A stretch of 59,081 nt of DNA, from the NCBI GenBank assembly GCA_018302605.1, contig JAGVZN010000010.1, positions 3,932 to 63,012 on the forward strand. The letters are read 5' to 3'. The notes beneath the pieces are model-generated. The model did not search any database, was not told the origin of the DNA, and saw only the letters and a program-made list of their open reading frames with translations. The position numbers and the translations under genes are program-made. This document shows, piece after piece, positions 1 through 59,081 of this stretch (the stretch's first letter is position 1; each line of letters begins with the position of its first letter). The DNA comes from Candidatus Woesearchaeota archaeon (lineage in GTDB: Archaea > Nanobdellota > Nanobdellia > Woesearchaeales > GW2011-AR9).

Positions 1-98
1 TCAATCCTGATCTTCCAGAAAGTTTAAGAATATCTTTTGTTGGTGGGTCTTGGGACACTTTCATTCCTTTAGAACTACGTTTAGAGAAGTTTGAATAA
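1..98 (+). CDS. Possible 3' end of a CDS entering from the left edge (..NPDLPESLRISFVGGSWDTFIPLELRLEKFE*)
   Basis: Open frame from position 3 to TAA at 96-98; the stop lies inside hairpin element A1. Confidence 0.3.
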   Translation, partial: NPDLPESLRISFVGGSWDTFIPLELRLEKFE

Positions 99-202
99 TT
101 CAATTATTGATCTACAAACTTCTCAAGAGAATTTGAAATAGTCGTAATTTTGGTCTGAAATAAACAATCCATCTGCAAAATTACTATTTTTCAAACTTCT
201 CT
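83..202. mobile_element. Hairpin mini-element (MITE-like), family A copy 1
   Basis: Terminal inverted repeat AGAGAAGTTTGAA/TTCAAACTTCTCT; close homolog at 49502-49684; CTTTAGAA repeated at 67-74 and 201-208. Confidence 0.75.
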
Positions 203-254
203 TTAGAATAAGATCTTTTGGGAGGGATTCTAGTCAATTTCTATTAGCACAATC

Positions 255-262
255 TTTATATA
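255..262 (+). promoter_or_regulatory. TATA box of secF-secD
   Basis: TTTATATA 24 nt before the ATG at 287; the same spacing recurs at many genes in the window. Confidence 0.6.
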
Positions 263-286
263 TCCACTATCCTCCCCGCTCCACCA

Positions 287-1213
287 ATGAACGAATTCCT
301 GAAAAGGATTTATGAACAAAAGTATAAAACACTTCTTCTCTTTCCGCTCTTGTTGATCGTCCTTGCTCTTCTTCAAATTGGCGTGCAGACGGCAGCAACC
401 GGCGACTTCGTGAATAAAGGCATCACGCTCAAAGGCGGCTCAACGATCACCTTGACATCGAGTTCTACCTTTTCGATGGGTACGGTGGAGATTGAAGCGT
501 TGGAAAATATTCTGCGGGAGACTTTTTCTCAAGCGGAAATCGATGTACGCACACTCAGCTCCCTCGGAGAAGTTACCGCGATCATCGTTGATTCTGATTA
601 TCAGCAACGCGAGGAAATCGATCCACTGGTCTCCGCGCTGTTAAAAGAGTTGCCTGTCGGTGAAGAGAATACCAGCGTTGAAATCATCGGCTCAGCGCTC
701 GGCGAGAGCTTTTTCAGAGAAACAGTTTATGCGTTATTGGCCGCATTTATCTTGATGGGTATTGTTGTTTTCATTTCTTTCCGGACGCTGATCCCCAGCG
801 CGACAGTCATTGCTGCGGTGCTTTCTGACATTATCGTGACCCTGGCGGTCTTTAACCTTACCGGGATTAAGTTAAGCACGGCAGGCATCGCTGCTTTCCT
901 CATGCTCATTGGCTATTCCGCCGATACAGACATCTTACTGAATACACGCGTCCTGAAGCGCAAAGATGGCCCGGTGATGGAACGGGTGTATGGCGCGATT
1001 AGGACAGGAATGACGATGACCCTGACCACATTGGCAGCATTGACCGTGGCGCTGTTTTTTGTCCAGTCGGACGTGATCAAGCAGATCATGATTATTTTAC
1101 TGATCGGCCTGATCGTCGACATAATCATGACCTGGATTCAGAACGTGGGATTACTGCGCTTATATCTGGAGAGGAAAGAAAAGAAAAAAGGTGTTGTCCA
1201 TGGCCAAATTTAA
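287..1213 (+). CDS. secF: Protein translocase subunit SecF
   Basis: GITLKGG motif, IGSALG, AAFLMLIGYSADTDILL, six TM helices; adjacent to secD. Confidence 0.92.
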   Translation: MNEFLKRIYEQKYKTLLLFPLLLIVLALLQIGVQTAATGDFVNKGITLKGGSTITLTSSSTFSMGTVEIEALENILRETFSQAEIDVRTLSSLGEVTAIIVDSDYQQREEIDPLVSALLKELPVGEENTSVEIIGSALGESFFRETVYALLAAFILMGIVVFISFRTLIPSATVIAAVLSDIIVTLAVFNLTGIKLSTAGIAAFLMLIGYSADTDILLNTRVLKRKDGPVMERVYGAIRTGMTMTLTTLAALTVALFFVQSDVIKQIMIILLIGLIVDIIMTWIQNVGLLRLYLERKEKKKGVVHGQI

Positions 1214-2792
1214 GAGAATTCTTACTCATTGGCGGGTACTTCTCTTACTGATCTTTGTCGTATTTTCCTTGGTGGCGATCCAACCGCACTTTGGCAGCGT
1301 TGATGGCGTTGCTGTCCGCAGCGTGTCTCATAATTCTTCCGCGGCCAATGCGGGAATGACTAATCCTGCTCCTACGCTGCAGCCATTGGCGAAAGAACGT
1401 ATCCTTTCGGTTAACGGAAAAGTAGTGCATTCAGTCAGTGATTTTTATGCTATCGAACAGGCACTGCAATTGAACAGCAGTGTGCGCATCAAGACAAATC
1501 AGCAGACATATACGGCCCTCGCCGCGTTAGGGGATGATGGGGCTGTTGATCTAGGATTAAAAGTGTACGCTGCGCCATCCAGTAATCTGCGGAAAGGCTT
1601 GGATCTGGAAGGCGGGACACGTGTGTTGCTCAAACCCCAGGAGGAGATCTCTTCCGAAGAATTGGAATTGACGATCGGCAGCCTAAAAGAGCGCTTGAAC
1701 GTCTATGGTCTGAGCGATATTGTCGTGCGAGAGTCTAGCGATCTCAGCGGAGGCCAATATATCCTGATTGAGATGGCCGGTGTCACCGAAAATGAAGTTC
1801 GTGAACTGCTGGCGAAGCAAGGGAAATTTGAAGCAAAAATCGGAAACGAATCTGTTTTCCTCGGCGGAAAGAAAGATATTACCTACGTCTGCCGTAGTGC
1901 GGAATGTTCTGGTATCGATGCGTTTCAAGGCTGCAGTCAGGGCGGTGATGGTTATTACTGCCGCTTCTTTTTTGCCATAACTTTAAGTCCGGAAGCTGCA
2001 GAACGACAAGCAGCTGCGACAAAGAATTTAGGGTTGGCAGTGGCAACAGATTCCTCCGGCAGCTACTTGGATCAGGATTTGATTCTGTATCTTGATGATG
2101 TCCAAGTCGACCAGCTGAGGATCGGCGCCGAATTGCGAGGAAAGGTGACGACAAATGTCCAAATTTCCGGGTCAGGCACCGGTCGGACGGAACAAGAAGC
2201 GGTCAGTAATTCTTTGGAAAACATGAAACGCCTGCAGACGGTAATCATTACAGGAAGTCTGCCCGTGAAGCTGGAGGTGGTCAAATTAGATACGATCTCC
2301 CCCACGTTGGGGCGGGAATTCTTACATAATGTACTGCTCGTTGGCGCTTTGACTTTACTGTCAGTGGTCAGCGTCGTCGTCTGGCGTTACCGCAAAGTAA
2401 ATGTTGTCCTGCCAATGATCTTCATCCTGCTGTCCGAACTGATTATGATCCTGGGCTTTGCCGCTCTCGTCGGCTGGAATCTGGACCTGGCTGCCATTGC
2501 GGGAATCATCATCGTTATCGGAACGGGTGTAGACCATCTGATCATCATTACGGACGAGACGCTGCGCGGAAAGGACGAGACAAATTGGAAGCAGCGAATC
2601 AAAGGAGCGATGTCCATCGTTTTTGGGGCATTTTTTACGGTTGTCGCCGCAATGATTCCGCTGTTTTCTGCTGGTGCCGGGCTGTTGAAAGGATTTGCCC
2701 TGACCACCATTGCCGGCGCGATGTTCGGCGTCCTGATCGCCCGTCCGGCGTACGCAGCGATCATCGAGATTTTGGAGAGGGATAAGAATTAG
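1200..2792 (+). CDS. secD: Protein translocase subunit SecD
   Basis: LRKGLDLEGG, ERLNVYGL, TGSLPV, ISPTLG, IAGIIIVIGTGVD, LKGFALTT motifs; ATG at 1200 overlaps the secF end. Confidence 0.93.
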   Translation: MAKFKRILTHWRVLLLLIFVVFSLVAIQPHFGSVDGVAVRSVSHNSSAANAGMTNPAPTLQPLAKERILSVNGKVVHSVSDFYAIEQALQLNSSVRIKTNQQTYTALAALGDDGAVDLGLKVYAAPSSNLRKGLDLEGGTRVLLKPQEEISSEELELTIGSLKERLNVYGLSDIVVRESSDLSGGQYILIEMAGVTENEVRELLAKQGKFEAKIGNESVFLGGKKDITYVCRSAECSGIDAFQGCSQGGDGYYCRFFFAITLSPEAAERQAAATKNLGLAVATDSSGSYLDQDLILYLDDVQVDQLRIGAELRGKVTTNVQISGSGTGRTEQEAVSNSLENMKRLQTVIITGSLPVKLEVVKLDTISPTLGREFLHNVLLVGALTLLSVVSVVVWRYRKVNVVLPMIFILLSELIMILGFAALVGWNLDLAAIAGIIIVIGTGVDHLIIITDETLRGKDETNWKQRIKGAMSIVFGAFFTVVAAMIPLFSAGAGLLKGFALTTIAGAMFGVLIARPAYAAIIEILERDKN

Positions 2793-2844
2793 CTGGAAGT
2801 AATCACTGCATCTTTCTTCATTACTATTCTTTAAACTCATCTAT

Positions 2845-3348
2845 TCAATTTTTTTTACTCAATAATTGAAGAACATACGGAATGATCAACACCAGCGAAA
2901 AGACAGCAGCAATCAGCCAAGGATTCTGCAGATCTGATGCAGTCTCCAATTTTTTGATAAATTCATTGGCGATGAACACGACGACAATCATGTTTGCTGC
3001 CGCAATCAACGGGATGAGAATACTTGCCCAGATGTGATGCTTCTGTTCCAGATGGCCAATATCAGTAATCAAATGTTTGTACAGGAAGCCGATCGTTCCT
3101 GCGAGGAGGACGATGATGCTGTACAGTAAAGCATCGTGAAAGACGAGGAGGAAAGGGATGAGCACCAGCGAGACAATAAAATTAGCGAAAATAATGACAA
3201 TTAGCGCACTCCAAAAAACAATTTTAGAAAAATGAGTATCGTAAGGGCGAGGAACATTGACAAAACGTTCTGCCCGGGCAATCTCACGTTCATTCCAACC
3301 TTTCTTTTGCAGGGAAGCGGGCTGGACATTCTTGGTCTGGGGAGTCAT
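2845..3348 (-). CDS. Hypothetical 4-TM membrane protein coupled to MinD
   Basis: 167-aa ORF with four hydrophobic segments; start overlaps the MinD stop. Confidence 0.7.
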   Translation of the reverse strand: MTPQTKNVQPASLQKKGWNEREIARAERFVNVPRPYDTHFSKIVFWSALIVIIFANFIVSLVLIPFLLVFHDALLYSIIVLLAGTIGFLYKHLITDIGHLEQKHHIWASILIPLIAAANMIVVVFIANEFIKKLETASDLQNPWLIAAVFSLVLIIPYVLQLLSKKN

Positions 3349-4061
3349 AAGGAATGCTGTAAGGTGATATGTTCAGCGATGGTGTTGAACGCGCGGGCAG
3401 AACGCGAGCGTGGATAGAGATAGTTTAATGGCATCTGGCGATGAAGTGATTTTCGCATCTTGCGGTCGTAGCGGATTTCAGCGATGATCGGATATCCCAC
3501 AATCTCTTCTACTTCCCGTCTGCTGAGCTCAAACCGGCCGCCGTGCGACATATTCAAGACAACTCCGGTGATCGTGTTATTATATGATTTTGCCAATTGA
3601 ATCGTCTTTAATCCGTCCATGACCGAACTGAGTGTCGGGTTGACTACCAAGAGCGCTTCATCGCTATTCTTGAGGATCTGGCTGACTTCGTAGCCTAGGC
3701 CACTAGGACAATCGACTAGAACAACATCAGAAACTTTGTTAAGATGTTCAAAAATCTTGTCAATCTTTTGCGGATTTGTCTTCTGAAACTCGCTGTATGA
3801 GGGGGAGGAAGGGACGAGCGAGAGACCGCTTTCGTGGAGATAGAGAACTTCTTTAAGGCTTTTTTCCTTGCGGATAAATTTGTTTAATGTGCCCTCCGGA
3901 GAGATTAATCCCAAGTGCAGGGCAAGATTAGGGGTGACCAGATTACCATCGACGAGAACGACCCGTTTTCCGAGATTGATCAAAGCTTGGCCAATATTGA
4001 GAGTACTGGTTGTCTTTCCCACACCTCCTTTCCCTGATACGATTGCGATAAATTTTGTCAT
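3345..4061 (-). CDS. minD: MinD/ParA-family ATPase
   Basis: Deviant Walker A SGKGGVGKTT, VVLVD, LVDCPSG; probable start MTKFI at 4061. Confidence 0.88.
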   Translation of the reverse strand: MTKFIAIVSGKGGVGKTTSTLNIGQALINLGKRVVLVDGNLVTPNLALHLGLISPEGTLNKFIRKEKSLKEVLYLHESGLSLVPSSPSYSEFQKTNPQKIDKIFEHLNKVSDVVLVDCPSGLGYEVSQILKNSDEALLVVNPTLSSVMDGLKTIQLAKSYNNTITGVVLNMSHGGRFELSRREVEEIVGYPIIAEIRYDRKMRKSLHRQMPLNYLYPRSRSARAFNTIAEHITLQHSL

Positions 4062-4194
4062 ATAACCTCTTTGGTCAGTGTTCTGCACACTGCGTGTGCT
4101 TAGTTAATGATAGAAGGGTATTTAATATTTTTGGCGTAGGAGAGTTTAGGTTGCAACGGAATCGGGGAAAGATCATGACATTGAAAAGAGATGA

Positions 4195-4668
4195 TTACGC
4201 AAACTCATCGACTTCTTTGCCGACGATCGTATCCCAGGCGTAGCGGAAAAATTGATGAACATATTTCTCGCAATTAACCAAGTTATCAATATTAACTTCT
4301 GCCGTCGAATGTTCAAACTCAACAATCAAGCCGACATGGCGGCGATATTCCTGCCTTCGTTGATGCGGTGCTTTAAGCAGGTTCCTAATAAATGTATAAA
4401 ACTCCAAGTAGCGGGCGATTTCTTTATCTTCCGGGTACTGCTCTCTCATCTTTGTTACACGCAAGCCGGGGCTTTTAGGAAGCACTGCCAAACGGCCTTC
4501 CTCACGGGCTTTTTCTAAGAAAGCTTCGATGATCAAATCAAAAGTGCCAACAAGCCGGTGCAAAGCATTGGTCAGGACATCAACCGTTCGGGTATATTTC
4601 AGGCTGACATAGATAATATGCTCGAGCCGTTTCAGCTCTTCTTTAGCTTCTAATAAATATTCATTCAT
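4195..4668 (-). CDS. Conserved-looking hypothetical alpha-helical protein (paralog of 4725-5198)
   Basis: Clean ORF; shares layout and an E[FY]RR motif with its neighbour. Confidence 0.65.
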   Translation of the reverse strand: MNEYLLEAKEELKRLEHIIYVSLKYTRTVDVLTNALHRLVGTFDLIIEAFLEKAREEGRLAVLPKSPGLRVTKMREQYPEDKEIARYLEFYTFIRNLLKAPHQRRQEYRRHVGLIVEFEHSTAEVNIDNLVNCEKYVHQFFRYAWDTIVGKEVDEFA

Positions 4669-4724
4669 GGGGGGTAGTATCACTGTTTGCTCACGGCGAA
4701 AATTGGTGTGAGGAGTCCTCCTAT

Positions 4725-5198
4725 TTATTCCTTTCTATTAACGATTCTCTCGGCGGTCTGAATCAGCGCTTTGTTGGCATCAAGGTAGCGTCGGATATCA
4801 GGAACCGTCACTTGCTGGATCGTGAAGTCTTTGTCACAGATCATCAGGCGGTCTTCCCGGCGGAATTCAATCAGACTGCGCTGATGAAGTAGGAGGAGGG
4901 TTTGCACGATGTCAATAGCTTGTACCAGTTCAGGGTCAATCTTGTTTCGGCGTACGGATTTATAGCGGAAAAGATTGAATTTACTTTGGAAATCATCGAG
5001 AAAATGGGGGACAAGCTGGAGCTGTCTTTCATAGGAAAGGATGGCATTGATGGAATATTCCATAGATTGATGGATGTTGGAAAGAACCGCGAGGAGAATT
5101 TTGGGATCTTTGAGAAAAGGATGAGTTACGGTGAGAAGATGGAAAGCAGCATCGTATTGAAACTTCGCCCTGCCTATCGCTTCCAGATATTTTTCCAT
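4725..5198 (-). CDS. Hypothetical alpha-helical protein (paralog of 4195-4668)
   Basis: Clean ORF from MEKYLEA; TATA-like box upstream; EFRR motif. Confidence 0.65.
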   Translation of the reverse strand: MEKYLEAIGRAKFQYDAAFHLLTVTHPFLKDPKILLAVLSNIHQSMEYSINAILSYERQLQLVPHFLDDFQSKFNLFRYKSVRRNKIDPELVQAIDIVQTLLLLHQRSLIEFRREDRLMICDKDFTIQQVTVPDIRRYLDANKALIQTAERIVNRKE

Positions 5199-5242
5199 TG
5201 ATGATATCAAGAGAAAGAAGTATAAAAATTTATGTGTTAGTT

Positions 5243-5444
5243 GTACGTATTAAGTCTGTGCCGGGGCAGGTCGGCCTGCCTCGTCTCGCTCAGAAGCAGA
5301 GATCAGTTGAACAGAAGAATTATTCTCGAAGATAAGCGAGAATCTAACTTTTAGTTCAATAGCAACGCTCGGCAGGCCATCTTGACCAAGCCCGCACAGA
5401 CTTAACTTAATACCAAGCCCGCACAGACTTAACTTAATACGTAT
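5243..5444. mobile_element. Hairpin mini-element, family B copy 1
   Basis: TIR GTACGTATTAAG/CTTAATACGTAT; perfect 8-bp TSD TGTTAGTT (5235-5242 and 5445-5452); internal 27-bp tandem duplication; homolog at 40391-40566. Confidence 0.88.
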
Positions 5445-5781
5445 TGTTAGTTAAATCCAAAATTGCTTCAGCCAGATCACCCTGATGCTTTTTGATGGCT
5501 TCTTTGGCTGCTGTCTGATCAACACCGGCCTGATCCATGACTGCTTGAATATCTTCTGCAGAAATTTCCGGCATCGTCGAGAGGTTGCGTTCTTCAATAG
5601 TCCCGGAGATCTGGAAAGTTTCCTGCCCCATCATATTGACTTTGGCAACAGAAGGAGAGGTGATCACAATCTCTTTGTCCTCGGTGCGGATAATCACTTC
5701 CGTGGCGGGAATGTCTACCTGTTGGATGCCCATCTGCTTCATCATCTGCTGCATTTTCCGAGGGTTAAGTCCGGGAAGCAT
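5434..5781 (-). CDS. nac: Nascent polypeptide-associated complex protein (archaeal NAC)
   Basis: NPRKMQQMMKQMGI N-terminus, NAC domain, C-terminal UBA-like domain (EDIQAVMDQAGV..GDLAEAI). Confidence 0.93.
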   Translation of the reverse strand: MLPGLNPRKMQQMMKQMGIQQVDIPATEVIIRTEDKEIVITSPSVAKVNMMGQETFQISGTIEERNLSTMPEISAEDIQAVMDQAGVDQTAAKEAIKKHQGDLAEAILDLTNNTY

Positions 5782-5786
5782 GGTTC

Positions 5787-5957
5787 TCAGCTGAGGAGTC
5801 TTCCCCCAAAATAATTCAAAAGAATAAGAGCGACGATCACCAAAGCAATAAGAATGATCACACCTTTCGGAGAAATTTCCAGCTTGGAATGATATTCCTC
5901 AGTAAAACGGGTCAGTCCTCCCTGTCCGGAAGGCAAGCGTATGGGATCGTTGGCCAT
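5787..5957 (-). CDS. secG: Preprotein translocase subunit Sec61beta/SecG (56 aa, absent from the ORF track)
   Basis: MANDPIRLPSGQGGLTRFTEEYHSKLEISPKGVIILIALVIVALILLNYFGGRLLS: GL.RF.E motif, ISP, then one TM helix. Confidence 0.88.
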   Translation of the reverse strand: MANDPIRLPSGQGGLTRFTEEYHSKLEISPKGVIILIALVIVALILLNYFGGRLLS

Positions 5958-6001
5958 GGGTGGTTAATTTAGGCAGGATTTTATAAAGATTTCGGGAGGA
6001 A

Positions 6002-6054
6002 GTACGTATTGAGTTCAGTTTTAGTGCTTACCAACGAGTAAACTTAATACGTAC
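6002..6054. mobile_element. Internally deleted family B element (53 bp)
   Basis: GTACGTATTGAGTT ... AACTTAATACGTAC; flanks GGAGGAA/GGAGAAA resemble a degenerate TSD. Confidence 0.7.
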
Positions 6055-6074
6055 GGAGAAAATAATAACTGTCT

Positions 6075-6761
6075 CTACAATCTCACTGCTTTAATTGCCA
6101 GATAGGGTACTTCCATTCCACTGGAATTTACTGGTGCGGTCATTTTTTCAACGCTAAAGCCGGCGCTTTCCAGAATATCTTGATAATCCTGCTTTGTCCA
6201 GTAATGATCAATAAACTCAAATTCGTGTTCTCCTTTAATCTGAGCCAAAATTGGATCTCCGCCTCTTCCGGTAAAGCCTGGCGCCTGGTGGACACTGATA
6301 TAATCGCTTTCGTAAGGCAAAGCCACGGCATTAGACGTAACTGCGACGTACGTACTGCCCGGAAGAAGCAGCCTGGCAATCGTGTTGTGGATCTCTACGA
6401 GTCCTTCTCTCGTCGGCACTTCCATCAGCACACAACAAGTGAAAGCAGCGGTGCAATGTTCAGAATATTCCCCCAGACGAGCATCGCTGGTATGATAATA
6501 TTCTATTCCCGGGGAAGGGAGTGATTCAGCAATGGCCAGCATCTGTTTGTTTCTTTCAACGCCCAGCACACGATAAGCCCTCCATTGGTGCAAGAGACGG
6601 GACGACCGCCCTGTGCCGCAGCCGAAATCCAAGACCAGCTTTTCTTCCAGATCTCCAAACATCCGTCTGGCGACGGCGAGAACTGTATCCATTTCTGGGA
6701 TGGAAATTTCAGCTGTCTGTTGATATGTTTTAGCTGTTTCTGTCGTATACGTTGTGACCAT
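6075..6761 (-). CDS. Class I SAM-dependent methyltransferase
   Basis: VLDFGCGTG motif I; start moved to the ATG at 6761 because the longer ORF overlaps the RNase P RNA. Confidence 0.85.
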   Translation of the reverse strand: MVTTYTTETAKTYQQTAEISIPEMDTVLAVARRMFGDLEEKLVLDFGCGTGRSSRLLHQWRAYRVLGVERNKQMLAIAESLPSPGIEYYHTSDARLGEYSEHCTAAFTCCVLMEVPTREGLVEIHNTIARLLLPGSTYVAVTSNAVALPYESDYISVHQAPGFTGRGGDPILAQIKGEHEFEFIDHYWTKQDYQDILESAGFSVEKMTAPVNSSGMEVPYLAIKAVRL

Positions 6762-6780
6762 CGTCTTTCGTTTAAAAAGG

Positions 6781-7189
6781 TTGGTAGAGTGGCATAAGCC
6801 GCCTTCTGTCGGATCCAAAATGATTTCTGTGAATCATCGATGATCCGGGGAAGCATTTGACTAAGCGTTCATTCGAACTTGCACCGGCCAGGTCCACGGA
6901 AACAAGTTTCTGGGACCTTCCTATGATCATTGCCATAGAGCAGGGTTCGCCGTTTCATCGTTCCCATAACCAACGTCAAGGGGTTAACTTGCTGTTTTCG
7001 CAAACAGCTTCGCCATCGTTCCTGCGGGAACCTATCATCCTTAGTTATGGACGTGTCGTTTCTGAGCCAGAGCCACGGGATTTCTCCGTCTTTCATCTGA
7101 AAGTGGCCAGCATTATGAAGTTAATGCCAGACTGGTGGGCGGACTTTCCTGAGTGTTGAGCACCCTGCGCTTCCTGCCACTGCTACCAA
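6781..7189 (-). ncRNA. rnpB: Ribonuclease P RNA
   Basis: Minus strand has CAGGAAAGTCCGCCCACC, GGCTCAGAAACGACAC, GAAACGGCGAACCC, CGCTTAGTCAAATGCT and GACAGAAGGCGGCTTA; P1 pairing TTGGTAGCAGTGGCA/TGCCACTCTACCAA; TATA-like box about 20 nt upstream. Confidence 0.93.
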
Positions 7190-7254
7190 GAGGATATTTT
7201 ATCGGCTATTTTTTAAATGTTTTGGGAGAATTTGGGATCTGGAGTCAATGAGTG

Positions 7255-7398
7255 AATTTTCAGCACTGGCGGTCGGCGAGGCGCAAATGCGACTGGAAGG
7301 AGCATACGCCAAGTAGAGACAAGCTTTTCGACCATCAAGTGCGAAGCACCAGCGAGGAGAAAAGTTGTCCGTCGACCCGCCAGTGTGTGCTGAAAATT
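7255..7398. repeat. Long nested hairpin element (144 bp)
   Basis: AATTTTCAGCAC/GTGCTGAAAATT outer stem; inner ACTGGCGG/CCGCCAGT and GACAAGCTTTTC/GAAAAGTTGTC stems. Confidence 0.65.
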
Positions 7399-7459
7399 TA
7401 AATTAGTGCCCAAAATTACCCCTGATTGAATAGGACAACCATTATCCATCAACTTCAAT

Positions 7460-8152
7460 TCACACCATCTCTACTTTCAATAACAGCTCTTCCATCCCTT
7501 TCTTATGGCCGGCTCCGACTACAACTAATATCTTTTTATCTTTATTTCCACGTACTAATTGGACGAGTTTCCGCACCATATACTTGTTTCGGTCTTCAAT
7601 GAGCGTTTTGTGGAGTGAAGGATAACGCTCTTTGAGATGCTCGATCATCTCGAGCAGTATTTCTTCGGGGGGGACACTGCGCAAGTCAAACTGGCTGATC
7701 TTCCACTTCTTCATCTGTTTCCGCGGCTGGATCAAGCCGAAGAGGATGTCTGAAGCAAAGCGCCCGCGTTCCCTCCAGGTAAAGCCTTTGGAGAATTTTT
7801 GCAAAGTAAGATGAATGGGCTGATCGATCAATGCGATTTGCAGGTTCTGCTTGCGGGCAATTTCCAAGGCAGTCTTCATTTCGGAACCCGGCGAAACTCC
7901 AACGCTTTTTCCTAACTTCTGCTGGATGTAATGGCCGAGGCGGGCGAAGAGGTAGCCTTTAAGCCCGAAGGAGCGCACTTGCTGGAGGTGGGAAGGCTGT
8001 TTATCTCGTCTTTCTCCTTGTAGAAGCACGCTCGCTCGTTGCGAGTCCAATTCTAAAGCGATGATCTGCGGCTGATATTCAGCGACAATTTTCTTCAATT
8101 CTTCGATGCTCTGTCTGGCAATATGCGACGTACCCAGTATCCTCAGATTCAT
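7460..8152 (-). CDS. TraB/PrgY (pheromone shutdown-like) domain protein
   Basis: ILGTSHI, IALELD, PGSEM, ALIDQPI, LIEDRNKYM, VVVGAGH motifs. Confidence 0.88.
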   Translation of the reverse strand: MNLRILGTSHIARQSIEELKKIVAEYQPQIIALELDSQRASVLLQGERRDKQPSHLQQVRSFGLKGYLFARLGHYIQQKLGKSVGVSPGSEMKTALEIARKQNLQIALIDQPIHLTLQKFSKGFTWRERGRFASDILFGLIQPRKQMKKWKISQFDLRSVPPEEILLEMIEHLKERYPSLHKTLIEDRNKYMVRKLVQLVRGNKDKKILVVVGAGHKKGMEELLLKVEMV

Positions 8153-8222
8153 GGCTGTTCGATAACAGAAAAGTATTTAAAGCTACGCTCACTTAAACGG
8201 CATACAGCGAGGTGGATTTACC

Positions 8223-8498
8223 ATGTTGAAGATGAAGAGGGTATCTGAAGCATACGATTTAAAAGTATTCACGGACGGCGGCGATTATTTCGGCGATGTC
8301 GAAGATTGCCTAGTTATGTCTAATAAAGTTTCCGGGTGGAAGATTAAAGCGACGAAAAATTCATTCCTTAGTCGTGTCATCGGCAGTGCGAAAGGTGTGA
8401 TTGTGCCGCATCAGCTGGTCAAAGCGGTGGGTGATATCCTGATCATCTCCAAGACTGCGGTGCCTAGCAGCGGCCATCCCGACGAACCAGAAGAATAA
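8223..8498 (+). CDS. PRC-barrel domain protein (CdpB-like)
   Basis: KVFTDGGDYFGDVED and VIVPHQLVKAVGDILII signature; GAGGTG RBS. Confidence 0.85.
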   Translation: MLKMKRVSEAYDLKVFTDGGDYFGDVEDCLVMSNKVSGWKIKATKNSFLSRVIGSAKGVIVPHQLVKAVGDILIISKTAVPSSGHPDEPEE

Positions 8499-8703
8499 AA
8501 TGATTGATTAGAGTCCACACATGAAATTTCAGAAATACGTTCAAGATCTTCTGCATTACCAATTCTACAACGGTGATCTTGAGGAAGCTGAATACGAATT
8601 ATATGTGGCGGCGTAATGTTTTGGCATGAAGCGCCATCGTTTAGTTTCCAAATTATGCCTGAGAAGAGAAATTATTATATAGGAAAGTTGTTCTTTTCTG
8701 TTG

Positions 8704-8898
8704 ATGATTGATCCTTTGGTCGTACTGGAAGTGATGGTCGCGATCATCGTCGCCCTCTTCTTAGGAAATATTCTTCGGGCTACTTTAAAAATATTATTTT
8801 ATGTATTGATATTTGTCCTGGTGATGGTCTTTGTGTTCGGAGTATCTTATAATGAGATGGTCAGCTGGGTGATGAAAGTAGTGTTGTGGGCGTTTTAA
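8704..8898 (+). CDS. Small hydrophobic membrane protein
   Basis: About 64 aa, two TM segments, TATA-like box upstream. Confidence 0.6.
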   Translation: MIDPLVVLEVMVAIIVALFLGNILRATLKILFYVLIFVLVMVFVFGVSYNEMVSWVMKVVLWAF

Positions 8899-8967
8899 GG
8901 GAATTTCTGTGGTTAAAGAAAAATAATTCAAAAGAAAAAAATAATTCAAAAGAATAAGATAAAAAGC

Positions 8968-9444
8968 TTAGATCTTCAGTTTTCCTGCATTCAAAAGTAG
9001 TTTTTCTTTTCCTTCCGGATCAAAGTTGATGCTAAACATGGAATCTGATAGAGAAGAATCCTGCTTTGCTCTTAATAAGAGATAATAGTCTTTGCTTTCG
9101 TCAGTACCTCCTGCGTAGGCTTGATATAAACCAACTTTCAAGAGAGCACCGCCTTTTATCCCCCCAGCATAATCTTGATAAAGATATTCTAACTCAATGG
9201 TTTCGCCGGTTTCAATATCTTTGAGCAGTATAAATTTTGGATTTACTTTGGAAGGGGCGTCCGCACCTTGATACTGGTAGAGGTGAAGCTTTCCGGTTCC
9301 ATCGGGCAGAGCAAAATAATCCCCTTTTACAACCAATTGGCCTCCGGTACTTGTTGCCTGTCCTGCCAAAGTTTCCCCCGGCGCACAGGCCACCACAAAC
9401 AATGTCAAAACCATTAATCCTAAAACTACCGCCATTTTCTTCAT
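8968..9444 (-). CDS. Putative secreted lipoprotein with LAGQA motif
   Basis: MKKMAVVLGLMVLTLFVVAC signal/lipobox; GGTGA RBS upstream of the ATG at 9444. Confidence 0.7.
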   Translation of the reverse strand: MKKMAVVLGLMVLTLFVVACAPGETLAGQATSTGGQLVVKGDYFALPDGTGKLHLYQYQGADAPSKVNPKFILLKDIETGETIELEYLYQDYAGGIKGGALLKVGLYQAYAGGTDESKDYYLLLRAKQDSSLSDSMFSINFDPEGKEKLLLNAGKLKI

Positions 9445-9575
9445 GAGTATCACCTGATTAATTGATGGAATAACAGAAACCATTGATCTATTTAAAGATG
9501 CGTTACCCCCCCCCGTCGTAAAATGATTTTTTGGAATACGAAAACTTATAAAGAGATCGGGGTCTAAATCTTTCC

Positions 9576-10556
9576 ATGGAATCAACCATCTGGACGGAAA
9601 AATATCGGCCAAGCACGTTTGATGAAGTGCGCGGACAGAAAGAAATCATCGAAAAAGTCCGTGCGTTCGTGGCTAGCGGCAGTATGCCTCATCTGCTGTT
9701 CAGCGGTCCAGCAGGAGTAGGAAAGACGACGCTCTCGTTAGTTATTGCCAAACAGCTTTTTGGCGAAAATTGGCGGCAGAATACCTTAGAGCTTAACGCT
9801 TCAGATGAGCGGGGGATTGATGTTGTCCGCGTCAAAGTTAAAGATTTTGCCCGAACCAAAGCGATCGGTGATGTACCATTCAAGCTAATCTATCTGGACG
9901 AGAGCGATGCGCTGACCAAAGAGGCGCAGCAGGCACTGCGGCGGACGATGGAGAATTATACCAAGACATGCCGTTTTATTTTGTCGTGCAACTATTCATC
10001 AAAGATTATCGATCCGATCCAGAGCAGATGCGCAGTGTTTAGATTTAAACCGTTGAGTAAAGAGGATATCGATTTATTCGTGCGTGAGAGATTGTTAAAG
10101 AAAGAATTTGAGTGCAGTGGTCCGGATCAAAATGCTGTTTATCGACAGGTGATTGATGCACTTTATGAAGTTTCTCAGGGAGACATGCGGAGGGTGATGA
10201 ATATATTACAGAGTTGCGCGGTGTTAAAGAAGTATATCACCGCGGATGATGTCTATTCGATGGCTTCGGTAGCCAAGCCGAAAGAGATCGAAAGCGTCTT
10301 GGAATTGGCCGCAAAAGGCAATTTTGTCGAATCGAGAAAAAAACTGCTCGATCTGATGCTGCAATATGGGTTGGCTGGCTTGGATGTCATCAAGCAAATT
10401 CAACAGGGGATCTGGCATCTCCCAATTGATGACCGGCAGAAAGTAGCATTGATCGATAAATGCGGTGAAGTGGAATTCCGCATGGTTGAAGGAAGTGATG
10501 AATATTTACAATTAGAAAGCTTTTTGGCATTTGTGGCAATGGTCGGGATGAAGTAA
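9576..10556 (+). CDS. rfcS: Replication factor C small subunit
   Basis: WTEKYRP, GPAGVGKTT, ELNASDERGIDVVR, LDESD, IQSRC motifs. Confidence 0.96.
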   Translation: MESTIWTEKYRPSTFDEVRGQKEIIEKVRAFVASGSMPHLLFSGPAGVGKTTLSLVIAKQLFGENWRQNTLELNASDERGIDVVRVKVKDFARTKAIGDVPFKLIYLDESDALTKEAQQALRRTMENYTKTCRFILSCNYSSKIIDPIQSRCAVFRFKPLSKEDIDLFVRERLLKKEFECSGPDQNAVYRQVIDALYEVSQGDMRRVMNILQSCAVLKKYITADDVYSMASVAKPKEIESVLELAAKGNFVESRKKLLDLMLQYGLAGLDVIKQIQQGIWHLPIDDRQKVALIDKCGEVEFRMVEGSDEYLQLESFLAFVAMVGMK

Positions 10557-10573
10557 GGGCATCATCCGGTCTA

Positions 10574-10596
10574 AAACGCGGAGTATTCCACCACTC
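10574..10596. repeat. Family E element left-end fragment
   Basis: AAACGCGGAGTATTCCACCACTC is identical within the copies at 31684 and 55461. Confidence 0.75.
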
Positions 10597-10658
10597 CCCA
10601 CATTACTAATAAATAAACAACTCTTTGTATAAATTATTTTGTCGTTTACTATAACTCC

Positions 10659-11561
10659 CTATTTTGCGCTTTCTTTCACTCTCAATTTCTCCTGAATCAA
10701 GTCCTGATACTTGTAGTCTAACGTCAATTTGACCTGACGGACTTCCAGTGTCTTAGCGGCAAGTGCTTGTTTTAACTTACAGACAACATCAACCTTGCCG
10801 TTGACGAGGCGCGCTTCATCCACCTTTCCTCCTGATTTGCATTCCCAAGCTGGATCGTCGATGGAGAATCCAAGTCTATTAGTCAAACCAAAATCACCGG
10901 TGAGCGTGCTTACATCACCGGTTCCTTTGTTTTCAACGGTAAACTTAAGGGCAACTATCCCCTTGCCTGCCGGTTCTTCACTGACCGCCGTAACAGTAAC
11001 TGGAGCGGCAGACACAAAGAATTTCTTCGCCCCTTGAACTTCACAGACACGCTTGTCGGTAAGATCTTCTTTGAGACATATCTCTGGAACGATGACCTGG
11101 GTCTGATATTTATATTGAACATTGGCAAACCACGTGCGATCGAGCAACCCGACAACCTTGCTCTTCATTTTGGCATCGCTGGAGAATGAGATGGTTTCTT
11201 CTCCACCGTTGGGAAGGAGATCAGAAATCTTTTCTATACTGCCTGTATTCTTCAGCGTCCACGATGGAATCCCTGCAAATTCTTCCTTGGACAGGCCGGT
11301 TAGGGTCACGCTTACATCATCTTTTTGAATCTCATATTCTCCTTTGTTGCGGATAGTTACTTCCACGGGGAAAGTTTCGGTATCAAAAATGCTGGATACT
11401 CCTGCTTCTTCAACGCCAAACGGCTCAAATTCAGCAACGACACCTTGCGTTCCACCAATGAAGACACCGGTTGTTTGGGTCTGCTGTTCACTGCCGCCGC
11501 AGGATGTCAATAAGAATAAACTGAAGATAAGTATGGGCACTAAGATCATTCTTTTATTCAT
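10659..11561 (-). CDS. Putative surface lipoprotein (paralog family with 11618-12568 and 42607-43491)
   Basis: LTSC lipobox, beta-rich, paired Cys, APV.V motif, C-terminal L.Y.Y. Confidence 0.72.
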   Translation of the reverse strand: MNKRMILVPILIFSLFLLTSCGGSEQQTQTTGVFIGGTQGVVAEFEPFGVEEAGVSSIFDTETFPVEVTIRNKGEYEIQKDDVSVTLTGLSKEEFAGIPSWTLKNTGSIEKISDLLPNGGEETISFSSDAKMKSKVVGLLDRTWFANVQYKYQTQVIVPEICLKEDLTDKRVCEVQGAKKFFVSAAPVTVTAVSEEPAGKGIVALKFTVENKGTGDVSTLTGDFGLTNRLGFSIDDPAWECKSGGKVDEARLVNGKVDVVCKLKQALAAKTLEVRQVKLTLDYKYQDLIQEKLRVKESAK

Positions 11562-11617
11562 GCTATCGCCTCTTTGGTTTGTAATGTGATTGTAAAGGTG
11601 TTTCTTCTTAATAAAGG

Positions 11618-12568
11618 TTACTGCGGGGTCTTGACGATCCGGATTGATTTCTGGAATGATTGCATGTAATTATAATCTAAGTCAATCAAAAGTGGGCTTT
11701 CAAACGCACCGGTTCCCGGAACATTAAATGAGCAGACAATCTTGCCATTGCCGTTGTTAAGGCGGATGAGACCGCCGGCCGGGCTGCAATTGATCAATGA
11801 GCCGCCGCTGAATTGGACGCTGTACGCAACTCTGTCTAGATCGGTCAAATCTGGGGAAGGCTGGCCGCAGGATTGAAGATCGGAGTAAGGGCTAAGGACT
11901 TTTCCCACGCCGAAATTCTGGACATTAATCTCAAAAACGGCACGTGCCCCGACCATGTTGACTCCGACATAAGAAATCCCCACGGGAGCGCCCTGGCCGC
12001 CGCCCATACTCACACTTCGAGGTGTACACACTTTTTGTTCGGTAGTGATTTGATACAATGCCGGATCGACGCAGACCTGAGGGCTTGCCCGCGTGTGATA
12101 ATTGTAACAAGTCTGGATATTCAAAGTGGGATTGTATTCAAAAACACCTTCCGGAAGGAAGATGCTGGAAGAGCGGATCTCTAATTGATTTGATTCCCCT
12201 TCTATGTTGTAGATACTTTTCCCGGGTAATCTGCCGATGCGTTCGGCACAAGAACGCGGGATGTGCAGACCGCCCCGAATGATGCTCTGGTCAATTCCCG
12301 TAATCCGAACAAAGCAGGAACTGGCATCAAGATCGTGATTTCCTTTGTTCTGAACTTCCAGGATGAGATCCAGCTGATCTTGGTCATATAATGTCGGCGG
12401 GGGGAAATTGGCCAGCAGACTGACTTCCACCCCCTGCGAACCGCTTTGCACCTGTTTTAAAGCAGCAGCGGTATCTAAAGGAGTTTGTCCTGGTCCTTGA
12501 GGAGAGCAAGAGGTGAGAAAAAAGATAAAAGCCAGAAATACTATACTGATAACCATCCTCTTTTGCAT
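11618..12568 (-). CDS. Putative surface lipoprotein (same family)
   Basis: LTSC lipobox; Y.Y.T...VCVD, GQGAPVGI, LDYNY motifs. Confidence 0.72.
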   Translation of the reverse strand: MQKRMVISIVFLAFIFFLTSCSPQGPGQTPLDTAAALKQVQSGSQGVEVSLLANFPPPTLYDQDQLDLILEVQNKGNHDLDASSCFVRITGIDQSIIRGGLHIPRSCAERIGRLPGKSIYNIEGESNQLEIRSSSIFLPEGVFEYNPTLNIQTCYNYHTRASPQVCVDPALYQITTEQKVCTPRSVSMGGGQGAPVGISYVGVNMVGARAVFEINVQNFGVGKVLSPYSDLQSCGQPSPDLTDLDRVAYSVQFSGGSLINCSPAGGLIRLNNGNGKIVCSFNVPGTGAFESPLLIDLDYNYMQSFQKSIRIVKTPQ

Positions 12569-12654
12569 CTGTTGAATAAACGTTTTTAGTTATATAAGTC
12601 TTTTGGTGAATCGCTTCGCAAAATCTTATAAAGAAATAGGCCGTTCTGATCACT

Positions 12655-12897
12655 ATGGAAAAGATGAAAATAGTCCATTTCAAGAAGGACTGCATCAGCT
12701 GCGGCGCTTGTGCAGCAATCGCGCCGGAATATTGGGAAATGGATGCGGAAGGGCTTTCGACATTAAAAGGTTCCAAGAAAGTGGACGATCATTTTGAATT
12801 AGAGATTGACACGGAAGAAGCACGGGCGGCGAATCAGGAAGCAGCGGATGTCTGTCCGGTGAATATTATTCATTTGAAGAAGAAAGATGAGAAATAG
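12655..12897 (+). CDS. Single-cluster ferredoxin
   Basis: CISCGACAAIAP ... AADVCPVNII. Confidence 0.9.
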   Translation: MEKMKIVHFKKDCISCGACAAIAPEYWEMDAEGLSTLKGSKKVDDHFELEIDTEEARAANQEAADVCPVNIIHLKKKDEK

Positions 12898-12904
12898 ATG
12901 TGTT

Positions 12905-13062
12905 GTATTTGTTTAGCTTTTCCGGCAGGCCGCGCATCCGAGCGGAAATCTGCAAAAGTATTTTCTGCTTCTCGCTGTGAACCAGAAGATTTCCGCGCCA
13001 AGCTAGGAACAAAGTCTCTTCAGATGCGCGCATCTTGGCCTTGCCGCCAGCTAAACAAATAC
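12905..13062. mobile_element. Hairpin mini-element, family D copy 1
   Basis: TIR GTATTTGTTTAGCT/AGCTAAACAAATAC; 8-bp flanks GATGTGTT/GATGTTTT; homolog at 56943-57049. Confidence 0.85.
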
Positions 13063-13121
13063 GATGTTTTCTGATGATGAAGATTCCTCAAAGAGATAGA
13101 TAGGATCAAAAATCGAGACTT

Positions 13122-13403
13122 CTATTTTATCCGATGCTCTTTCTGCAGCTGATGGGCAAAGGCGATCTGATGACGGCGTAATTTGGCCAGAATTTTGTTG
13201 TGCTCTCCCATTAGCTGATGAATGTCTGTGACACGCCGGGCATGCTTATGCTGATGTCTGGCTTTTTCTTCCGGTGATGTTGCTTTGTAATGTTTCTCCA
13301 GATGTTTCTGCGCTTTTTGGCTATACTTCTGCACCTTCTTGTTGACTTTGACCAAATCTTTAGAAAGGACGTAGAGATAGGCTGCTTCGTTGGCAAGAGA
13401 CAT
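13122..13403 (-). CDS. Small His/Lys-rich coiled-coil protein
   Basis: 93-aa ORF, helical, downstream of fibrillarin with its own TATA-like box. Confidence 0.55.
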   Translation of the reverse strand: MSLANEAAYLYVLSKDLVKVNKKVQKYSQKAQKHLEKHYKATSPEEKARHQHKHARRVTDIHQLMGEHNKILAKLRRHQIAFAHQLQKEHRIK

Positions 13404-13433
13404 ACGATCAGAATAATCATTGCCTATATAAAA

Positions 13434-14108
13434 TTATTTTTTCACAATGATCATACAATGATCTTTCTCTAACGGCTCCAGAATACGATAATCAATGACT
13501 GTCAATTCTGCTTCTACTTTCTTACGGACTTCTTCGAAGATCTGTTTTGACTTTTTCTTTGGATCAATACTGCGTGCTTTGACCGCCAGCAGGCCATACC
13601 CTCCTTTTTTGAGGAAAAGACGGCAGTTCTCCACAAAAATCTCTGCCTGATTCCTTTGGGCGATATCCTGATAGACAATATCGGCGCCGCAGATGCGCTT
13701 TTCATATTCTTCAGGATGGTTGGCATCGGCCAGGATGGGAATAATATTTTTCCGCTCTTCAGCGAGGAAAACCAGATCGCGCATCACTCGGGGCGCAGGA
13801 TCTATGCCAAAGATCAACCCCTCTTTTCCAACCATATCGCTGACAAAACTGATCGTGTAGCCATGGCTGGCACCAAGGTAGAGGACAACATCACCTTGAC
13901 GGATGCCAATGTTTGTCGCGCCTTTGACGACGGCAGCTGCCAATTTGCTGCGGGTCGGATCGATTTCACGGTATTCTTCCTTTTGGGCCCGTATTGTTCT
14001 CTCCCGGAAATGCGTCTTCCCCTGAAGAATGCTTTTGGTGCATAACATCCTCCCTCTTTCGTCCTGGTATAATCCAAAGACCCGATGCGGCTTGATTTTA
14101 GTGCTCAT
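13434..14108 (-). CDS. flpA: Fibrillarin (box C/D rRNA 2'-O-methyltransferase)
   Basis: RSKLAAA, VLYLGASHG, NIIPILADA, YQDIAQ, KARSID motifs. Confidence 0.94.
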   Translation of the reverse strand: MSTKIKPHRVFGLYQDERGRMLCTKSILQGKTHFRERTIRAQKEEYREIDPTRSKLAAAVVKGATNIGIRQGDVVLYLGASHGYTISFVSDMVGKEGLIFGIDPAPRVMRDLVFLAEERKNIIPILADANHPEEYEKRICGADIVYQDIAQRNQAEIFVENCRLFLKKGGYGLLAVKARSIDPKKKSKQIFEEVRKKVEAELTVIDYRILEPLEKDHCMIIVKK

Positions 14109-14989
14109 CCAAACCTCTTTTCTAATTCTTTTTTGTATTCTCCGGCTTTCAACTCTCCCTTAAAATAATCCAGCCGGGTGCATAACGATAGTTTGTCGGC
14201 GAGTTGGCGGGCAGCTTTTCCTTTCAAATCTTTAGCCGCGCCCTGGATGAGAGGATGTTGGAAAAGAACACCATACTTTGGTACTCGTGCGCCGGTCTTG
14301 ATGTGGCGGAAGAGTGCCTTTTCTGCTCCTAAAAGCTGGATCGTCGAAGCGGGCAAGAGGGCAAGACGTTTTAATCCTTTCCCCAACTCGAGGAGGCGCG
14401 CGCCGATGGTCGCACCAGCAAGTTCTAAAAGATTAGGGCAATATTCCTGCATCACTTTCTGCAGATAGCGGTCTTGTTCCTGGCGCAGCCGGTAAAGCTG
14501 TTGGATCTGCTTGGCGAGAAGCACGAGCTCCTGGACATGATGCTGTTCTAAATCGGCACCCATCGTTTCGGTGATAGCATATTCTTTCTGCAGTTCAACC
14601 CGTGTCTTGGTGATGATCAATTCTACAAAACGCTCGTGATTCGTCACTTTTTCGGACAGTTCGGGAAGATAGAGACCGCACCATTCGCGCAGGCGTTTAG
14701 CAAGAAGGTTGCAGATCTGGTCTAACTCACCGATGGTCGAGATACTTTGGATGATCAAGGCATCGCTGTTCACCGCATTTCTGATTGCTTCTTTAGTCAG
14801 GATGAGATTACGCGCAGATAATTCTTGATAATATCGTTTGTCTTTGAGAAGAAAAAGTGCAGCTTGTCTTTTTTCCGTGGGAAGAGGGATCAGCCTCTGT
14901 GCTTCTTTTGTATCTTTGAGTATTTTTATCTCTTGCATTTTCTCATCGACGGCTACCTGGCCGAGGAGATGGAGGAACACGTATTTCAT
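14105..14989 (-). CDS. nop5: Nop5 (Nop56/58) box C/D snoRNP protein
   Basis: RLREW, PELS, LPASTIQLLGAEKALFRH, PKYGVLFQHP; start MKYVF at 14989. Confidence 0.92.
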   Translation of the reverse strand: MKYVFLHLLGQVAVDEKMQEIKILKDTKEAQRLIPLPTEKRQAALFLLKDKRYYQELSARNLILTKEAIRNAVNSDALIIQSISTIGELDQICNLLAKRLREWCGLYLPELSEKVTNHERFVELIITKTRVELQKEYAITETMGADLEQHHVQELVLLAKQIQQLYRLRQEQDRYLQKVMQEYCPNLLELAGATIGARLLELGKGLKRLALLPASTIQLLGAEKALFRHIKTGARVPKYGVLFQHPLIQGAAKDLKGKAARQLADKLSLCTRLDYFKGELKAGEYKKELEKRFG

Positions 14990-15045
14990 GGGACGGGCAG
15001 GGAGGCGCAAGCTATATAAACTTTCTCGTAATTTTGTCGATTGCG

Positions 15046-15279
15046 ATGAGCGGGACATTACCCTTTTTCAAAGAGAGATGTGATTATTGCCATCACGATC
15101 TTCCTCAATCCCGCTCACATTGGGAAGGGAAAGACGGCTCTCACCATTACAAGAATATTGATTGTTCAAACTGCCGGAGAACGAATTGGATTCACGTCCA
15201 TTTTCAGGGTTCGGGCCACGACAGTTTTCGTGAGAAGATGACGATAGAATCAATGGTCAGCAAAGTACGGGAGAGGTAA
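15046..15279 (+). CDS. Small zinc-ribbon protein
   Basis: CDYC ... CSNC pairs; TATA (CTATATAAA) upstream. Confidence 0.6.
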   Translation: MSGTLPFFKERCDYCHHDLPQSRSHWEGKDGSHHYKNIDCSNCRRTNWIHVHFQGSGHDSFREKMTIESMVSKVRER

Positions 15280-15307
15280 GATGAAACTAAAATACGTACT
15301 ATTTTTA

Positions 15308-15470
15308 GGCACTGTAGAAAAAGTCGTCCGTCTGGCCTGAAGATTGACCGTGATAAGCGATCTGCTGGAACAGGTGTGAAAAAGATAAGATTGACTGGCT
15401 GGTTCTGCAACCACGAACACAACTGGTTTTCGCCACGGTCAATGACTATGACGACTTTTTCTATATCGCC
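15308..15470. mobile_element. Hairpin mini-element, family C (GGC-ended, IS903-like ends)
   Basis: GGCACTGTAGAAAAAGTCGTC/GACGACTTTTTCTATATCGCC; perfect 9-bp TSD CTATTTTTA; inner ATTGACCGTG/CACGGTCAAT stem. Confidence 0.85.
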
Positions 15471-15498
15471 CTATTTTTAGAAATCTTTATAAATAAGT

Positions 15499-15673
15499 GA
15501 CCTCCCCAGTGGTACTCGACGCACAAAAGGTTATCATTACACTGATCAGCCAGACTGATTAAATGATGATGATCACGCCGCCTGAAAAAGCAACCATCAC
15601 CGGAAGTCAGAACTGATATTCTTTGATGGAAGCTCTCCATAGGCAATTATCATTGAGTGTTGCAGAAGAGGTC
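15499..15673 (+). promoter_or_regulatory. Structured 175-nt segment between the TATA box (15486-15493) and the rpl3 start
   Basis: GACCTC/GAGGTC outer stem; TTATCATT/AATGATGA, TGATCAG/CTGATTA and CCATCA/TGATGG inner stems. Confidence 0.5.
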
Positions 15674-15696
15674 TAAAAGAAATATCGGTATTTATC

Positions 15697-16659
15697 ATGC
15701 CACGATCACGACATCCACGACGGGGAAGTATGCAGTTTTGGCCTAGAAAGCGCTCTCGGCATACACTTGTCCGCATCCGTTCCTGGGTAGCTGAATCCAA
15801 AGCAAAACCACTCGGTTTCATCGGCTTCAAAGCGGGGATGACCCATCTGCATGTTCTGGACAACCGTCCCAAATCACCCACTAAAGGGGAAAACATTTTT
15901 GTTCCTTCTACCATCATCGAATGTCCGCCAATGACCGTTGCGGGAATCGCTTTCTATGTCCAGACCGCAACCGGTCTGCGCAAAGTCAATTCCGTCATGG
16001 CTGAGAAATTAGACAAAGATCTTAGCCGGCGTATTCAACTTCCGAAACAGAAGAAAGACAAAGTCGCTGCTGATTACGATGATCTTCGCCTTCTTGTTCA
16101 CACGAATCCCAAACAAACCTCTACTGGAAGCAAACGTCCTAAATTGTTGGAGATCGCTCTGGGTGGATCTAAAGAAGAAAAAATGAATTTCGCCCAAAGC
16201 ACCTTGGGAAAAGAGATCAGCATCGGCGACGTTTTCGCCGCGGGCACGAGTGTTGATGTACACGGTGTTTCCAAAGGGAAAGGTTTCCAAGGAACAGTCA
16301 AGCGTTTTGGTGTTCCGATCCGCCAACACAAAGCAGAGAAGACGAAACGTGGTATCGGAAATCTTGGTTCATGGAAACCAAAACACGTTCAGTTTACCGT
16401 TGCTCAATCGGGGAAGATGGGTTATCACTCTCGTACAGAATATAATAAACAAATCTTGAAAGTGGGAAGTAAAGTTTCTGAGATCAACCCCGCGGGGGGC
16501 ATCGTCCGCTATGGGTTGCTCCGCCAAAACTATGTATTGTTACGCGGATCAGTTGTCGGACCAAAGAAACGTGAACTTGTCCTTACTCCTTCTTTACGGC
16601 CTAATCCTAAAATGACGAAAGAGGCGCCAGAGATCCATTATACATCTCTCCATAGCTAA
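15697..16659 (+). CDS. rpl3: 50S ribosomal protein L3
   Basis: HPRRGSMQFWPRKR, GFKAGMTH, SKGKGFQGTVKRFG. Confidence 0.97.
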   Translation: MPRSRHPRRGSMQFWPRKRSRHTLVRIRSWVAESKAKPLGFIGFKAGMTHLHVLDNRPKSPTKGENIFVPSTIIECPPMTVAGIAFYVQTATGLRKVNSVMAEKLDKDLSRRIQLPKQKKDKVAADYDDLRLLVHTNPKQTSTGSKRPKLLEIALGGSKEEKMNFAQSTLGKEISIGDVFAAGTSVDVHGVSKGKGFQGTVKRFGVPIRQHKAEKTKRGIGNLGSWKPKHVQFTVAQSGKMGYHSRTEYNKQILKVGSKVSEINPAGGIVRYGLLRQNYVLLRGSVVGPKKRELVLTPSLRPNPKMTKEAPEIHYTSLHS

Positions 16660-16660
16660 G

Positions 16661-17467
16661 ATGAAACTAACAACCTATTCACTGCAGAAACAGAAAAGGG
16701 CGGACACGGAACTCCCTCCGCAGTTCGCGGAGTCCTATCGTCCAGACTTGATTAAACGATCAGTCCATGCTTTGCAAAGTGCGGCGCGGCAAGCCTATGG
16801 TGCGTCCACAGAGGCTGGCTACCGCCATTCTTCCCGGATCAGCAAGCGCCGTCGGAATTACCGCGGCTGTTACGGCTTTGGCATCAGTCGAGTCAATAGG
16901 AAAATCCTTTCCCGACGGGGAACGAGGATGTTTTGGGTGGGTGCATTTTCTCCCCAGACGGTTGGTGGAAGACGAGCTCATCCTCCCAAGCAGATCAAGA
17001 TCCTGGAGAAACTGATCAATAGAAAAGAAAACCAGAAAGCGATCCGTTCGGCAATGGCGGCAACATTAAATAAAGATCTCGTTGCCCAACGAGGGCATCA
17101 ACTGCCTTCAGAATATCCTTTTATTGTCGAGTCTGCTTTAGAACAGGCGCAAAAGACGAAAGACGTCGAAGAAGCTCTCGTCAAACTTGGTTTTGAGAAC
17201 GAATTAGAACGCTCATTAATCAAAAAAGTCCGAGCGGGGATAGCGACTATGCGCGGCCGGAAATATAAACGAAAAAAAGGATTGCTGATCGTCACGGGCG
17301 GCGATTGTCCACTGGTCAAAGCAGCACGTAATCTTTCGGGCATTGATGTAGTCAAAGCACAGGATCTCAATGCCGAACTGCTTGCTCCGGGCGCTTTTCC
17401 AGGGAGAGTAACTCTCTGGACAGAACACGCTCTTGATGTCCTCAAAAAAGAAAAATTATTTGTATAA
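16661..17467 (+). CDS. rpl4: 50S ribosomal protein L4
   Basis: YRPDLIKR, GGRRAHPPK, LAPGAFPGRVTLWT. Confidence 0.96.
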   Translation: MKLTTYSLQKQKRADTELPPQFAESYRPDLIKRSVHALQSAARQAYGASTEAGYRHSSRISKRRRNYRGCYGFGISRVNRKILSRRGTRMFWVGAFSPQTVGGRRAHPPKQIKILEKLINRKENQKAIRSAMAATLNKDLVAQRGHQLPSEYPFIVESALEQAQKTKDVEEALVKLGFENELERSLIKKVRAGIATMRGRKYKRKKGLLIVTGGDCPLVKAARNLSGIDVVKAQDLNAELLAPGAFPGRVTLWTEHALDVLKKEKLFV

Positions 17468-17484
17468 TCATCTTCACTCACACT

Positions 17485-17862
17485 ATGGCAACACCAACAA
17501 AAAAAACCACGGCAATGGAAAAGAAGGCTAGGCCTGCCTCTGTTTGGGGAGCGAAAAAGTCTGCTGGACGGGCAGCTGGACGAGCCGAGACATCCTCTTC
17601 GTTCGATCCCTACGCCGTGCTTAAAGCGCCCCTTTCAACGGAGAAAAGCATCCGCCAGATCGAGTTTGAGAACAAGCTGGTCTTTGCTGTTGATCGCAGC
17701 GCGACGAAACGGGATGTGAAGAGGGCTGTAGAACAGCTTTTCAAAGTTAAAGTTGCCGCCGTGAACATTCAAAATGCCTTTCAGGGGACAAAACGAGCCT
17801 ACGTCCGTTTAGCCAGCGGTAGCCTGGCTTCAGATGTCAGCGCCGATCTCGGTCTCATCTAA
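17485..17862 (+). CDS. rpl23: 50S ribosomal protein L23 (N-terminal extension)
   Basis: PLSTEKS, ENKLVFAVD, KRAYVRL. Confidence 0.94.
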   Translation: MATPTKKTTAMEKKARPASVWGAKKSAGRAAGRAETSSSFDPYAVLKAPLSTEKSIRQIEFENKLVFAVDRSATKRDVKRAVEQLFKVKVAAVNIQNAFQGTKRAYVRLASGSLASDVSADLGLI

Positions 17863-17889
17863 GCAAATACACAAAAGTAAAAATCTACC

Positions 17890-18600
17890 ATGGGTAAACG
17901 CATCATTCAACAACGCCGGGGAAGAGGTTCAAAGACCTACACTTCACCTAGCTTCCGCTTTAAAGGAGAAGTACGCCATCCTTTTGCTGACACAGAAGGC
18001 ACCGTTGTCGACTTAGTCCATTGCGGTGGCCACTCCGCCCCATTGATGCTGGTTTCCTATTTGACCGGCCAGAAACAAAAACAACTGGCCTTTGCCTCAG
18101 AAGGTGTCTGCGTCGGTGATAAAGTCGCTGTTGGAAGTGCGGCGGAAGTAAAGAACGGGCACGTTCTTCCTTTGCAGCAGATCCCGGAGGGAACATTGAT
18201 CCATAACATTGAATTACGCCCTGGCGACGGAGGAAAATTAGTGCGGTCATCAGGTTCCTTTGCTAAAGTCATTGCCCGATCAGAGAAAGATGTCCGGGTT
18301 TTGCTCCCTTCACGAAAAGAAAAACTCTTTTCTCCCGATTGTCGGGCATCAATTGGAACAATTGCGGGATCGGGGAGAACAGAAAAACCGTTCCTCAAAG
18401 CTGGAACCCGCTACCTGAAAATGCGTGTTCGCAATAAATTATATCCTCACGTCTGCGGCATTTCGATGAACGCGGTCGATCACCCTTTTGGGGGAAAATG
18501 TTCGCACATCAAAGGGCGTCCAACGCAATCACCACGCAATGCCCCACCGGGCCGCAAAGTTGGTAAGATTGCCCCGCGCCGTACAGGGAGAAAAAGATAA
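17890..18600 (+). CDS. rpl2: 50S ribosomal protein L2
   Basis: MGKRIIQQRRGRG, MNAVDHPFGG, APPGRKVG. Confidence 0.97.
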   Translation: MGKRIIQQRRGRGSKTYTSPSFRFKGEVRHPFADTEGTVVDLVHCGGHSAPLMLVSYLTGQKQKQLAFASEGVCVGDKVAVGSAAEVKNGHVLPLQQIPEGTLIHNIELRPGDGGKLVRSSGSFAKVIARSEKDVRVLLPSRKEKLFSPDCRASIGTIAGSGRTEKPFLKAGTRYLKMRVRNKLYPHVCGISMNAVDHPFGGKCSHIKGRPTQSPRNAPPGRKVGKIAPRRTGRKR

Positions 18601-18642
18601 AAGAGAAAAAGATAAACAAAGAAGATTACGGGGTTTACAATC

Positions 18643-19023
18643 ATGGCAAAAGAATTCACTTGGAGAGGAAAATCGGAAGAGGAGATTAAGAAGCTCGATC
18701 TCGCACAGTTTTCACTCCTCGTTCCCGCACGACAGCGCCGCACCCTGAAAAGAGGCTTTACCGATTTTCAGAAGAAGCTGTTAAAACGGCTGGAAGCGGG
18801 AGAAAATAATGTCAAAACGCATTGTCGTGATTTAATCATCCTTCCCCTGATGGTTGGACGGACATTGAAAATCTATAATGGGAAAGAATATGTTCCCGTG
18901 CTGATCGCTTCCGACATGATTGGTCATTATCTCGGCGAATTTGCCCATACACGCAAGAGCGTCTCACACAGCGCCGCAGGAATAGGAGCAACCCGATCGA
19001 GCAAGTCAGTGTCAGCGCGATAA
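18643..19023 (+). CDS. rps19: 30S ribosomal protein S19
   Basis: VKTHCRD, YNGKEY, MIGHYLGEF. Confidence 0.96.
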   Translation: MAKEFTWRGKSEEEIKKLDLAQFSLLVPARQRRTLKRGFTDFQKKLLKRLEAGENNVKTHCRDLIILPLMVGRTLKIYNGKEYVPVLIASDMIGHYLGEFAHTRKSVSHSAAGIGATRSSKSVSAR

Positions 19024-19151
19024 ACATGAAAGGGGAAAAACAGCTGGGAGAAAACAGCCTAATCTCCAAGATTGTAACTAAAAAAATCGTAACTAAAAAA
19101 ACAGAACTTAAAAAGTAAAAAAACAAAAAAAAACAACCAGAACAAATCCAG

Positions 19152-20135
19152 ATGGCCTCACATAATCTCGCAATTGGAAAAGAACAACTGGGGAAAGAAC
19201 ACCAAGCTTCAGCCCGATCCCTGAGCATTCCGGTCTCTACCAAGCATAGTATAGAAATTGCGAAAGCAGTTCGTTACAAGACAACAACGTACGCTAAGAA
19301 ATTTCTGGAAGATGTTGTTGCGCTGAAGAGGGCAGTTGAGTTTAAGACGTACGGTCATAATGTTGGACACAAAGCGGGTATGGCCGCCGGGCGCTTTCCA
19401 CAAAAAGCAGCTCAGCAGTTCCTCAAGCTGCTTCATTCCGTTGAAGCCAATGCCCAATTTCGGGGGTTGAATGTTGATGACCTCAAGATAGTCAAACTGA
19501 CCGCCAATCTTGCTTCCATCCCCTCTGGTGGAGGAAGACAACGCCATAAGACAAAACGAACCCATCTGGAGATTGTCGTCAAAGAGCGATCCCCAGCAGC
19601 AAAAAAGAACAAGAAAGGAACGGTTGCGGACAATTCAGTAAAAAGAAAAAGTGATGTTTCAGACAAAGTTACAGATAAAATTACAGATAAAATTACGGAT
19701 AGAGTTATGGCTAAGTCTCCCTCTCCTGAATCTCATCCCAAGATCTCCTCATCTGAGCAAGCCGGAAAGACCACCCTCGCGATGAGTGAGGCGGCCGCGG
19801 TTCATCATCCCGCCGATAATATCATCAATACAAAAACAGTTGGAGAAACTAAATCGGCGGTTGTCGAAAAAAACCGAGAGAAAGAAACGACGGCCGTCTC
19901 AGAAGTTTCAACTGGGCGAGTCTTGGCTCCCAAACAACCCTGGTTGAAATCTGAGCTTCCCAAACCGGAGCTAACCTCCCAAGAGCTTCTTAAACGGGCT
20001 CAAGCGCGGGCCGCCGAATTAAATCAAAGACAAAATCAGGAAAAATCAGTCGATGAAGTGTCCAAATTATATGCAGAATTATCCCAGAAAGGAACTTTGC
20101 GTAATACTAAAATGAGCACGGTGAAAAAAGAATGA
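19152..20135 (+). CDS. rpl22: 50S ribosomal protein L22 with about 180-aa C-terminal extension
   Basis: STKHSIEI, GRFPQKAA, ANAQFRGL, THLEIVVKE; operon position. Confidence 0.93.
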   Translation: MASHNLAIGKEQLGKEHQASARSLSIPVSTKHSIEIAKAVRYKTTTYAKKFLEDVVALKRAVEFKTYGHNVGHKAGMAAGRFPQKAAQQFLKLLHSVEANAQFRGLNVDDLKIVKLTANLASIPSGGGRQRHKTKRTHLEIVVKERSPAAKKNKKGTVADNSVKRKSDVSDKVTDKITDKITDRVMAKSPSPESHPKISSSEQAGKTTLAMSEAAAVHHPADNIINTKTVGETKSAVVEKNREKETTAVSEVSTGRVLAPKQPWLKSELPKPELTSQELLKRAQARAAELNQRQNQEKSVDEVSKLYAELSQKGTLRNTKMSTVKKE

Positions 20136-21106
20136 TCGAACGTCAATTTGTCTCTCAGAAAACCAAAGAGTATTATATCCAGAAGTACATCGAAGGCCGT
20201 CTGCGCGGGGTGGGCATCTCTCAAATCCGGCTCAAGAAAATTCCTCTCGGAGAAAAGATTATCATTTCAGCGAGCAGGCCGAGTCTCATCGTCGGTTCAA
20301 AAGGCGCCAACATCAGAGATCTGACTCGAGTCCTGAAGACCGAATTCAAGATGGAAAATCCGCAAATTGAGATTGCCGAAGTCCAAAATATGTTTCTGGA
20401 TGCGAATGTTGTCGCTCAGCGCATAGCTGGTTCTCTGGAGCGCTTTGGCTCGGCGCGTTTCAAAAGTGTTGGCCACAAGATCATGGAGAATGTTGTCAAT
20501 TCCGGTGCGTTGGGCGTGGAAATAATCATCTCCGGAAAAATTCCCAGTTCCCGGGCAAAAAACTGGCGTTTCTACCAGGGATATCTTAAGAAGTGCGGGG
20601 ACATCGCCATCAGCGGGGTGCGCAAAGCGCAGGCTATTGCGTTGCTGAAAAGCGGAATCATCGGCATTAAAGTGGCAATTATGCCCCCAGATATCATCCT
20701 CCCGGATAAAGTTGAGATTCGAGAAAGCATTTCCACAGAAGTAGGCGAAACAGCGTCGTCTGCTTTGTCAATCGGTCAAGAACAATCAGAAAAACAGAAA
20801 GAGAGTTCAGAATCTGCTGATTCTACCTTTAAGAAAAAAGCATCTGCTAAAAAAAAGACAGCAACCCCTCGTAAAAGAAAAGCAAAAGAAACGGGGACTG
20901 GAGAAGAGGAAGTAAAAAGACTTTCCTCCCCAGATGACAAGGATAAGGTTCAGAAAACTGTTTCCAGTGATAAAGAAGATCCAGAATCAGCTGGGCAAAA
21001 CGTGGTTCCTGCTGAAGAAAATCAAAATGAAGAAAAACAAACAGCGGTGGAAGATGCTGAGCAAAAACCGGAGCAGTCCTCCTCTGCTGAAGGTTCAGGA
21101 CAATGA
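20132..21106 (+). CDS. rps3: 30S ribosomal protein S3 with charged C-terminal extension
   Basis: RPSLIVGSKG KH domain, GALGVEIIISGK, GIIGIKV. Confidence 0.95.
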   Translation: MIERQFVSQKTKEYYIQKYIEGRLRGVGISQIRLKKIPLGEKIIISASRPSLIVGSKGANIRDLTRVLKTEFKMENPQIEIAEVQNMFLDANVVAQRIAGSLERFGSARFKSVGHKIMENVVNSGALGVEIIISGKIPSSRAKNWRFYQGYLKKCGDIAISGVRKAQAIALLKSGIIGIKVAIMPPDIILPDKVEIRESISTEVGETASSALSIGQEQSEKQKESSESADSTFKKKASAKKKTATPRKRKAKETGTGEEEVKRLSSPDDKDKVQKTVSSDKEDPESAGQNVVPAEENQNEEKQTAVEDAEQKPEQSSSAEGSGQ

Positions 21107-21306
21107 AACGCTCAAAAGAATTACAATCATTAAGCTCTGGAGAATTACAAAAACGCTTGGAAGAGTTTAAAAAGGAGCTGTTGAAGCTGAATGTGCAGGT
21201 TGCCAGCGGAGCAAACACAGCTAATCCGGGTAAGCTTCGGCAGACAAAAAAAAGTATTGCGCGGATCAACGGTCTATTGTGCGGAAAAGGGGGTTCCTCG
21301 GAATAA
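21103..21306 (+). CDS. rpl29: 50S ribosomal protein L29
   Basis: KELLKL..NPGKLRQTKKSIARI; position after S3. Confidence 0.92.
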   Translation: MKRSKELQSLSSGELQKRLEEFKKELLKLNVQVASGANTANPGKLRQTKKSIARINGLLCGKGGSSE

Positions 21307-21618
21307 ATGATGGTTGGCGTGTGCAATCAATGTGGTCTTCCGACGGACCTTTGTGTCTGTGAGACCATCGCTCGTGAACAGCAGAAGATCACGGTCGGAA
21401 TAGAAAAGCGGAAGTTTGGTAAGAAGTATACGATCATCAAAGGATTCAAGAATGAAGTAAACATTGATGATATCTTCCGTAAGCTGAAATCAAAGTTTGC
21501 CTGCGGCGGGACAGCCAAGAATGGGCAGGTAGAACTTCAGGGTGATCACAAAGCCCGGATCAAAACAGTCTTAGTTGACCTTGGCTTTCCTGAAGAAACA
21601 ATTGAAGTTCAGCATTGA
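21307..21618 (+). CDS. Translation initiation factor aIF1/SUI1 (YciH family)
   Basis: CGLP.DLCVCE, LKSKFACGGT, ELQGDH. Confidence 0.95.
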   Translation: MMVGVCNQCGLPTDLCVCETIAREQQKITVGIEKRKFGKKYTIIKGFKNEVNIDDIFRKLKSKFACGGTAKNGQVELQGDHKARIKTVLVDLGFPEETIEVQH

Positions 21619-21698
21619 ATCAAAATCGGCATTGAATAAAAAGCAAAACACAAAAATCAGGCAAAACAAAAATCACGGCCAACACAATCAATCTACCA

Positions 21699-21953
21699 AT
21701 GGCTTCAGAAGCGATGTTTTCCCGGGGGATAATCGGGAAGAGAATCATCATCATAGACGCGACGAACAAAAGTTTGGTCAGCCTGCATGGACTTGTCGTT
21801 GACGAGACAAGATCAACGTTTGTGGTCGAGACGGCAGATCATCAGACAAAACGGCTGCTCAAGTCGGCAATCACTTTCCGACTGGAAGGCGAACAAGACG
21901 TGCTTCACGGCGCGGCGCTGAAGAAGCGGCCTGAAGAACGCCTGAAAGGATAA
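21699..21953 (+). CDS. rnp1: RNase P protein component Rpp29
   Basis: GLVVDETR, KRPEERLK; conserved position between SUI1 and S17. Confidence 0.88.
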   Translation: MASEAMFSRGIIGKRIIIIDATNKSLVSLHGLVVDETRSTFVVETADHQTKRLLKSAITFRLEGEQDVLHGAALKKRPEERLKG

Positions 21954-21973
21954 GAACAGGAAGGATATCCAAA

Positions 21974-22441
21974 ATGAGAACAGAAATCATGGGCGCAACA
22001 GCGCCACAAAAAGATTGTACTGATGGAAAATGCCCTTTCCATGGAGAGATTCTTGTAAAGAGAGAACTCCTTAAAGGGAAGGTAATCAAGAAAGATGTCA
22101 GCCGTTCAGCGACAATCGAATGGTTTAGACCGTTCTTTGTCAAAAAATATGAGCGATACGAAGTCCGGCGTTACCGCCTGCGAACGCATAACCCATCCTG
22201 CATCAATGCAGCTATCGGCGATGAAGTTCTCGTCGCCAAGACCAGGCCGCTTAGCAAGACAAAGCACCATATTATCTTACAGGTATTAGATACCGCTTCC
22301 CGAAGCAAGAACTCCGAGAAAAGTACCCTTGCCGTTTCGAAGAAAAAGAAAGCAAAGAATCTTTTGGCAGGTAATCCGCAAGATGTTAATCAGAAAGATA
22401 CTAATCCTTCAGATGGAAGAGAACCGGGTGATGATCAATGA
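21974..22441 (+). CDS. rps17: 30S ribosomal protein S17 (C-terminal extension)
   Basis: CPFHG, KKYERY, TRPLSKTK. Confidence 0.95.
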   Translation: MRTEIMGATAPQKDCTDGKCPFHGEILVKRELLKGKVIKKDVSRSATIEWFRPFFVKKYERYEVRRYRLRTHNPSCINAAIGDEVLVAKTRPLSKTKHHIILQVLDTASRSKNSEKSTLAVSKKKKAKNLLAGNPQDVNQKDTNPSDGREPGDDQ

Positions 22442-22839
22442 AAGGCGTCAAAAGCAGGATCACTCGATCCCTTCCTTCACAGGCTCGGATTACTGCGTGT
22501 GACAACTCGGGAGCGAAAATACTCAAGGTCATTTCCGTGATCGGGCATAAGACCGTTCGCGGTCGCATTCCTGCAGCAGGAGTTGGTGATTTAGTATTGG
22601 CCTCTGTAAAGAAAGGAAAATTAGAGATGCGTAAAACGGTCGTGCCGGTGATCATCGTCCGGCAGAAGAAAGAGTATCGCCGCTCTAACGGGATGAGGGT
22701 CGCGTTTGAAGATAATGCGGGGGTAGTCCTCAAAGACATGAAAGGGAATCCAAAAGGTACAATCTTTAAAGGGCCGATCGCCAAGGAAGTCGCTGAGCGC
22801 TGGCCGGCTGTCGCCAAAGTCGCGAGCATGATCCTCTAA
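22438..22839 (+). CDS. rpl14: 50S ribosomal protein L14
   Basis: DNSGAK, AGVGD, FEDNAGV, GPIAKEVAERW. Confidence 0.97.
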   Translation: MKGVKSRITRSLPSQARITACDNSGAKILKVISVIGHKTVRGRIPAAGVGDLVLASVKKGKLEMRKTVVPVIIVRQKKEYRRSNGMRVAFEDNAGVVLKDMKGNPKGTIFKGPIAKEVAERWPAVAKVASMIL

Positions 22840-22888
22840 GAGAAAATCAATCTGAAACACCAAGATGAAAAATAAAACAAAATATCCG

Positions 22889-22946
22889 GAACAAAACACC
22901 ATTATCCTCAACAACCAGAACAAAACACCATTATCCTCAACAACCA
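22889..22946 (+). repeat. Exact 29-bp tandem duplication upstream of rpl24
   Basis: GAACAAAACACCATTATCCTCAACAACCA x2, the last A starting the ATG at 22946. Confidence 0.85.
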
Positions 22947-23485
22947 TGACCGAAAGAACAAAATTCACCACCACATGGAAAAAGAGTTCACAAGCGCGCA
23001 AACAGCGGAAATATATTCACCGCGCACCGCTTCACATTAAGCAGAAGCTGATGCACGCCCACCTTGCGCAAGCACTCCGCGAAAAATACGCTGGTCTCCG
23101 CCGGCTGCAGTTGCGTAAAGGAGATAAAGTCAAAGTCATGCGCGGAGAGTTCAAAAGCAAGGACGGAAAAGTAGAACGTGTCCTCCTCAAAAAAAATCGT
23201 GCTTATATCGCTGGTTTGGACCGGCTGAAAGCGGATGGATCAAAAGTTCCGGTTCCGATCCATCCCTCTAACCTGATGATCCTGGAACTTGATCTGGGAG
23301 ATAGAAAAAGAAAAGCAAAGCTGGCTGCTGAGAAGTCGGCTGGAAGAAATTCAAAGGGAAGAAATCAAAAGATCACCAAGTCCAACAAAACAGTCAAGTC
23401 CGGTAAAGGGGGTATTGTTCAAAACACTCCCTCTCTGCGTGTAAACCAGAACCAGCAATCTGACAAGCGAGGTCACAACGAATGA
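22946..23485 (+). CDS. rpl24: 50S ribosomal protein L24 (basic C-terminal extension)
   Basis: SSQARKQRK..APLH, RKGDKVKVMRG, IHPSNLMI; alternative start at 22865. Confidence 0.93.
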   Translation: MTERTKFTTTWKKSSQARKQRKYIHRAPLHIKQKLMHAHLAQALREKYAGLRRLQLRKGDKVKVMRGEFKSKDGKVERVLLKKNRAYIAGLDRLKADGSKVPVPIHPSNLMILELDLGDRKRKAKLAAEKSAGRNSKGRNQKITKSNKTVKSGKGGIVQNTPSLRVNQNQQSDKRGHNE

Positions 23486-24222
23486 AAAATCATCTTAAAA
23501 GAGTAACGTCGCCTAAAACATGGGCATTGCCGCGTCGGGGGCGGGTCTTTATCACCCGACCTCTTCCGAGTGGACACCCCATCGATCAAGGGATGCCTTT
23601 AGGCCTGGTGCTGCGCGATATGCTCGCCTTAGCGTTGACAATGTCCGAGGTACGGAAGATCCTCCTCAGCAAAGAAGTGCTGGTCGATGGAAAGAGACGG
23701 AAAGATCATCGTTTCCACGTCGGCCTTTTCGATGTCATCTCTTTCCCCGGTTTAGGAAAACAGTATCGGATGGTCCTTAATCAGAACGGCTACCTCGCAC
23801 TGATTCCCATCCCTGCTGCCGAGGCCTCGTTGAAGCTGGGAAAAGTGCTGGGCAAGAGCATCTTGAAAAGTGGAAAAGTTCAGTATCATCTTCATGACGG
23901 TAGAAATCTGTCCACCAAAAGTGTATCAAAAGTGGGCGATACATTCCTCTTCACCGTGCCTGCACAAGAAGTACAAAAAGTTTTTCCCCTCAAAGAAGGG
24001 GCAAAGATCATCACCTACGCCGGAAAAAATGCTGGCCGGGTGGGAATGATCCGGAAAATTGCTGGCCGGGAAAGTACCTATAATGCGGGTGGGAAAGATG
24101 TTGAGACGGTTACACGACATCTCTTTGTTGTCGGCGAGAAAGAGATGGCTTTAACTGTTGTCGTCGCAGAACAACGGAAAGCATCAGCAGCATCTACACC
24201 CGTTACAATATCAAACACATGA
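23482..24222 (+). CDS. rps4e: 30S ribosomal protein S4e
   Basis: HLKR..P.TW, VLVDGKRRKD..F.VGLFDVI, LHDGRN. Confidence 0.95.
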   Translation: MKNHLKRVTSPKTWALPRRGRVFITRPLPSGHPIDQGMPLGLVLRDMLALALTMSEVRKILLSKEVLVDGKRRKDHRFHVGLFDVISFPGLGKQYRMVLNQNGYLALIPIPAAEASLKLGKVLGKSILKSGKVQYHLHDGRNLSTKSVSKVGDTFLFTVPAQEVQKVFPLKEGAKIITYAGKNAGRVGMIRKIAGRESTYNAGGKDVETVTRHLFVVGEKEMALTVVVAEQRKASAASTPVTISNT

Positions 24223-24245
24223 ACAAAAGCAAGGAATAAAACCCA

Positions 24246-24776
24246 ATGGCAACGAAAACAAAAACGAATGGGAATCCGATGAGGAACATCCACATCGCTA
24301 AAGTAACACTCAATATCGGCGCCGGAAAAGATGAAAATGTCCTCAAGAAAGGTTTCACCCTCCTGCAAAAGATCACCCCTCTCAAGCCGGTAAAGACGAC
24401 TACCAAAAAAAGGATTCCGGGATGGTCGCTTCGTCCCGGCTTGGAAATTGGCACGATGGTAACGGTACGAAAAAATGCTGATGTGTTGCTGAAGCGGCTG
24501 CTTGTCGCTAAGGAAAACACTCTCGCCGCAAGTAATTTCGATGAGCGGGGAAATTTCGCTTTCGGCATTCCGGAATATATCGAAATCGAAGGGTTGGAAT
24601 ACGATCCTGAATTGAAGATTATGGGTCTGGAAGCTGCAGTTACATTGGAACGGCCCGGTTATCGAATAAAGCGTCGGAAAATCAGGTCGGCTCGAGTCGG
24701 GAAAAGTCACCAGATCACCAAAGAAGAAGCAGTGGCTTTCATCCGCGCCGCATTTGGAGTCGAGGTACAGCCATGA
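24246..24776 (+). CDS. rpl5: 50S ribosomal protein L5
   Basis: NPMRNI, FDERGNFAFGIPEY, YDPELKIMG. Confidence 0.96.
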   Translation: MATKTKTNGNPMRNIHIAKVTLNIGAGKDENVLKKGFTLLQKITPLKPVKTTTKKRIPGWSLRPGLEIGTMVTVRKNADVLLKRLLVAKENTLAASNFDERGNFAFGIPEYIEIEGLEYDPELKIMGLEAAVTLERPGYRIKRRKIRSARVGKSHQITKEEAVAFIRAAFGVEVQP

Positions 24777-24894
24777 ACATAAACGACAGATATCTTTGTT
24801 CGAATGTTTATCCCCAAAATAATCTATCCTCACAAATGATCAATGATAATTCATCTATCAAAAAGGGAAATAGCAGAGGGGGAAATAAGCTACA

Positions 24895-25125
24895 ATGACA
24901 ACAAGCGATTGGCGGAAAATGTTCACCCAACTGAACGCTAAGCCGGTAAAAAAAGCGAAATACACCAAGCACAATCAACCACGTTCCCGTTCGTGCGGCG
25001 TGACGCTGCGGAAATGCAAAAACTGCGGGCGTGATGGCGGTCATATCAATAAGTATGGTCTTCATCTCTGCCGTCAGTGTTTCCGGGAGATGGCCTTGAA
25101 TCTTGGTTTCAAAAAATATAGCTGA
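24895..25125 (+). CDS. rps14: 30S ribosomal protein S14 (zinc-binding)
   Basis: [26 protein letters not shown]. Confidence 0.95.
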
Positions 25126-25251
25126 ACCAACAGAGAACCAACAATAAATGTTGAACCAACCAAAAATGAAAAGACAAAGTAAGACGGAAAAGATGGATAG
25201 GGATAGAATCGGCTACAAAGAAGCATTAAGATCAGTGAGGATTGATTAAAA

Positions 25252-25641
25252 ATGTTAAATGATCCATTGGCGGCGGCCTTAACAAAAATAATGAACGCGG
25301 AAAAAGTAGGGAAGCGTGAAGTAGTTCTCCGACCGGCTTCGAAAATGTTAAAAGTTATCCTGCGTCTGATGAACGAACAGAACTATCTTGGAATGTTTGA
25401 GGAAATTGATGACGGGAAGGGGGGGCATCTCAAAGTGTATCTTCTCGGAAATATCAATCATTGTGGGGTCATCAAACCTCGTTTCTCCACAAAGTATCAG
25501 AATGTTGAAAAATGGGAAAAACGTTATCTTCCCGCGAAAGATTTTGGAGTCATTTTCATCACCACTCCGCAGGGGATTACGACGCATCTTGATGCTAAAG
25601 AAAAACAAACGGGGGGCCGCCTGTTGGCATATGTCTATTAG
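25252..25641 (+). CDS. rps8: 30S ribosomal protein S8
   Basis: NDPLAAAL..IMNAE, CGVIKPRF, YLPAKDFG, GGRLLAYVY. Confidence 0.97.
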   Translation: MLNDPLAAALTKIMNAEKVGKREVVLRPASKMLKVILRLMNEQNYLGMFEEIDDGKGGHLKVYLLGNINHCGVIKPRFSTKYQNVEKWEKRYLPAKDFGVIFITTPQGITTHLDAKEKQTGGRLLAYVY

Positions 25642-25652
25642 GTGAAAAGATC

Positions 25653-26195
25653 ATGAAAGCAGAAATTATCCGGGAGATTGCATTTGGGGCTGGCGTTTCA
25701 GCAACCCTCAACGGAGAAATGCTTACGGTCAAAGGTCCCAAAGGAGAGGTGTCCCGGTCGTTCCGCAGCCCTTCCATAACCACTACTATCAATCAAGGAA
25801 AAATTGTCTTGCAGGTGAAAAAAGGAACAAAAAGGGAGAAGACAATGATCGGCACTTTTGAAGCGCATATCGCCAATATGATCAAAGGAGTCCAGGAACA
25901 CCACACCTACAAGCTAAAAATCTGCTCCAGCCACTTTCCGATGAATGTCAGTGTCGTGGGCAAGGAATTGCTCATCAAGAACTTTCTGGGTGAAGCAGTT
26001 CCACGAAAAGCGAAAATTGTTCCTGGGGCAGATGTTAAAGTCAACGGGAACGAGATTATTGTCACCAGTCCTGATCGTGAATTGGCAGGAATGATGGCTT
26101 CCCGGATCGAGAACCTCTGTCGGATCACCAATCGTGACCGCAGAATCTTCCAGGATGGGTGTTATATCACTCATAAAGTGGGGAGAGCAATCTAG
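25653..26195 (+). CDS. rpl6: 50S ribosomal protein L6
   Basis: VKGPKG, HFPMNV, NFLGE, DRRIFQDG.YI. Confidence 0.97.
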   Translation: MKAEIIREIAFGAGVSATLNGEMLTVKGPKGEVSRSFRSPSITTTINQGKIVLQVKKGTKREKTMIGTFEAHIANMIKGVQEHHTYKLKICSSHFPMNVSVVGKELLIKNFLGEAVPRKAKIVPGADVKVNGNEIIVTSPDRELAGMMASRIENLCRITNRDRRIFQDGCYITHKVGRAI

Positions 26196-26266
26196 ACTCC
26201 GGGAGGGGATGTTTAATCATCACCCTCATCGTCATCAAAACAACATGATTCAATAACTAAAACAAC

Positions 26267-26947
26267 ATGGTAAACACAATCCAGTTACAGAAGCGCAGAA
26301 TTGCCAAGCGGCGTAAGCCTAGCTTTGTGGTCAAGGAATCCCACTTCATCGCTCGTGTTAAAAAACGTTGGAGGCTTCCTCGTGGACTACATTCCGCGGC
26401 TCGGCAACGCTATCGCGGCCGCCCGGCACAGCCGCACCCAGGTTACGGTTCCCCGCAGGAAGTTCGTGGTCTTTCCCGAGAGGGGCTGATCCCCGTGCGC
26501 GTTCACACGGAACGTGATTTTTCCTTGCTCACGCCGGGGGTGCATGGTGCAGTGATCGGCCGAAGTGTTGGCAGCCGAAAGAAACTGGCCCTCTTGCAGC
26601 TGGCTCAGGAAAAGAAAATCAAAATCATTTACGTCAAAGATGTCTTTTCTTTGGTAACGAAAATGAAAGAGACACTGGCTCGCCGGCAGGAAGTACGCCG
26701 CTCCCAGAAACAGGAGAAGATGAAAAAGCAAGTTGAGCATCGCAAGAAGTCCGCTGAGAAAGAGAAAAAAGAGGACAAAGTCAAAGCAGGAGAAGAGAAA
26801 ACTGAAAATCAAACTGCACCGGGGAAAGAAATAACTTCCGCTGGTCGTGAAAACACAATTAACGTTATTGAATCGTCTTCCAATCAACATGCTGAAAAAG
26901 ACGAAGAGCGTAAGCTTGCCGAGAAAACGATGATCAAGAGGCAATAA
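26267..26947 (+). CDS. rpl32e: 50S ribosomal protein L32e with about 100-aa charged extension
   Basis: WRLPRGLHS, PGYGSP..VRGL, VGSRKK. Confidence 0.92.
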   Translation: MVNTIQLQKRRIAKRRKPSFVVKESHFIARVKKRWRLPRGLHSAARQRYRGRPAQPHPGYGSPQEVRGLSREGLIPVRVHTERDFSLLTPGVHGAVIGRSVGSRKKLALLQLAQEKKIKIIYVKDVFSLVTKMKETLARRQEVRRSQKQEKMKKQVEHRKKSAEKEKKEDKVKAGEEKTENQTAPGKEITSAGRENTINVIESSSNQHAEKDEERKLAEKTMIKRQ

Positions 26948-26989
26948 TTACGCGATGAAAATAAGAAATAATCAACAAGGAGAAAGCTG

Positions 26990-27517
26990 ATGAATACTAA
27001 GAAAAGACTCGCCGCAAAAATCCTGAAAACATCTCACCAGAAAGTACGTTTTGCAGACGGATCTCTGGAAGAGATCAGCAAGGCAATTACCCGCGCAGAT
27101 ATGCGTGGCCTGATTGCCGTCGGCAAAATAAAAAAGATCACTCCCAATGAGCAATCCCGTGTTCGGGCAAGAGAGAATGCCGCGCAGAAAAGCAAGGGAC
27201 GGCGCAAAGGGAAAGGGAGCAGGAAAGGGCGCAAGTTTTCCCGGATCAGTAGGAAAGACCAATGGATGACAAAGATCCGCCTGCAGCGCGTTTTCCTTAA
27301 AGAATTGAGGGAAAGGGAATTACTTTCCCCGACGCAATACCGTCTGTTATACGCCAAGAGCAAAGGGGGCTATTTCCGGAACAAACGGCACATCAAATTG
27401 TACCTCTCTGAGCAGAACTTGCTGCGCGGAGATGAGGTCCCAGAAAAAGGGATGCCTAACAGAAAAGAACAACCTCCAAAAACAAAGATGAGCAGAGAGA
27501 AGGGGCACACTCCATAA
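26990..27517 (+). CDS. rpl19e: 50S ribosomal protein L19e
   Basis: KRLAAKIL, AITRADMR, KGRRKGKGSRKG, KGGYFRN. Confidence 0.95.
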   Translation: MNTKKRLAAKILKTSHQKVRFADGSLEEISKAITRADMRGLIAVGKIKKITPNEQSRVRARENAAQKSKGRRKGKGSRKGRKFSRISRKDQWMTKIRLQRVFLKELRERELLSPTQYRLLYAKSKGGYFRNKRHIKLYLSEQNLLRGDEVPEKGMPNRKEQPPKTKMSREKGHTP

Positions 27518-27629
27518 TCAGTCCTCAATGGAGTGTCTAAAACCTCACCAAGAGACGTCCCCCCCAAGAGAAAAAAATAGTCCAAAAATAATACCTAAAT
27601 AATACAAAAAAAGCAAAAAAAGCAACAAC

Positions 27630-28199
27630 ATGAAACCAACACGACCCAAAACAGTACCCTATCGACGTAAGAGAGAAGTAAAGACAAATTATACTAAACG
27701 GCTTACTCTTCTTCTCTCCGGAAAACCACGGCTGGTTGTTCGTCTGACCAACACACAGGTTCTGGCTCAGGTTGCTGAATTCACCCTCACTGGCGATAAG
27801 ATCATCGCCGCGGCTTCAGGCAGTGATCTCCGCAAGCTGGGTTGGCAATATTCCACCAAGAATCTGCCAGCGGCGTACTTGACTGGCTTCCTCATCGGCA
27901 AGAGGGCTGTCAAAAAAGGATGCAAAGAGAGCATTTTGGATACAGGTAATGTCTCTCCGATCCATAAAGGGCGTTTTTATGCTTTCTTGAAAGGCGCACT
28001 GGATGCGGGTTTTCAGGTGCCATTTAATCTCAAGAAAGACATCTTCGCAGAGGAGGAGAGGATTATGGGGAAACATATCATTGAACATGCTCCCCTTGTT
28101 CAAAAAGGAAGCAGACAATATACGCAATATTTAAAAAGCGGTGCTCTCCCCGAGAACATCTCAAAACAGTTTCAGACAATTAAACAGAAGATAAACTAA
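27630..28199 (+). CDS. rpl18: 50S ribosomal protein L18
   Basis: RRKRE.KTNY.KR, PRLVVR, NLPAAYLTG, KGALDAG. Confidence 0.95.
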   Translation: MKPTRPKTVPYRRKREVKTNYTKRLTLLLSGKPRLVVRLTNTQVLAQVAEFTLTGDKIIAAASGSDLRKLGWQYSTKNLPAAYLTGFLIGKRAVKKGCKESILDTGNVSPIHKGRFYAFLKGALDAGFQVPFNLKKDIFAEEERIMGKHIIEHAPLVQKGSRQYTQYLKSGALPENISKQFQTIKQKIN

Positions 28200-28315
28200 A
28201 ATCTGAATCATAAAATCAGATCAACTTAAACCCAACTCAAGAAATAAAATTTAAAACAAGATCAACTAAGAAAAATCAAATTAACTACAACAATTCAAAA
28301 AAAGAATATCCTCCC

Positions 28316-29134
28316 ATGGCACCACCCAAGAAAATAAAACGAGCGGAAGAAGAGCCAGTAGTAGTAGAACCAGTGGAAGAAAAAAAGAATGAAGAAGTCT
28401 CCAAAGAGATCGAAGAAGTCCCTCGGCTTCACGCAGATTGGAAACCGATCACTTCGTTAGGAAGACGGGTGAAAGACGGCGAAATAACTTCTATCGATCA
28501 GATTTTTGATTCCGGCCTGCCGATCCTTGAACCACAGATCGTCGATACGTTAGTTTCTCATTTGGAAGACGATCTCCTCTTGGTCGGGCAGGCGAAAGGG
28601 AAGTTCGGTGGTGGTCAGCGTCGAATCTTCCGGCAAACGCAGAAGAAGACAAAAGAAGGAAACAAAATCAAATTCACGACCGTTGCTGTTGTTGGTAACC
28701 GTGATGGTTATGTTGGAATCGGCATCGGCAAGAGTGGTGAAACAGTCCCATCTAGAGATAAAGCACGTCGTTCTGCTCGTCTCGGCCTGATCCGTGTACG
28801 TCGGGGAAGCGGCACATGGGAATCTGCCTCGAGGGAACCAACTTCCATCCCTTTTGCAGTAATGGGGCGCTGCGGTTCTGTTCGCATAACTTTGATGCCC
28901 GCCCCTAAAGGAAAAGGTCTCTGTGTGGAAAAAGAGTGTGCGAAGATCCTTGCTTTGGCGGGGATAAAAGATATCTGGAGCAAGACGCAAGGTCAAACAA
29001 AAACCAAATTGAATCTCATCTACGCGCTCATGGATGCGCTAAAGAAATTATCAGAAGTGAAGATCCAACCGGGAGATATTCCAAAACTTGGAATTTTGGA
29101 AGGTTCTCTGCGCAATCGAGCGATGGGGGAATAA
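28316..29134 (+). CDS. rps5: 30S ribosomal protein S5
   Basis: W.P.T.LGR.VK, VVGNRDGYVG, PAPKGKGL, LAGIKDIWS. Confidence 0.96.
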   Translation: MAPPKKIKRAEEEPVVVEPVEEKKNEEVSKEIEEVPRLHADWKPITSLGRRVKDGEITSIDQIFDSGLPILEPQIVDTLVSHLEDDLLLVGQAKGKFGGGQRRIFRQTQKKTKEGNKIKFTTVAVVGNRDGYVGIGIGKSGETVPSRDKARRSARLGLIRVRRGSGTWESASREPTSIPFAVMGRCGSVRITLMPAPKGKGLCVEKECAKILALAGIKDIWSKTQGQTKTKLNLIYALMDALKKLSEVKIQPGDIPKLGILEGSLRNRAMGE

Positions 29135-29148
29135 TCATAAACAAGACA

Positions 29149-29661
29149 ATGGCAGCGACAACAACACCTCTCGACGGGAAGAAAAACAGGAAAAGAGAGA
29201 ATAAACCGGCAGTGAAAGAGGCGGCTTCTTCAAAAGCGGCAAAAATTGCCGTTGTGCTGATCCGAGGAATGATCGATATGGACCGACCATTGAAAGATGC
29301 TTTGCGTATCCTACGTCTTCATCGGAAGAATCATTGCGTCATCGTCGAAGATAATCGCATCTCGCGGGGAATGATCCAGAAAGTAAAAGATTATGTCACT
29401 TGGGGCGAGATCTCTCCAGAAACCTATACGGAGCTGATCGGTAAGCGGGGAAAAGAATTTAAAGCCCGGCAAACCGATCGCAAACAGAAATATTCGTATG
29501 CGGTGATTGAGTTTCAGGGGAAAAAATACAAGCCTTATTTTGCCCTGAATCCACCACTCAAAGGGTTTGGCCGAAAAGGGATCAAGGTTGCGTTCCGGGT
29601 GGGCGGGGCTTTGGGAAATCGCGGTGAAAAAATCAATGATCTCCTCAGGAGGATGATGTAA
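29149..29661 (+). CDS. rpl30: 50S ribosomal protein L30
   Basis: GMIQKVKDYVTWGE, LNPPLKGF, GALGNRGEKINDLLRRM; start set at the ATG at 29149. Confidence 0.94.
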   Translation: MAATTTPLDGKKNRKRENKPAVKEAASSKAAKIAVVLIRGMIDMDRPLKDALRILRLHRKNHCVIVEDNRISRGMIQKVKDYVTWGEISPETYTELIGKRGKEFKARQTDRKQKYSYAVIEFQGKKYKPYFALNPPLKGFGRKGIKVAFRVGGALGNRGEKINDLLRRMM

Positions 29662-29771
29662 ATCCAAATGTATTTGGTTCAAAATTAATTTGATAAATGG
29701 TAATCACTAATAATCACTAATAATATCCATCACCAATAATCAAATAACCAATTAGATGAAAGCTACACACC

Positions 29772-30221
29772 ATGGTTGTCTACAAACGAAAAAAAGTGAA
29801 TCGATACCGCGGACATAGTAACCACGGTGGAGGCGCGAGAAAGAAGCGCCGAGGCGCGGGTAGTCGCGGTGGCCGCGGGATGGCAGGAACGGGAAAACGT
29901 GCTGGCCAGAAGAAAGCAGGCATGCCTCCCGTCTTAGGTAGTCATGGTTTCCGTCCGCTTCGTCGTGTCCTCCATGAGAAAATAACTACCATTAGTTACT
30001 TCACTCCCGAGAATGTTGAACGGCTGGTAGAGGGAGGGAAAGCAGTGAGAGAAGGACAATTAATTTCCATCGATCTGACAGAAATGGGGTATACTAAGCT
30101 TCTTGGAACAGGCAAAACTACCCAAAAGCTTAAAATTACTGTTGCTTCTTGTAGTAAAAGAGCTGCTGAGAAGATCAAAGCAGCAGGTGGCAGTGTGGCA
30201 GCGGAAAATATTACGGAATAA
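29772..30221 (+). CDS. rpl15: 50S ribosomal protein L15
   Basis: RGAGSRGGRGMAG, GYTKLLGTG, AAEKIKAAGG. Confidence 0.96.
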   Translation: MVVYKRKKVNRYRGHSNHGGGARKKRRGAGSRGGRGMAGTGKRAGQKKAGMPPVLGSHGFRPLRRVLHEKITTISYFTPENVERLVEGGKAVREGQLISIDLTEMGYTKLLGTGKTTQKLKITVASCSKRAAEKIKAAGGSVAAENITE

Positions 30222-30289
30222 TCAGCTCCACAGAAGAGGCAGGATTGGGGAGTAAGATTGGTGGGTTAGATTTGTAGGTTAGATTGGCT

Positions 30290-31678
30290 ATGGCATTACT
30301 GGAAAGAATTATTTCGTACCTCCCCGAAGTGCGTGGGCCACTGCAAAAAAAACTTCCTTTCAGTCAGAAGCTTAAATGGACACTGCTGATCCTGGTTATT
30401 TTTTATGTGTTGGGTCTCATCCCACTTTTTGGGCTTGGTGAGAATTCATTGCAGCAATTTGAATTTCTTTCGATTATCTTAGGGGCATCATTTGGAAGTA
30501 TCATCTCCTTGGGGATTGGTCCATTGGTTACTGCTTCTATCGTTCTTCAGCTGTTGTCCGGAACGGGAATCCTGAAATTAGATCTATCATCTCCGGAAGG
30601 CAAAAAGAAATTTCAGGGATTGCAAAAGATTGCCGGTGTTTTTTTTGTCGTTCTTGAAGGGGCAATCTATGTCTTGATGGGGGGTTTGGCACCTTCCGCC
30701 GCACTTGTCGGAACGCCTCTTTTTCAACAGCTCCAATTGATTTTGATTATCCAACTGATCGTCGGCGGTCTGCTGATCATGCTCATGGACGGGGTTGTCA
30801 GCAAATGGGGCTTCGGCTCAGGTCTTTCATTGTTTATTGCTGCCGGTGTTGCTCAACAGATATTTATCCGTACTTTTAACTTCCTGCCTTCACCGACGAA
30901 CCCAGATATCGCGGCGGGGGCAATCCCCGCAATCTTCCAGTCGATTGCGCGGGGTGATCTGACAACAGTGACACTGGAGCTGGCGGCGATCATCTCCACC
31001 CTCCTTGTTTTTGCGATCTGTGTCTACGGCCAATCGATGAAAGTGGAAATTCCTCTCTCATTCGGTCGAGTGCGGGGATATGGAATGCGCTGGCCGCTTA
31101 ACTTTTTTTATACCTCAAATATTCCGGTAATCCTCGTCGCGGCCTTGCTGGCGAATATCCAACTCTTTGCCCAACTACTCCAGCGTTGGGGGCATCCTCT
31201 GCTCGGAACATTCAATGGGAGCACTCCTGTCAGCGGCTTGGTCTATTGGTTAAGTAATCCTAATATCGTCCAAAGTATCATTACTGGCGGTCTTACCTGG
31301 ACTCAAGTCGGACAGGCTCTGGTCTATATCCTGATTATGGTCGTCGGGGCGATCGTGTTCAGTGCGTTTTGGGTCCAGACAGCAGGCATGGATGCGAAAA
31401 GCCAGGCGAAACAGATCCTTAATTCTGGGCTGCAGATCCCTGGTTTCCGTCGTGATGAACGGGTCCTAGAGAAAGTTTTGAATCGTTATATCTGGCCGCT
31501 GACTATTGCCGGCGGGGCGGCGATCGGCCTCTTGGCTGCGCTTGCTGATCTGACAGGTGCTCTCTCTCAGGGAACGGGAATTTTATTGGCGGTGATGATT
31601 GTCTACAAGCTCTACGAAGAGATTGCCAAACAGCACATGATGGATATGCACCCTGGTTTGAGAAAGTTCATGGAGTAG
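30290..31678 (+). CDS. secY: Protein translocase subunit SecY (Sec61alpha)
   Basis: LGIGPLVTASIVLQLL, SKWGFGSGLSLFI, YTSNIPVIL, QIPGFRRD, GTGILLAV. Confidence 0.97.
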   Translation: MALLERIISYLPEVRGPLQKKLPFSQKLKWTLLILVIFYVLGLIPLFGLGENSLQQFEFLSIILGASFGSIISLGIGPLVTASIVLQLLSGTGILKLDLSSPEGKKKFQGLQKIAGVFFVVLEGAIYVLMGGLAPSAALVGTPLFQQLQLILIIQLIVGGLLIMLMDGVVSKWGFGSGLSLFIAAGVAQQIFIRTFNFLPSPTNPDIAAGAIPAIFQSIARGDLTTVTLELAAIISTLLVFAICVYGQSMKVEIPLSFGRVRGYGMRWPLNFFYTSNIPVILVAALLANIQLFAQLLQRWGHPLLGTFNGSTPVSGLVYWLSNPNIVQSIITGGLTWTQVGQALVYILIMVVGAIVFSAFWVQTAGMDAKSQAKQILNSGLQIPGFRRDERVLEKVLNRYIWPLTIAGGAAIGLLAALADLTGALSQGTGILLAVMIVYKLYEEIAKQHMMDMHPGLRKFME

Positions 31679-31683
31679 ACTAA

Positions 31684-31757
31684 TTGAAACGCGGAGTATT
31701 CCACCACTCTCCACAGTGAAAAGAATATTTCACTGGGACACTAATTGGAATACGCTC
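31684..31757. repeat. Family E hairpin element after secY
   Basis: 27 nt identical to 55461-55487; GTATTCCA/TGGAATAC and CAGTGAAA/TTTCACTG stems. Confidence 0.75.
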
Positions 31758-31834
31758 ATCCCAAGAGATATGTCCCAGAGATCTGGTTCAAAATCAGCAA
31801 CAAATTTATAAAGAATTTACCTTAAGTGATCTAT

Positions 31835-32596
31835 ATGTCATTCCTTGATCCGGTTTTAAATCCTGTACTCGGGCCATTAGTTAATTTCAGTCCGTTCTGG
31901 GCGATCGTTATCTTATCTTTTGTGGTTTCATTCTTAAGCACAATCGCCTACAAGTATTTTACCGATCAGGAAAAGATGAAGAACCTGAAGATGAAACAGA
32001 AAGAGTATCAGAAACAGATGAAAGAGCTTCGGTCTCAGCCGGAAAAGATGATTGCAGTGCAGAAAGAAGCGATGAAATCAAATGCTGAGTACATGAAAAT
32101 GTCATTCAAGCCGATGCTGATCACCATGCTTCCTTTGTTATTGATCATTGGATGGATGGCCGGTCATCTGGCTTTTGAGCCGATCTTTCCGCAGGAAACG
32201 TACAGCCTAACTGCTTTCTTCAAAGAAAGCGCAACCGGAAATGCTGAGCTCATTGCCGGAGAGGGGACGGAAGTGTTGAATGGAGTTTCCCAGGGGATCA
32301 CTGGTGGTGTAGTTACGTGGAATTTACGCAGCCAGGAAGGAGATCATTCCCTGACGGTCAAACTCGGACAGCAGGAAGGAAGCACAAATGTCCGGATCAC
32401 CAAAGATGTACACTCCGCTGAACCGCTCACAACGCTGGAACATTCCGACATCGAGAAATTGCAGATCAATTATAAGCCGTTGAAACCGTTAGGAGAAATG
32501 AGTTTTTTTGGCTGGCAGCCAGGGTGGCTGGGATTGTATTTCATCTTCTCGCTGGTCAGCAGCTTGTTGTTCAGGAAATTGTTGAAGATTTATTGA
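31835..32596 (+). CDS. DUF106 / EMC3-TMCO1 family membrane protein (Oxa1/YidC superfamily)
   Basis: TM, coiled coil (DQEKMK), FKPMLIT, GWLGLYFIFS; canonical position after secY. Confidence 0.88.
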   Translation: MSFLDPVLNPVLGPLVNFSPFWAIVILSFVVSFLSTIAYKYFTDQEKMKNLKMKQKEYQKQMKELRSQPEKMIAVQKEAMKSNAEYMKMSFKPMLITMLPLLLIIGWMAGHLAFEPIFPQETYSLTAFFKESATGNAELIAGEGTEVLNGVSQGITGGVVTWNLRSQEGDHSLTVKLGQQEGSTNVRITKDVHSAEPLTTLEHSDIEKLQINYKPLKPLGEMSFFGWQPGWLGLYFIFSLVSSLLFRKLLKIY

Positions 32597-32856
32597 CGTA
32601 GAAATTGTGCAAAAATAGGTAATCAGGAGATCTGGTGCCCCCTCTCATCTTCCGCAATCAATATTTTTGCCCTGTAATGAAAATAGGGGCGAAATCTTTA
32701 TAAATACTCTCTGAAAATAAGACAAAGTCCCGGGGGGATTTGATCTTGGAGGCAACTCGGATCACGGAAGTTATTATTGTTTCGTGTTCTCAGTTGTTTA
32801 GCATTAAACTTAGATAAATTAAACTTAGATAAAATTAAACGAATGAGGTATCCACT

Positions 32857-33132
32857 ATGCCACGAGGAATGTTTAAATCAGGACGATTACGGAAAATATT
32901 CGTGAAGACACCCGGCGGTGTAACACATATTCATTACCGCCAACGGAAACCGAGCAAAGCTATCTGCAGCGTCTGTAAAAAGCCTTTAGCCGGCGTGCCC
33001 CGCGAAATGCCGGCGACGTTACGGAATATGCCCAAGACCGCAAAGAGACCAGAAAGGCCATACGGTGGTGTTCTGTGTTCAACCTGCATGCGGGTTATGT
33101 TTCAGCAAAAAGCACGAGGTGAGTCAGCATGA
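32857..33132 (+). CDS. rpl34e: 50S ribosomal protein L34e
   Basis: KTPGG, CSVC, KRPERPYGGVLCSTC. Confidence 0.95.
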   Translation: MPRGMFKSGRLRKIFVKTPGGVTHIHYRQRKPSKAICSVCKKPLAGVPREMPATLRNMPKTAKRPERPYGGVLCSTCMRVMFQQKARGESA

Positions 33133-33500
33133 GTATTTTTGATATCGGAAGAATGTGTTTAAAGATCGCTGGTCGTGACGCAGGCCGGAAATGTGTTGTG
33201 GTGGAGAACCTTGATGCACAGTTTGTGGTCGTTGATGGTGATGTCCGCCGCCGGAAAGTGAATACAAAACATCTCGAGCCGCTGGAAATAACTGTTGACT
33301 TGAAAGGAAAGACAAGTCATGCTGATGTCAAAGCCGCTTTCTCTCAATTAGGTCATGCGGTCTGGGAGTCAAAAGCAAAGAAACCGGCAGCACGATCAGT
33401 TCACCTGAAGAAGAGGCGAGAGGCTCCGGCTGAAGATAAGAAAGCAGTGAAGAAGAAAGTGATTAAAGCGGCTGAAGAGACGGTTAGTCCAGAAGCTTAA
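33129..33500 (+). CDS. rpl14e: 50S ribosomal protein L14e
   Basis: GRMCLKIAGRDAGRKCVVV, RRKVNTKHLEP. Confidence 0.94.
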   Translation: MSIFDIGRMCLKIAGRDAGRKCVVVENLDAQFVVVDGDVRRRKVNTKHLEPLEITVDLKGKTSHADVKAAFSQLGHAVWESKAKKPAARSVHLKKRREAPAEDKKAVKKKVIKAAEETVSPEA

Positions 33501-33514
33501 TTATTTTTATCTTT

Positions 33515-35173
33515 TTATTTCTCTTTTCCTTTCACTATCTCAAATAACATCTCTAAATCTAATTCAAACCCGACAGCAGGCATCAATAACCCCCAGGATG
33601 CGAGGACAGATGGAGCAAATTCTCCGATTAGCCCCAATTCCTGATTCCGGCAGCAAATCATCCCGATCCGCCCGCGGATAAAACTAGGGTGCTCCATTTC
33701 TTTCACCGCATATTCCAGCCCCAGTGCGGAGAACAAAGCATCCAAGATCTGCCTGATCTCGGTGAAATCAACTTTTTCATGACAAAGCATGACTGCCAGA
33801 TGCTCCTTTTCTTCAATACCTGTTTCCGTTTTCTTGTTTGCCACAAATGTTCGGCCGATCTCGAAGAGATTTTGGGGGTATTGGTGATGCTGATTATCGG
33901 TCAGGACACGAAGAAGGTTTGGGATAATCCAATTGCGCAGATGATTATGCTCGCCGAGAGCGTTTTTCAGCGGCAGAGTCTTGTTTTCTCCAATCTGCAT
34001 TTTTTCGACAAGGTCTTCTTTGGTGGAAAGATGGTAATTCTTAGTTTCCAGCAGGCGTAGTCCAACTAAGACCTCGCGGATTTTCCTCGCAAAGACTTCA
34101 AAAGGATCCTCCTCGCCAATTGTGGCAACATTGGGAATTGTTTCTTTGAAATTTTCATAGCCGTAGGCAATGGCAATATCTTCCGCGAGATCGACTTGGT
34201 GGAGGATATCGGCGCGATAAGCGGGGATGAGTACGGAACCATTTTCCCAACCGTATCCCATGCGTTCAAAGAGGACGGCAATTTCTGTATCTTTTAATAA
34301 TAATCCCAATAATCTGTTAATATAAGAAAGGTCAACCAGCATTTTCTTCGGCTGGAGTTTTGGGGTAATGACCATCTTATCGCTGTAGACAACTTCGACA
34401 CTGTAGATCTCTCCTCCCATATCAGCTAGTGCCGTCGTAATCATATTAAGGGCGACTTCGACATTGCGCAGGTCTGTTCCCGTACATTCCACAAAGACAT
34501 TTTTAGTCTTTTCATCAACTTTTCCAGTATCATCTGAATTAGTAAAAGGGAGCATACACATGACCTTATTTTTAGCATCAATAAAGAAAGGATATTCTTT
34601 CCAACCTTCGGTAAGATGCTTGTAGGCTTTTCCTTTGGGATGCAATTCTGGAACGGCGGCAGCACAGACTTCCGTTTCAAAGCCGAGAGGCTTAAATTTT
34701 ATGTTTTTGGGATCGTGAGCGATATAATTGATCGGGAAAGAAATATTCTCCAGAGGATAAATCCCGTACGCTGATTTCTTTCTGTTTCTTCCGTGGGTCG
34801 TAGCCAATTTCTCTTGGATCTGCATGATCTGTCGAATGCGTTCGTCATCAAGGGTAAGATTCTTGACAATGGCGCAGGCAGTATAAGGACGCATCGTTAC
34901 GGAGGAATCGACAATCACCTTACAGCCGCTTTCTTTGACGTGGTATTTTTGGAGACCTGTCTTGATCCCGATAAACGAAGAGAAAGCGCGAGCAAAGCCT
35001 TGCTCTGAGAGCATATCCGGCCGATTAGGAAAGATTTCCACCGTAATCTCATTATTTTCGATCTTTTCCAAATCGGTACCAAGCATGCTGATGCGATCTT
35101 TGAGCTCTTCCAGAGGGAGAATCTTTCCGACGAGTTGTTCAAAGACTTGTTTATTAATTGTTATCGTGGGCAT
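33515..35173 (-). CDS. pheT: Phenylalanine-tRNA ligase beta subunit
   Basis: MPTI, PNRPDMLS, YRADILH.VDLAEDIAIAYGY, YPQNLFEIG. Confidence 0.96.
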   Translation of the reverse strand: MPTITINKQVFEQLVGKILPLEELKDRISMLGTDLEKIENNEITVEIFPNRPDMLSEQGFARAFSSFIGIKTGLQKYHVKESGCKVIVDSSVTMRPYTACAIVKNLTLDDERIRQIMQIQEKLATTHGRNRKKSAYGIYPLENISFPINYIAHDPKNIKFKPLGFETEVCAAAVPELHPKGKAYKHLTEGWKEYPFFIDAKNKVMCMLPFTNSDDTGKVDEKTKNVFVECTGTDLRNVEVALNMITTALADMGGEIYSVEVVYSDKMVITPKLQPKKMLVDLSYINRLLGLLLKDTEIAVLFERMGYGWENGSVLIPAYRADILHQVDLAEDIAIAYGYENFKETIPNVATIGEEDPFEVFARKIREVLVGLRLLETKNYHLSTKEDLVEKMQIGENKTLPLKNALGEHNHLRNWIIPNLLRVLTDNQHHQYPQNLFEIGRTFVANKKTETGIEEKEHLAVMLCHEKVDFTEIRQILDALFSALGLEYAVKEMEHPSFIRGRIGMICCRNQELGLIGEFAPSVLASWGLLMPAVGFELDLEMLFEIVKGKEK

Positions 35174-35205
35174 GTGCTTGTTTATTGATAGTTATGGCGG
35201 GCATG

Positions 35206-36723
35206 TTAACGCAGCCAGAGTTTCATTTCGCGTAATTGTTTAATATCGTTCTTATAAAGATCGCGGATGTCGGTGATTTTCCAATATTCTCCGATGATCC
35301 TTCCCATCCCCTGTCCCCAGGCCAGAACGGGACAGTCAAAACCAAGGAGCGGCTTGACCACCTCTGGCCGGAAGATTCCTGCTCCTCCTAACTCGATCCA
35401 TTGTTTCTTGATTGGATGAAATACGTCAACTTCCAGGCTTGGTTCGGTGTAGGGAAAATGAGCAGGCCGCATCCGAACGGCAGAGTAGCCCATCTTTTTG
35501 TAGAATTGAGTGAGGTAGCCTTTGAGGTGTTTCAGATTAGCATGAGGATCAACGACAATCCCTTCCACTTGGTAGAATTCAAAGAGATGCTTCCAATCTA
35601 ATGCTTCGTTGCGGAAGACGCGCCCGACGGCAAAGAATTTTGCGGGGAGATCTTCTTTCTTGAGCCGTGACAAGGTCTGAGCGGAGAGAACAGTTGTGTG
35701 GGTGCGGAGGAGAAGCTGTTTTGTTTCTTCTTCGGAGAAAGCATATCTCCAGCCAGCGCTTCCCGTATCTCCCCCATTCTCATGTACTTCTTTAACTTTT
35801 TTCCAAAGCGGCGGAAGTTTCGCTTTTCCTTCTACATAGAAAGTATCCTGCATCTCACGGGCAGGATGATCCTGCGGAACGAAGAGCGCATCCAAGTCCC
35901 AGAAAGCAGATTGAACGTAGTTGCCCGTCATCTCCTTAAAGCCAAGGTCAAGCCAAATCTGTTTGATATATTCCAATGCTTCGTTGTCAAAGTGTTTTTT
36001 TCCCTGAAAAATTTTAGGGACGTTAATTTCAACATCATAGGAGCGGAAAGTCTTTTCTTTCCAGCTGCCCATCCGGAGCATGCCCGGAGTGAGACGATTG
36101 ACTACCTCCGCGCTGAGGTCTTCTTTGAGCAGTTCGTGGCCGCGCGGGCTAAGAGTGACGGTTATTTTCTTTTCGTCACGGACGGAGATCAGTTCTTTTC
36201 TTTTTCTTAGTTCTTCTACGATGGTCCTATCTTTTGCTTCTTCGTATTCTTTGGGAAAAACGTGGAGGAGGAAATATTCTTCGGGCCATTCCAGATTACG
36301 AATCTTTTTTCCTTCTTCCGTGATTTTGACAGAAAGCCCTTCCTGTTGAGAGATCTCTACGGCGTTTTTTCTCTTCAGAAGACCAACACAGGCCGTCGCT
36401 TCTTCACGGCTAAGCTTGGCTTTTTTGGTAATGACATTGAGGCCTTTAAATGACTCATCTAATGCTTTAAGGAAGCGTTTTTCGGGCAACCCCTCTTTTT
36501 TGTATGTTTGTCCGTTCTTCTCTAGATGGATACTCTTTCTTTTCTCACTTTGAATTTTAATAATCTCTTTGTTTTCGAGCCATTGCAACGCGCGCATGAC
36601 TTCTACTTCAGTTAATTTGGCGTTCTTGGCGATGCTGCTTAATTCTAAGTGCTGTTGGAGAACGGGAAGAACTTGCCTTTCCAATGGGTGCAGTTTGGCT
36701 ACAATATTCTTGATATCGTCCAT
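35206..36723 (-). CDS. pheS: Phenylalanine-tRNA ligase alpha subunit
   Basis: FVPQDHPAREMQDTFY, LLRTHTT, FRNEALDWKHLFEFYQVEG, FPYTEPS. Confidence 0.96.
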   Translation of the reverse strand: MDDIKNIVAKLHPLERQVLPVLQQHLELSSIAKNAKLTEVEVMRALQWLENKEIIKIQSEKRKSIHLEKNGQTYKKEGLPEKRFLKALDESFKGLNVITKKAKLSREEATACVGLLKRKNAVEISQQEGLSVKITEEGKKIRNLEWPEEYFLLHVFPKEYEEAKDRTIVEELRKRKELISVRDEKKITVTLSPRGHELLKEDLSAEVVNRLTPGMLRMGSWKEKTFRSYDVEINVPKIFQGKKHFDNEALEYIKQIWLDLGFKEMTGNYVQSAFWDLDALFVPQDHPAREMQDTFYVEGKAKLPPLWKKVKEVHENGGDTGSAGWRYAFSEEETKQLLLRTHTTVLSAQTLSRLKKEDLPAKFFAVGRVFRNEALDWKHLFEFYQVEGIVVDPHANLKHLKGYLTQFYKKMGYSAVRMRPAHFPYTEPSLEVDVFHPIKKQWIELGGAGIFRPEVVKPLLGFDCPVLAWGQGMGRIIGEYWKITDIRDLYKNDIKQLREMKLWLR

Positions 36724-36767
36724 TTTGGGGAATAATGGGGATTAATTTATAAAATTATAGTTGATAG

Positions 36768-36833
36768 GTATGTATTCAGTTAAGTCTGTGCTGGCTGGGT
36801 CAAGATTGGTCTGCCTATGTATGTATTAAGTCT
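36768..36833. mobile_element. Family B fragments (inverted right half plus a second left end)
   Basis: GTATTCAGTTAAGTCTGTGCTGGCTGGGTCAAGATTGGTCTGCC is a degenerate reverse complement of the B1 right arm; followed by GTATGTATTAAGTCT. Confidence 0.7.
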
Positions 36834-36887
36834 CTCTTTCAAAAATGAATTAAGAATAAAAAGAACCGAAAAATAAAAAGAAGAATC

Positions 36888-37682
36888 CTACTTCAATGTC
36901 CAGAAATGATTGAACATCTGGTCCATCGAACTGGTGAAGTAGGGTGTCTTGACCCAGATTCCCAAATCGTAGGAAGGATGCACTTCTTTGTCGTCAATGG
37001 TCATGAAAACGATATCTTTCCCATCGACAGTGATGAACCGGGAAGTCACCTTGCTGTTATGCTTTACTTCGGCAAAGTTCTTGACCCCCTCATAAGCTTC
37101 CTTGTTTTCTTTGGTCAGCGGCGCAGCGATGCGAATCTTGACACCACGGCGTTTTGCTTTTTCAAAAGAGCTTTTCAGACCTTCCACTTTGCGCATGAAG
37201 CCGCTGTCTGTGGTCATAATATTGACATTCTCTTTGGCGTTCTTGATCAGGAGATCGAGATGGTTGTAGACATTATTCCGTCCACGCAGGCTGCCGCTCA
37301 TCTCGGAAGGGTCAACAAGGTTGATCCCCTGGGTATGTAATGTTTCCAATTCTTCCAGAAGCGGCGAATTTTTGACGGTATCCAGCCGCTTGACTTTTTC
37401 CTGCGCTTCCACATGCATATTTTTTTTCACGCGGTCAACGACTTCACTTGGCGGGATGGCGATGTACTTGATCGGCTTTCCTAATTTCATGACGACAAAT
37501 CCCTTTTTCTCCAGCGATTCCAGGACATCGTAGCTCCGAGAACGGGGTACGTCAGCAATGTCAGATAGTTCTCCGGCGGTAGAAACACCTCTTGACAACA
37601 AAGCAGCCCACAGCTTCACTTCATATAAATTTAAATCAAAATGGCGTCGTAATTTACTCAACATTTCCTCTTTTACAATCAT
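36888..37682 (-). CDS. TrmB-family transcriptional regulator
   Basis: LNLYE, TAGELSDIADVPRSRSYDVLESLEKKGFV wHTH followed by a PLD-like effector domain. Confidence 0.9.
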   Translation of the reverse strand: MIVKEEMLSKLRRHFDLNLYEVKLWAALLSRGVSTAGELSDIADVPRSRSYDVLESLEKKGFVVMKLGKPIKYIAIPPSEVVDRVKKNMHVEAQEKVKRLDTVKNSPLLEELETLHTQGINLVDPSEMSGSLRGRNNVYNHLDLLIKNAKENVNIMTTDSGFMRKVEGLKSSFEKAKRRGVKIRIAAPLTKENKEAYEGVKNFAEVKHNSKVTSRFITVDGKDIVFMTIDDKEVHPSYDLGIWVKTPYFTSSMDQMFNHFWTLK

Positions 37683-37865
37683 ATAAACCCCTCCTTTTTT
37701 CACAGATGTGAAATTGTCCCAAAAACTGTTTATTCTTCCGTCGATAAAGTTTTCGTTACTTGTCTATTACTAATATTAACTACTATTAAAAGGTTGTGGT
37801 TTTTGAAAATAATGGTCGTTGTATTTTCTTATCAAGATATATTTTTGGATGATGAGCGGACGATG

Positions 37866-38918
37866 CTATCGCATTTTATATCGCAGCAATGCTGCAATTC
37901 CCCCCAACCCGTCGATTCTTTTCCCGCTGTCATGCTCGGAAGTGATCAGGTGGATCTTCCCTTGCAGGGCATCTATTTTTTTCATCAATTCATCCAGTTC
38001 GCGATACTTCTTCTGCTCACGATATTGCTTAATTGTTTTGTCGGTGACAACCAAATCACTGATCGCACCCGCAAAAGCTGCTTTCTGAACTTCTTCCCAG
38101 CCATAAACTGCCAAATTTTCCTTGCTGATCTCCTGAAGCACTTGTTCCACTAATAACTGTTCTTCCCTGATCCGGCTTTGTTTGAGCACGTCTTTGAGTT
38201 CTGGCCTCTTGATCACTTCGTCCAACGCGCTTTCGCTGACATCAGAACAGGTGGCAAGAACGGTCTTGGTTTTCAATTCTTTGGCGACGATCTTACGAAG
38301 AACATCTTCTTTATAAAATGCCGGTGAAGCAAGAATGATCCGTTCCGGATTATAGCGATCGTTATAGGCCTCTATGGTTTTGATGATCTCCTCATAAAAA
38401 TCTTTTTTGATCTCCTGAAGTTTCGCTTTTTTAGGCACTTCTCCTTGGATCCTGCCCAGAATCTCGTAGCCAAATTTTTTGGTCAAAGCGAATAATGCTT
38501 CTTCGCGGTCAAAGACGCAGAGTAAATAAGCGTATTTTATCTTTCCGGCTTCTTCTAACTTTTGTTTGTGGTGGGTCAGCCATTGTTCTTTGGTGATCGT
38601 GCCTTCACTGTCTAGCTCAAAAGAGATAGTTTGGTAACTGCCACGGGGGATGTCTTCCGGTCCTTCCTTGATCGTTCCATTGATGCGCAGGGCATGGCCA
38701 GCGGAACTGAACTCAATGGTTTCTGCTTCAATCGTGACTTTGAATGTTTTTTTCGCAACTTTTGCGTTTTCACCATCACCGATCTTGACTTTTCGGGTGG
38801 TGATTCCCGTGATCTGATCTCCCGTCTCAATGATCTGGCTGAGATACCAAAAGTCGTCGGGATCGTTGACCCTGAACCGCACTATTCCTTTTTTAAAATC
38901 AAGCTGAAGCGTTTGCAT
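37866..38918 (-). CDS. pelA: mRNA surveillance / ribosome rescue protein Pelota
   Basis: DDFWYL, T.RKV, LRING.I, ASPAFYKE, GLGGIAALLRY. Confidence 0.95.
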   Translation of the reverse strand: MQTLQLDFKKGIVRFRVNDPDDFWYLSQIIETGDQITGITTRKVKIGDGENAKVAKKTFKVTIEAETIEFSSAGHALRINGTIKEGPEDIPRGSYQTISFELDSEGTITKEQWLTHHKQKLEEAGKIKYAYLLCVFDREEALFALTKKFGYEILGRIQGEVPKKAKLQEIKKDFYEEIIKTIEAYNDRYNPERIILASPAFYKEDVLRKIVAKELKTKTVLATCSDVSESALDEVIKRPELKDVLKQSRIREEQLLVEQVLQEISKENLAVYGWEEVQKAAFAGAISDLVVTDKTIKQYREQKKYRELDELMKKIDALQGKIHLITSEHDSGKRIDGLGGIAALLRYKMR

Positions 38919-38981
38919 AAAATGCCCGAAGCAGATGTTCTATAAATAACTTTATATATTTCCAGTGTTTTGTGTGGATTG

Positions 38982-40193
38982 ATGATTCAAAGAGGGTTAG
39001 GCTTGATGGATGACAAAAGAGCTCAAGCAGCGGGAGGCGCAGCCGTGTTTGTGGCGATCATCGCCGCTTTGCTGATCGTGTTCATCATTCTCGTCAACCC
39101 GCAAGAAAGGGCTGAACTTCTGGGTGAACCAACAGCCCCATCTTCGGTAAGCAGCATTACTCCCTCGGGATCGTTGGTCAAATCTTTATTGAAAGCGACT
39201 CCCGGAAGAATTGATTATTTTGCACAATCAGAAATAAACCATCCTTTGCCCATCGTGACAGTCCAGACCCGGACGGAAACAAAGGTCCTCGCTGAGAAAA
39301 ATGTTGCGTATGCGAAAAACGCTCTCTTTTCCGACCGCGAGGATTCGCTCTCTTTTTCCATTCCCGATTTGATCAATACGGGCAGCGTCGTTATTGGTTT
39401 CCAGCTCAAGGAGTTGAGCGGGACGTTGAAAGTATCGTTGAATGGGGAAGAAATCCTGCGGGCCGGTGAAAGTGAAAAAATAAAGCCCGTCGTCGTTCCC
39501 AGGAATCTGCTCAAAGAAGATAATGTTATGGCTATTAGCGTTTCGTCGCCGGGCGCAGCTTTCTGGCGGACGCACGCCGTCCAGCTGGAAAATCTGCAAG
39601 TGGTCGCCGATGTAACCAGCCTAGAAGGACAGTCGTCGAAGAATGTATTTATCATCTCTGAGGTGGAAAAGAAGAATATAGAGAAATTTGTCTTGAAAGT
39701 TCGACCGCAGTGTGTATTGGCTTTAGTGGGGAAATTGTCTATCGTGATGAATAGCAAAGAAGTCTATGCCGGTCTTCCAGACTGTGATCTAGGTCTGCTG
39801 TCATTGGAATTATCCCTCGAGAATGTCTATCAGGGTGAAAACGAAATTATTTTTTCCACTGAAAAGGGTTCATATCTCTTAAGTCATATCAATTTGATCT
39901 CCACACTCCGCTCTCTGGAATTTCCCACCTATTATTTTGAATTATCCGAAGAGGATTATCAGAAAGTGATCAAGAATAACCTGAAAGCGCGCCTGGCGTT
40001 GAGTTTTGTGGATGTCGTAGCGGTTAAGGAAGCGGATCTTTATTTTAATGGCCATCGTCTCCCTTTTGATACCAAAGATGTGGTCTTCACGGTCGATGTC
40101 AATGACTTCGTGGTGCAGGGAAGCAATGCGCTGAAGATCAGCCCGCGCAAGACGCTGGAAGTGCGTGAGTTGAGATTAGATTTGGTGAAGTGA
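38982..40193 (+). CDS. Secreted beta-rich protein with class III (pilin-like) signal
   Basis: KRAQ followed by a hydrophobic helix; repeated beta modules; TATA at 38951-38958 supports the start at 38982. Confidence 0.7.
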   Translation: MIQRGLGLMDDKRAQAAGGAAVFVAIIAALLIVFIILVNPQERAELLGEPTAPSSVSSITPSGSLVKSLLKATPGRIDYFAQSEINHPLPIVTVQTRTETKVLAEKNVAYAKNALFSDREDSLSFSIPDLINTGSVVIGFQLKELSGTLKVSLNGEEILRAGESEKIKPVVVPRNLLKEDNVMAISVSSPGAAFWRTHAVQLENLQVVADVTSLEGQSSKNVFIISEVEKKNIEKFVLKVRPQCVLALVGKLSIVMNSKEVYAGLPDCDLGLLSLELSLENVYQGENEIIFSTEKGSYLLSHINLISTLRSLEFPTYYFELSEEDYQKVIKNNLKARLALSFVDVVAVKEADLYFNGHRLPFDTKDVVFTVDVNDFVVQGSNALKISPRKTLEVRELRLDLVK

Positions 40194-40232
40194 ACTTTTG
40201 TTTTTCTCCGTTTCGCAACTTCACTCGTTGTA

Positions 40233-40384
40233 GGCTCTGTCAAAAAAGTCAGCCGCCTGGCCAAGAGGTTGCCTGAGAACTGCAATCTCCCCAAGTTATT
40301 GGTGCTTCTTGGCTGTAATCTAAGCAGCTGGAGAAGCATGAAGGCAACGGCCAGGCTGACTTTTTTGAGATTTTCTACAGAGCC
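40233..40384. mobile_element. Hairpin mini-element, family C
   Basis: GGCTCTGT/ACAGAGCC ends, TCAAAAAAGTCAGCC/GGCTGACTTTTTTGA stem, degenerate 9-bp flanks CTCGTTGTA/CACATCGTA. Confidence 0.8.
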
Positions 40385-40390
40385 CACATC

Positions 40391-40566
40391 GTACGTATTA
40401 AGTCTATGCTTGGACAAGTCGGCCTGCCTCGTCTCGTCCAGAAGCAGAGAGCAGTTGAACTGAAGAGTTATTCTCAGAGATCGGCGAGACTCTGAATTTC
40501 TTGTTCAAAGCCACCGCTCGGCAGGCCATCTTGACCTAGCCCGCACAGACATAACTTAATGCGTAC
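40391..40566. mobile_element. Hairpin mini-element, family B copy 2
   Basis: Colinear homolog of 5243-5444; TIR GTACGTATTAAG/CTTAATGCGTAC; flank CACTCGTC matches CACTCGTT at 40222-40229. Confidence 0.88.
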
Positions 40567-40624
40567 CACTCGTCGCAAGATTTTTATAGGCTCCTAACTT
40601 ACATCTGATTACAAAGAGGTAGAT

Positions 40625-42610
40625 GTGGCAGCTGGAAAAGATGATCCCGGAACTGAACAAGATGTTTCTGCTACAAAAGACGAGGCTTCAGCTACAAAGG
40701 ATGAGGCCTCGGCAGTAAGAAGATTAGGTTCTTCGTTTAGGAGCTGGGCGACTACGTACGACAGAGAAAGTGAACTCTCCCAAGCCCGAGCTTTAAAATC
40801 TGGTGCGCAGAGTGTCGGCCGTGGCGCGGGAAAAGCAGTTGGCGCGGTTGGCGGAGCGGTAGGAGGAAGTGCCGCTGCCGTTGGCGGGACGATGCTGGCC
40901 GGCGCGAAGAGTTCTGCGGTAATGCTCGTCGTCCTGGGAGCCATCGCGTATTCTCTTCGCCTGCTTCAGTTCAATCCAGCAGTCCTCTTAGCTTTTTCCA
41001 TCGCATTGTTTTTTATTTCAGGTTATGCTGTTGCGGCTAAGTTAGAACGTGAACGGTTGGCTGTGTTGCTGCCGATGATTCTCTTTTTGGTCTGGTATTG
41101 GGCTTTGGATGCAACACTGGAGCCGACGCAATTAGTCTGGTTCCTGGCCATCGCCGCAGCTGTCTTTGCTCTTGTCGGCCTGCTGACCAAAGGAGCAGCT
41201 CTTCCCGCTGAGGCAATCGGCTTTCTCCCAGTCCTTATTTTGTTCTTAGATGTGGGATTATTACCATTCATGATCCAGAAATTAGATTTGACGATTGGCC
41301 CGGTGCTGGAAGTGTTATTATTCCTCCCCTGGTGGTTGATGACCGGCTTGTTATTATTGCCGGCGCAGCCGACAGAAAGCAAAGGGCTGAATAGTGTTCT
41401 GGGATTATTGAAGATTGTTTCTTTCATCGTGTTGGTGTTAGCACTGGTCCTTCCGGGAATTCCTGACGTTGGTTATGAAACGGTTAAATCAGAACTGCCC
41501 ACGTTTCAGGAATTACAGCAAGCGCAGACAGACGTGCTGGGAAAACTTCCCGCGGGTGAGCATCCTTTCATTGCTAATATGATGTGTCTGCTCGGCGGTG
41601 ATTTTACCGATATCAACGGCTGTGTCTTAGGGCGGCAGCGGCGTTCGCAGCTGACCGCATTATGTCAGAAGAAAGAGGAAGTGAAACAGAAAGTCGTCGG
41701 GCTGAATGACTGCATTGTTGAAGAACAGAAGAAAATTACGGAAAGTGCGCAGACAGCCGGGGCTGTCGATAAGAATATCCACCCCACATTGGCTCGTCTG
41801 GAAATTCCACAAGCGCCTTTGCAATATGCGGCTCGTCCGACGTATTCGGCTACTTTACTGGTGGAGAATCCACGGTTAGAGGAACTGGACTTTCTGCTCA
41901 ACTGCACTTTCCGCAAAGGCAGCGAGGTCATCGCGGGAGAAGTGTCTGCCCAAGGAGATACGGGGCGGGAAGTGCCCCTGCTGGTGAAAACTGAAGCCGC
42001 CCAGATTCCGCTGACTTGTTCACCGGTTCAGGATCTGATCGAGAAAGAAAAAACGTCATATACAATGGCCATCCAGGCAACAATCCGCAAGATGAAGACG
42101 GAATCATCTCTGGAACGGGCATTTCTGGGGCAAGTGGGCAGCGCGGAAGAGCAGAGAATTGCAACTCAAGAATTGATTCGGGATCGGTTCTCTTCTGCGC
42201 AGAAAGTGTCTTCCAAAGCGCCGGCTGAATTTGCGCGGATCAATTTTGGCGTGGGCAGCCCAGAACAGAATCCGATCATCACTTCGACGGACATTCCCCG
42301 CTTTGTCGCTTCCGTGGAGAATGTTGCCGGCGGCAAGATTTTAGCGATCAACTCTTTTTCCTATTCATTGGCGGAGCGCGGCTTTACGGTGCGCAGCGGC
42401 CAGCAGGATTGTTTATCTGGCAAAGAGCTTGTTCTTCCTGATGATGTTCCCCATTCGTTCGGATTAAGCACCTGTTTCCTTAATCTGCCGGGAGATCTCA
42501 GTAATTTTCAGGGGAAACCAAAAGTAGAGACCTTCTTTGCGACGTTAGTCTATGATTATAGCATTACGCGTGAAGCGACAGTGCAGGTGCAGGTGATTGA
42601 TCTCGGATGA
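40625..42610 (+). CDS. Large polytopic membrane protein with extracellular Cys-containing beta domain
   Basis: Gly/Ala-rich N-terminus, about 7 TM helices, C-terminal domain ending in L.Y.Y like the lipoprotein family; GAGGT RBS. Confidence 0.75.
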   Translation: MAAGKDDPGTEQDVSATKDEASATKDEASAVRRLGSSFRSWATTYDRESELSQARALKSGAQSVGRGAGKAVGAVGGAVGGSAAAVGGTMLAGAKSSAVMLVVLGAIAYSLRLLQFNPAVLLAFSIALFFISGYAVAAKLERERLAVLLPMILFLVWYWALDATLEPTQLVWFLAIAAAVFALVGLLTKGAALPAEAIGFLPVLILFLDVGLLPFMIQKLDLTIGPVLEVLLFLPWWLMTGLLLLPAQPTESKGLNSVLGLLKIVSFIVLVLALVLPGIPDVGYETVKSELPTFQELQQAQTDVLGKLPAGEHPFIANMMCLLGGDFTDINGCVLGRQRRSQLTALCQKKEEVKQKVVGLNDCIVEEQKKITESAQTAGAVDKNIHPTLARLEIPQAPLQYAARPTYSATLLVENPRLEELDFLLNCTFRKGSEVIAGEVSAQGDTGREVPLLVKTEAAQIPLTCSPVQDLIEKEKTSYTMAIQATIRKMKTESSLERAFLGQVGSAEEQRIATQELIRDRFSSAQKVSSKAPAEFARINFGVGSPEQNPIITSTDIPRFVASVENVAGGKILAINSFSYSLAERGFTVRSGQQDCLSGKELVLPDDVPHSFGLSTCFLNLPGDLSNFQGKPKVETFFATLVYDYSITREATVQVQVIDLG

Positions 42611-43491
42611 GAACGGAAAATAGAATGGTCAGAACGGTTTTAATCAGCAGCGTCTTGCTGATGGCACTATTTGTCATCGGTTGTGGCAGTGGCGATCAGC
42701 AGACATTACAAAAAAATTACAAGCTTGGTTATGCCCTGCCGGCGCTGGTTATTGATGAACAGCGTTCTCCTACGGTGTTTTACGAGAATCGGCCTTTCTC
42801 TTTGGTCCTGACGCTGTTTAATCGGGCGGGATACCCTTTGCAGAATGTTCGGGTGACGCTGGCCAATTACGATCAGACGTTCTTGTCCATCGCTAATCCG
42901 CAGCAGTTTTTCCCGCAGATCGAAGAGAATAATGCCTACAATGATGATAACGGCGGGAGAGTGGATATGGTGTTTACTGGTGATGTGCTTGATCTGCACG
43001 GCGCTGAAGAACGACGGGAACCGTATCGGCTGTATGCCTCCTACGATTCTAAGATGGAATTCGCGCCGACAATCTGCGTGAACGCCGCCCGTTATGATGT
43101 GTTTGATGCTGGCTGCCAGATGCCCAAAAGCAAAGTTTCATTTTCGGGACAGGGCGCGCCTCTCGCGGTCACTTCCCTGGAAGAAATCGTGTTGAGTGGG
43201 GACGTAGCGGAGCTGGAATTGCGCTTACGATTGGAGAACAAAGGAAATGGGGACATTAAGAATATCCGCTTAGGGCAGGCGCGTTTAGGCAACACTCCCC
43301 TCGCCTGCCAGTTCAAAGACGTGTTGGAGAATGCCGACAAAAGTGTTTCGTTCAAGAGCAACCGGAAAGATGGGGAAATCTTATGCACCGCAACATTAGT
43401 TGAGAAAAGTTCTTATCAGACTGCGCTGTTCATCGAATTCTTTTACAGCTACGAATTGAGTGTCGCCCGGCAGATGACGATCAAACGATAA
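42607..43491 (+). CDS. Putative surface lipoprotein (paralog of 10659 and 11618 genes)
   Basis: VIGC lipobox, PTICV, SGQGAPLAVTS, ENKGNG, FYSY; ATGA-coupled to the upstream gene. Confidence 0.75.
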   Translation: MRTENRMVRTVLISSVLLMALFVIGCGSGDQQTLQKNYKLGYALPALVIDEQRSPTVFYENRPFSLVLTLFNRAGYPLQNVRVTLANYDQTFLSIANPQQFFPQIEENNAYNDDNGGRVDMVFTGDVLDLHGAEERREPYRLYASYDSKMEFAPTICVNAARYDVFDAGCQMPKSKVSFSGQGAPLAVTSLEEIVLSGDVAELELRLRLENKGNGDIKNIRLGQARLGNTPLACQFKDVLENADKSVSFKSNRKDGEILCTATLVEKSSYQTALFIEFFYSYELSVARQMTIKR

Positions 43492-43535
43492 ATTTATATA
43501 TCTTCTTCTTCTGAAAGTATTAAAATGAGGTGTGA

Positions 43536-44375
43536 ATGATGAAAAAATTAATGTTATTATCCGTGGTTCTGATTAGTGTTTTATTTGTGGTTGCCGGCTG
43601 TCAGCCGGCGGATGATGCCGAGGCTTTAGCCGGGCAGGCGATTAAATCAGATGTGCTCAAGTGCGGCAAAAATGCTGAATGTAACGTATTAGCGAAGAAA
43701 TGTATCTTAGCAGAAAAGTGTACTGAAACTGCTAATGCCTGTAAATCTCAATGCGGTAATGATAGAAAGTGTACTGCTGCTTGCGCTAAAACTCAAGCTT
43801 CTTGCGCCAACCCTTGTTATGACACCGCCTTAGCTGCAACGCTGAACAAGCCAGTCGCAGCGAGCTGTGTTGATTCTGATGCCGTTGGCGGCAGTGATGG
43901 GCATGATGCGAAAGCGTATAAAATGCAGGGTTATGTCAAAGACAAAAGTGTTAATTTAAATACCGCTGCTAAGTATGCCAACGTAGTAGGTGATCAAATT
44001 AAAGACAAATGTAATCCAGATGGAAAATTAGTTGAACAGTTATGCAGCGGCGGCTTTTGGGAACCTGAGACGATTGATTGTGTTTCGGAGGTAGGTCCTG
44101 GATCAGAGTGCTTTGCAGGAGCATGCGTAACCTGTGAAGATAAAGTAGTTTGTACAGTGAAAAAGAGTTGGGATAATACTATGCAGAAAATGGTGACTAC
44201 ACATGTGTATGCAAATAACACCAATACTTGTGATCCCCTTGGAGAACAAGGCACTCTCTGCGGTTCCACTGAGGATACTTGTGCACCAGGTTCTGGATGT
44301 AAAACATCAATTCCAACTCCTGTGGGAAACACTTCCGCCGGCGGAAATAGTTCTGGTGGAAACGCTTCCCAATAA
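43536..44375 (+). CDS. Cys-rich secreted lipoprotein with LAGQA motif
   Basis: VAGC lipobox, LAGQA, many Cys, CVDSD..G repeat type; GAGGTG RBS. Confidence 0.75.
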   Translation: MMKKLMLLSVVLISVLFVVAGCQPADDAEALAGQAIKSDVLKCGKNAECNVLAKKCILAEKCTETANACKSQCGNDRKCTAACAKTQASCANPCYDTALAATLNKPVAASCVDSDAVGGSDGHDAKAYKMQGYVKDKSVNLNTAAKYANVVGDQIKDKCNPDGKLVEQLCSGGFWEPETIDCVSEVGPGSECFAGACVTCEDKVVCTVKKSWDNTMQKMVTTHVYANNTNTCDPLGEQGTLCGSTEDTCAPGSGCKTSIPTPVGNTSAGGNSSGGNASQ

Positions 44376-44436
44376 AAATAGATTTTTTTTCTTTTTTTCT
44401 TTTTATCCTCAAATTTAATGCGGAGGTTATCCTTCT

Positions 44437-44753
44437 ATGGGTACAAAAAAGATCCGATAATCACTGCTTTCTCCCGTGCTGTGTGAAGAAAATGTTCTCC
44501 CACCAAAGTATTCTTATTCGGTTCTAGGGCAGTGTGCAAAGCTTGAAAAGATAGTGATTACGACTTTATTCTCGTCAGCCCAAAGTTTAGAGAGATGGAT
44601 TGGGAAGAACGGTCAGCAAAAGTATCCCACCAGAAAAGAAACATTCCCGCAGCAATGGGCATTATCTGCTACACTCCTGAGGAATTTGAGAAGAAGAAAA
44701 AACAGATCAGCATTGTCCAGCGGGTAGTGAAAGAAGAGATTGAGATTCTCTAA
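44437..44753 (+). pseudogene. Decayed minimal nucleotidyltransferase (MNT antitoxin)
   Basis: Reads ..KVFLFGSRAVCKA*KDSDYDFILVS..CYTPEEFEKK..; two in-frame TGA codons plus a frameshift near the start. Confidence 0.8.
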
Positions 44754-44756
44754 GCA

Positions 44757-44993
44757 CTATTTTTTTCTTTTTGTCAATTCAGCCAACTTTTCTTCGTCAA
44801 AACCAATTAATATCTGACCATCAACATCAATCGTCGGCGTACAGAACTGACTTGTCTTCTGCAGAATTTCATCACGAGCATCTTCACTGTCTTCCAGATC
44901 TTTTTCAATGAATGATACGCGATGCCGTCGCAGCCACTGCTTAGCCTGAGTAGACCACGGACAGGTCGGTGTAGTATAGATTGCAACTTCCAT
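44757..44993 (-). CDS. Glutaredoxin / NrdH-like redoxin
   Basis: IYTTPTCPWS, TPTIDV, IGFD. Confidence 0.88.
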   Translation of the reverse strand: MEVAIYTTPTCPWSTQAKQWLRRHRVSFIEKDLEDSEDARDEILQKTSQFCTPTIDVDGQILIGFDEEKLAELTKRKK

Positions 44994-45044
44994 TTTTGGC
45001 TTGGTGTGGATAGGTTTATATATACTTTTTCGTTTGGAAGAGCT

Positions 45045-45392
45045 ATGTTCCCGGTTCGGAGATGGGTGGTCCTCAATGTTACTCTGGGAATTATTGCGAT
45101 CATTCTCGGCTTGTATCTTGCGGGAATCTCTCCCCCCGCGGTGGGCAAGGTCCTCTCCGTCCTGGATCGTTCGCTCCCTCTATGCCTGGTCGAATGGAAA
45201 AGCACGTTCACACCGTGGGATGATCTTGACCAATGCTGTCTGCAGGCGCGAAAACAGTTATCTTGTGAAAATGAGGATCAGACTATTGACGGGCAAAAGC
45301 TGACTAAATTTTGCACAACCGGAAAAACGAGCGTGAAATTTCATCTCAATCAAAAAGCATATTCCTACTGTCGAAGCCAGGTTATCTGGTAA
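45045..45392 (+). CDS. Small membrane-anchored Cys-containing protein
   Basis: N-terminal TM, six Cys; TATA at 45015-45022; directly upstream of the GH3 gene. Confidence 0.65.
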   Translation: MFPVRRWVVLNVTLGIIAIILGLYLAGISPPAVGKVLSVLDRSLPLCLVEWKSTFTPWDDLDQCCLQARKQLSCENEDQTIDGQKLTKFCTTGKTSVKFHLNQKAYSYCRSQVIW

Positions 45393-45428
45393 TCCTGATC
45401 AAAGCAAAAAAAGAAGAGACCAGAAAGC

Positions 45429-46538
45429 ATGAAGAAAAATAGAACCTGGCGAAATGTCTTCCAAGGCGGTAATCGGCAGTTTCATCAGCGTATCTTTTGG
45501 ATACTTTTAGCCGTTGTCCTGATTCTGGCTGTCTTTTCTTTGTTGAAAGCGATGGGCCTGTTGATTTCGGCCCAGCCAACTCCGCTCATCGTTGAAAATA
45601 CGATTGATCTCGCTTCATTGTCATTGGAACAGAAAATTGCCCAGATGATCATCGTCGCCGGACAGAAATGGAATATGCAGGCATGGAAACGTCTGCAATT
45701 AGGCGGGATCCATCTCTATGCCAAAGCAAATGAAAGTATTTTTCAGGAAACGATCGGTCAATTTCAGAAAGGGATGGCCATCCCTTTCTTTGTTACGATT
45801 GATCTAGAGGGATGTCAAAACCCCTTTGCCGTGTTCAAGAATTTTACGGCAGCTTCCGAGATCACGACGCTCGATGCGGCATTGAAAAAAGGAGAAGAGG
45901 AAGGTGCCTATCTTTCCGCATTGGGGGTCACCGTAAATTTCGCGCCAGTGGTCGATCTGGAGGACACGATTTGGAAATGCCGCAGTTTCCTCGGGGATGC
46001 GGAAATGATTGCTGTACTGGCCGAAGCCTATGTTTCCGGCCTGCAAGAAGAGAATATTTTGGCGACGGCAAAGCATTTTCCGGGGAAAACGCTGGTTGTG
46101 CAGGATCCGCACAAATACCTGGTGGCGGCCAGCATCTCTGCTGCTGATCTTCTGCCTTATCAGCGCTTATCTTCTTTGGTCAAGGCAATCATGATCAGCC
46201 ATGTGATCTCTTCCGGTTCCCTCGATTCACAGGGCATCCCGGCGGCGGCATCTCCTGAGGCAGTGCGGATTCTCCGGGAAGGATTTGCAGGTCTGATCGT
46301 TACGGACGAGGTTAATATGCTGGGACTGACAAAATTTTATCCCACATTAGACAAAATGTATCTCGCCGTGTTCAAAGCGGGAAATGATCTCGTTCTTAAT
46401 TTCAATGAAGATCCGTATGAGATCCAACGGATGATTGCGGTGATTAAGGAGGCAGTAGAGCGTGGAGAGATACCCGAGGAGAGGATCAATGCTTCCGTGC
46501 GCCGCATCCTGCAAGCCAAAGGATTTAATGTGAGCTGA
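45429..46538 (+). CDS. Membrane-anchored glycoside hydrolase family 3 (NagZ-like beta-N-acetylhexosaminidase)
   Basis: LSLEQKIAQM, IDLEG, NFAPVVD, KHFPG..DPH, GLIVTD, AGNDL, ERINASVRRIL; N-terminal TM. Confidence 0.88.
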   Translation: MKKNRTWRNVFQGGNRQFHQRIFWILLAVVLILAVFSLLKAMGLLISAQPTPLIVENTIDLASLSLEQKIAQMIIVAGQKWNMQAWKRLQLGGIHLYAKANESIFQETIGQFQKGMAIPFFVTIDLEGCQNPFAVFKNFTAASEITTLDAALKKGEEEGAYLSALGVTVNFAPVVDLEDTIWKCRSFLGDAEMIAVLAEAYVSGLQEENILATAKHFPGKTLVVQDPHKYLVAASISAADLLPYQRLSSLVKAIMISHVISSGSLDSQGIPAAASPEAVRILREGFAGLIVTDEVNMLGLTKFYPTLDKMYLAVFKAGNDLVLNFNEDPYEIQRMIAVIKEAVERGEIPEERINASVRRILQAKGFNVS

Positions 46539-46548
46539 TCGTCGCGGT

Positions 46549-46570
46549 ACAGACTTAACTTAATACATAC
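46549..46570. repeat. Family B right-end fragment
   Basis: ACAGACTTAACTTAATACATAC matches the B1 right end. Confidence 0.7.
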
Positions 46571-46924
46571 AAAAAAGCGGCACAATCCATTTTGTGAGTG
46601 ATGGTGAGCCGTCGCTGAAGCCAATTTTAAGAAATTTCAGAGATACAGAAGAAAATTGGCCCAGTTCCAGTATTATTTCCAGTATTATAGCTATCCTTCA
46701 GCGACCATTTGGCGTCACCATCACTCACTTTTCGGATTGTGCCAAAAAAGCGGCTAATATGAAACCCTCTCGCGTTGCTTGGTTACTGCCAGCTCCGCAC
46801 TTGCTGTAGAACACAATCAGCGACGTTCCCCGTAGGGGGCAACCCCTTTGTCGCTTTGATATTTCTATCGAGAATGCTCCGCAAAGGGCAGTAACTACAG
46901 GGTTTCATATTAGCCCAAAAAAGC
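46570..46924. mobile_element. Tandem array of two different 164-bp GGC-ended hairpin units separated by three CAAAAAAGC repeats
   Basis: Repeats at 46570, 46743 and 46916; unit 1 GGCACAATCC/GGATTGTGCC with GTGAGTGATGGTGA/TCACCATCACTCAC; unit 2 GGCTAATATGAAACCCT/AGGGTTTCATATTAGCC. Confidence 0.85.
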
Positions 46925-47004
46925 GACATCTTTTTAAAGGAATCACTGCTTTAGCAGGAACGGGTATCTATAAAATAACTACATCCGGGCTTATCCAAGA
47001 CAAC

Positions 47005-47793
47005 ATGACAAAAGCAACCGACAAAAAACAAGTAAGCAGAGTTAAAACCAAGAAAAAATCTTGGTTTAGAGTTATCGCTCCTCCTTTCTTCGGGCAGCTG
47101 CAGATCGGGGAAACATATGTCGAAAATCCGGAAACTATTCTGGGGCGAAAGATAGACGTCAATCTCAAAGAATTGACGAATAACATCAAAGACCAGAGTG
47201 CTTATGTTTCTTTTCGGATGATCAGTGCAGAAGGAGCACAGGTTCATACCGAGCCGATGGGTTTTTATCTCACACCCTCTCATGTTAAGCGCCTTGTTCG
47301 AAAGAGTACGTCGCGCTTGGATGATTATTTTGTTTTTTCGACAAAAGCGGGAGAGCGTGTCATTATCAAGACGATTATGGTTACCAGATCCAAAATCCAG
47401 CGTTCGGTGAGGACAGCGCTCAGTTCAACATTGCGTTCCCTTCTTCAGGAGGAGTTCCAAAAGACGGATTTCAACGGCTTCCTTTCGTTATTGATCGGCG
47501 GACGTCTGCGTAAAACATTATTTGCATTGAACAAGATCAGCCCTCTCCGCGAAGCGGCGGTCCGGGTTGCTTCACTTCAAGTGAAAAAAGATGGTCAGCG
47601 CATAACTGCAGAAACTTCCTCCGCGCTGGCTGCTGAAGAAATGCCGGCAGCTGACGAGAACACGGAGGATCAAGCTGAAGATGCCTTTGTTGAGGAACCG
47701 GAAGAGGCCGCCGAGGAAGAAGCTGCTGAGGTGGAGGCCATAGTTGAAAGTGCTGATGGCGAACAATCCAACGACGAAGAAGGAACAGCATAA
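47005..47793 (+). CDS. rps3ae: 30S ribosomal protein S3Ae (eS1) with acidic tail
   Basis: KKKSWFRVIAP..FG...IGET, KRLVRK.TSRLD, KISPLR. Confidence 0.92.
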   Translation: MTKATDKKQVSRVKTKKKSWFRVIAPPFFGQLQIGETYVENPETILGRKIDVNLKELTNNIKDQSAYVSFRMISAEGAQVHTEPMGFYLTPSHVKRLVRKSTSRLDDYFVFSTKAGERVIIKTIMVTRSKIQRSVRTALSSTLRSLLQEEFQKTDFNGFLSLLIGGRLRKTLFALNKISPLREAAVRVASLQVKKDGQRITAETSSALAAEEMPAADENTEDQAEDAFVEEPEEAAEEEAAEVEAIVESADGEQSNDEEGTA

Positions 47794-47814
47794 TATCTCT
47801 CTTCTTTTTGCCAG

Positions 47815-48411
47815 ATGAAATTCCTTGCTTGTACGGATATGCACGAAAATAGAGAAGCACTCAAAGCGTTAGTCAAGAGAGCTTCTGAATCGGATATCGA
47901 TTTTGTGGTTTGTATGGGAGATATCTCCTCGTTTGGAAATGGGCTGCGTACCGTTCTCAAAGCATTTAGCGATCTTGAGAAGACATTTTATGTTGTTCCG
48001 GGGAATCACGAGGAAGGGCGTGACTTTGAGGGAATCGTCAAAGATTTTCCGCATTGCATCAACCTCCATCTGAAAGCGGCATCGATCAAAGAGTATGTTT
48101 TTTTGGGCTACGGCGGCGGCGGGTTTACGATGAAAGACGCAAATTTTCGAAAGATTGCCCGCCAATGGTACGGAAAATTTAACGGGAAGAAAATTGTATT
48201 ACTGACACATCAGCCGCCATTTGGCACAAAGTTAGATAGGCTTGGCGACCGCCACGTGGGAAATGTTGATTTTCATGATTTCATCCTGCGGATCAAGCCG
48301 AAACTGGCGATTTCCGGACATCTTCATGAGACTGTCGGGGAGATGGACACGCTGGGGGAAACGAAACTGATCAATCCCGGCTGGGATGGGATGGTTATTG
48401 AATTGAATTAA
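47815..48411 (+). CDS. Calcineurin-like metallophosphoesterase
   Basis: TDMH, GDIS, PGNHE, THQPP, GHLHE, INPG. Confidence 0.92.
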   Translation: MKFLACTDMHENREALKALVKRASESDIDFVVCMGDISSFGNGLRTVLKAFSDLEKTFYVVPGNHEEGRDFEGIVKDFPHCINLHLKAASIKEYVFLGYGGGGFTMKDANFRKIARQWYGKFNGKKIVLLTHQPPFGTKLDRLGDRHVGNVDFHDFILRIKPKLAISGHLHETVGEMDTLGETKLINPGWDGMVIELN

Positions 48412-48462
48412 GGGATTTCTTGTTCAGTTATTTTTATATAGTTCGTGTTCTTCACCAGGGTT

Positions 48463-49503
48463 ATGGCTTTAACCACTCCATTTACTTCTCTTCCCGGCCT
48501 AATCTTGTCGGATCTTGCGGAAATCAAGAAGAAAGATGCGCTGTTTAAAGAAGTGAAGAGACGGTTAAAAAAAAATTATCCCGTCAAAAAAGTTGCCAAT
48601 CTCCAGAAGAAATATCTCAAAAAGCCAGAATCGTTTCAGGCAGAATTTGCTCGTCTTGTCGATGATTTTGTCAAAGATTATACCTTCTTCCGAGAAGCGT
48701 ATGGTTCTTTATTGAGAGCAATTATTGAGACGTTGAATGTGGCAGAGAAGAGTGAATACAATGAATTGTTATCGATAGAGGAGATCATTCTGAAGATTGA
48801 AGCACGAGCAAAAGAAAAAGGGGGGGAGTTCTATTTTCCGGAAGCGGGAAAGAAACAGTTTGCCAAAGCATTTCGCGGGGCGATGCGCGATCTGGCTGCT
48901 CAATTGAAAATGGAATATGATACTCTTTCGGGGTTAGCGCGGGGAAAACGGACTGCTGCCGGCTTCTTCTCTCGGTTTGTGAATGCTCGTTCAGCTGAAC
49001 GTAAAGGGATGCGTGCTGCGGGAAAATTACGCGGACAGATTGACCATACTCAGGTAGTGCTGAAGCATCTTGAATTGGAGCTGCAACAAGGAGTACAGCA
49101 GGATTTTCTTCTGCTGATGCTGCAATTTGTGGCCGAAGTAGCGAAGACAGATGAATTGTATCGGCAATTAAAGAAAGATCTGGAAATTCTGATCCAAGAC
49201 ATCCGTAATGAAGTAGAAGATGTCGTGCTGAAGATTGCCCCGTTCATCGCCCTGATTCAAAATGATCGGCGGGCTATGGAAAGAATTGCGGCAGCGCGGG
49301 CGGCATTTGTGAAAATGCAGGAACAAATCGTTGCCGCGCTGGAAAAAGAAAAATCGTGGCCGAAATATGATGAAGCAACTCTGCGGAGGATAATGCGGAG
49401 CGATCTTATCTTATTGGCAACATTACGGGGTATTTCTCAAAGAGCAGTACAAGGCATTGTTGCTGATGTCGTGCATCGGGAATTAGGGACTCAGCAGGTT
49501 TAG
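48463..49503 (+). CDS. Hypothetical long alpha-helical / coiled-coil protein
   Basis: 346-aa clean ORF; TATA at 48433-48440, 22 nt before the ATG; stop overlaps the A2 terminal repeat. Confidence 0.7.
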   Translation: MALTTPFTSLPGLILSDLAEIKKKDALFKEVKRRLKKNYPVKKVANLQKKYLKKPESFQAEFARLVDDFVKDYTFFREAYGSLLRAIIETLNVAEKSEYNELLSIEEIILKIEARAKEKGGEFYFPEAGKKQFAKAFRGAMRDLAAQLKMEYDTLSGLARGKRTAAGFFSRFVNARSAERKGMRAAGKLRGQIDHTQVVLKHLELELQQGVQQDFLLLMLQFVAEVAKTDELYRQLKKDLEILIQDIRNEVEDVVLKIAPFIALIQNDRRAMERIAAARAAFVKMQEQIVAALEKEKSWPKYDEATLRRIMRSDLILLATLRGISQRAVQGIVADVVHRELGTQQV

Positions 49504-49684
49504 AGAAGTTTGAATAATTCAATTATTTGTCTACAAACTTCATGAAAAATGAAAACTATCATTTTTCAGAACCAAAAACAAATCGTCGTTTGTTTTTGTG
49601 TTCTCAAGAGAATTTGAAACGGGCGTAATTTTGGCATGAAACCAGCGATTTATTCGCCAAAATTACTCTTTTTCAAACTTCTCT
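49502..49684. mobile_element. Hairpin mini-element, family A copy 2 (with about 60-bp double-hairpin insert)
   Basis: Same TIR as A1; extra TGAAAAATGA/TCATTTTTCA and CAAAAACAAA/TTTGTTTTTG hairpins. Confidence 0.78.
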
Positions 49685-49688
49685 TTAA

Positions 49689-50642
49689 TCATTCCTCTTT
49701 CTTCTTCTCAATCGCATCCATGAACACTTTGCTGATCTTGACGGCAACACCTTTGTCTTTGGTATTGATCTCAACACCAGACATCACCGCTTCACCGATG
49801 GCGACGAGCTCGTCTTTGAGGGTCATGATGGCAACGGTTTCCCCTTTGCGGAAATTCTCTAACTTACTAATGCCCGGAATGGCCAATGCCCGGCCGTGGG
49901 TAACGCTTTGAATTGTCGTATCCAAAATCCAGCATTTAGAAATAGGTTTCAACGCTTTTTCCATCGGCTGGATACAGTGGCGAAGAAAGGTGTCATTGTT
50001 TTCGCCGCGGTAAAAATGGATGGCATCATCAAGATCGTTGAGGGTGATCAGAGTATCTTTTTCACTGAATGGTCCGGCCTGTGTTCTTCTTAACTCAACC
50101 ATATGCGCGCCTATGTCGAGTGCTTGTCCGAGGTCATGGCAAAGCTTACGGATATATGTTCCCGCCTGGCATCTGACGCGAAAAAGAACTTCTCTGCCAT
50201 TGATTTCCAGAATCTCAAATTCGTAAATCTCTCTTTCTCGCAACTGACGCTTGATTGCGCTCTTGACTGGAGGCAGCTGCTTGATCTTGCCGATGAATTG
50301 CTTTGTGGTGTTTTGAAGTGTCTGTTCATCTATGTCTTTATGCAGATGCATGACGCAGACATATTCTTTTGGTGCAGTGAGCAGAAATTGGACGATCCGC
50401 GTGGCTTTGCCCAAGGCGACCGGTTGAACACCAGAAACCTGCGGATCAAGTGTCCCGGAATGGCCGGCTTTATCGATCTTTAGGATTTTCTTGACATAAT
50501 CAGACGTTTGGTGTGATGTTGGGCCTTTTGGTTTGTCGATGTTGACGATGCCATAATGGATCATCTCTTCCGTTGTTCTTTCTTCCGGAGCTTTGCCAAA
50601 TATTCCTACGGCTTCTTTCTTGATGAAGAGCTGAGTGTCCAT
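49689..50642 (-). CDS. cbf5: H/ACA RNA-guided pseudouridine synthase Cbf5 (TruB family)
   Basis: IDKPKGPTSHQ, GHSGTLDP, GTYIRKLCHD, ELRRT, PUA domain. Confidence 0.96.
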   Translation of the reverse strand: MDTQLFIKKEAVGIFGKAPEERTTEEMIHYGIVNIDKPKGPTSHQTSDYVKKILKIDKAGHSGTLDPQVSGVQPVALGKATRIVQFLLTAPKEYVCVMHLHKDIDEQTLQNTTKQFIGKIKQLPPVKSAIKRQLREREIYEFEILEINGREVLFRVRCQAGTYIRKLCHDLGQALDIGAHMVELRRTQAGPFSEKDTLITLNDLDDAIHFYRGENNDTFLRHCIQPMEKALKPISKCWILDTTIQSVTHGRALAIPGISKLENFRKGETVAIMTLKDELVAIGEAVMSGVEINTKDKGVAVKISKVFMDAIEKKKEE

Positions 50643-50711
50643 AATTATCTAGCGGGAGAAGTTGTTTTAAAAATGTTCGTATGAGAAAATCACTAACCAG
50701 TGAAATGACTT

Positions 50712-51095
50712 TTAATTTGTTACTGATGCTGTTTCTGCTTTCTGTTCGGGAGCTTCGGTTTCTTTTTTGGATGTTTTTACTCCCGCTTTCTTCTGCGGCG
50801 CTCTCTCTTTCTTTTCCACACCAAACAATTCGGCGCGGGCAATTCCTGTTTCGTCTTTTGTGACGGTCACTTTTACATGATGAGGCGGGTTCTTGATGCC
50901 GTGTTGCCATAATTTTTCGTTGACATCTTTTCCCAGACGGACTTCCGGGGTTTTCATGTGGCGCACCAGAAACTGCTTGAGGGCGATAACTGCTTTGTTC
51001 GTGCGTTTCCAGTTTGGAACTTTTTGGTATTCTTTACGCAAGGGAACATTATACGTCCTTTCCACTGTTTTTTCCGATTCTTTTTTTGCGGCCAT
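50712..51095 (-). CDS. rpl31e: 50S ribosomal protein L31e
   Basis: ERTYNVPLR, KRTNKA, RHMK, W.HGIKNPP. Confidence 0.94.
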   Translation of the reverse strand: MAAKKESEKTVERTYNVPLRKEYQKVPNWKRTNKAVIALKQFLVRHMKTPEVRLGKDVNEKLWQHGIKNPPHHVKVTVTKDETGIARAELFGVEKKERAPQKKAGVKTSKKETEAPEQKAETASVTN

Positions 51096-51191
51096 GGTGG
51101 TTTGGTTGATCTGGTGAGATTATGCTCCCGGTCATATATTATGTTTTGATGATGTTATTGATTATCAGTTCATTCATGATCATTTCATTCA

Positions 51192-51365
51192 TTACGCTTT
51201 GGTTTTGGTTCTGCGCCAGCTGCGCTTCACTTCCGTATGGCGCGAGGGATGGACGCGCCGTCCTTTTCCGTAGACTTTGAAAACAGTCCAAAAAGGAGCC
51301 CATTTTGTCTGCTTGCTCAGCCTGATCAGACGTCTTTTGCGAGCGGGATGTTTGTTTGTGGCCAT
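51192..51365 (-). CDS. rpl39e: 50S ribosomal protein L39e (57 aa, absent from the ORF track)
   Basis: MATNKHPARKRRLIRLSKQTKWAPFW..RSWRRTK; between S19e and L31e. Confidence 0.88.
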   Translation of the reverse strand: MATNKHPARKRRLIRLSKQTKWAPFWTVFKVYGKGRRVHPSRHTEVKRSWRRTKTKA

Positions 51366-51383
51366 TGTTGAGAGATTAATCTT

Positions 51384-51818
51384 TTATTTGCTTTCTTTGA
51401 AGAGCTGCATGGCGATCTTATCGAGGAAGGATGTCCCTTTGGGGGTGAGGATCCGCCCTTTATGTACTCCTTTTTCTGTCTGTCGCAGCAAACCGGATTT
51501 TTCCAACTGCTGGAGAATGGAACGGACGATGGATCCGGAGGCGGGATAGAAATGTTCCGGCTTATGGCCGCGATTCTTGCGTCCGCCGTATTTGGTGCGA
51601 AGTTTTTGCGTACCGATGGGGCCTAATTTAGCAACGACGCGAAGAATGGATGCTGAACGGAAGTACCACCAATCTTCCTGGTCTGGGGTCCGTTCTTTGT
51701 GATGACCGGTCTTGACGAAAGCAGACCATGGTTCTGGCTGGACTAATTTGTTCGCTTTGAGCTCTTCTGCTGCCCGCTGGACCAGTTTTTCCGGATTTAC
51801 AATCAGTATATGTGACAT
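51384..51818 (-). CDS. rps19e: 30S ribosomal protein S19e
   Basis: [39 protein letters not shown]. Confidence 0.96.
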
Positions 51819-52071
51819 TGGCTCATCAGGATTGGTGGTGATTTATAAAGGTTTCGTGATGCGAATCAGTTTTGGGATTATATGACTTAGTTTGGGGATT
51901 ATATAGTTGATTCGCGAGATAATTCGGAGGTGTATAGTCGTCCAACTTCGTTTGACAAGAAAATTCCCTCACACGCTGATGAGTGAAACTAAATACCTAC
52001 TCGATTAAAGCACAATTCAAAAAGTAAGTGATATAGTAAACTGCGCAATTATCTGTAATATCAACCAACGA

Positions 52072-52215
52072 GAGAGTGCTGCCGGCCGTTCGGTCTGGCG
52101 AAAACCAGAAGGGGAACGCTGCTTCTCGAAGAGTCGTGATCAACGGATAGTTTTCGCTCCAACATCTTTAGTGGAAAGCACTTCAGACCGAACATCTTGG
52201 CCAAGCAGCACTCTC
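52072..52215. repeat. Nested hairpin element (family F) carrying the ATCTT-bulge motif
   Basis: GAGAGTGCTGC/GCAGCACTCTC, GGCC/GGCC, GTTCGGTCTG/CAGACCGAAC and GCGAAAAC/GTTTTCGC stems. Confidence 0.78.
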
Positions 52216-52292
52216 CGGCGCTATCACTCCCAAAAAGGATTGTGCCTCCATTCAGAACATTTTAAATATCTTCTTTGTTTCTTCCAATACTG

Positions 52293-52982
52293 GTGGTCGT
52301 TTTGTTAAGAAAGAAGGTGCTCCTCGTACTCCTGATTATTTTAACTATTTCTCTCGTCGCAGCACAAAATGAATCAATCTCTCCCGCGACGGGAAAAGCC
52401 AGTTCGGCGGGAGAGGCAAATGATGGTTTTAAGAAATTTCTGGATGATCCTGCTAAGATCAAAGGCGTGACGATTACAGATAAAGGCGGCGGCGGTGCAG
52501 CGCCGCTGGAGAAGCCTTTGTTTGTTTCTTCGTCTGGAAAGACGCCAGCGGACGGCGAGAATAAATTTATTCAGTTTATCTTTTGGCTAGGCAGTTTATC
52601 TTTTCTCTTCGGCGGGCAGGCGGAAAACCAGCTCTGCGGTTTCTTGAGAATTCTCCTGGCGTTTCTCGTCTTTACGATCCTCTATTTTCTGGCGTCGATG
52701 ATCCCTGGATTAACGCGTGGAGTAGCGATTACGATCAGCATCATTTTGGCGATACTCGTTGCCGTTTTCACGCCTTGTGTCGTGTTGTTGGCTTGGGGGA
52801 CATCGTATGCGACGATTTTTGCTTTCGTCGTTATCTTCGGTCCGGTGCTGGCAGGGTTGGCGTTGTTATTATTTACACCGACTCCCAATCGCAGGACGGC
52901 ATTTTTGAAATTAGTGAGCGTGCTGGCGTTGATGTGGCTGGTCTATTCGATCAGTTTCTGGGCAAAACAATTGGGCGGGTGA
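52293..52982 (+). CDS. Signal peptide plus 4-TM membrane protein, paralog 1
   Basis: Highly similar to 53232-53786 (SMIPGLTRGV, AWG.SYAT, FTPTP); start uncertain (GTG at 52293 fits the TATA spacing). Confidence 0.7.
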   Translation: MVVLLRKKVLLVLLIILTISLVAAQNESISPATGKASSAGEANDGFKKFLDDPAKIKGVTITDKGGGGAAPLEKPLFVSSSGKTPADGENKFIQFIFWLGSLSFLFGGQAENQLCGFLRILLAFLVFTILYFLASMIPGLTRGVAITISIILAILVAVFTPCVVLLAWGTSYATIFAFVVIFGPVLAGLALLLFTPTPNRRTAFLKLVSVLALMWLVYSISFWAKQLGG

Positions 52983-52997
52983 GTCTGCTCCGAATGA

Positions 52998-53171
52998 GGC
53001 TTTGTGTAAAAAGTGCTGCTCCGCAGGTTGTGCCGTGCCCAGCGCCGCTGTTCGGATTGTTGTTTGGACAAAGATTCGCTATGTTTACGTTCAACAGCGG
53101 ACAGTAACTTTGTCTTACGAATCGTAGTTCGCTGTGCACCTCTTGGCACAACATACTTTTTACACAAAGCC
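52998..53171. mobile_element. Hairpin mini-element, family C
   Basis: Perfect 17-bp TIR GGCTTTGTGTAAAAAGT; perfect 9-bp TSD TCCGAATGA; ends and TSD length resemble IS903 (IS5 family). Confidence 0.9.
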
Positions 53172-53231
53172 TCCGAATGAGAAAAGTTTAAATAGGATAA
53201 CATTTTAATATCCTCCAGACAGAGGTGTTGT

Positions 53232-53786
53232 ATGATCATCAAGAAAACTTATACACTGGTTTTAATCGTACTCTTATTGCTTCCTAGTTTTGCATTAGCT
53301 GCAAACCATGGGTCTTCGGCACCGTCGGGTGACTCTTCGTTTGATATTGGTGAATTTGTTTCCAAGATCATCGGCGTCGGCCAGCTTACGTTTCTGGGCA
53401 GTTCAGACAATCAATTTGTCGGATTTATCCGGATATTGATGGCCATTTTACTGTTTACCCTTCTCTATTTTCTGCTCTCGATGATCCCCGGCTTGACACG
53501 GGGCGTGGGCATCGCCATCGGAATCTTGTTAGCCATCCTGGTCAGTGTGTTCCTCCCTCAAGATGTTTTAATCGCTTGGGGGAATTCCTATGCAACCCTG
53601 TTTTCGTTCGTGATCATCTTTGGGCCGATTATCGGTCTTGGTGCTTTTTTGATCTTTACGCCAACACCCGGTCGGGGTGTTGCGTTCATCAAACTAGTTT
53701 CAGTCTTGGCGCTGTGGTGGCTGGTAGCGCATATTTCAACATGGGCGCATGAGCTTGGAAGCTATGTTGCGCCGGTGGTAGTCTAA
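53232..53786 (+). CDS. Signal peptide plus 4-TM membrane protein, paralog 2
   Basis: G.L.FLG, RIL, FLP.DVL.A.G, GPI motifs shared by three copies. Confidence 0.75.
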   Translation: MIIKKTYTLVLIVLLLLPSFALAANHGSSAPSGDSSFDIGEFVSKIIGVGQLTFLGSSDNQFVGFIRILMAILLFTLLYFLLSMIPGLTRGVGIAIGILLAILVSVFLPQDVLIAWGNSYATLFSFVIIFGPIIGLGAFLIFTPTPGRGVAFIKLVSVLALWWLVAHISTWAHELGSYVAPVVV

Positions 53787-53787
53787 A

Positions 53788-54426
53788 ATGGTAGGCTTAA
53801 CTGATTTCGCGGGATGGATAGATGCGATTGAATCATATGCTCATGTTATTTTTATTGTCCTAGTTATCTATTATACGTGGCTGGTGATTAAAGGTGGAGA
53901 TAAGGACGGCAAATCTGCGGATAAAGCATGGGGAGCTGGTCCTGCTGCGGGGAAAGGAGTATGGAACTGGACTAAAAAAGTTGGAAGAAAAGCGAAGCGT
54001 GGGATGGGTTTAGAAGAGAAGCTGGTACTTGCCGAATATGCAGATCTGGAAGCATTAAAGAAAGCACTGAATAGTTCGAAAGTGACTGATGATGCTTCAT
54101 TAAAGAAAGCGGTCGGAGCAGGAAGAAGAAAAGCCAAGCGCCATGAAGCTAGAGCCTACCGTCGTCTGAATCAGCTGCAGAAGACAGTTGAAGATATGGA
54201 GTTAGATCCAAAAAGAAATAAAGCAGCTAAAGCTTTATTTACTCGGATGACTGTCTTCACTAAAGAGATTGTGGAAGCACTCAGGAATTTTGATAACACT
54301 TTAGAGGGGACTAAAACGGTTCCAAATAAAAAAACCGGGATGAATGCGGAATTGGATAAAGCGATTACTGCTGATCGTGGTTTCGTCGCTGAATTAGAAA
54401 AGTTAAAGAAAGTCATTTATGGATAA
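53788..54426 (+). CDS. Single-TM basic coiled-coil protein, partner 1
   Basis: Starts 1 nt after paralog 2; TM ending in YY, then amphipathic helices. Confidence 0.7.
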   Translation: MVGLTDFAGWIDAIESYAHVIFIVLVIYYTWLVIKGGDKDGKSADKAWGAGPAAGKGVWNWTKKVGRKAKRGMGLEEKLVLAEYADLEALKKALNSSKVTDDASLKKAVGAGRRKAKRHEARAYRRLNQLQKTVEDMELDPKRNKAAKALFTRMTVFTKEIVEALRNFDNTLEGTKTVPNKKTGMNAELDKAITADRGFVAELEKLKKVIYG

Positions 54427-54902
54427 TTTTTTCTGTTCTTTTTTCAACTAATTTTTTTTCTTGTAGGGTGAGACGCTTTCGGCAAATTTCTGATGACTTG
54501 TATTCACAATAATTAGATCTATTTCTGTTTTTTTGGGGATCAAACCCACTACCCACTGGTCAAGTGTGCGGATGAAGTTTATATACTTCTTTCTTTCTTA
54601 AGACTTTCATGAAAATGACCCCCACTGAATTATCTGTATTTGAAGGTCAACATATTCGTAAAGTCTGGTATAACAATGAATGGTTCTTTTCCGTTATTGA
54701 TATTGTTGGTATTCTTTCAGAAAGTAAAGATCCGAGAAATTACTGGAAAGTTCTCAAATTTCGTCTTATTGAAGAATCTGGTAATGAAACGGTTACAAAT
54801 TGTAACCAGTTGAAACTCTCTGCTGAAGATGGTGCTGAAGATGGAAAATTAAGAGAGACAGATTGTGTTAATACTGAAGGAGCATTTAGGCTTATCCAAT
54901 CT

Positions 54903-54994
54903 ATAGTAATTGTGAAATATTTTCGAACTTTTTGTCACAATTACTAATAGCAAATGTGTGATTCAAATATTTGAATACTTAACACATTTGCTAT
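54903..54994. mobile_element. 92-bp double-hairpin insert in the Bro-N gene
   Basis: TAGTAATTGTGA/TCACAATTACTA and ATAGCAAATGTG/CACATTTGCTAT; precise removal restores the frame. Confidence 0.85.
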
Positions 54995-55468
54995 ATTCCT
55001 TCTCCTAAAGCTGAACCGTTTAAGCTTTGGCTGGCAAGAGTTGGTTACGAGAGAGTTCAAGAGATTGAGAATCCAGAATTAGCCCAGAAACGGATGAGAG
55101 AACTGTACAAAGAAAAAGGCTATTCGGAAAGCTGGATTGAAAGGAGAATAAGGGGGGTCGTCATCCGAGATGAATTAACAGATGAATGGAAGAAGAGAGA
55201 TGTAGGTGCAGAAAAAGAGTATGCACTCCTTACTGCCGAGATATCAAAAGCAACTTTCAGCATAACTCCTCGCGAATATAAAGAATTCAAAGGCTTAAAG
55301 AAAGAAAATCTCGGAGATCATATGGATGATCTTGAACTCATCTTTACCATGCTTGGAGAAAAGGTTACGACTGAGATCACCAAAAAAGAAGATGCTCGGG
55401 GGATTGTCGAAAACAAAGATGCTGCTCAAAGGGGGGGGAAAGTAGCCGGAAAAGCGAGAGTTGAAACG

Positions 55469-55620
55469 CGGAGTATTCCACCACTCTTTCGAGTGGTGGT
55501 TTGCAAGCAAACCACTTATTTATCAGTGGAATACTTGCGTGCTCAAAATTAGGCAGGGGTGAGCGAAGCGAACATGCCACCGGTCTATTTGACCGGTGGT
55601 ACCCTGCCTATTTTGACACG
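55469..55620. mobile_element. 152-bp double-hairpin insert (family E) in the Bro-N gene
   Basis: AGTATTCCAC/GTGGAATACT, TAGGCAGGG/CCCTGCCTA and CCACCGGTC/GACCGGTGG stems; direct repeat TTGAAACG/TTGACACG at the junctions. Confidence 0.85.
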
Positions 55621-55754
55621 GAGAAAGAATTAGGTCAATCAATCATTTCTTCTGAAAATTATTTACATTTGGCAGAAAGAAAGAAGAGAAAATTGTTTTC
55701 TGACAAAAAATAGCCAGCAAAAACCTTATATACCTCTAAATTATTCTTCTATCT

Positions 55755-56285
55755 ATGAAAAAGATGTGGTTTGTCTCAGTACTGCTGGCCATCCCCTTTG
55801 CCACCGCGTTAGATGTTGTTGGCACGTTGGGTAATGTCTGGGACCGCATTTTAGGAATCGGCAGTCTCAATTTTCTGGGTGTGTCCGCCGGCGTGGGTGT
55901 TACTGCCCTGACGCGCATCCTGATCTGGATTCTGATGTTTACGATCTTTTTTGCAGTGATGACCGGCCTGAAAGGGGCGACCGGAAGTACTGGTTCGATC
56001 TTTGGTCTGTTTAGCCGAACGCAAGCAGGTATTGTCGCTGCGGTGATCGCGACGATTGCCGCGATTTTCCTGCCACCGGATGTGTTATTGGCCACAGGCA
56101 CAGGCTGGGCAACAGCAGTAGCGTTATTGCTCATTGGCGGGCCAATCGTCGGCTTGGCATATTTATTGTATACCCTTCCCGGAAGAGGGCAGGATACGAA
56201 AACGACGGTATTTGTTAAGTTGATCTTATGCTTTTTTTTATATTGGATCTTATCGGCAATGAGAGGTTATGTAACACAATTTTAA
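55755..56285 (+). CDS. Signal peptide plus 4-TM membrane protein, paralog 3
   Basis: GSLNFLG, TRILIWILMFT, IFLPPDVLLATG, GGPIV, FVKL motifs. Confidence 0.75.
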   Translation: MKKMWFVSVLLAIPFATALDVVGTLGNVWDRILGIGSLNFLGVSAGVGVTALTRILIWILMFTIFFAVMTGLKGATGSTGSIFGLFSRTQAGIVAAVIATIAAIFLPPDVLLATGTGWATAVALLLIGGPIVGLAYLLYTLPGRGQDTKTTVFVKLILCFFLYWILSAMRGYVTQF

Positions 56286-56286
56286 C

Positions 56287-56928
56287 ATGGCAGAAGCTTC
56301 AATCGTGACCGGGACAATTGCTGAATTTATTGATGGCGCTTTATTTTTTGTGATGCTGATGATTGGGTACTATATCGTCCGTCTGTTCATCGTTCCGCCA
56401 CCATCCAAAGAAGAGCGCACGGCAAAGAGAAAAGAGTTGGAAGAACAGCGTGCCAAATGGGGAGAGTGGGTGGGAAGCAAGTTTAAAGAGCGGAAACATA
56501 AAGCCCAGAAAGAACAGCGCAAAGGCGATGTCAGTGTTGTCAAAGATAATATCAAAGATGCGCTGGAAGGGATGGAAGATATTCATTCATTGTTAAATCG
56601 GGGAAACATCGTAAAAACGAAGACGACAATTAATCGCGTCAAGCGGGACTTGTATCATACAGTGAGCAATCTGCGTTTGCTGCGGAGAAAACACGAAGGC
56701 GCAGACCGTCAAACGCTGCAGAAAGCGATTGATGAGGTTCATGCGATTGAACAGGCCTTTGTTGCTGATGTCGAGCATAAGATTCCTTCCACAGTTGATC
56801 CTGATCACACCAAGTATGCGAATAGTGTCAAAGATCCTATAGATGCAGTTGTGAAATTACGGGGCTCACTGGGAACGATCTGGAATGATTTAGAAGATTT
56901 CCATGCTAAGTTTCCCGCTACTCCCTAA
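56287..56928 (+). CDS. Single-TM basic coiled-coil protein, partner 2
   Basis: Starts 1 nt after paralog 3; same length and layout as 53788-54426. Confidence 0.7.
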   Translation: MAEASIVTGTIAEFIDGALFFVMLMIGYYIVRLFIVPPPSKEERTAKRKELEEQRAKWGEWVGSKFKERKHKAQKEQRKGDVSVVKDNIKDALEGMEDIHSLLNRGNIVKTKTTINRVKRDLYHTVSNLRLLRRKHEGADRQTLQKAIDEVHAIEQAFVADVEHKIPSTVDPDHTKYANSVKDPIDAVVKLRGSLGTIWNDLEDFHAKFPATP

Positions 56929-56942
56929 CTATTGGTTCTTTG

Positions 56943-57049
56943 GTATTTGTTTAGCTTCTCCGGCAGGCCGTGCATCCGAGCGGAAATATGCAAAGATATT
57001 TTCTGCTTTTCGCTGTGAAACAAAAGATTTCCGCACCAAAAACAAATAC
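56943..57049. mobile_element. Family D element copy 2 (internally deleted)
   Basis: Homologous to 12905-13062; ends GTATTTGTTT/AAACAAATAC; 8-bp flanks GTTCTTTG/GTTTTTTG. Confidence 0.85.
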
Positions 57050-57063
57050 GTTTTTTGTAGGAA

Positions 57064-57369
57064 TTATTTTGGCTTTTCGTAAATTAAACGGTATCTGCCA
57101 CTCATCCTTTGAAACATTAACGGATGACGGCCGTCGGCACACTCATGGGTTACAGAAGAATAACGATTATGGTCACCCGATAATTCTATTGGCTCCAAAC
57201 AATTAACACACTGGATTATCTTCACCAGATCGTCTTTTTGTGGGCAGGCTGTTTCGCACCATTCACGGTCTGGGTCGAAAAAGAGCCTGCAGGATCGATT
57301 GGGGCACAATAAATAGGTTGTCTTTGTGTCTAGTTCTGATTTCTGGATAGTACCGTTGGCGAGATCCAC
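57064..57369 (-). CDS. Small Cys-rich putative metal-binding protein
   Basis: CPNRSC, CETAC and CVNC motifs; GTG start uncertain. Confidence 0.5.
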   Translation of the reverse strand: MDLANGTIQKSELDTKTTYLLCPNRSCRLFFDPDREWCETACPQKDDLVKIIQCVNCLEPIELSGDHNRYSSVTHECADGRHPLMFQRMSGRYRLIYEKPK

Positions 57370-57416
57370 TCATAGAAACTATACAACCTGAGCATAAAAA
57401 CTTTGTGTCAAAAATC

Positions 57417-57671
57417 TTACAATACTTTCACTTTCTGTCCCAACGCCTGCCCCGGAAGCCCTTTCTCAGGGAAGATAACCCGGACATTGCCTTTGCGGCC
57501 ATGCAGAGCAGAAATTGTGCCCTGAATCTGTGTTCCGGCCGGAGAAGTCCAGACCACTTTCTTACCGATCACTTTCTGCGCTTCTTCGGCGCTGTCCGCG
57601 GCTTTCAGCACCATCTGGTGCGAATTGACTCTATACCGGCTTTGCCGGAAATGCATAACGGTTGCTTCCAT
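57417..57671 (-). CDS. rpl35ae: 50S ribosomal protein L35Ae
   Basis: IGKKVVW, G.ISALHGRKGNVRV.F, GLPGQALG. Confidence 0.93.
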   Translation of the reverse strand: MEATVMHFRQSRYRVNSHQMVLKAADSAEEAQKVIGKKVVWTSPAGTQIQGTISALHGRKGNVRVIFPEKGLPGQALGQKVKVL

Positions 57672-57776
57672 GTTTAAGCTGGAAAGGGGGTTTATTTATA
57701 AATATTTTCGTTCTCGGTGGTGTTTTGTTGAATGGAAAACCTAAATGATTAAAAAAGAATGGTCTACTGTTATTCT

Positions 57777-59081
57777 ATGCTCAAAGGCCAGGTCGTCTCC
57801 GGTGATTTTGGAAAAATTGTGATGCGGGTGAAAGCAGATGCTCCTGTCGAATTGGGAGAACTCGTCGTGATTGAAGAACAGGGAGAGAAATTCATCCTGC
57901 AAGTCTATGATCTGCTCTATGGCAGCCAAATCTCTTCGCAGAATTTGGAAATGGTCGCCGGGATGAGCCTGGAAGAAGGCGGTTTCCAGATGCTCGATGA
58001 GCAGCTGCGTAATTATCAGCTGGCGTTATTGAAACCAGTATTGACAACGAGCGGACAGAGCCGGATGTGCAAGAAACTGCCGCCATTTTTTACAAAGGTA
58101 CGGGCAATAACCAAAGATGACTTGTTGTTTATGACCAAGCCGCTTCATCCGCTGTTCTTGGGAAGTTTGCGCAGCGGCAGTACGGCGCTTGATTTTGACT
58201 TATTTCTGCCGGGAAAAGAGGCATTAAGCCATCACGTTCTGATTCCCGCAAGTACAGGAAAAGGAAAATCAAATCTGATGTCCTGCATGTTATGGGGCCT
58301 GACTAGCGGTGATTTCGCCGGTGTGTTAGTCCTTGATCCTCACGATGAATATTACGGCCGTGTCGGCTTGGGATTGAAAGATCATCCACGGCATGATCAA
58401 ATCTGTTATTATACTCCGGCCAGGCCGCCGCCGGGGGCGCGGACATTAAAAGTTCACCTGACAAAATTGAAGCCGGAGCATTTTCAGGGAGCGATTGCGT
58501 TGTCTGATCCCCAGCGGCAATGTTTGTTTGTCTATTACAAGAGATTTAAACCGGATTGGATCAAGGCAATTTTGGAAGAACGGCGGATCGAAAATGTGCA
58601 ATTTCATGAAGATACAATCTCTGTCGTGAAACGGAAATTATTGGCTTTGCTTGATCTCGATTTCGAAGCCGGGCAATTTCAGTGCAGTGGTATCTTTGAC
58701 GATGTCGCCGGGATGAATACAATCACTGAAATTTGCCTAGAGCTGGAACGGGGAAAAACAGTGATTATCGATACGAGCTATTTCTCCGGCTCGTTGGAGA
58801 TCATGGTTGGAAGCATCATTGCCTCAGAGATTTTTGATAAGTACAAATATTACAAGCGTATCGGCCAGCTTGAGGACAAGCCCGTCATTTCCGTTGTCCT
58901 GGAAGAAGCCCCCAGGGTGTTGGGAAAGAAAGTACTCGAGCAAGGAAGCAATGTGTTTGATTCAATTGCGCGGGAAGGGCGGAAATTTAAGATCGGTCTC
59001 ATTGCCATCACCCAACTGCCCTCAGAGATCCCCAAAAACATTCTGGCGAACATGAACACAAAGATCATTTTGGGGATGGAG
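57777..59081 (+). CDS. herA: HerA-like helicase/ATPase (DUF87), truncated by the window edge
   Basis: N-terminal HAS-barrel-like region, [14 protein letters not shown] Walker [17 protein letters not shown] Walker [16 protein letters not shown]; open to the window end. Confidence 0.88.

What the first reader, a model, noticed from the sequence alone, without database searches (positions are those of the whole stretch)
5243..53171. One conserved helix-plus-5-nt-bulge motif carried by hairpin elements with unrelated ends
Seen: elements from different terminal-repeat families fold into the same junction, 5'-GGYC-[helix]...[helix']-ATCTT-GRCC-3'. Instances are B1 GGTC GGCCTGCC..GGCAGGCC ATCTT GACC (bulge 5379-5383); B2 (40528-40532); D1 GGCC GCGCATC..GATGCGC GC ATCTT GGCC (13032-13036); F GGCC GTTCGGTCTG..CAGACCGAAC ATCTT GGCC (52194-52198); the C element at 52998, TGCC GTGC..GCAC CTCTT GGCA (53140-53144); the C element at 40233 on the minus strand, GGCC GTTGCCT..AGGCAAC CTCTT GGCC; array unit 1 GCC GTCGCTGAAG..CTTCAGCGAC CATTT GGC; and weaker versions at 15338 and about 36802. 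The inner helix sequence differs completely between families while pairing is kept, and the short helix covaries (GGCC/GGCC, GGTC/GACC, TGCC/GGCA). Unit lengths cluster at about 145-176 bp once the 27-bp duplication in B1 is discounted. Inference: selection acts on an RNA or ssDNA structure (a protein-binding, processing or catalytic site), so these may be a mobile structured-RNA family using several transposase end types. I do not recognise the motif.
Basis: partly seen in the sequence, partly recalled or inferred. Interest (0 to 1): 0.88.

Follow-up and report, generated by a model that had tools for sequence, protein, structure and literature searches.

The report
Woesearchaeal MITEs sharing one hairpin core
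The window is littered with small mobile DNA elements that carry different ends but share the same folded inner module, a GGCC stem beside a five-base bulge, which probably helps the elements spread rather than serving the host cell.

Summary
The genome is a 1.16-Mb groundwater Woesearchaeota MAG. At least 8 families of 150-240-nt elements with 8- or 9-bp target-site duplications share the junction GGYC / 5-nt pyrimidine-rich 3' bulge / variable helix. They also share a whole ~95-120-nt core: P1 (GGCC), P2 (7-11 bp, any sequence, starts GU and ends AC), P3 (mostly GCGAAAA/UUUUCGC), then a 25-35-nt 3' linker.

- **Bulge excess:** long-range hairpins with a 5-nt bulge number 69, against 11-21 for other bulge sizes and 5-10 in shuffles.
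- **Covariation:** on 66 aligned rows (61 full-length cores from 10 genomes), 96.5% of cells pair and 21 of 23 pairs show double changes.
- **Distribution:** a covariance model finds the core in 53 of 114 genomes (24 of 58 genera) of one taxonomic family. It finds none in 149 genomes of other families of the order.
- **Databases:** there is no Rfam match.
- **Turnover:** copies are all intergenic, show no orientation bias, and are not shared at orthologous sites with a congener.

I read these elements as selfish MITEs. The core is most likely a cis-acting, structure-recognised module that has been combined with three kinds of terminal repeats. RNA involvement, catalysis and the mobilising transposase are not shown. 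This is a new variant of a known kind; the closest precedent is the coral CMITEs.

The parts
5243..5444 (+). B1 element (type-I-like ends, 202 nt including a 27-bp tandem duplication in the right arm). TSD TGTTAGTT at 5235-5242 and 5445-5452. Core 5269-5387, bulge ATCTT 5379-5383.
12905..13062 (+). D1 element (158 nt). Core 12928-13040. GGCC at 12928-12931 and 13037-13040. The bulge is GC+ATCTT, 7 nt in this copy.
   Evidence: R1 hit 12920-13048 at 96.5 bits
15302..15480 (-). G-family element (type-III ends).
   Evidence: nhmmer hit C2:19233-19411; R1 hit 15326-15455 (-) at 97.1 bits
36768..36815 (-). Truncated right arm of a B element. It holds the bulge-plus-GACC sequence but has no 5' partner, so no junction can form.
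40233..40384 (-). C-family element (152 nt, type-III ends). Core 40259-40352. Bulge CTCTT on the minus strand.
   Evidence: R1 hit 40251-40360 (-) at 34.9 bits although the C family was not in the training set
40391..40566 (+). B2 element (176 nt), bulge ATCTT 40528-40532. It lies directly beside the C element. The congener carries an E-type element at this site instead.
46579..46743 (+). E-family element ('array unit 1', type-II ends, 165 nt). Core 46608-46713. P1 is only GCC/GGC. Bulge CATTT 46706-46710. TSD AAAAAAGC.
   Evidence: R1 with filters off gives 12.8-26.9 bits for E copies; R2 hit C2:50530-50653
52010..52246 (+). F-family element (type-II ends, with an extra insertion in the left arm of this copy). 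Core 52084-52202. Bulge ATCTT 52194-52198.
   Evidence: R1 hit 52076-52210 at 90.4 bits
52998..53171 (+). fam15 element (ends GGCTTTGTGT..). 9-bp TSD TCCGAATGA at 52989-52997 and 53172-53180. Core 53031-53148. P1 is UGCC/GGCA. Bulge CTCTT 53140-53144.
   Evidence: R1 21 bits; R2 68 bits
56943..57050 (+). D-type deletion derivative. The left arm, P1, P2 and P3 are kept. P2', the bulge and the 3' GGCC are lost.
   Evidence: R1 hit 56958-57082 at 53.1 bits

Best explanation
These are miniature inverted-repeat transposable elements of one Woesearchaeota family. They share a homologous hairpin core of about 95-120 nt.

What is shown:
- Real transposition footprints (terminal inverted repeats plus 8- or 9-bp target duplications).
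- High turnover between congeners.
- Three kinds of termini around one core.
- A core in which P1 (GGCC), a 5-nt pyrimidine-rich bulge on the 3' strand, the first two pairs of P2 and most of P3 (GCGAAAA/UUUUCGC) are fixed, while the other 8 or so pairs of P2 take any sequence provided the two arms stay complementary.

What is inferred:
- Only pairing is kept in P2, so what is selected is an intramolecular fold (a hairpin in single-stranded DNA or RNA, or a cruciform), not a double-stranded binding sequence.
- Individual copies are young, unoriented and decay like neutral DNA. Selection therefore acts when elements multiply, not on a host function.
- I therefore read the core as a cis-acting module that a structure-specific factor (the transposase or an architectural helper) recognises through the GGCC stem, the bulge and P3.
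- The one-sided bulge gives the hairpin a polarity.
- The module raises the success of whichever terminal repeats it sits between, which would explain why it has been recombined with three end types.
For: - TSDs: among the 55 of 95 full copies whose tips could be located, 42 have a flanking direct repeat of 8 bp or more. It is 8 bp for B, D, D2, E and F, and 9 bp for C and G.
- Homology of cores: plain MAFFT aligns D, D2, F and G, which have three end types. RNAalifold gives 23 pairs, 15 of them with compensatory changes.
- Pair counts on 66 rows from 10 genomes (61 full-length cores plus 5 partial P3 hits): 96.5% paired, 21 of 23 pairs with double changes, covariation 0.578 against 0.149 in shuffles (0 of 500 reach it) and at most 0.097 when partners are slid. 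The two central pairs of P1 are invariant in 61 of 61.
- P2 diversity: 32 distinct P2 strands in 61 cores. The bulge is exactly 5 nt in 54 of 61, and nothing lies opposite it in 59 of 61.
- Generalisation: model R1, trained on D, D2, F and G only, finds the untrained C family at E 1e-7 to 1e-4. With filters off it also matches E and fam15 on the predicted strand.
- Distribution: 53 of 114 genomes and 24 of 58 genera of the family; 0 of 149 genomes of other families of the order.
- Other genera keep GGCC, GU..AC, YUCUU and CGAAAA/UUUUCG inside different shells.
- Location: 0 of 95 copies lie inside ORFs. Sense 32 against antisense 21 in tandem gene contexts.
- Turnover: over 18 kb of synteny with a congener at 80-90% identity, the element-bearing sites carry a different element or none.
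- Abundance: the core-bearing families are the most abundant repeats (G 30, B 21, D 15, C 14). Families with the same shell but another interior have 3 copies each.
- Precedent: coral CMITEs have internal regions more conserved than their TIRs, and the authors suggest a role in transposition (PMC2872659, abstract and section 15).
Against: - No trans-acting factor was found. Searches for IS1595, ISL3, IS1, IS256 and DDE_Tnp_1 transposases gave no autonomous element with matching ends.
- DDE_Tnp_1 presence does not track core presence. My count is 29 genomes with both, 24 with the core only, 27 with the transposase only and 34 with neither.
- Classical DDE transposases read double-stranded ends. 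A need for a folded core has no described precedent in prokaryotes that I know of (recalled).
- Covariation between the two arms of an inverted repeat is expected for any palindromic DNA element, so by itself it does not prove a fold.
- The aligned sequences are related copies and were fitted to the model, which inflates the statistics.
- In G010 a 213-nt variant with a 68-nt insertion inside P2 still has 6 copies. An intact P2 may therefore not be strictly required.
- Within family D the bulge sequence varies (7 variants in 15 copies). Length and pyrimidine content are constrained, not the exact letters.
Confidence: 0.5

Rival explanations
1. Double-stranded end asymmetry. The GGCC box and the sequence inside it are subterminal protein-binding sites read on duplex DNA. 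The 5 extra base pairs at the right end (plus 4 more outside GGCC in the G010 type) make left and right ends different. The synaptic complex would then pair one of each, as with the unequal spacers of piggyBac ends or the 12/23 rule (both recalled).
For: - The extra bases are always on the same arm relative to P3.
- In G010 the right arm carries both CTCTT before and ATCT after GGCC, about 9 bp extra in all.
- B has a second 5-nt insertion further out in the same arm.
- Lemi1 proteins bind the TIRs and subterminal repeated motifs of the Emigrant MITE (PMC1636448, title and start of the abstract in the listing only).
Against: - P2 lies between GGCC and P3 and is free in sequence (32 variants in 61 cores). 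A duplex-reading protein would need a matching variant for each one.
- P3 is a local hairpin present on one side only. This is not what paired subterminal sites look like.
- The net extra length differs between families.
Confidence: 0.15
2. Neutral inheritance. All families descend from one old palindromic MITE that swapped ends by recombination or nested insertion. Palindromy is kept by a DNA-level process such as hairpin-templated repair, and the fixed bases are simply those that have not yet changed.
For: - The cores are clearly homologous.
- Nested and adjacent insertions and deletion derivatives are common.
- Copy-level mismatches look neutral once one consensus G.U pair is set aside.
- There is no orientation bias.
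Against: - Rates differ sharply over a few bases. The two central pairs of P1 are invariant in 61 of 61, while six of the eight inner P2 pairs take all four Watson-Crick types.
- The same fixed bases recur in cores fetched from 9 other genomes of the family (7 genera) and in shells of three kinds.
- The bulge length is 5 nt in 54 of 61.
- A repair process that copies one arm from the other would erase the bulge and the 25-35-nt one-sided linker.
Confidence: 0.15
3. Selfish or regulatory RNA. The elements are transcribed, and the folded RNA is what matters. It could be a processing substrate, a small self-cleaving ribozyme, or a hairpin that stabilises or terminates neighbouring transcripts as ERIC, RUP or Correia repeats do in bacteria (recalled).
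For: - The pattern of conserved unpaired bases next to covarying helices is typical of structured RNAs.
- A consensus G.U pair closes P2 in D, F and G, which pairs only on the bulge strand.
- The MITE review notes stable transcript structures and effects on expression (PMC10969869, passages).
Against: - No Rfam family matches up to E = 5 over the whole window.
- The bulge strand is the more stable in only 34 of 95 copies.
- There is no orientation bias relative to genes (32 against 21).
- No oligo-T terminator follows the hairpin.
Confidence: 0.12
4. Host-domesticated non-coding RNA gene family with a cellular function.
For: High copy number and a conserved structure across 24 genera.
Against: - Copies are not kept at orthologous sites between congeners.
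- 61 of 114 genomes of the family have no match.
- Deletion derivatives and truncated copies are common.
- TSDs mark recent insertion.
Confidence: 0.04

Closest known systems
Prokaryotic MITEs in general (Correia, ERIC, RUP, Sulfolobus SM elements; review PMC10969869, passages read)
   Same: Small size (152-240 nt), terminal inverted repeats, 8-9-bp target duplications, non-coding, intergenic, multi-copy, and able to fold as long hairpins.
   Different: The interior, not the termini, is shared between families. It has fixed unpaired bases and a sequence-free covarying helix. One core sits in three kinds of ends.
Coral CMITEs (PMC2872659; abstract and section 15 read)
   Same: [quoted passage not shown]
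   Different: CMITEs are eukaryotic and piggyBac-related and keep one terminal motif. No structural covariation or bulge motif is reported in the parts I read. Here the ends fall into three types and the conservation is structural.
Integron attC sites (recalled, not tested by any tool)
   Same: They work alike in one respect. A recombination site is recognised as a folded single strand, its sequence is free but its pairing is kept, and extrahelical bases on one strand set polarity.
   Different: There are no cassette arrays and no integrase context was examined. These elements have TIRs and TSDs, and the flanking GGCC does not fit the conserved R-box pattern as I recall it. They are not members.
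Archaeal bulge-helix-bulge splice motif
   Same: A 4-bp central helix flanked by unpaired bases.
   Different: BHB needs two 3-nt bulges on opposite strands, each 3' of the 4-bp helix (recalled definition). Here the bulge is 5 nt and lies 5' of the helix strand, and 59 of 61 cores have nothing on the other strand. They are not members.

Membership tests
MITE (non-autonomous TIR transposon) | Terminal inverted repeats | tested here: met
   Family consensus sequences show 14-45-nt inverted termini of three kinds.
MITE (non-autonomous TIR transposon) | Target-site duplication of fixed length | tested here: met
   42 of the 55 copies with located tips have a repeat of 8 bp or more: 8 bp for B, D, D2, E and F, 9 bp for C and G. 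Tips could not be located in 40 of 95 copies.
MITE (non-autonomous TIR transposon) | Small, multi-copy, intergenic, polymorphic in position | tested here: met
   95 full copies of 152-240 nt, 0 inside ORFs. The occupants of orthologous sites differ in a congener.
MITE (non-autonomous TIR transposon) | A related autonomous element supplying the transposase | tested here: inconclusive
   No element with matching ends was found. The MAGs break at repeats.
Any Rfam 15 family (including hairpin, hammerhead, twister, C/D and Y RNA) | Match to a curated covariance model | tested here: not met
   The only gathering-score hit in the window is archaeal RNase P at 6783-7187. Nothing lies on the elements up to E = 5.
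Bulge-helix-bulge motif | Two 3-nt bulges on opposite strands around a 4-bp helix | tested here: not met
   One 5-nt bulge on the 3' strand. 59 of 61 cores have 0 nt opposite it (folds).
Kink-turn | 3-nt bulge followed by tandem G.A/A.G pairs | tested here: not met
   By reading the consensus. The bulge is followed by GGCC, which is paired by Watson-Crick pairs, and there are no tandem GA steps.
IS200/IS605-type palindromic elements (PATE, REP) | No TIR, no TSD, subterminal hairpins | tested here: not met
   TIRs and 8-9-bp TSDs are present.
CRISPR-related repeat | Regularly spaced repeat array | tested here: not met
   A simple k-mer scan found no array in the assembly.

The most novel reading that the evidence does not exclude
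The core is a new class of structured nucleic-acid module, recognised or acting as a folded single strand of RNA or DNA. It would make any pair of terminal repeats mobile in DPANN archaea. That would be a structure-guided step in cut-and-paste transposition, with the one-sided pyrimidine bulge beside GGCC as the protein-docking or cleavage-directing site and P2 as a free spacer helix.
Probability: 0.12. Interest if true: 0.85.

Novelty: new variant of a known kind. Interest (0 to 1): 0.55.

Why it matters
If the shared core really promotes mobility, MITE success in these tiny DPANN genomes would depend on an internal folded module as well as on the terminal repeats. That is a mechanism barely explored in prokaryotes. 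About 3% of this genome is short repeats, so the effect would not be marginal.

The core also gives three practical things:
- A ready covariance model that marks one Woesearchaeota family, with many copies per genome.
- A natural set of more than 30 P2 variants for testing structure against sequence.
- A warning for RNA-motif hunters that strong covariation can come from transposon hairpins.

Tried and rejected
**Guide-like reading.** No systematic 8-mer sharing between core interiors and any shell; only one chance match.

**GGCC as a restriction-modification target.** GGCC is not specially avoided (O/E 0.81, mid-range among palindromes). 228 of 2852 GGCC sites lie in repeats.

**CRISPR relation of the GAAAAC/GTTTTC stems.** No array was found.

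**Terminator or 3'-UTR role.** No orientation bias.

**Wobble-pair test for RNA.** G.U 50 against A.C 26. The excess comes from one consensus G.U pair closing P2 in D, F and G, so it is not evidence of copy-level selection.

**Strand stability.** The bulge strand is not favoured.

**Mobiliser hunt.**
- PF12762 and PF01610 are absent from the assembly, and PF12762 is absent from 5 element-rich relatives.
- The IS collapsed at three contig ends is IS1-like: its homologue in G018 matches PF03400 at 74 bits. IS1 does not track the core.
- PF00872 is found in only 2 of 114 genomes, as fragments with unrelated ends.
- PF01609 is found in 56 of 114 genomes without clear co-occurrence. One copy in G210 lies next to a tip resembling the fam15 end, but no left end was found.
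- An IS110 ORF lies near one G010 tip and looks unrelated.
- Type-III ends begin GGC and give 9-bp TSDs, which is what I recall ISfinder listing for the IS903 group of IS5. This is a lead only.

**Expression.** No RNA holder was listed by the look-up of sequencing runs. Read laying on four DNA metagenomes was uninformative because Logan contigs break at the repeats.

**Viral contigs.** 0 matches to a core pattern.

**Literature.**
- Searches found no description of this core. One search failed.
- PMC11602168 (passages only) notes a Woesearchaeal genome among the most MITE-dense archaea.
- Its supplementary tables, which I could not see, may list these families.

Full report
**Setting.** The window is G000:C2:3932-63012 of a 1.16-Mb, 32-contig assembly. 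An archaeal RNase P RNA lies at 6783-7187. The closest named records are groundwater Candidatus Woesearchaeota MAGs. Self-BLAST finds 250 repeated intervals of 60 nt or more, 37,271 nt or 3.2% of the genome. Most are 150-200 nt and none exceeds 515 nt.

**Check of the observation.**
- MFE folds of six elements all show a 4-bp GGYC-type helix, a one-sided bulge on the 3' strand and an inner helix.
- I ran a genome-wide scan that knows nothing about the bulge sequence. It asks for a perfect 7-bp inner helix and a GC-rich perfect 4-bp outer helix spanning 80-150 nt.
- It gives 69 hairpins with a 5-nt bulge, against 11-21 for bulges of 1-4 and 6-8 nt and 44 for none. Three shuffled genomes give 5-10.
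- 57 of the 69 belong to six families (B 12, D 12, D2 3, F 5, C 10, G 15).
- Their bulges are ATCTT, CTCTT, TTCTT, CGCTT, CATTT and CTTNA.
- The instance near 36802 is only a truncated arm. The 'C element at 52998' is a separate 3-copy family, fam15.

**They are transposons.**
- nhmmer finds 95 full-length copies (B 21, C 14, D 15, D2 3, E 6, F 6, G 30).
- In the 55 copies where I could locate both tips, 42 are flanked by a direct repeat of 8 bp or more. It is 8 bp for B, D, D2, E and F, and 9 bp for C and G. fam15 in the window has a 9-bp repeat.
- None of the 95 lies inside an ORF by a crude ORF call. In tandem gene contexts 32 are sense and 21 antisense, which is not a bias.

**The shared part is a whole core, not only a junction.**
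- Plain MAFFT aligns the cores of D, D2, F and G, which have three different kinds of termini.
- The order of parts is: GGCC; a 10-11-bp helix P2; at once a second helix P3 (GCG(G)AAAAC ... GTTTT(C)CGC) closing a variable hairpin; a 25-35-nt linker beginning CACC; a GC-pyrimidine stretch; P2'; the 5-nt bulge; GGCC.
- C, E, B and fam15 have the same order of parts with other P3 sequences.
- RNAalifold predicts 23 pairs, 15 with compensatory changes.
- A covariance model built on D, D2, F and G (R1) finds 92 places in the genome at E <= 1. These include the untrained C family at 1e-7 to 1e-4.
- With filters off it also matches E (12.8-26.9 bits), fam15 (about 20 bits) and, weakly, B (6-15 bits), always on the predicted strand. 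The reverse strand of C scores about 6 bits against 35-40.

**Other genomes.**
- R1 finds the core in 9 of 36 other genomes of the same taxonomic family and in 0 of 24 genomes of other families.
- The second model R2 was built from 61 cores of 10 genomes. It finds the core in 53 of 114 genomes and 24 of 58 genera of the family. It finds it in none of 149 genomes from other families of the order. Filters there were strict and only 22 candidates per genome were scored.
- In the other genera GGCC, the GU..AC ends of P2, a (A/C/U)UCUU bulge and CGAAAA/UUUUCG are kept, while P2 and the shells differ. One G024 copy has CGAUUU/GAAAUCG, a compensatory change in P3.
- The termini fall into three recurring kinds:
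  - GTACGTATT.. in B, G010, G014, G003 and G024. The D/D2 tip GTATTTGTTTAGC looks related, but I did not test that.
  - GGCACA..GTGAGTGAT in E, F, family 16 and G029.
  - GGCTCTGT.. in C, G, fam15 and G020.
- In G010 the 14-nt terminal repeat abuts GGCC directly on the left. On the right, 4 extra bases (ATCT) lie between GGCC and the repeat, so GGCC on that strand is flanked by pyrimidine stretches on both sides.
- The 36-, 70-, 169-, 213-, 309- and 401-nt elements with the same ends are deletion or insertion derivatives of the 145-nt core element.

**Statistics of the fold.**
- The counts below were made on 66 aligned rows (61 full-length cores and 5 partial P3 hits).
- 96.5% of cells form standard pairs, against 70.9% in shuffles.
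- 21 of 23 pairs have changes on both sides.
- The covariation score is 0.578, against 0.149 in shuffles (0 of 500 reach it) and at most 0.097 with slid partners.
- The two central pairs of P1 never vary (61 of 61). Six of the eight inner pairs of P2 take all four Watson-Crick types.
- In the 61 full cores there are 32 distinct P2 strands. The bulge is 5 nt in 54, 6 in 3, 7 in 2, 4 in 1 and 9 in 1. Nothing lies opposite it in 59.
- Caveats: the rows are related copies, the alignment was fitted to the model, and the arms of any inverted repeat covary. The numbers show constraint on complementarity, not that an RNA exists.

**What argues for selfish propagation rather than host function.**
- Over 18 kb of synteny with a congener (G002, blocks at 80-90% identity) the sites compare as follows:
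  - The site holding C+B2 in the window holds an E-type element there.
  - The F and fam15 sites are empty or hold a fragment of another family.
  - G002 has E- and D-type insertions where the window has none.
  - Only a B remnant at 46538 may be shared.
- Mismatches in copies give G.U 50 against A.C 26. The excess is one consensus G.U pair at the end of P2 in D, F and G. The rest looks neutral.
- The bulge strand is the more stable strand in only 34 of 95 copies.
- Rfam gives nothing.
- No RNA data could be found, and this is no evidence either way.

**Interpretation.**
- P2 is free in sequence but must pair, while a few bases around it are fixed. The simplest reading is that a folded form is recognised through GGCC, the bulge and P3.
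- Copies turn over fast and decay neutrally, so the benefit goes to the element when it multiplies.
- The same core sits in three end types. It has therefore been recombined with different terminal repeats, or they with it.
- Core-bearing families are by far the most numerous.
- This matches the speculation made for coral CMITEs, whose internal region is more conserved than their TIRs (PMC2872659, abstract and section 15).
- I could not decide between hairpin DNA, a cruciform and RNA. I could not find the transposase.
- The duplex-asymmetry model, neutral descent and an RNA function remain as rivals.

**Novelty.**
- MITEs are well known, and a survey already noted a Woesearchaeal genome among the most MITE-dense archaea (PMC11602168, passage).
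- My searches and the passages read found no description of a structurally covarying core with a fixed GGCC-plus-bulge junction. That core is shared across three end types and confined to one archaeal family.
- I rate this a new variant of a known kind.

Noticed in passing
window 6783-7187 (-): Archaeal RNase P RNA (RF00373, 100.9 bits). It is about 400 nt long against a 288-position model, so it carries insertions.
   Followed up: no
G000 contig ends (C18 right, C2 left, C3 left; also 5+3 other ends): Two multi-copy insertion sequences are collapsed at contig breaks. One is IS1-like: its homologue in G018 matches PF03400 at 74 bits. The other has ends AGAGAAGTTTGCA(T/A)AATT, and a related MITE lies in the window at 79-209 and 49498-49693.
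   Followed up: partly
window 46538-46930: Nest of elements at one target: a B remnant, then an E element, then a fam14 element (46752-46915, no junction motif). They are separated by repeats of (C)AAAAAAGC, the reused target duplication. The congener has a whole B element here.
   Followed up: partly
window 54898-55004, 55461-55618, 10574-10602, 31687-31715: Other repeat families made of several near-perfect local hairpins (for example the ~300-nt family with AAACGCGGAGTATTCCACCACTC). They lack the GGCC-bulge core.
   Followed up: no
window 40228-40566 versus L071:790-944: The same intergenic site was hit independently in two species, by C+B2 here and by an E-type element there. This looks like an insertion hot spot next to CACTCGTC.
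   Followed up: partly
A4 consensus, linker after P3 (for example G010 L045, G family): The linker carries a conserved (A/U)YCUGU-KCCUGU stretch. In G010 it reads CTGTGCC, the same letters as the right tip of the type-II ends. It could be an internal transposase-site relic.
   Followed up: no
family D2 P2 versus type-II shell: The P2 helix of D2 (GTGAGTGAGAG) resembles the inner part of the type-II terminal repeat (GTGAGTGAT). This hints that helices move between shell and core, but it may be chance.
   Followed up: no
G010 L112:1609-2154: An IS110-type (DEDD) transposase ORF lies about 1.5 kb from a MITE tip. It is probably unrelated.
   Followed up: partly
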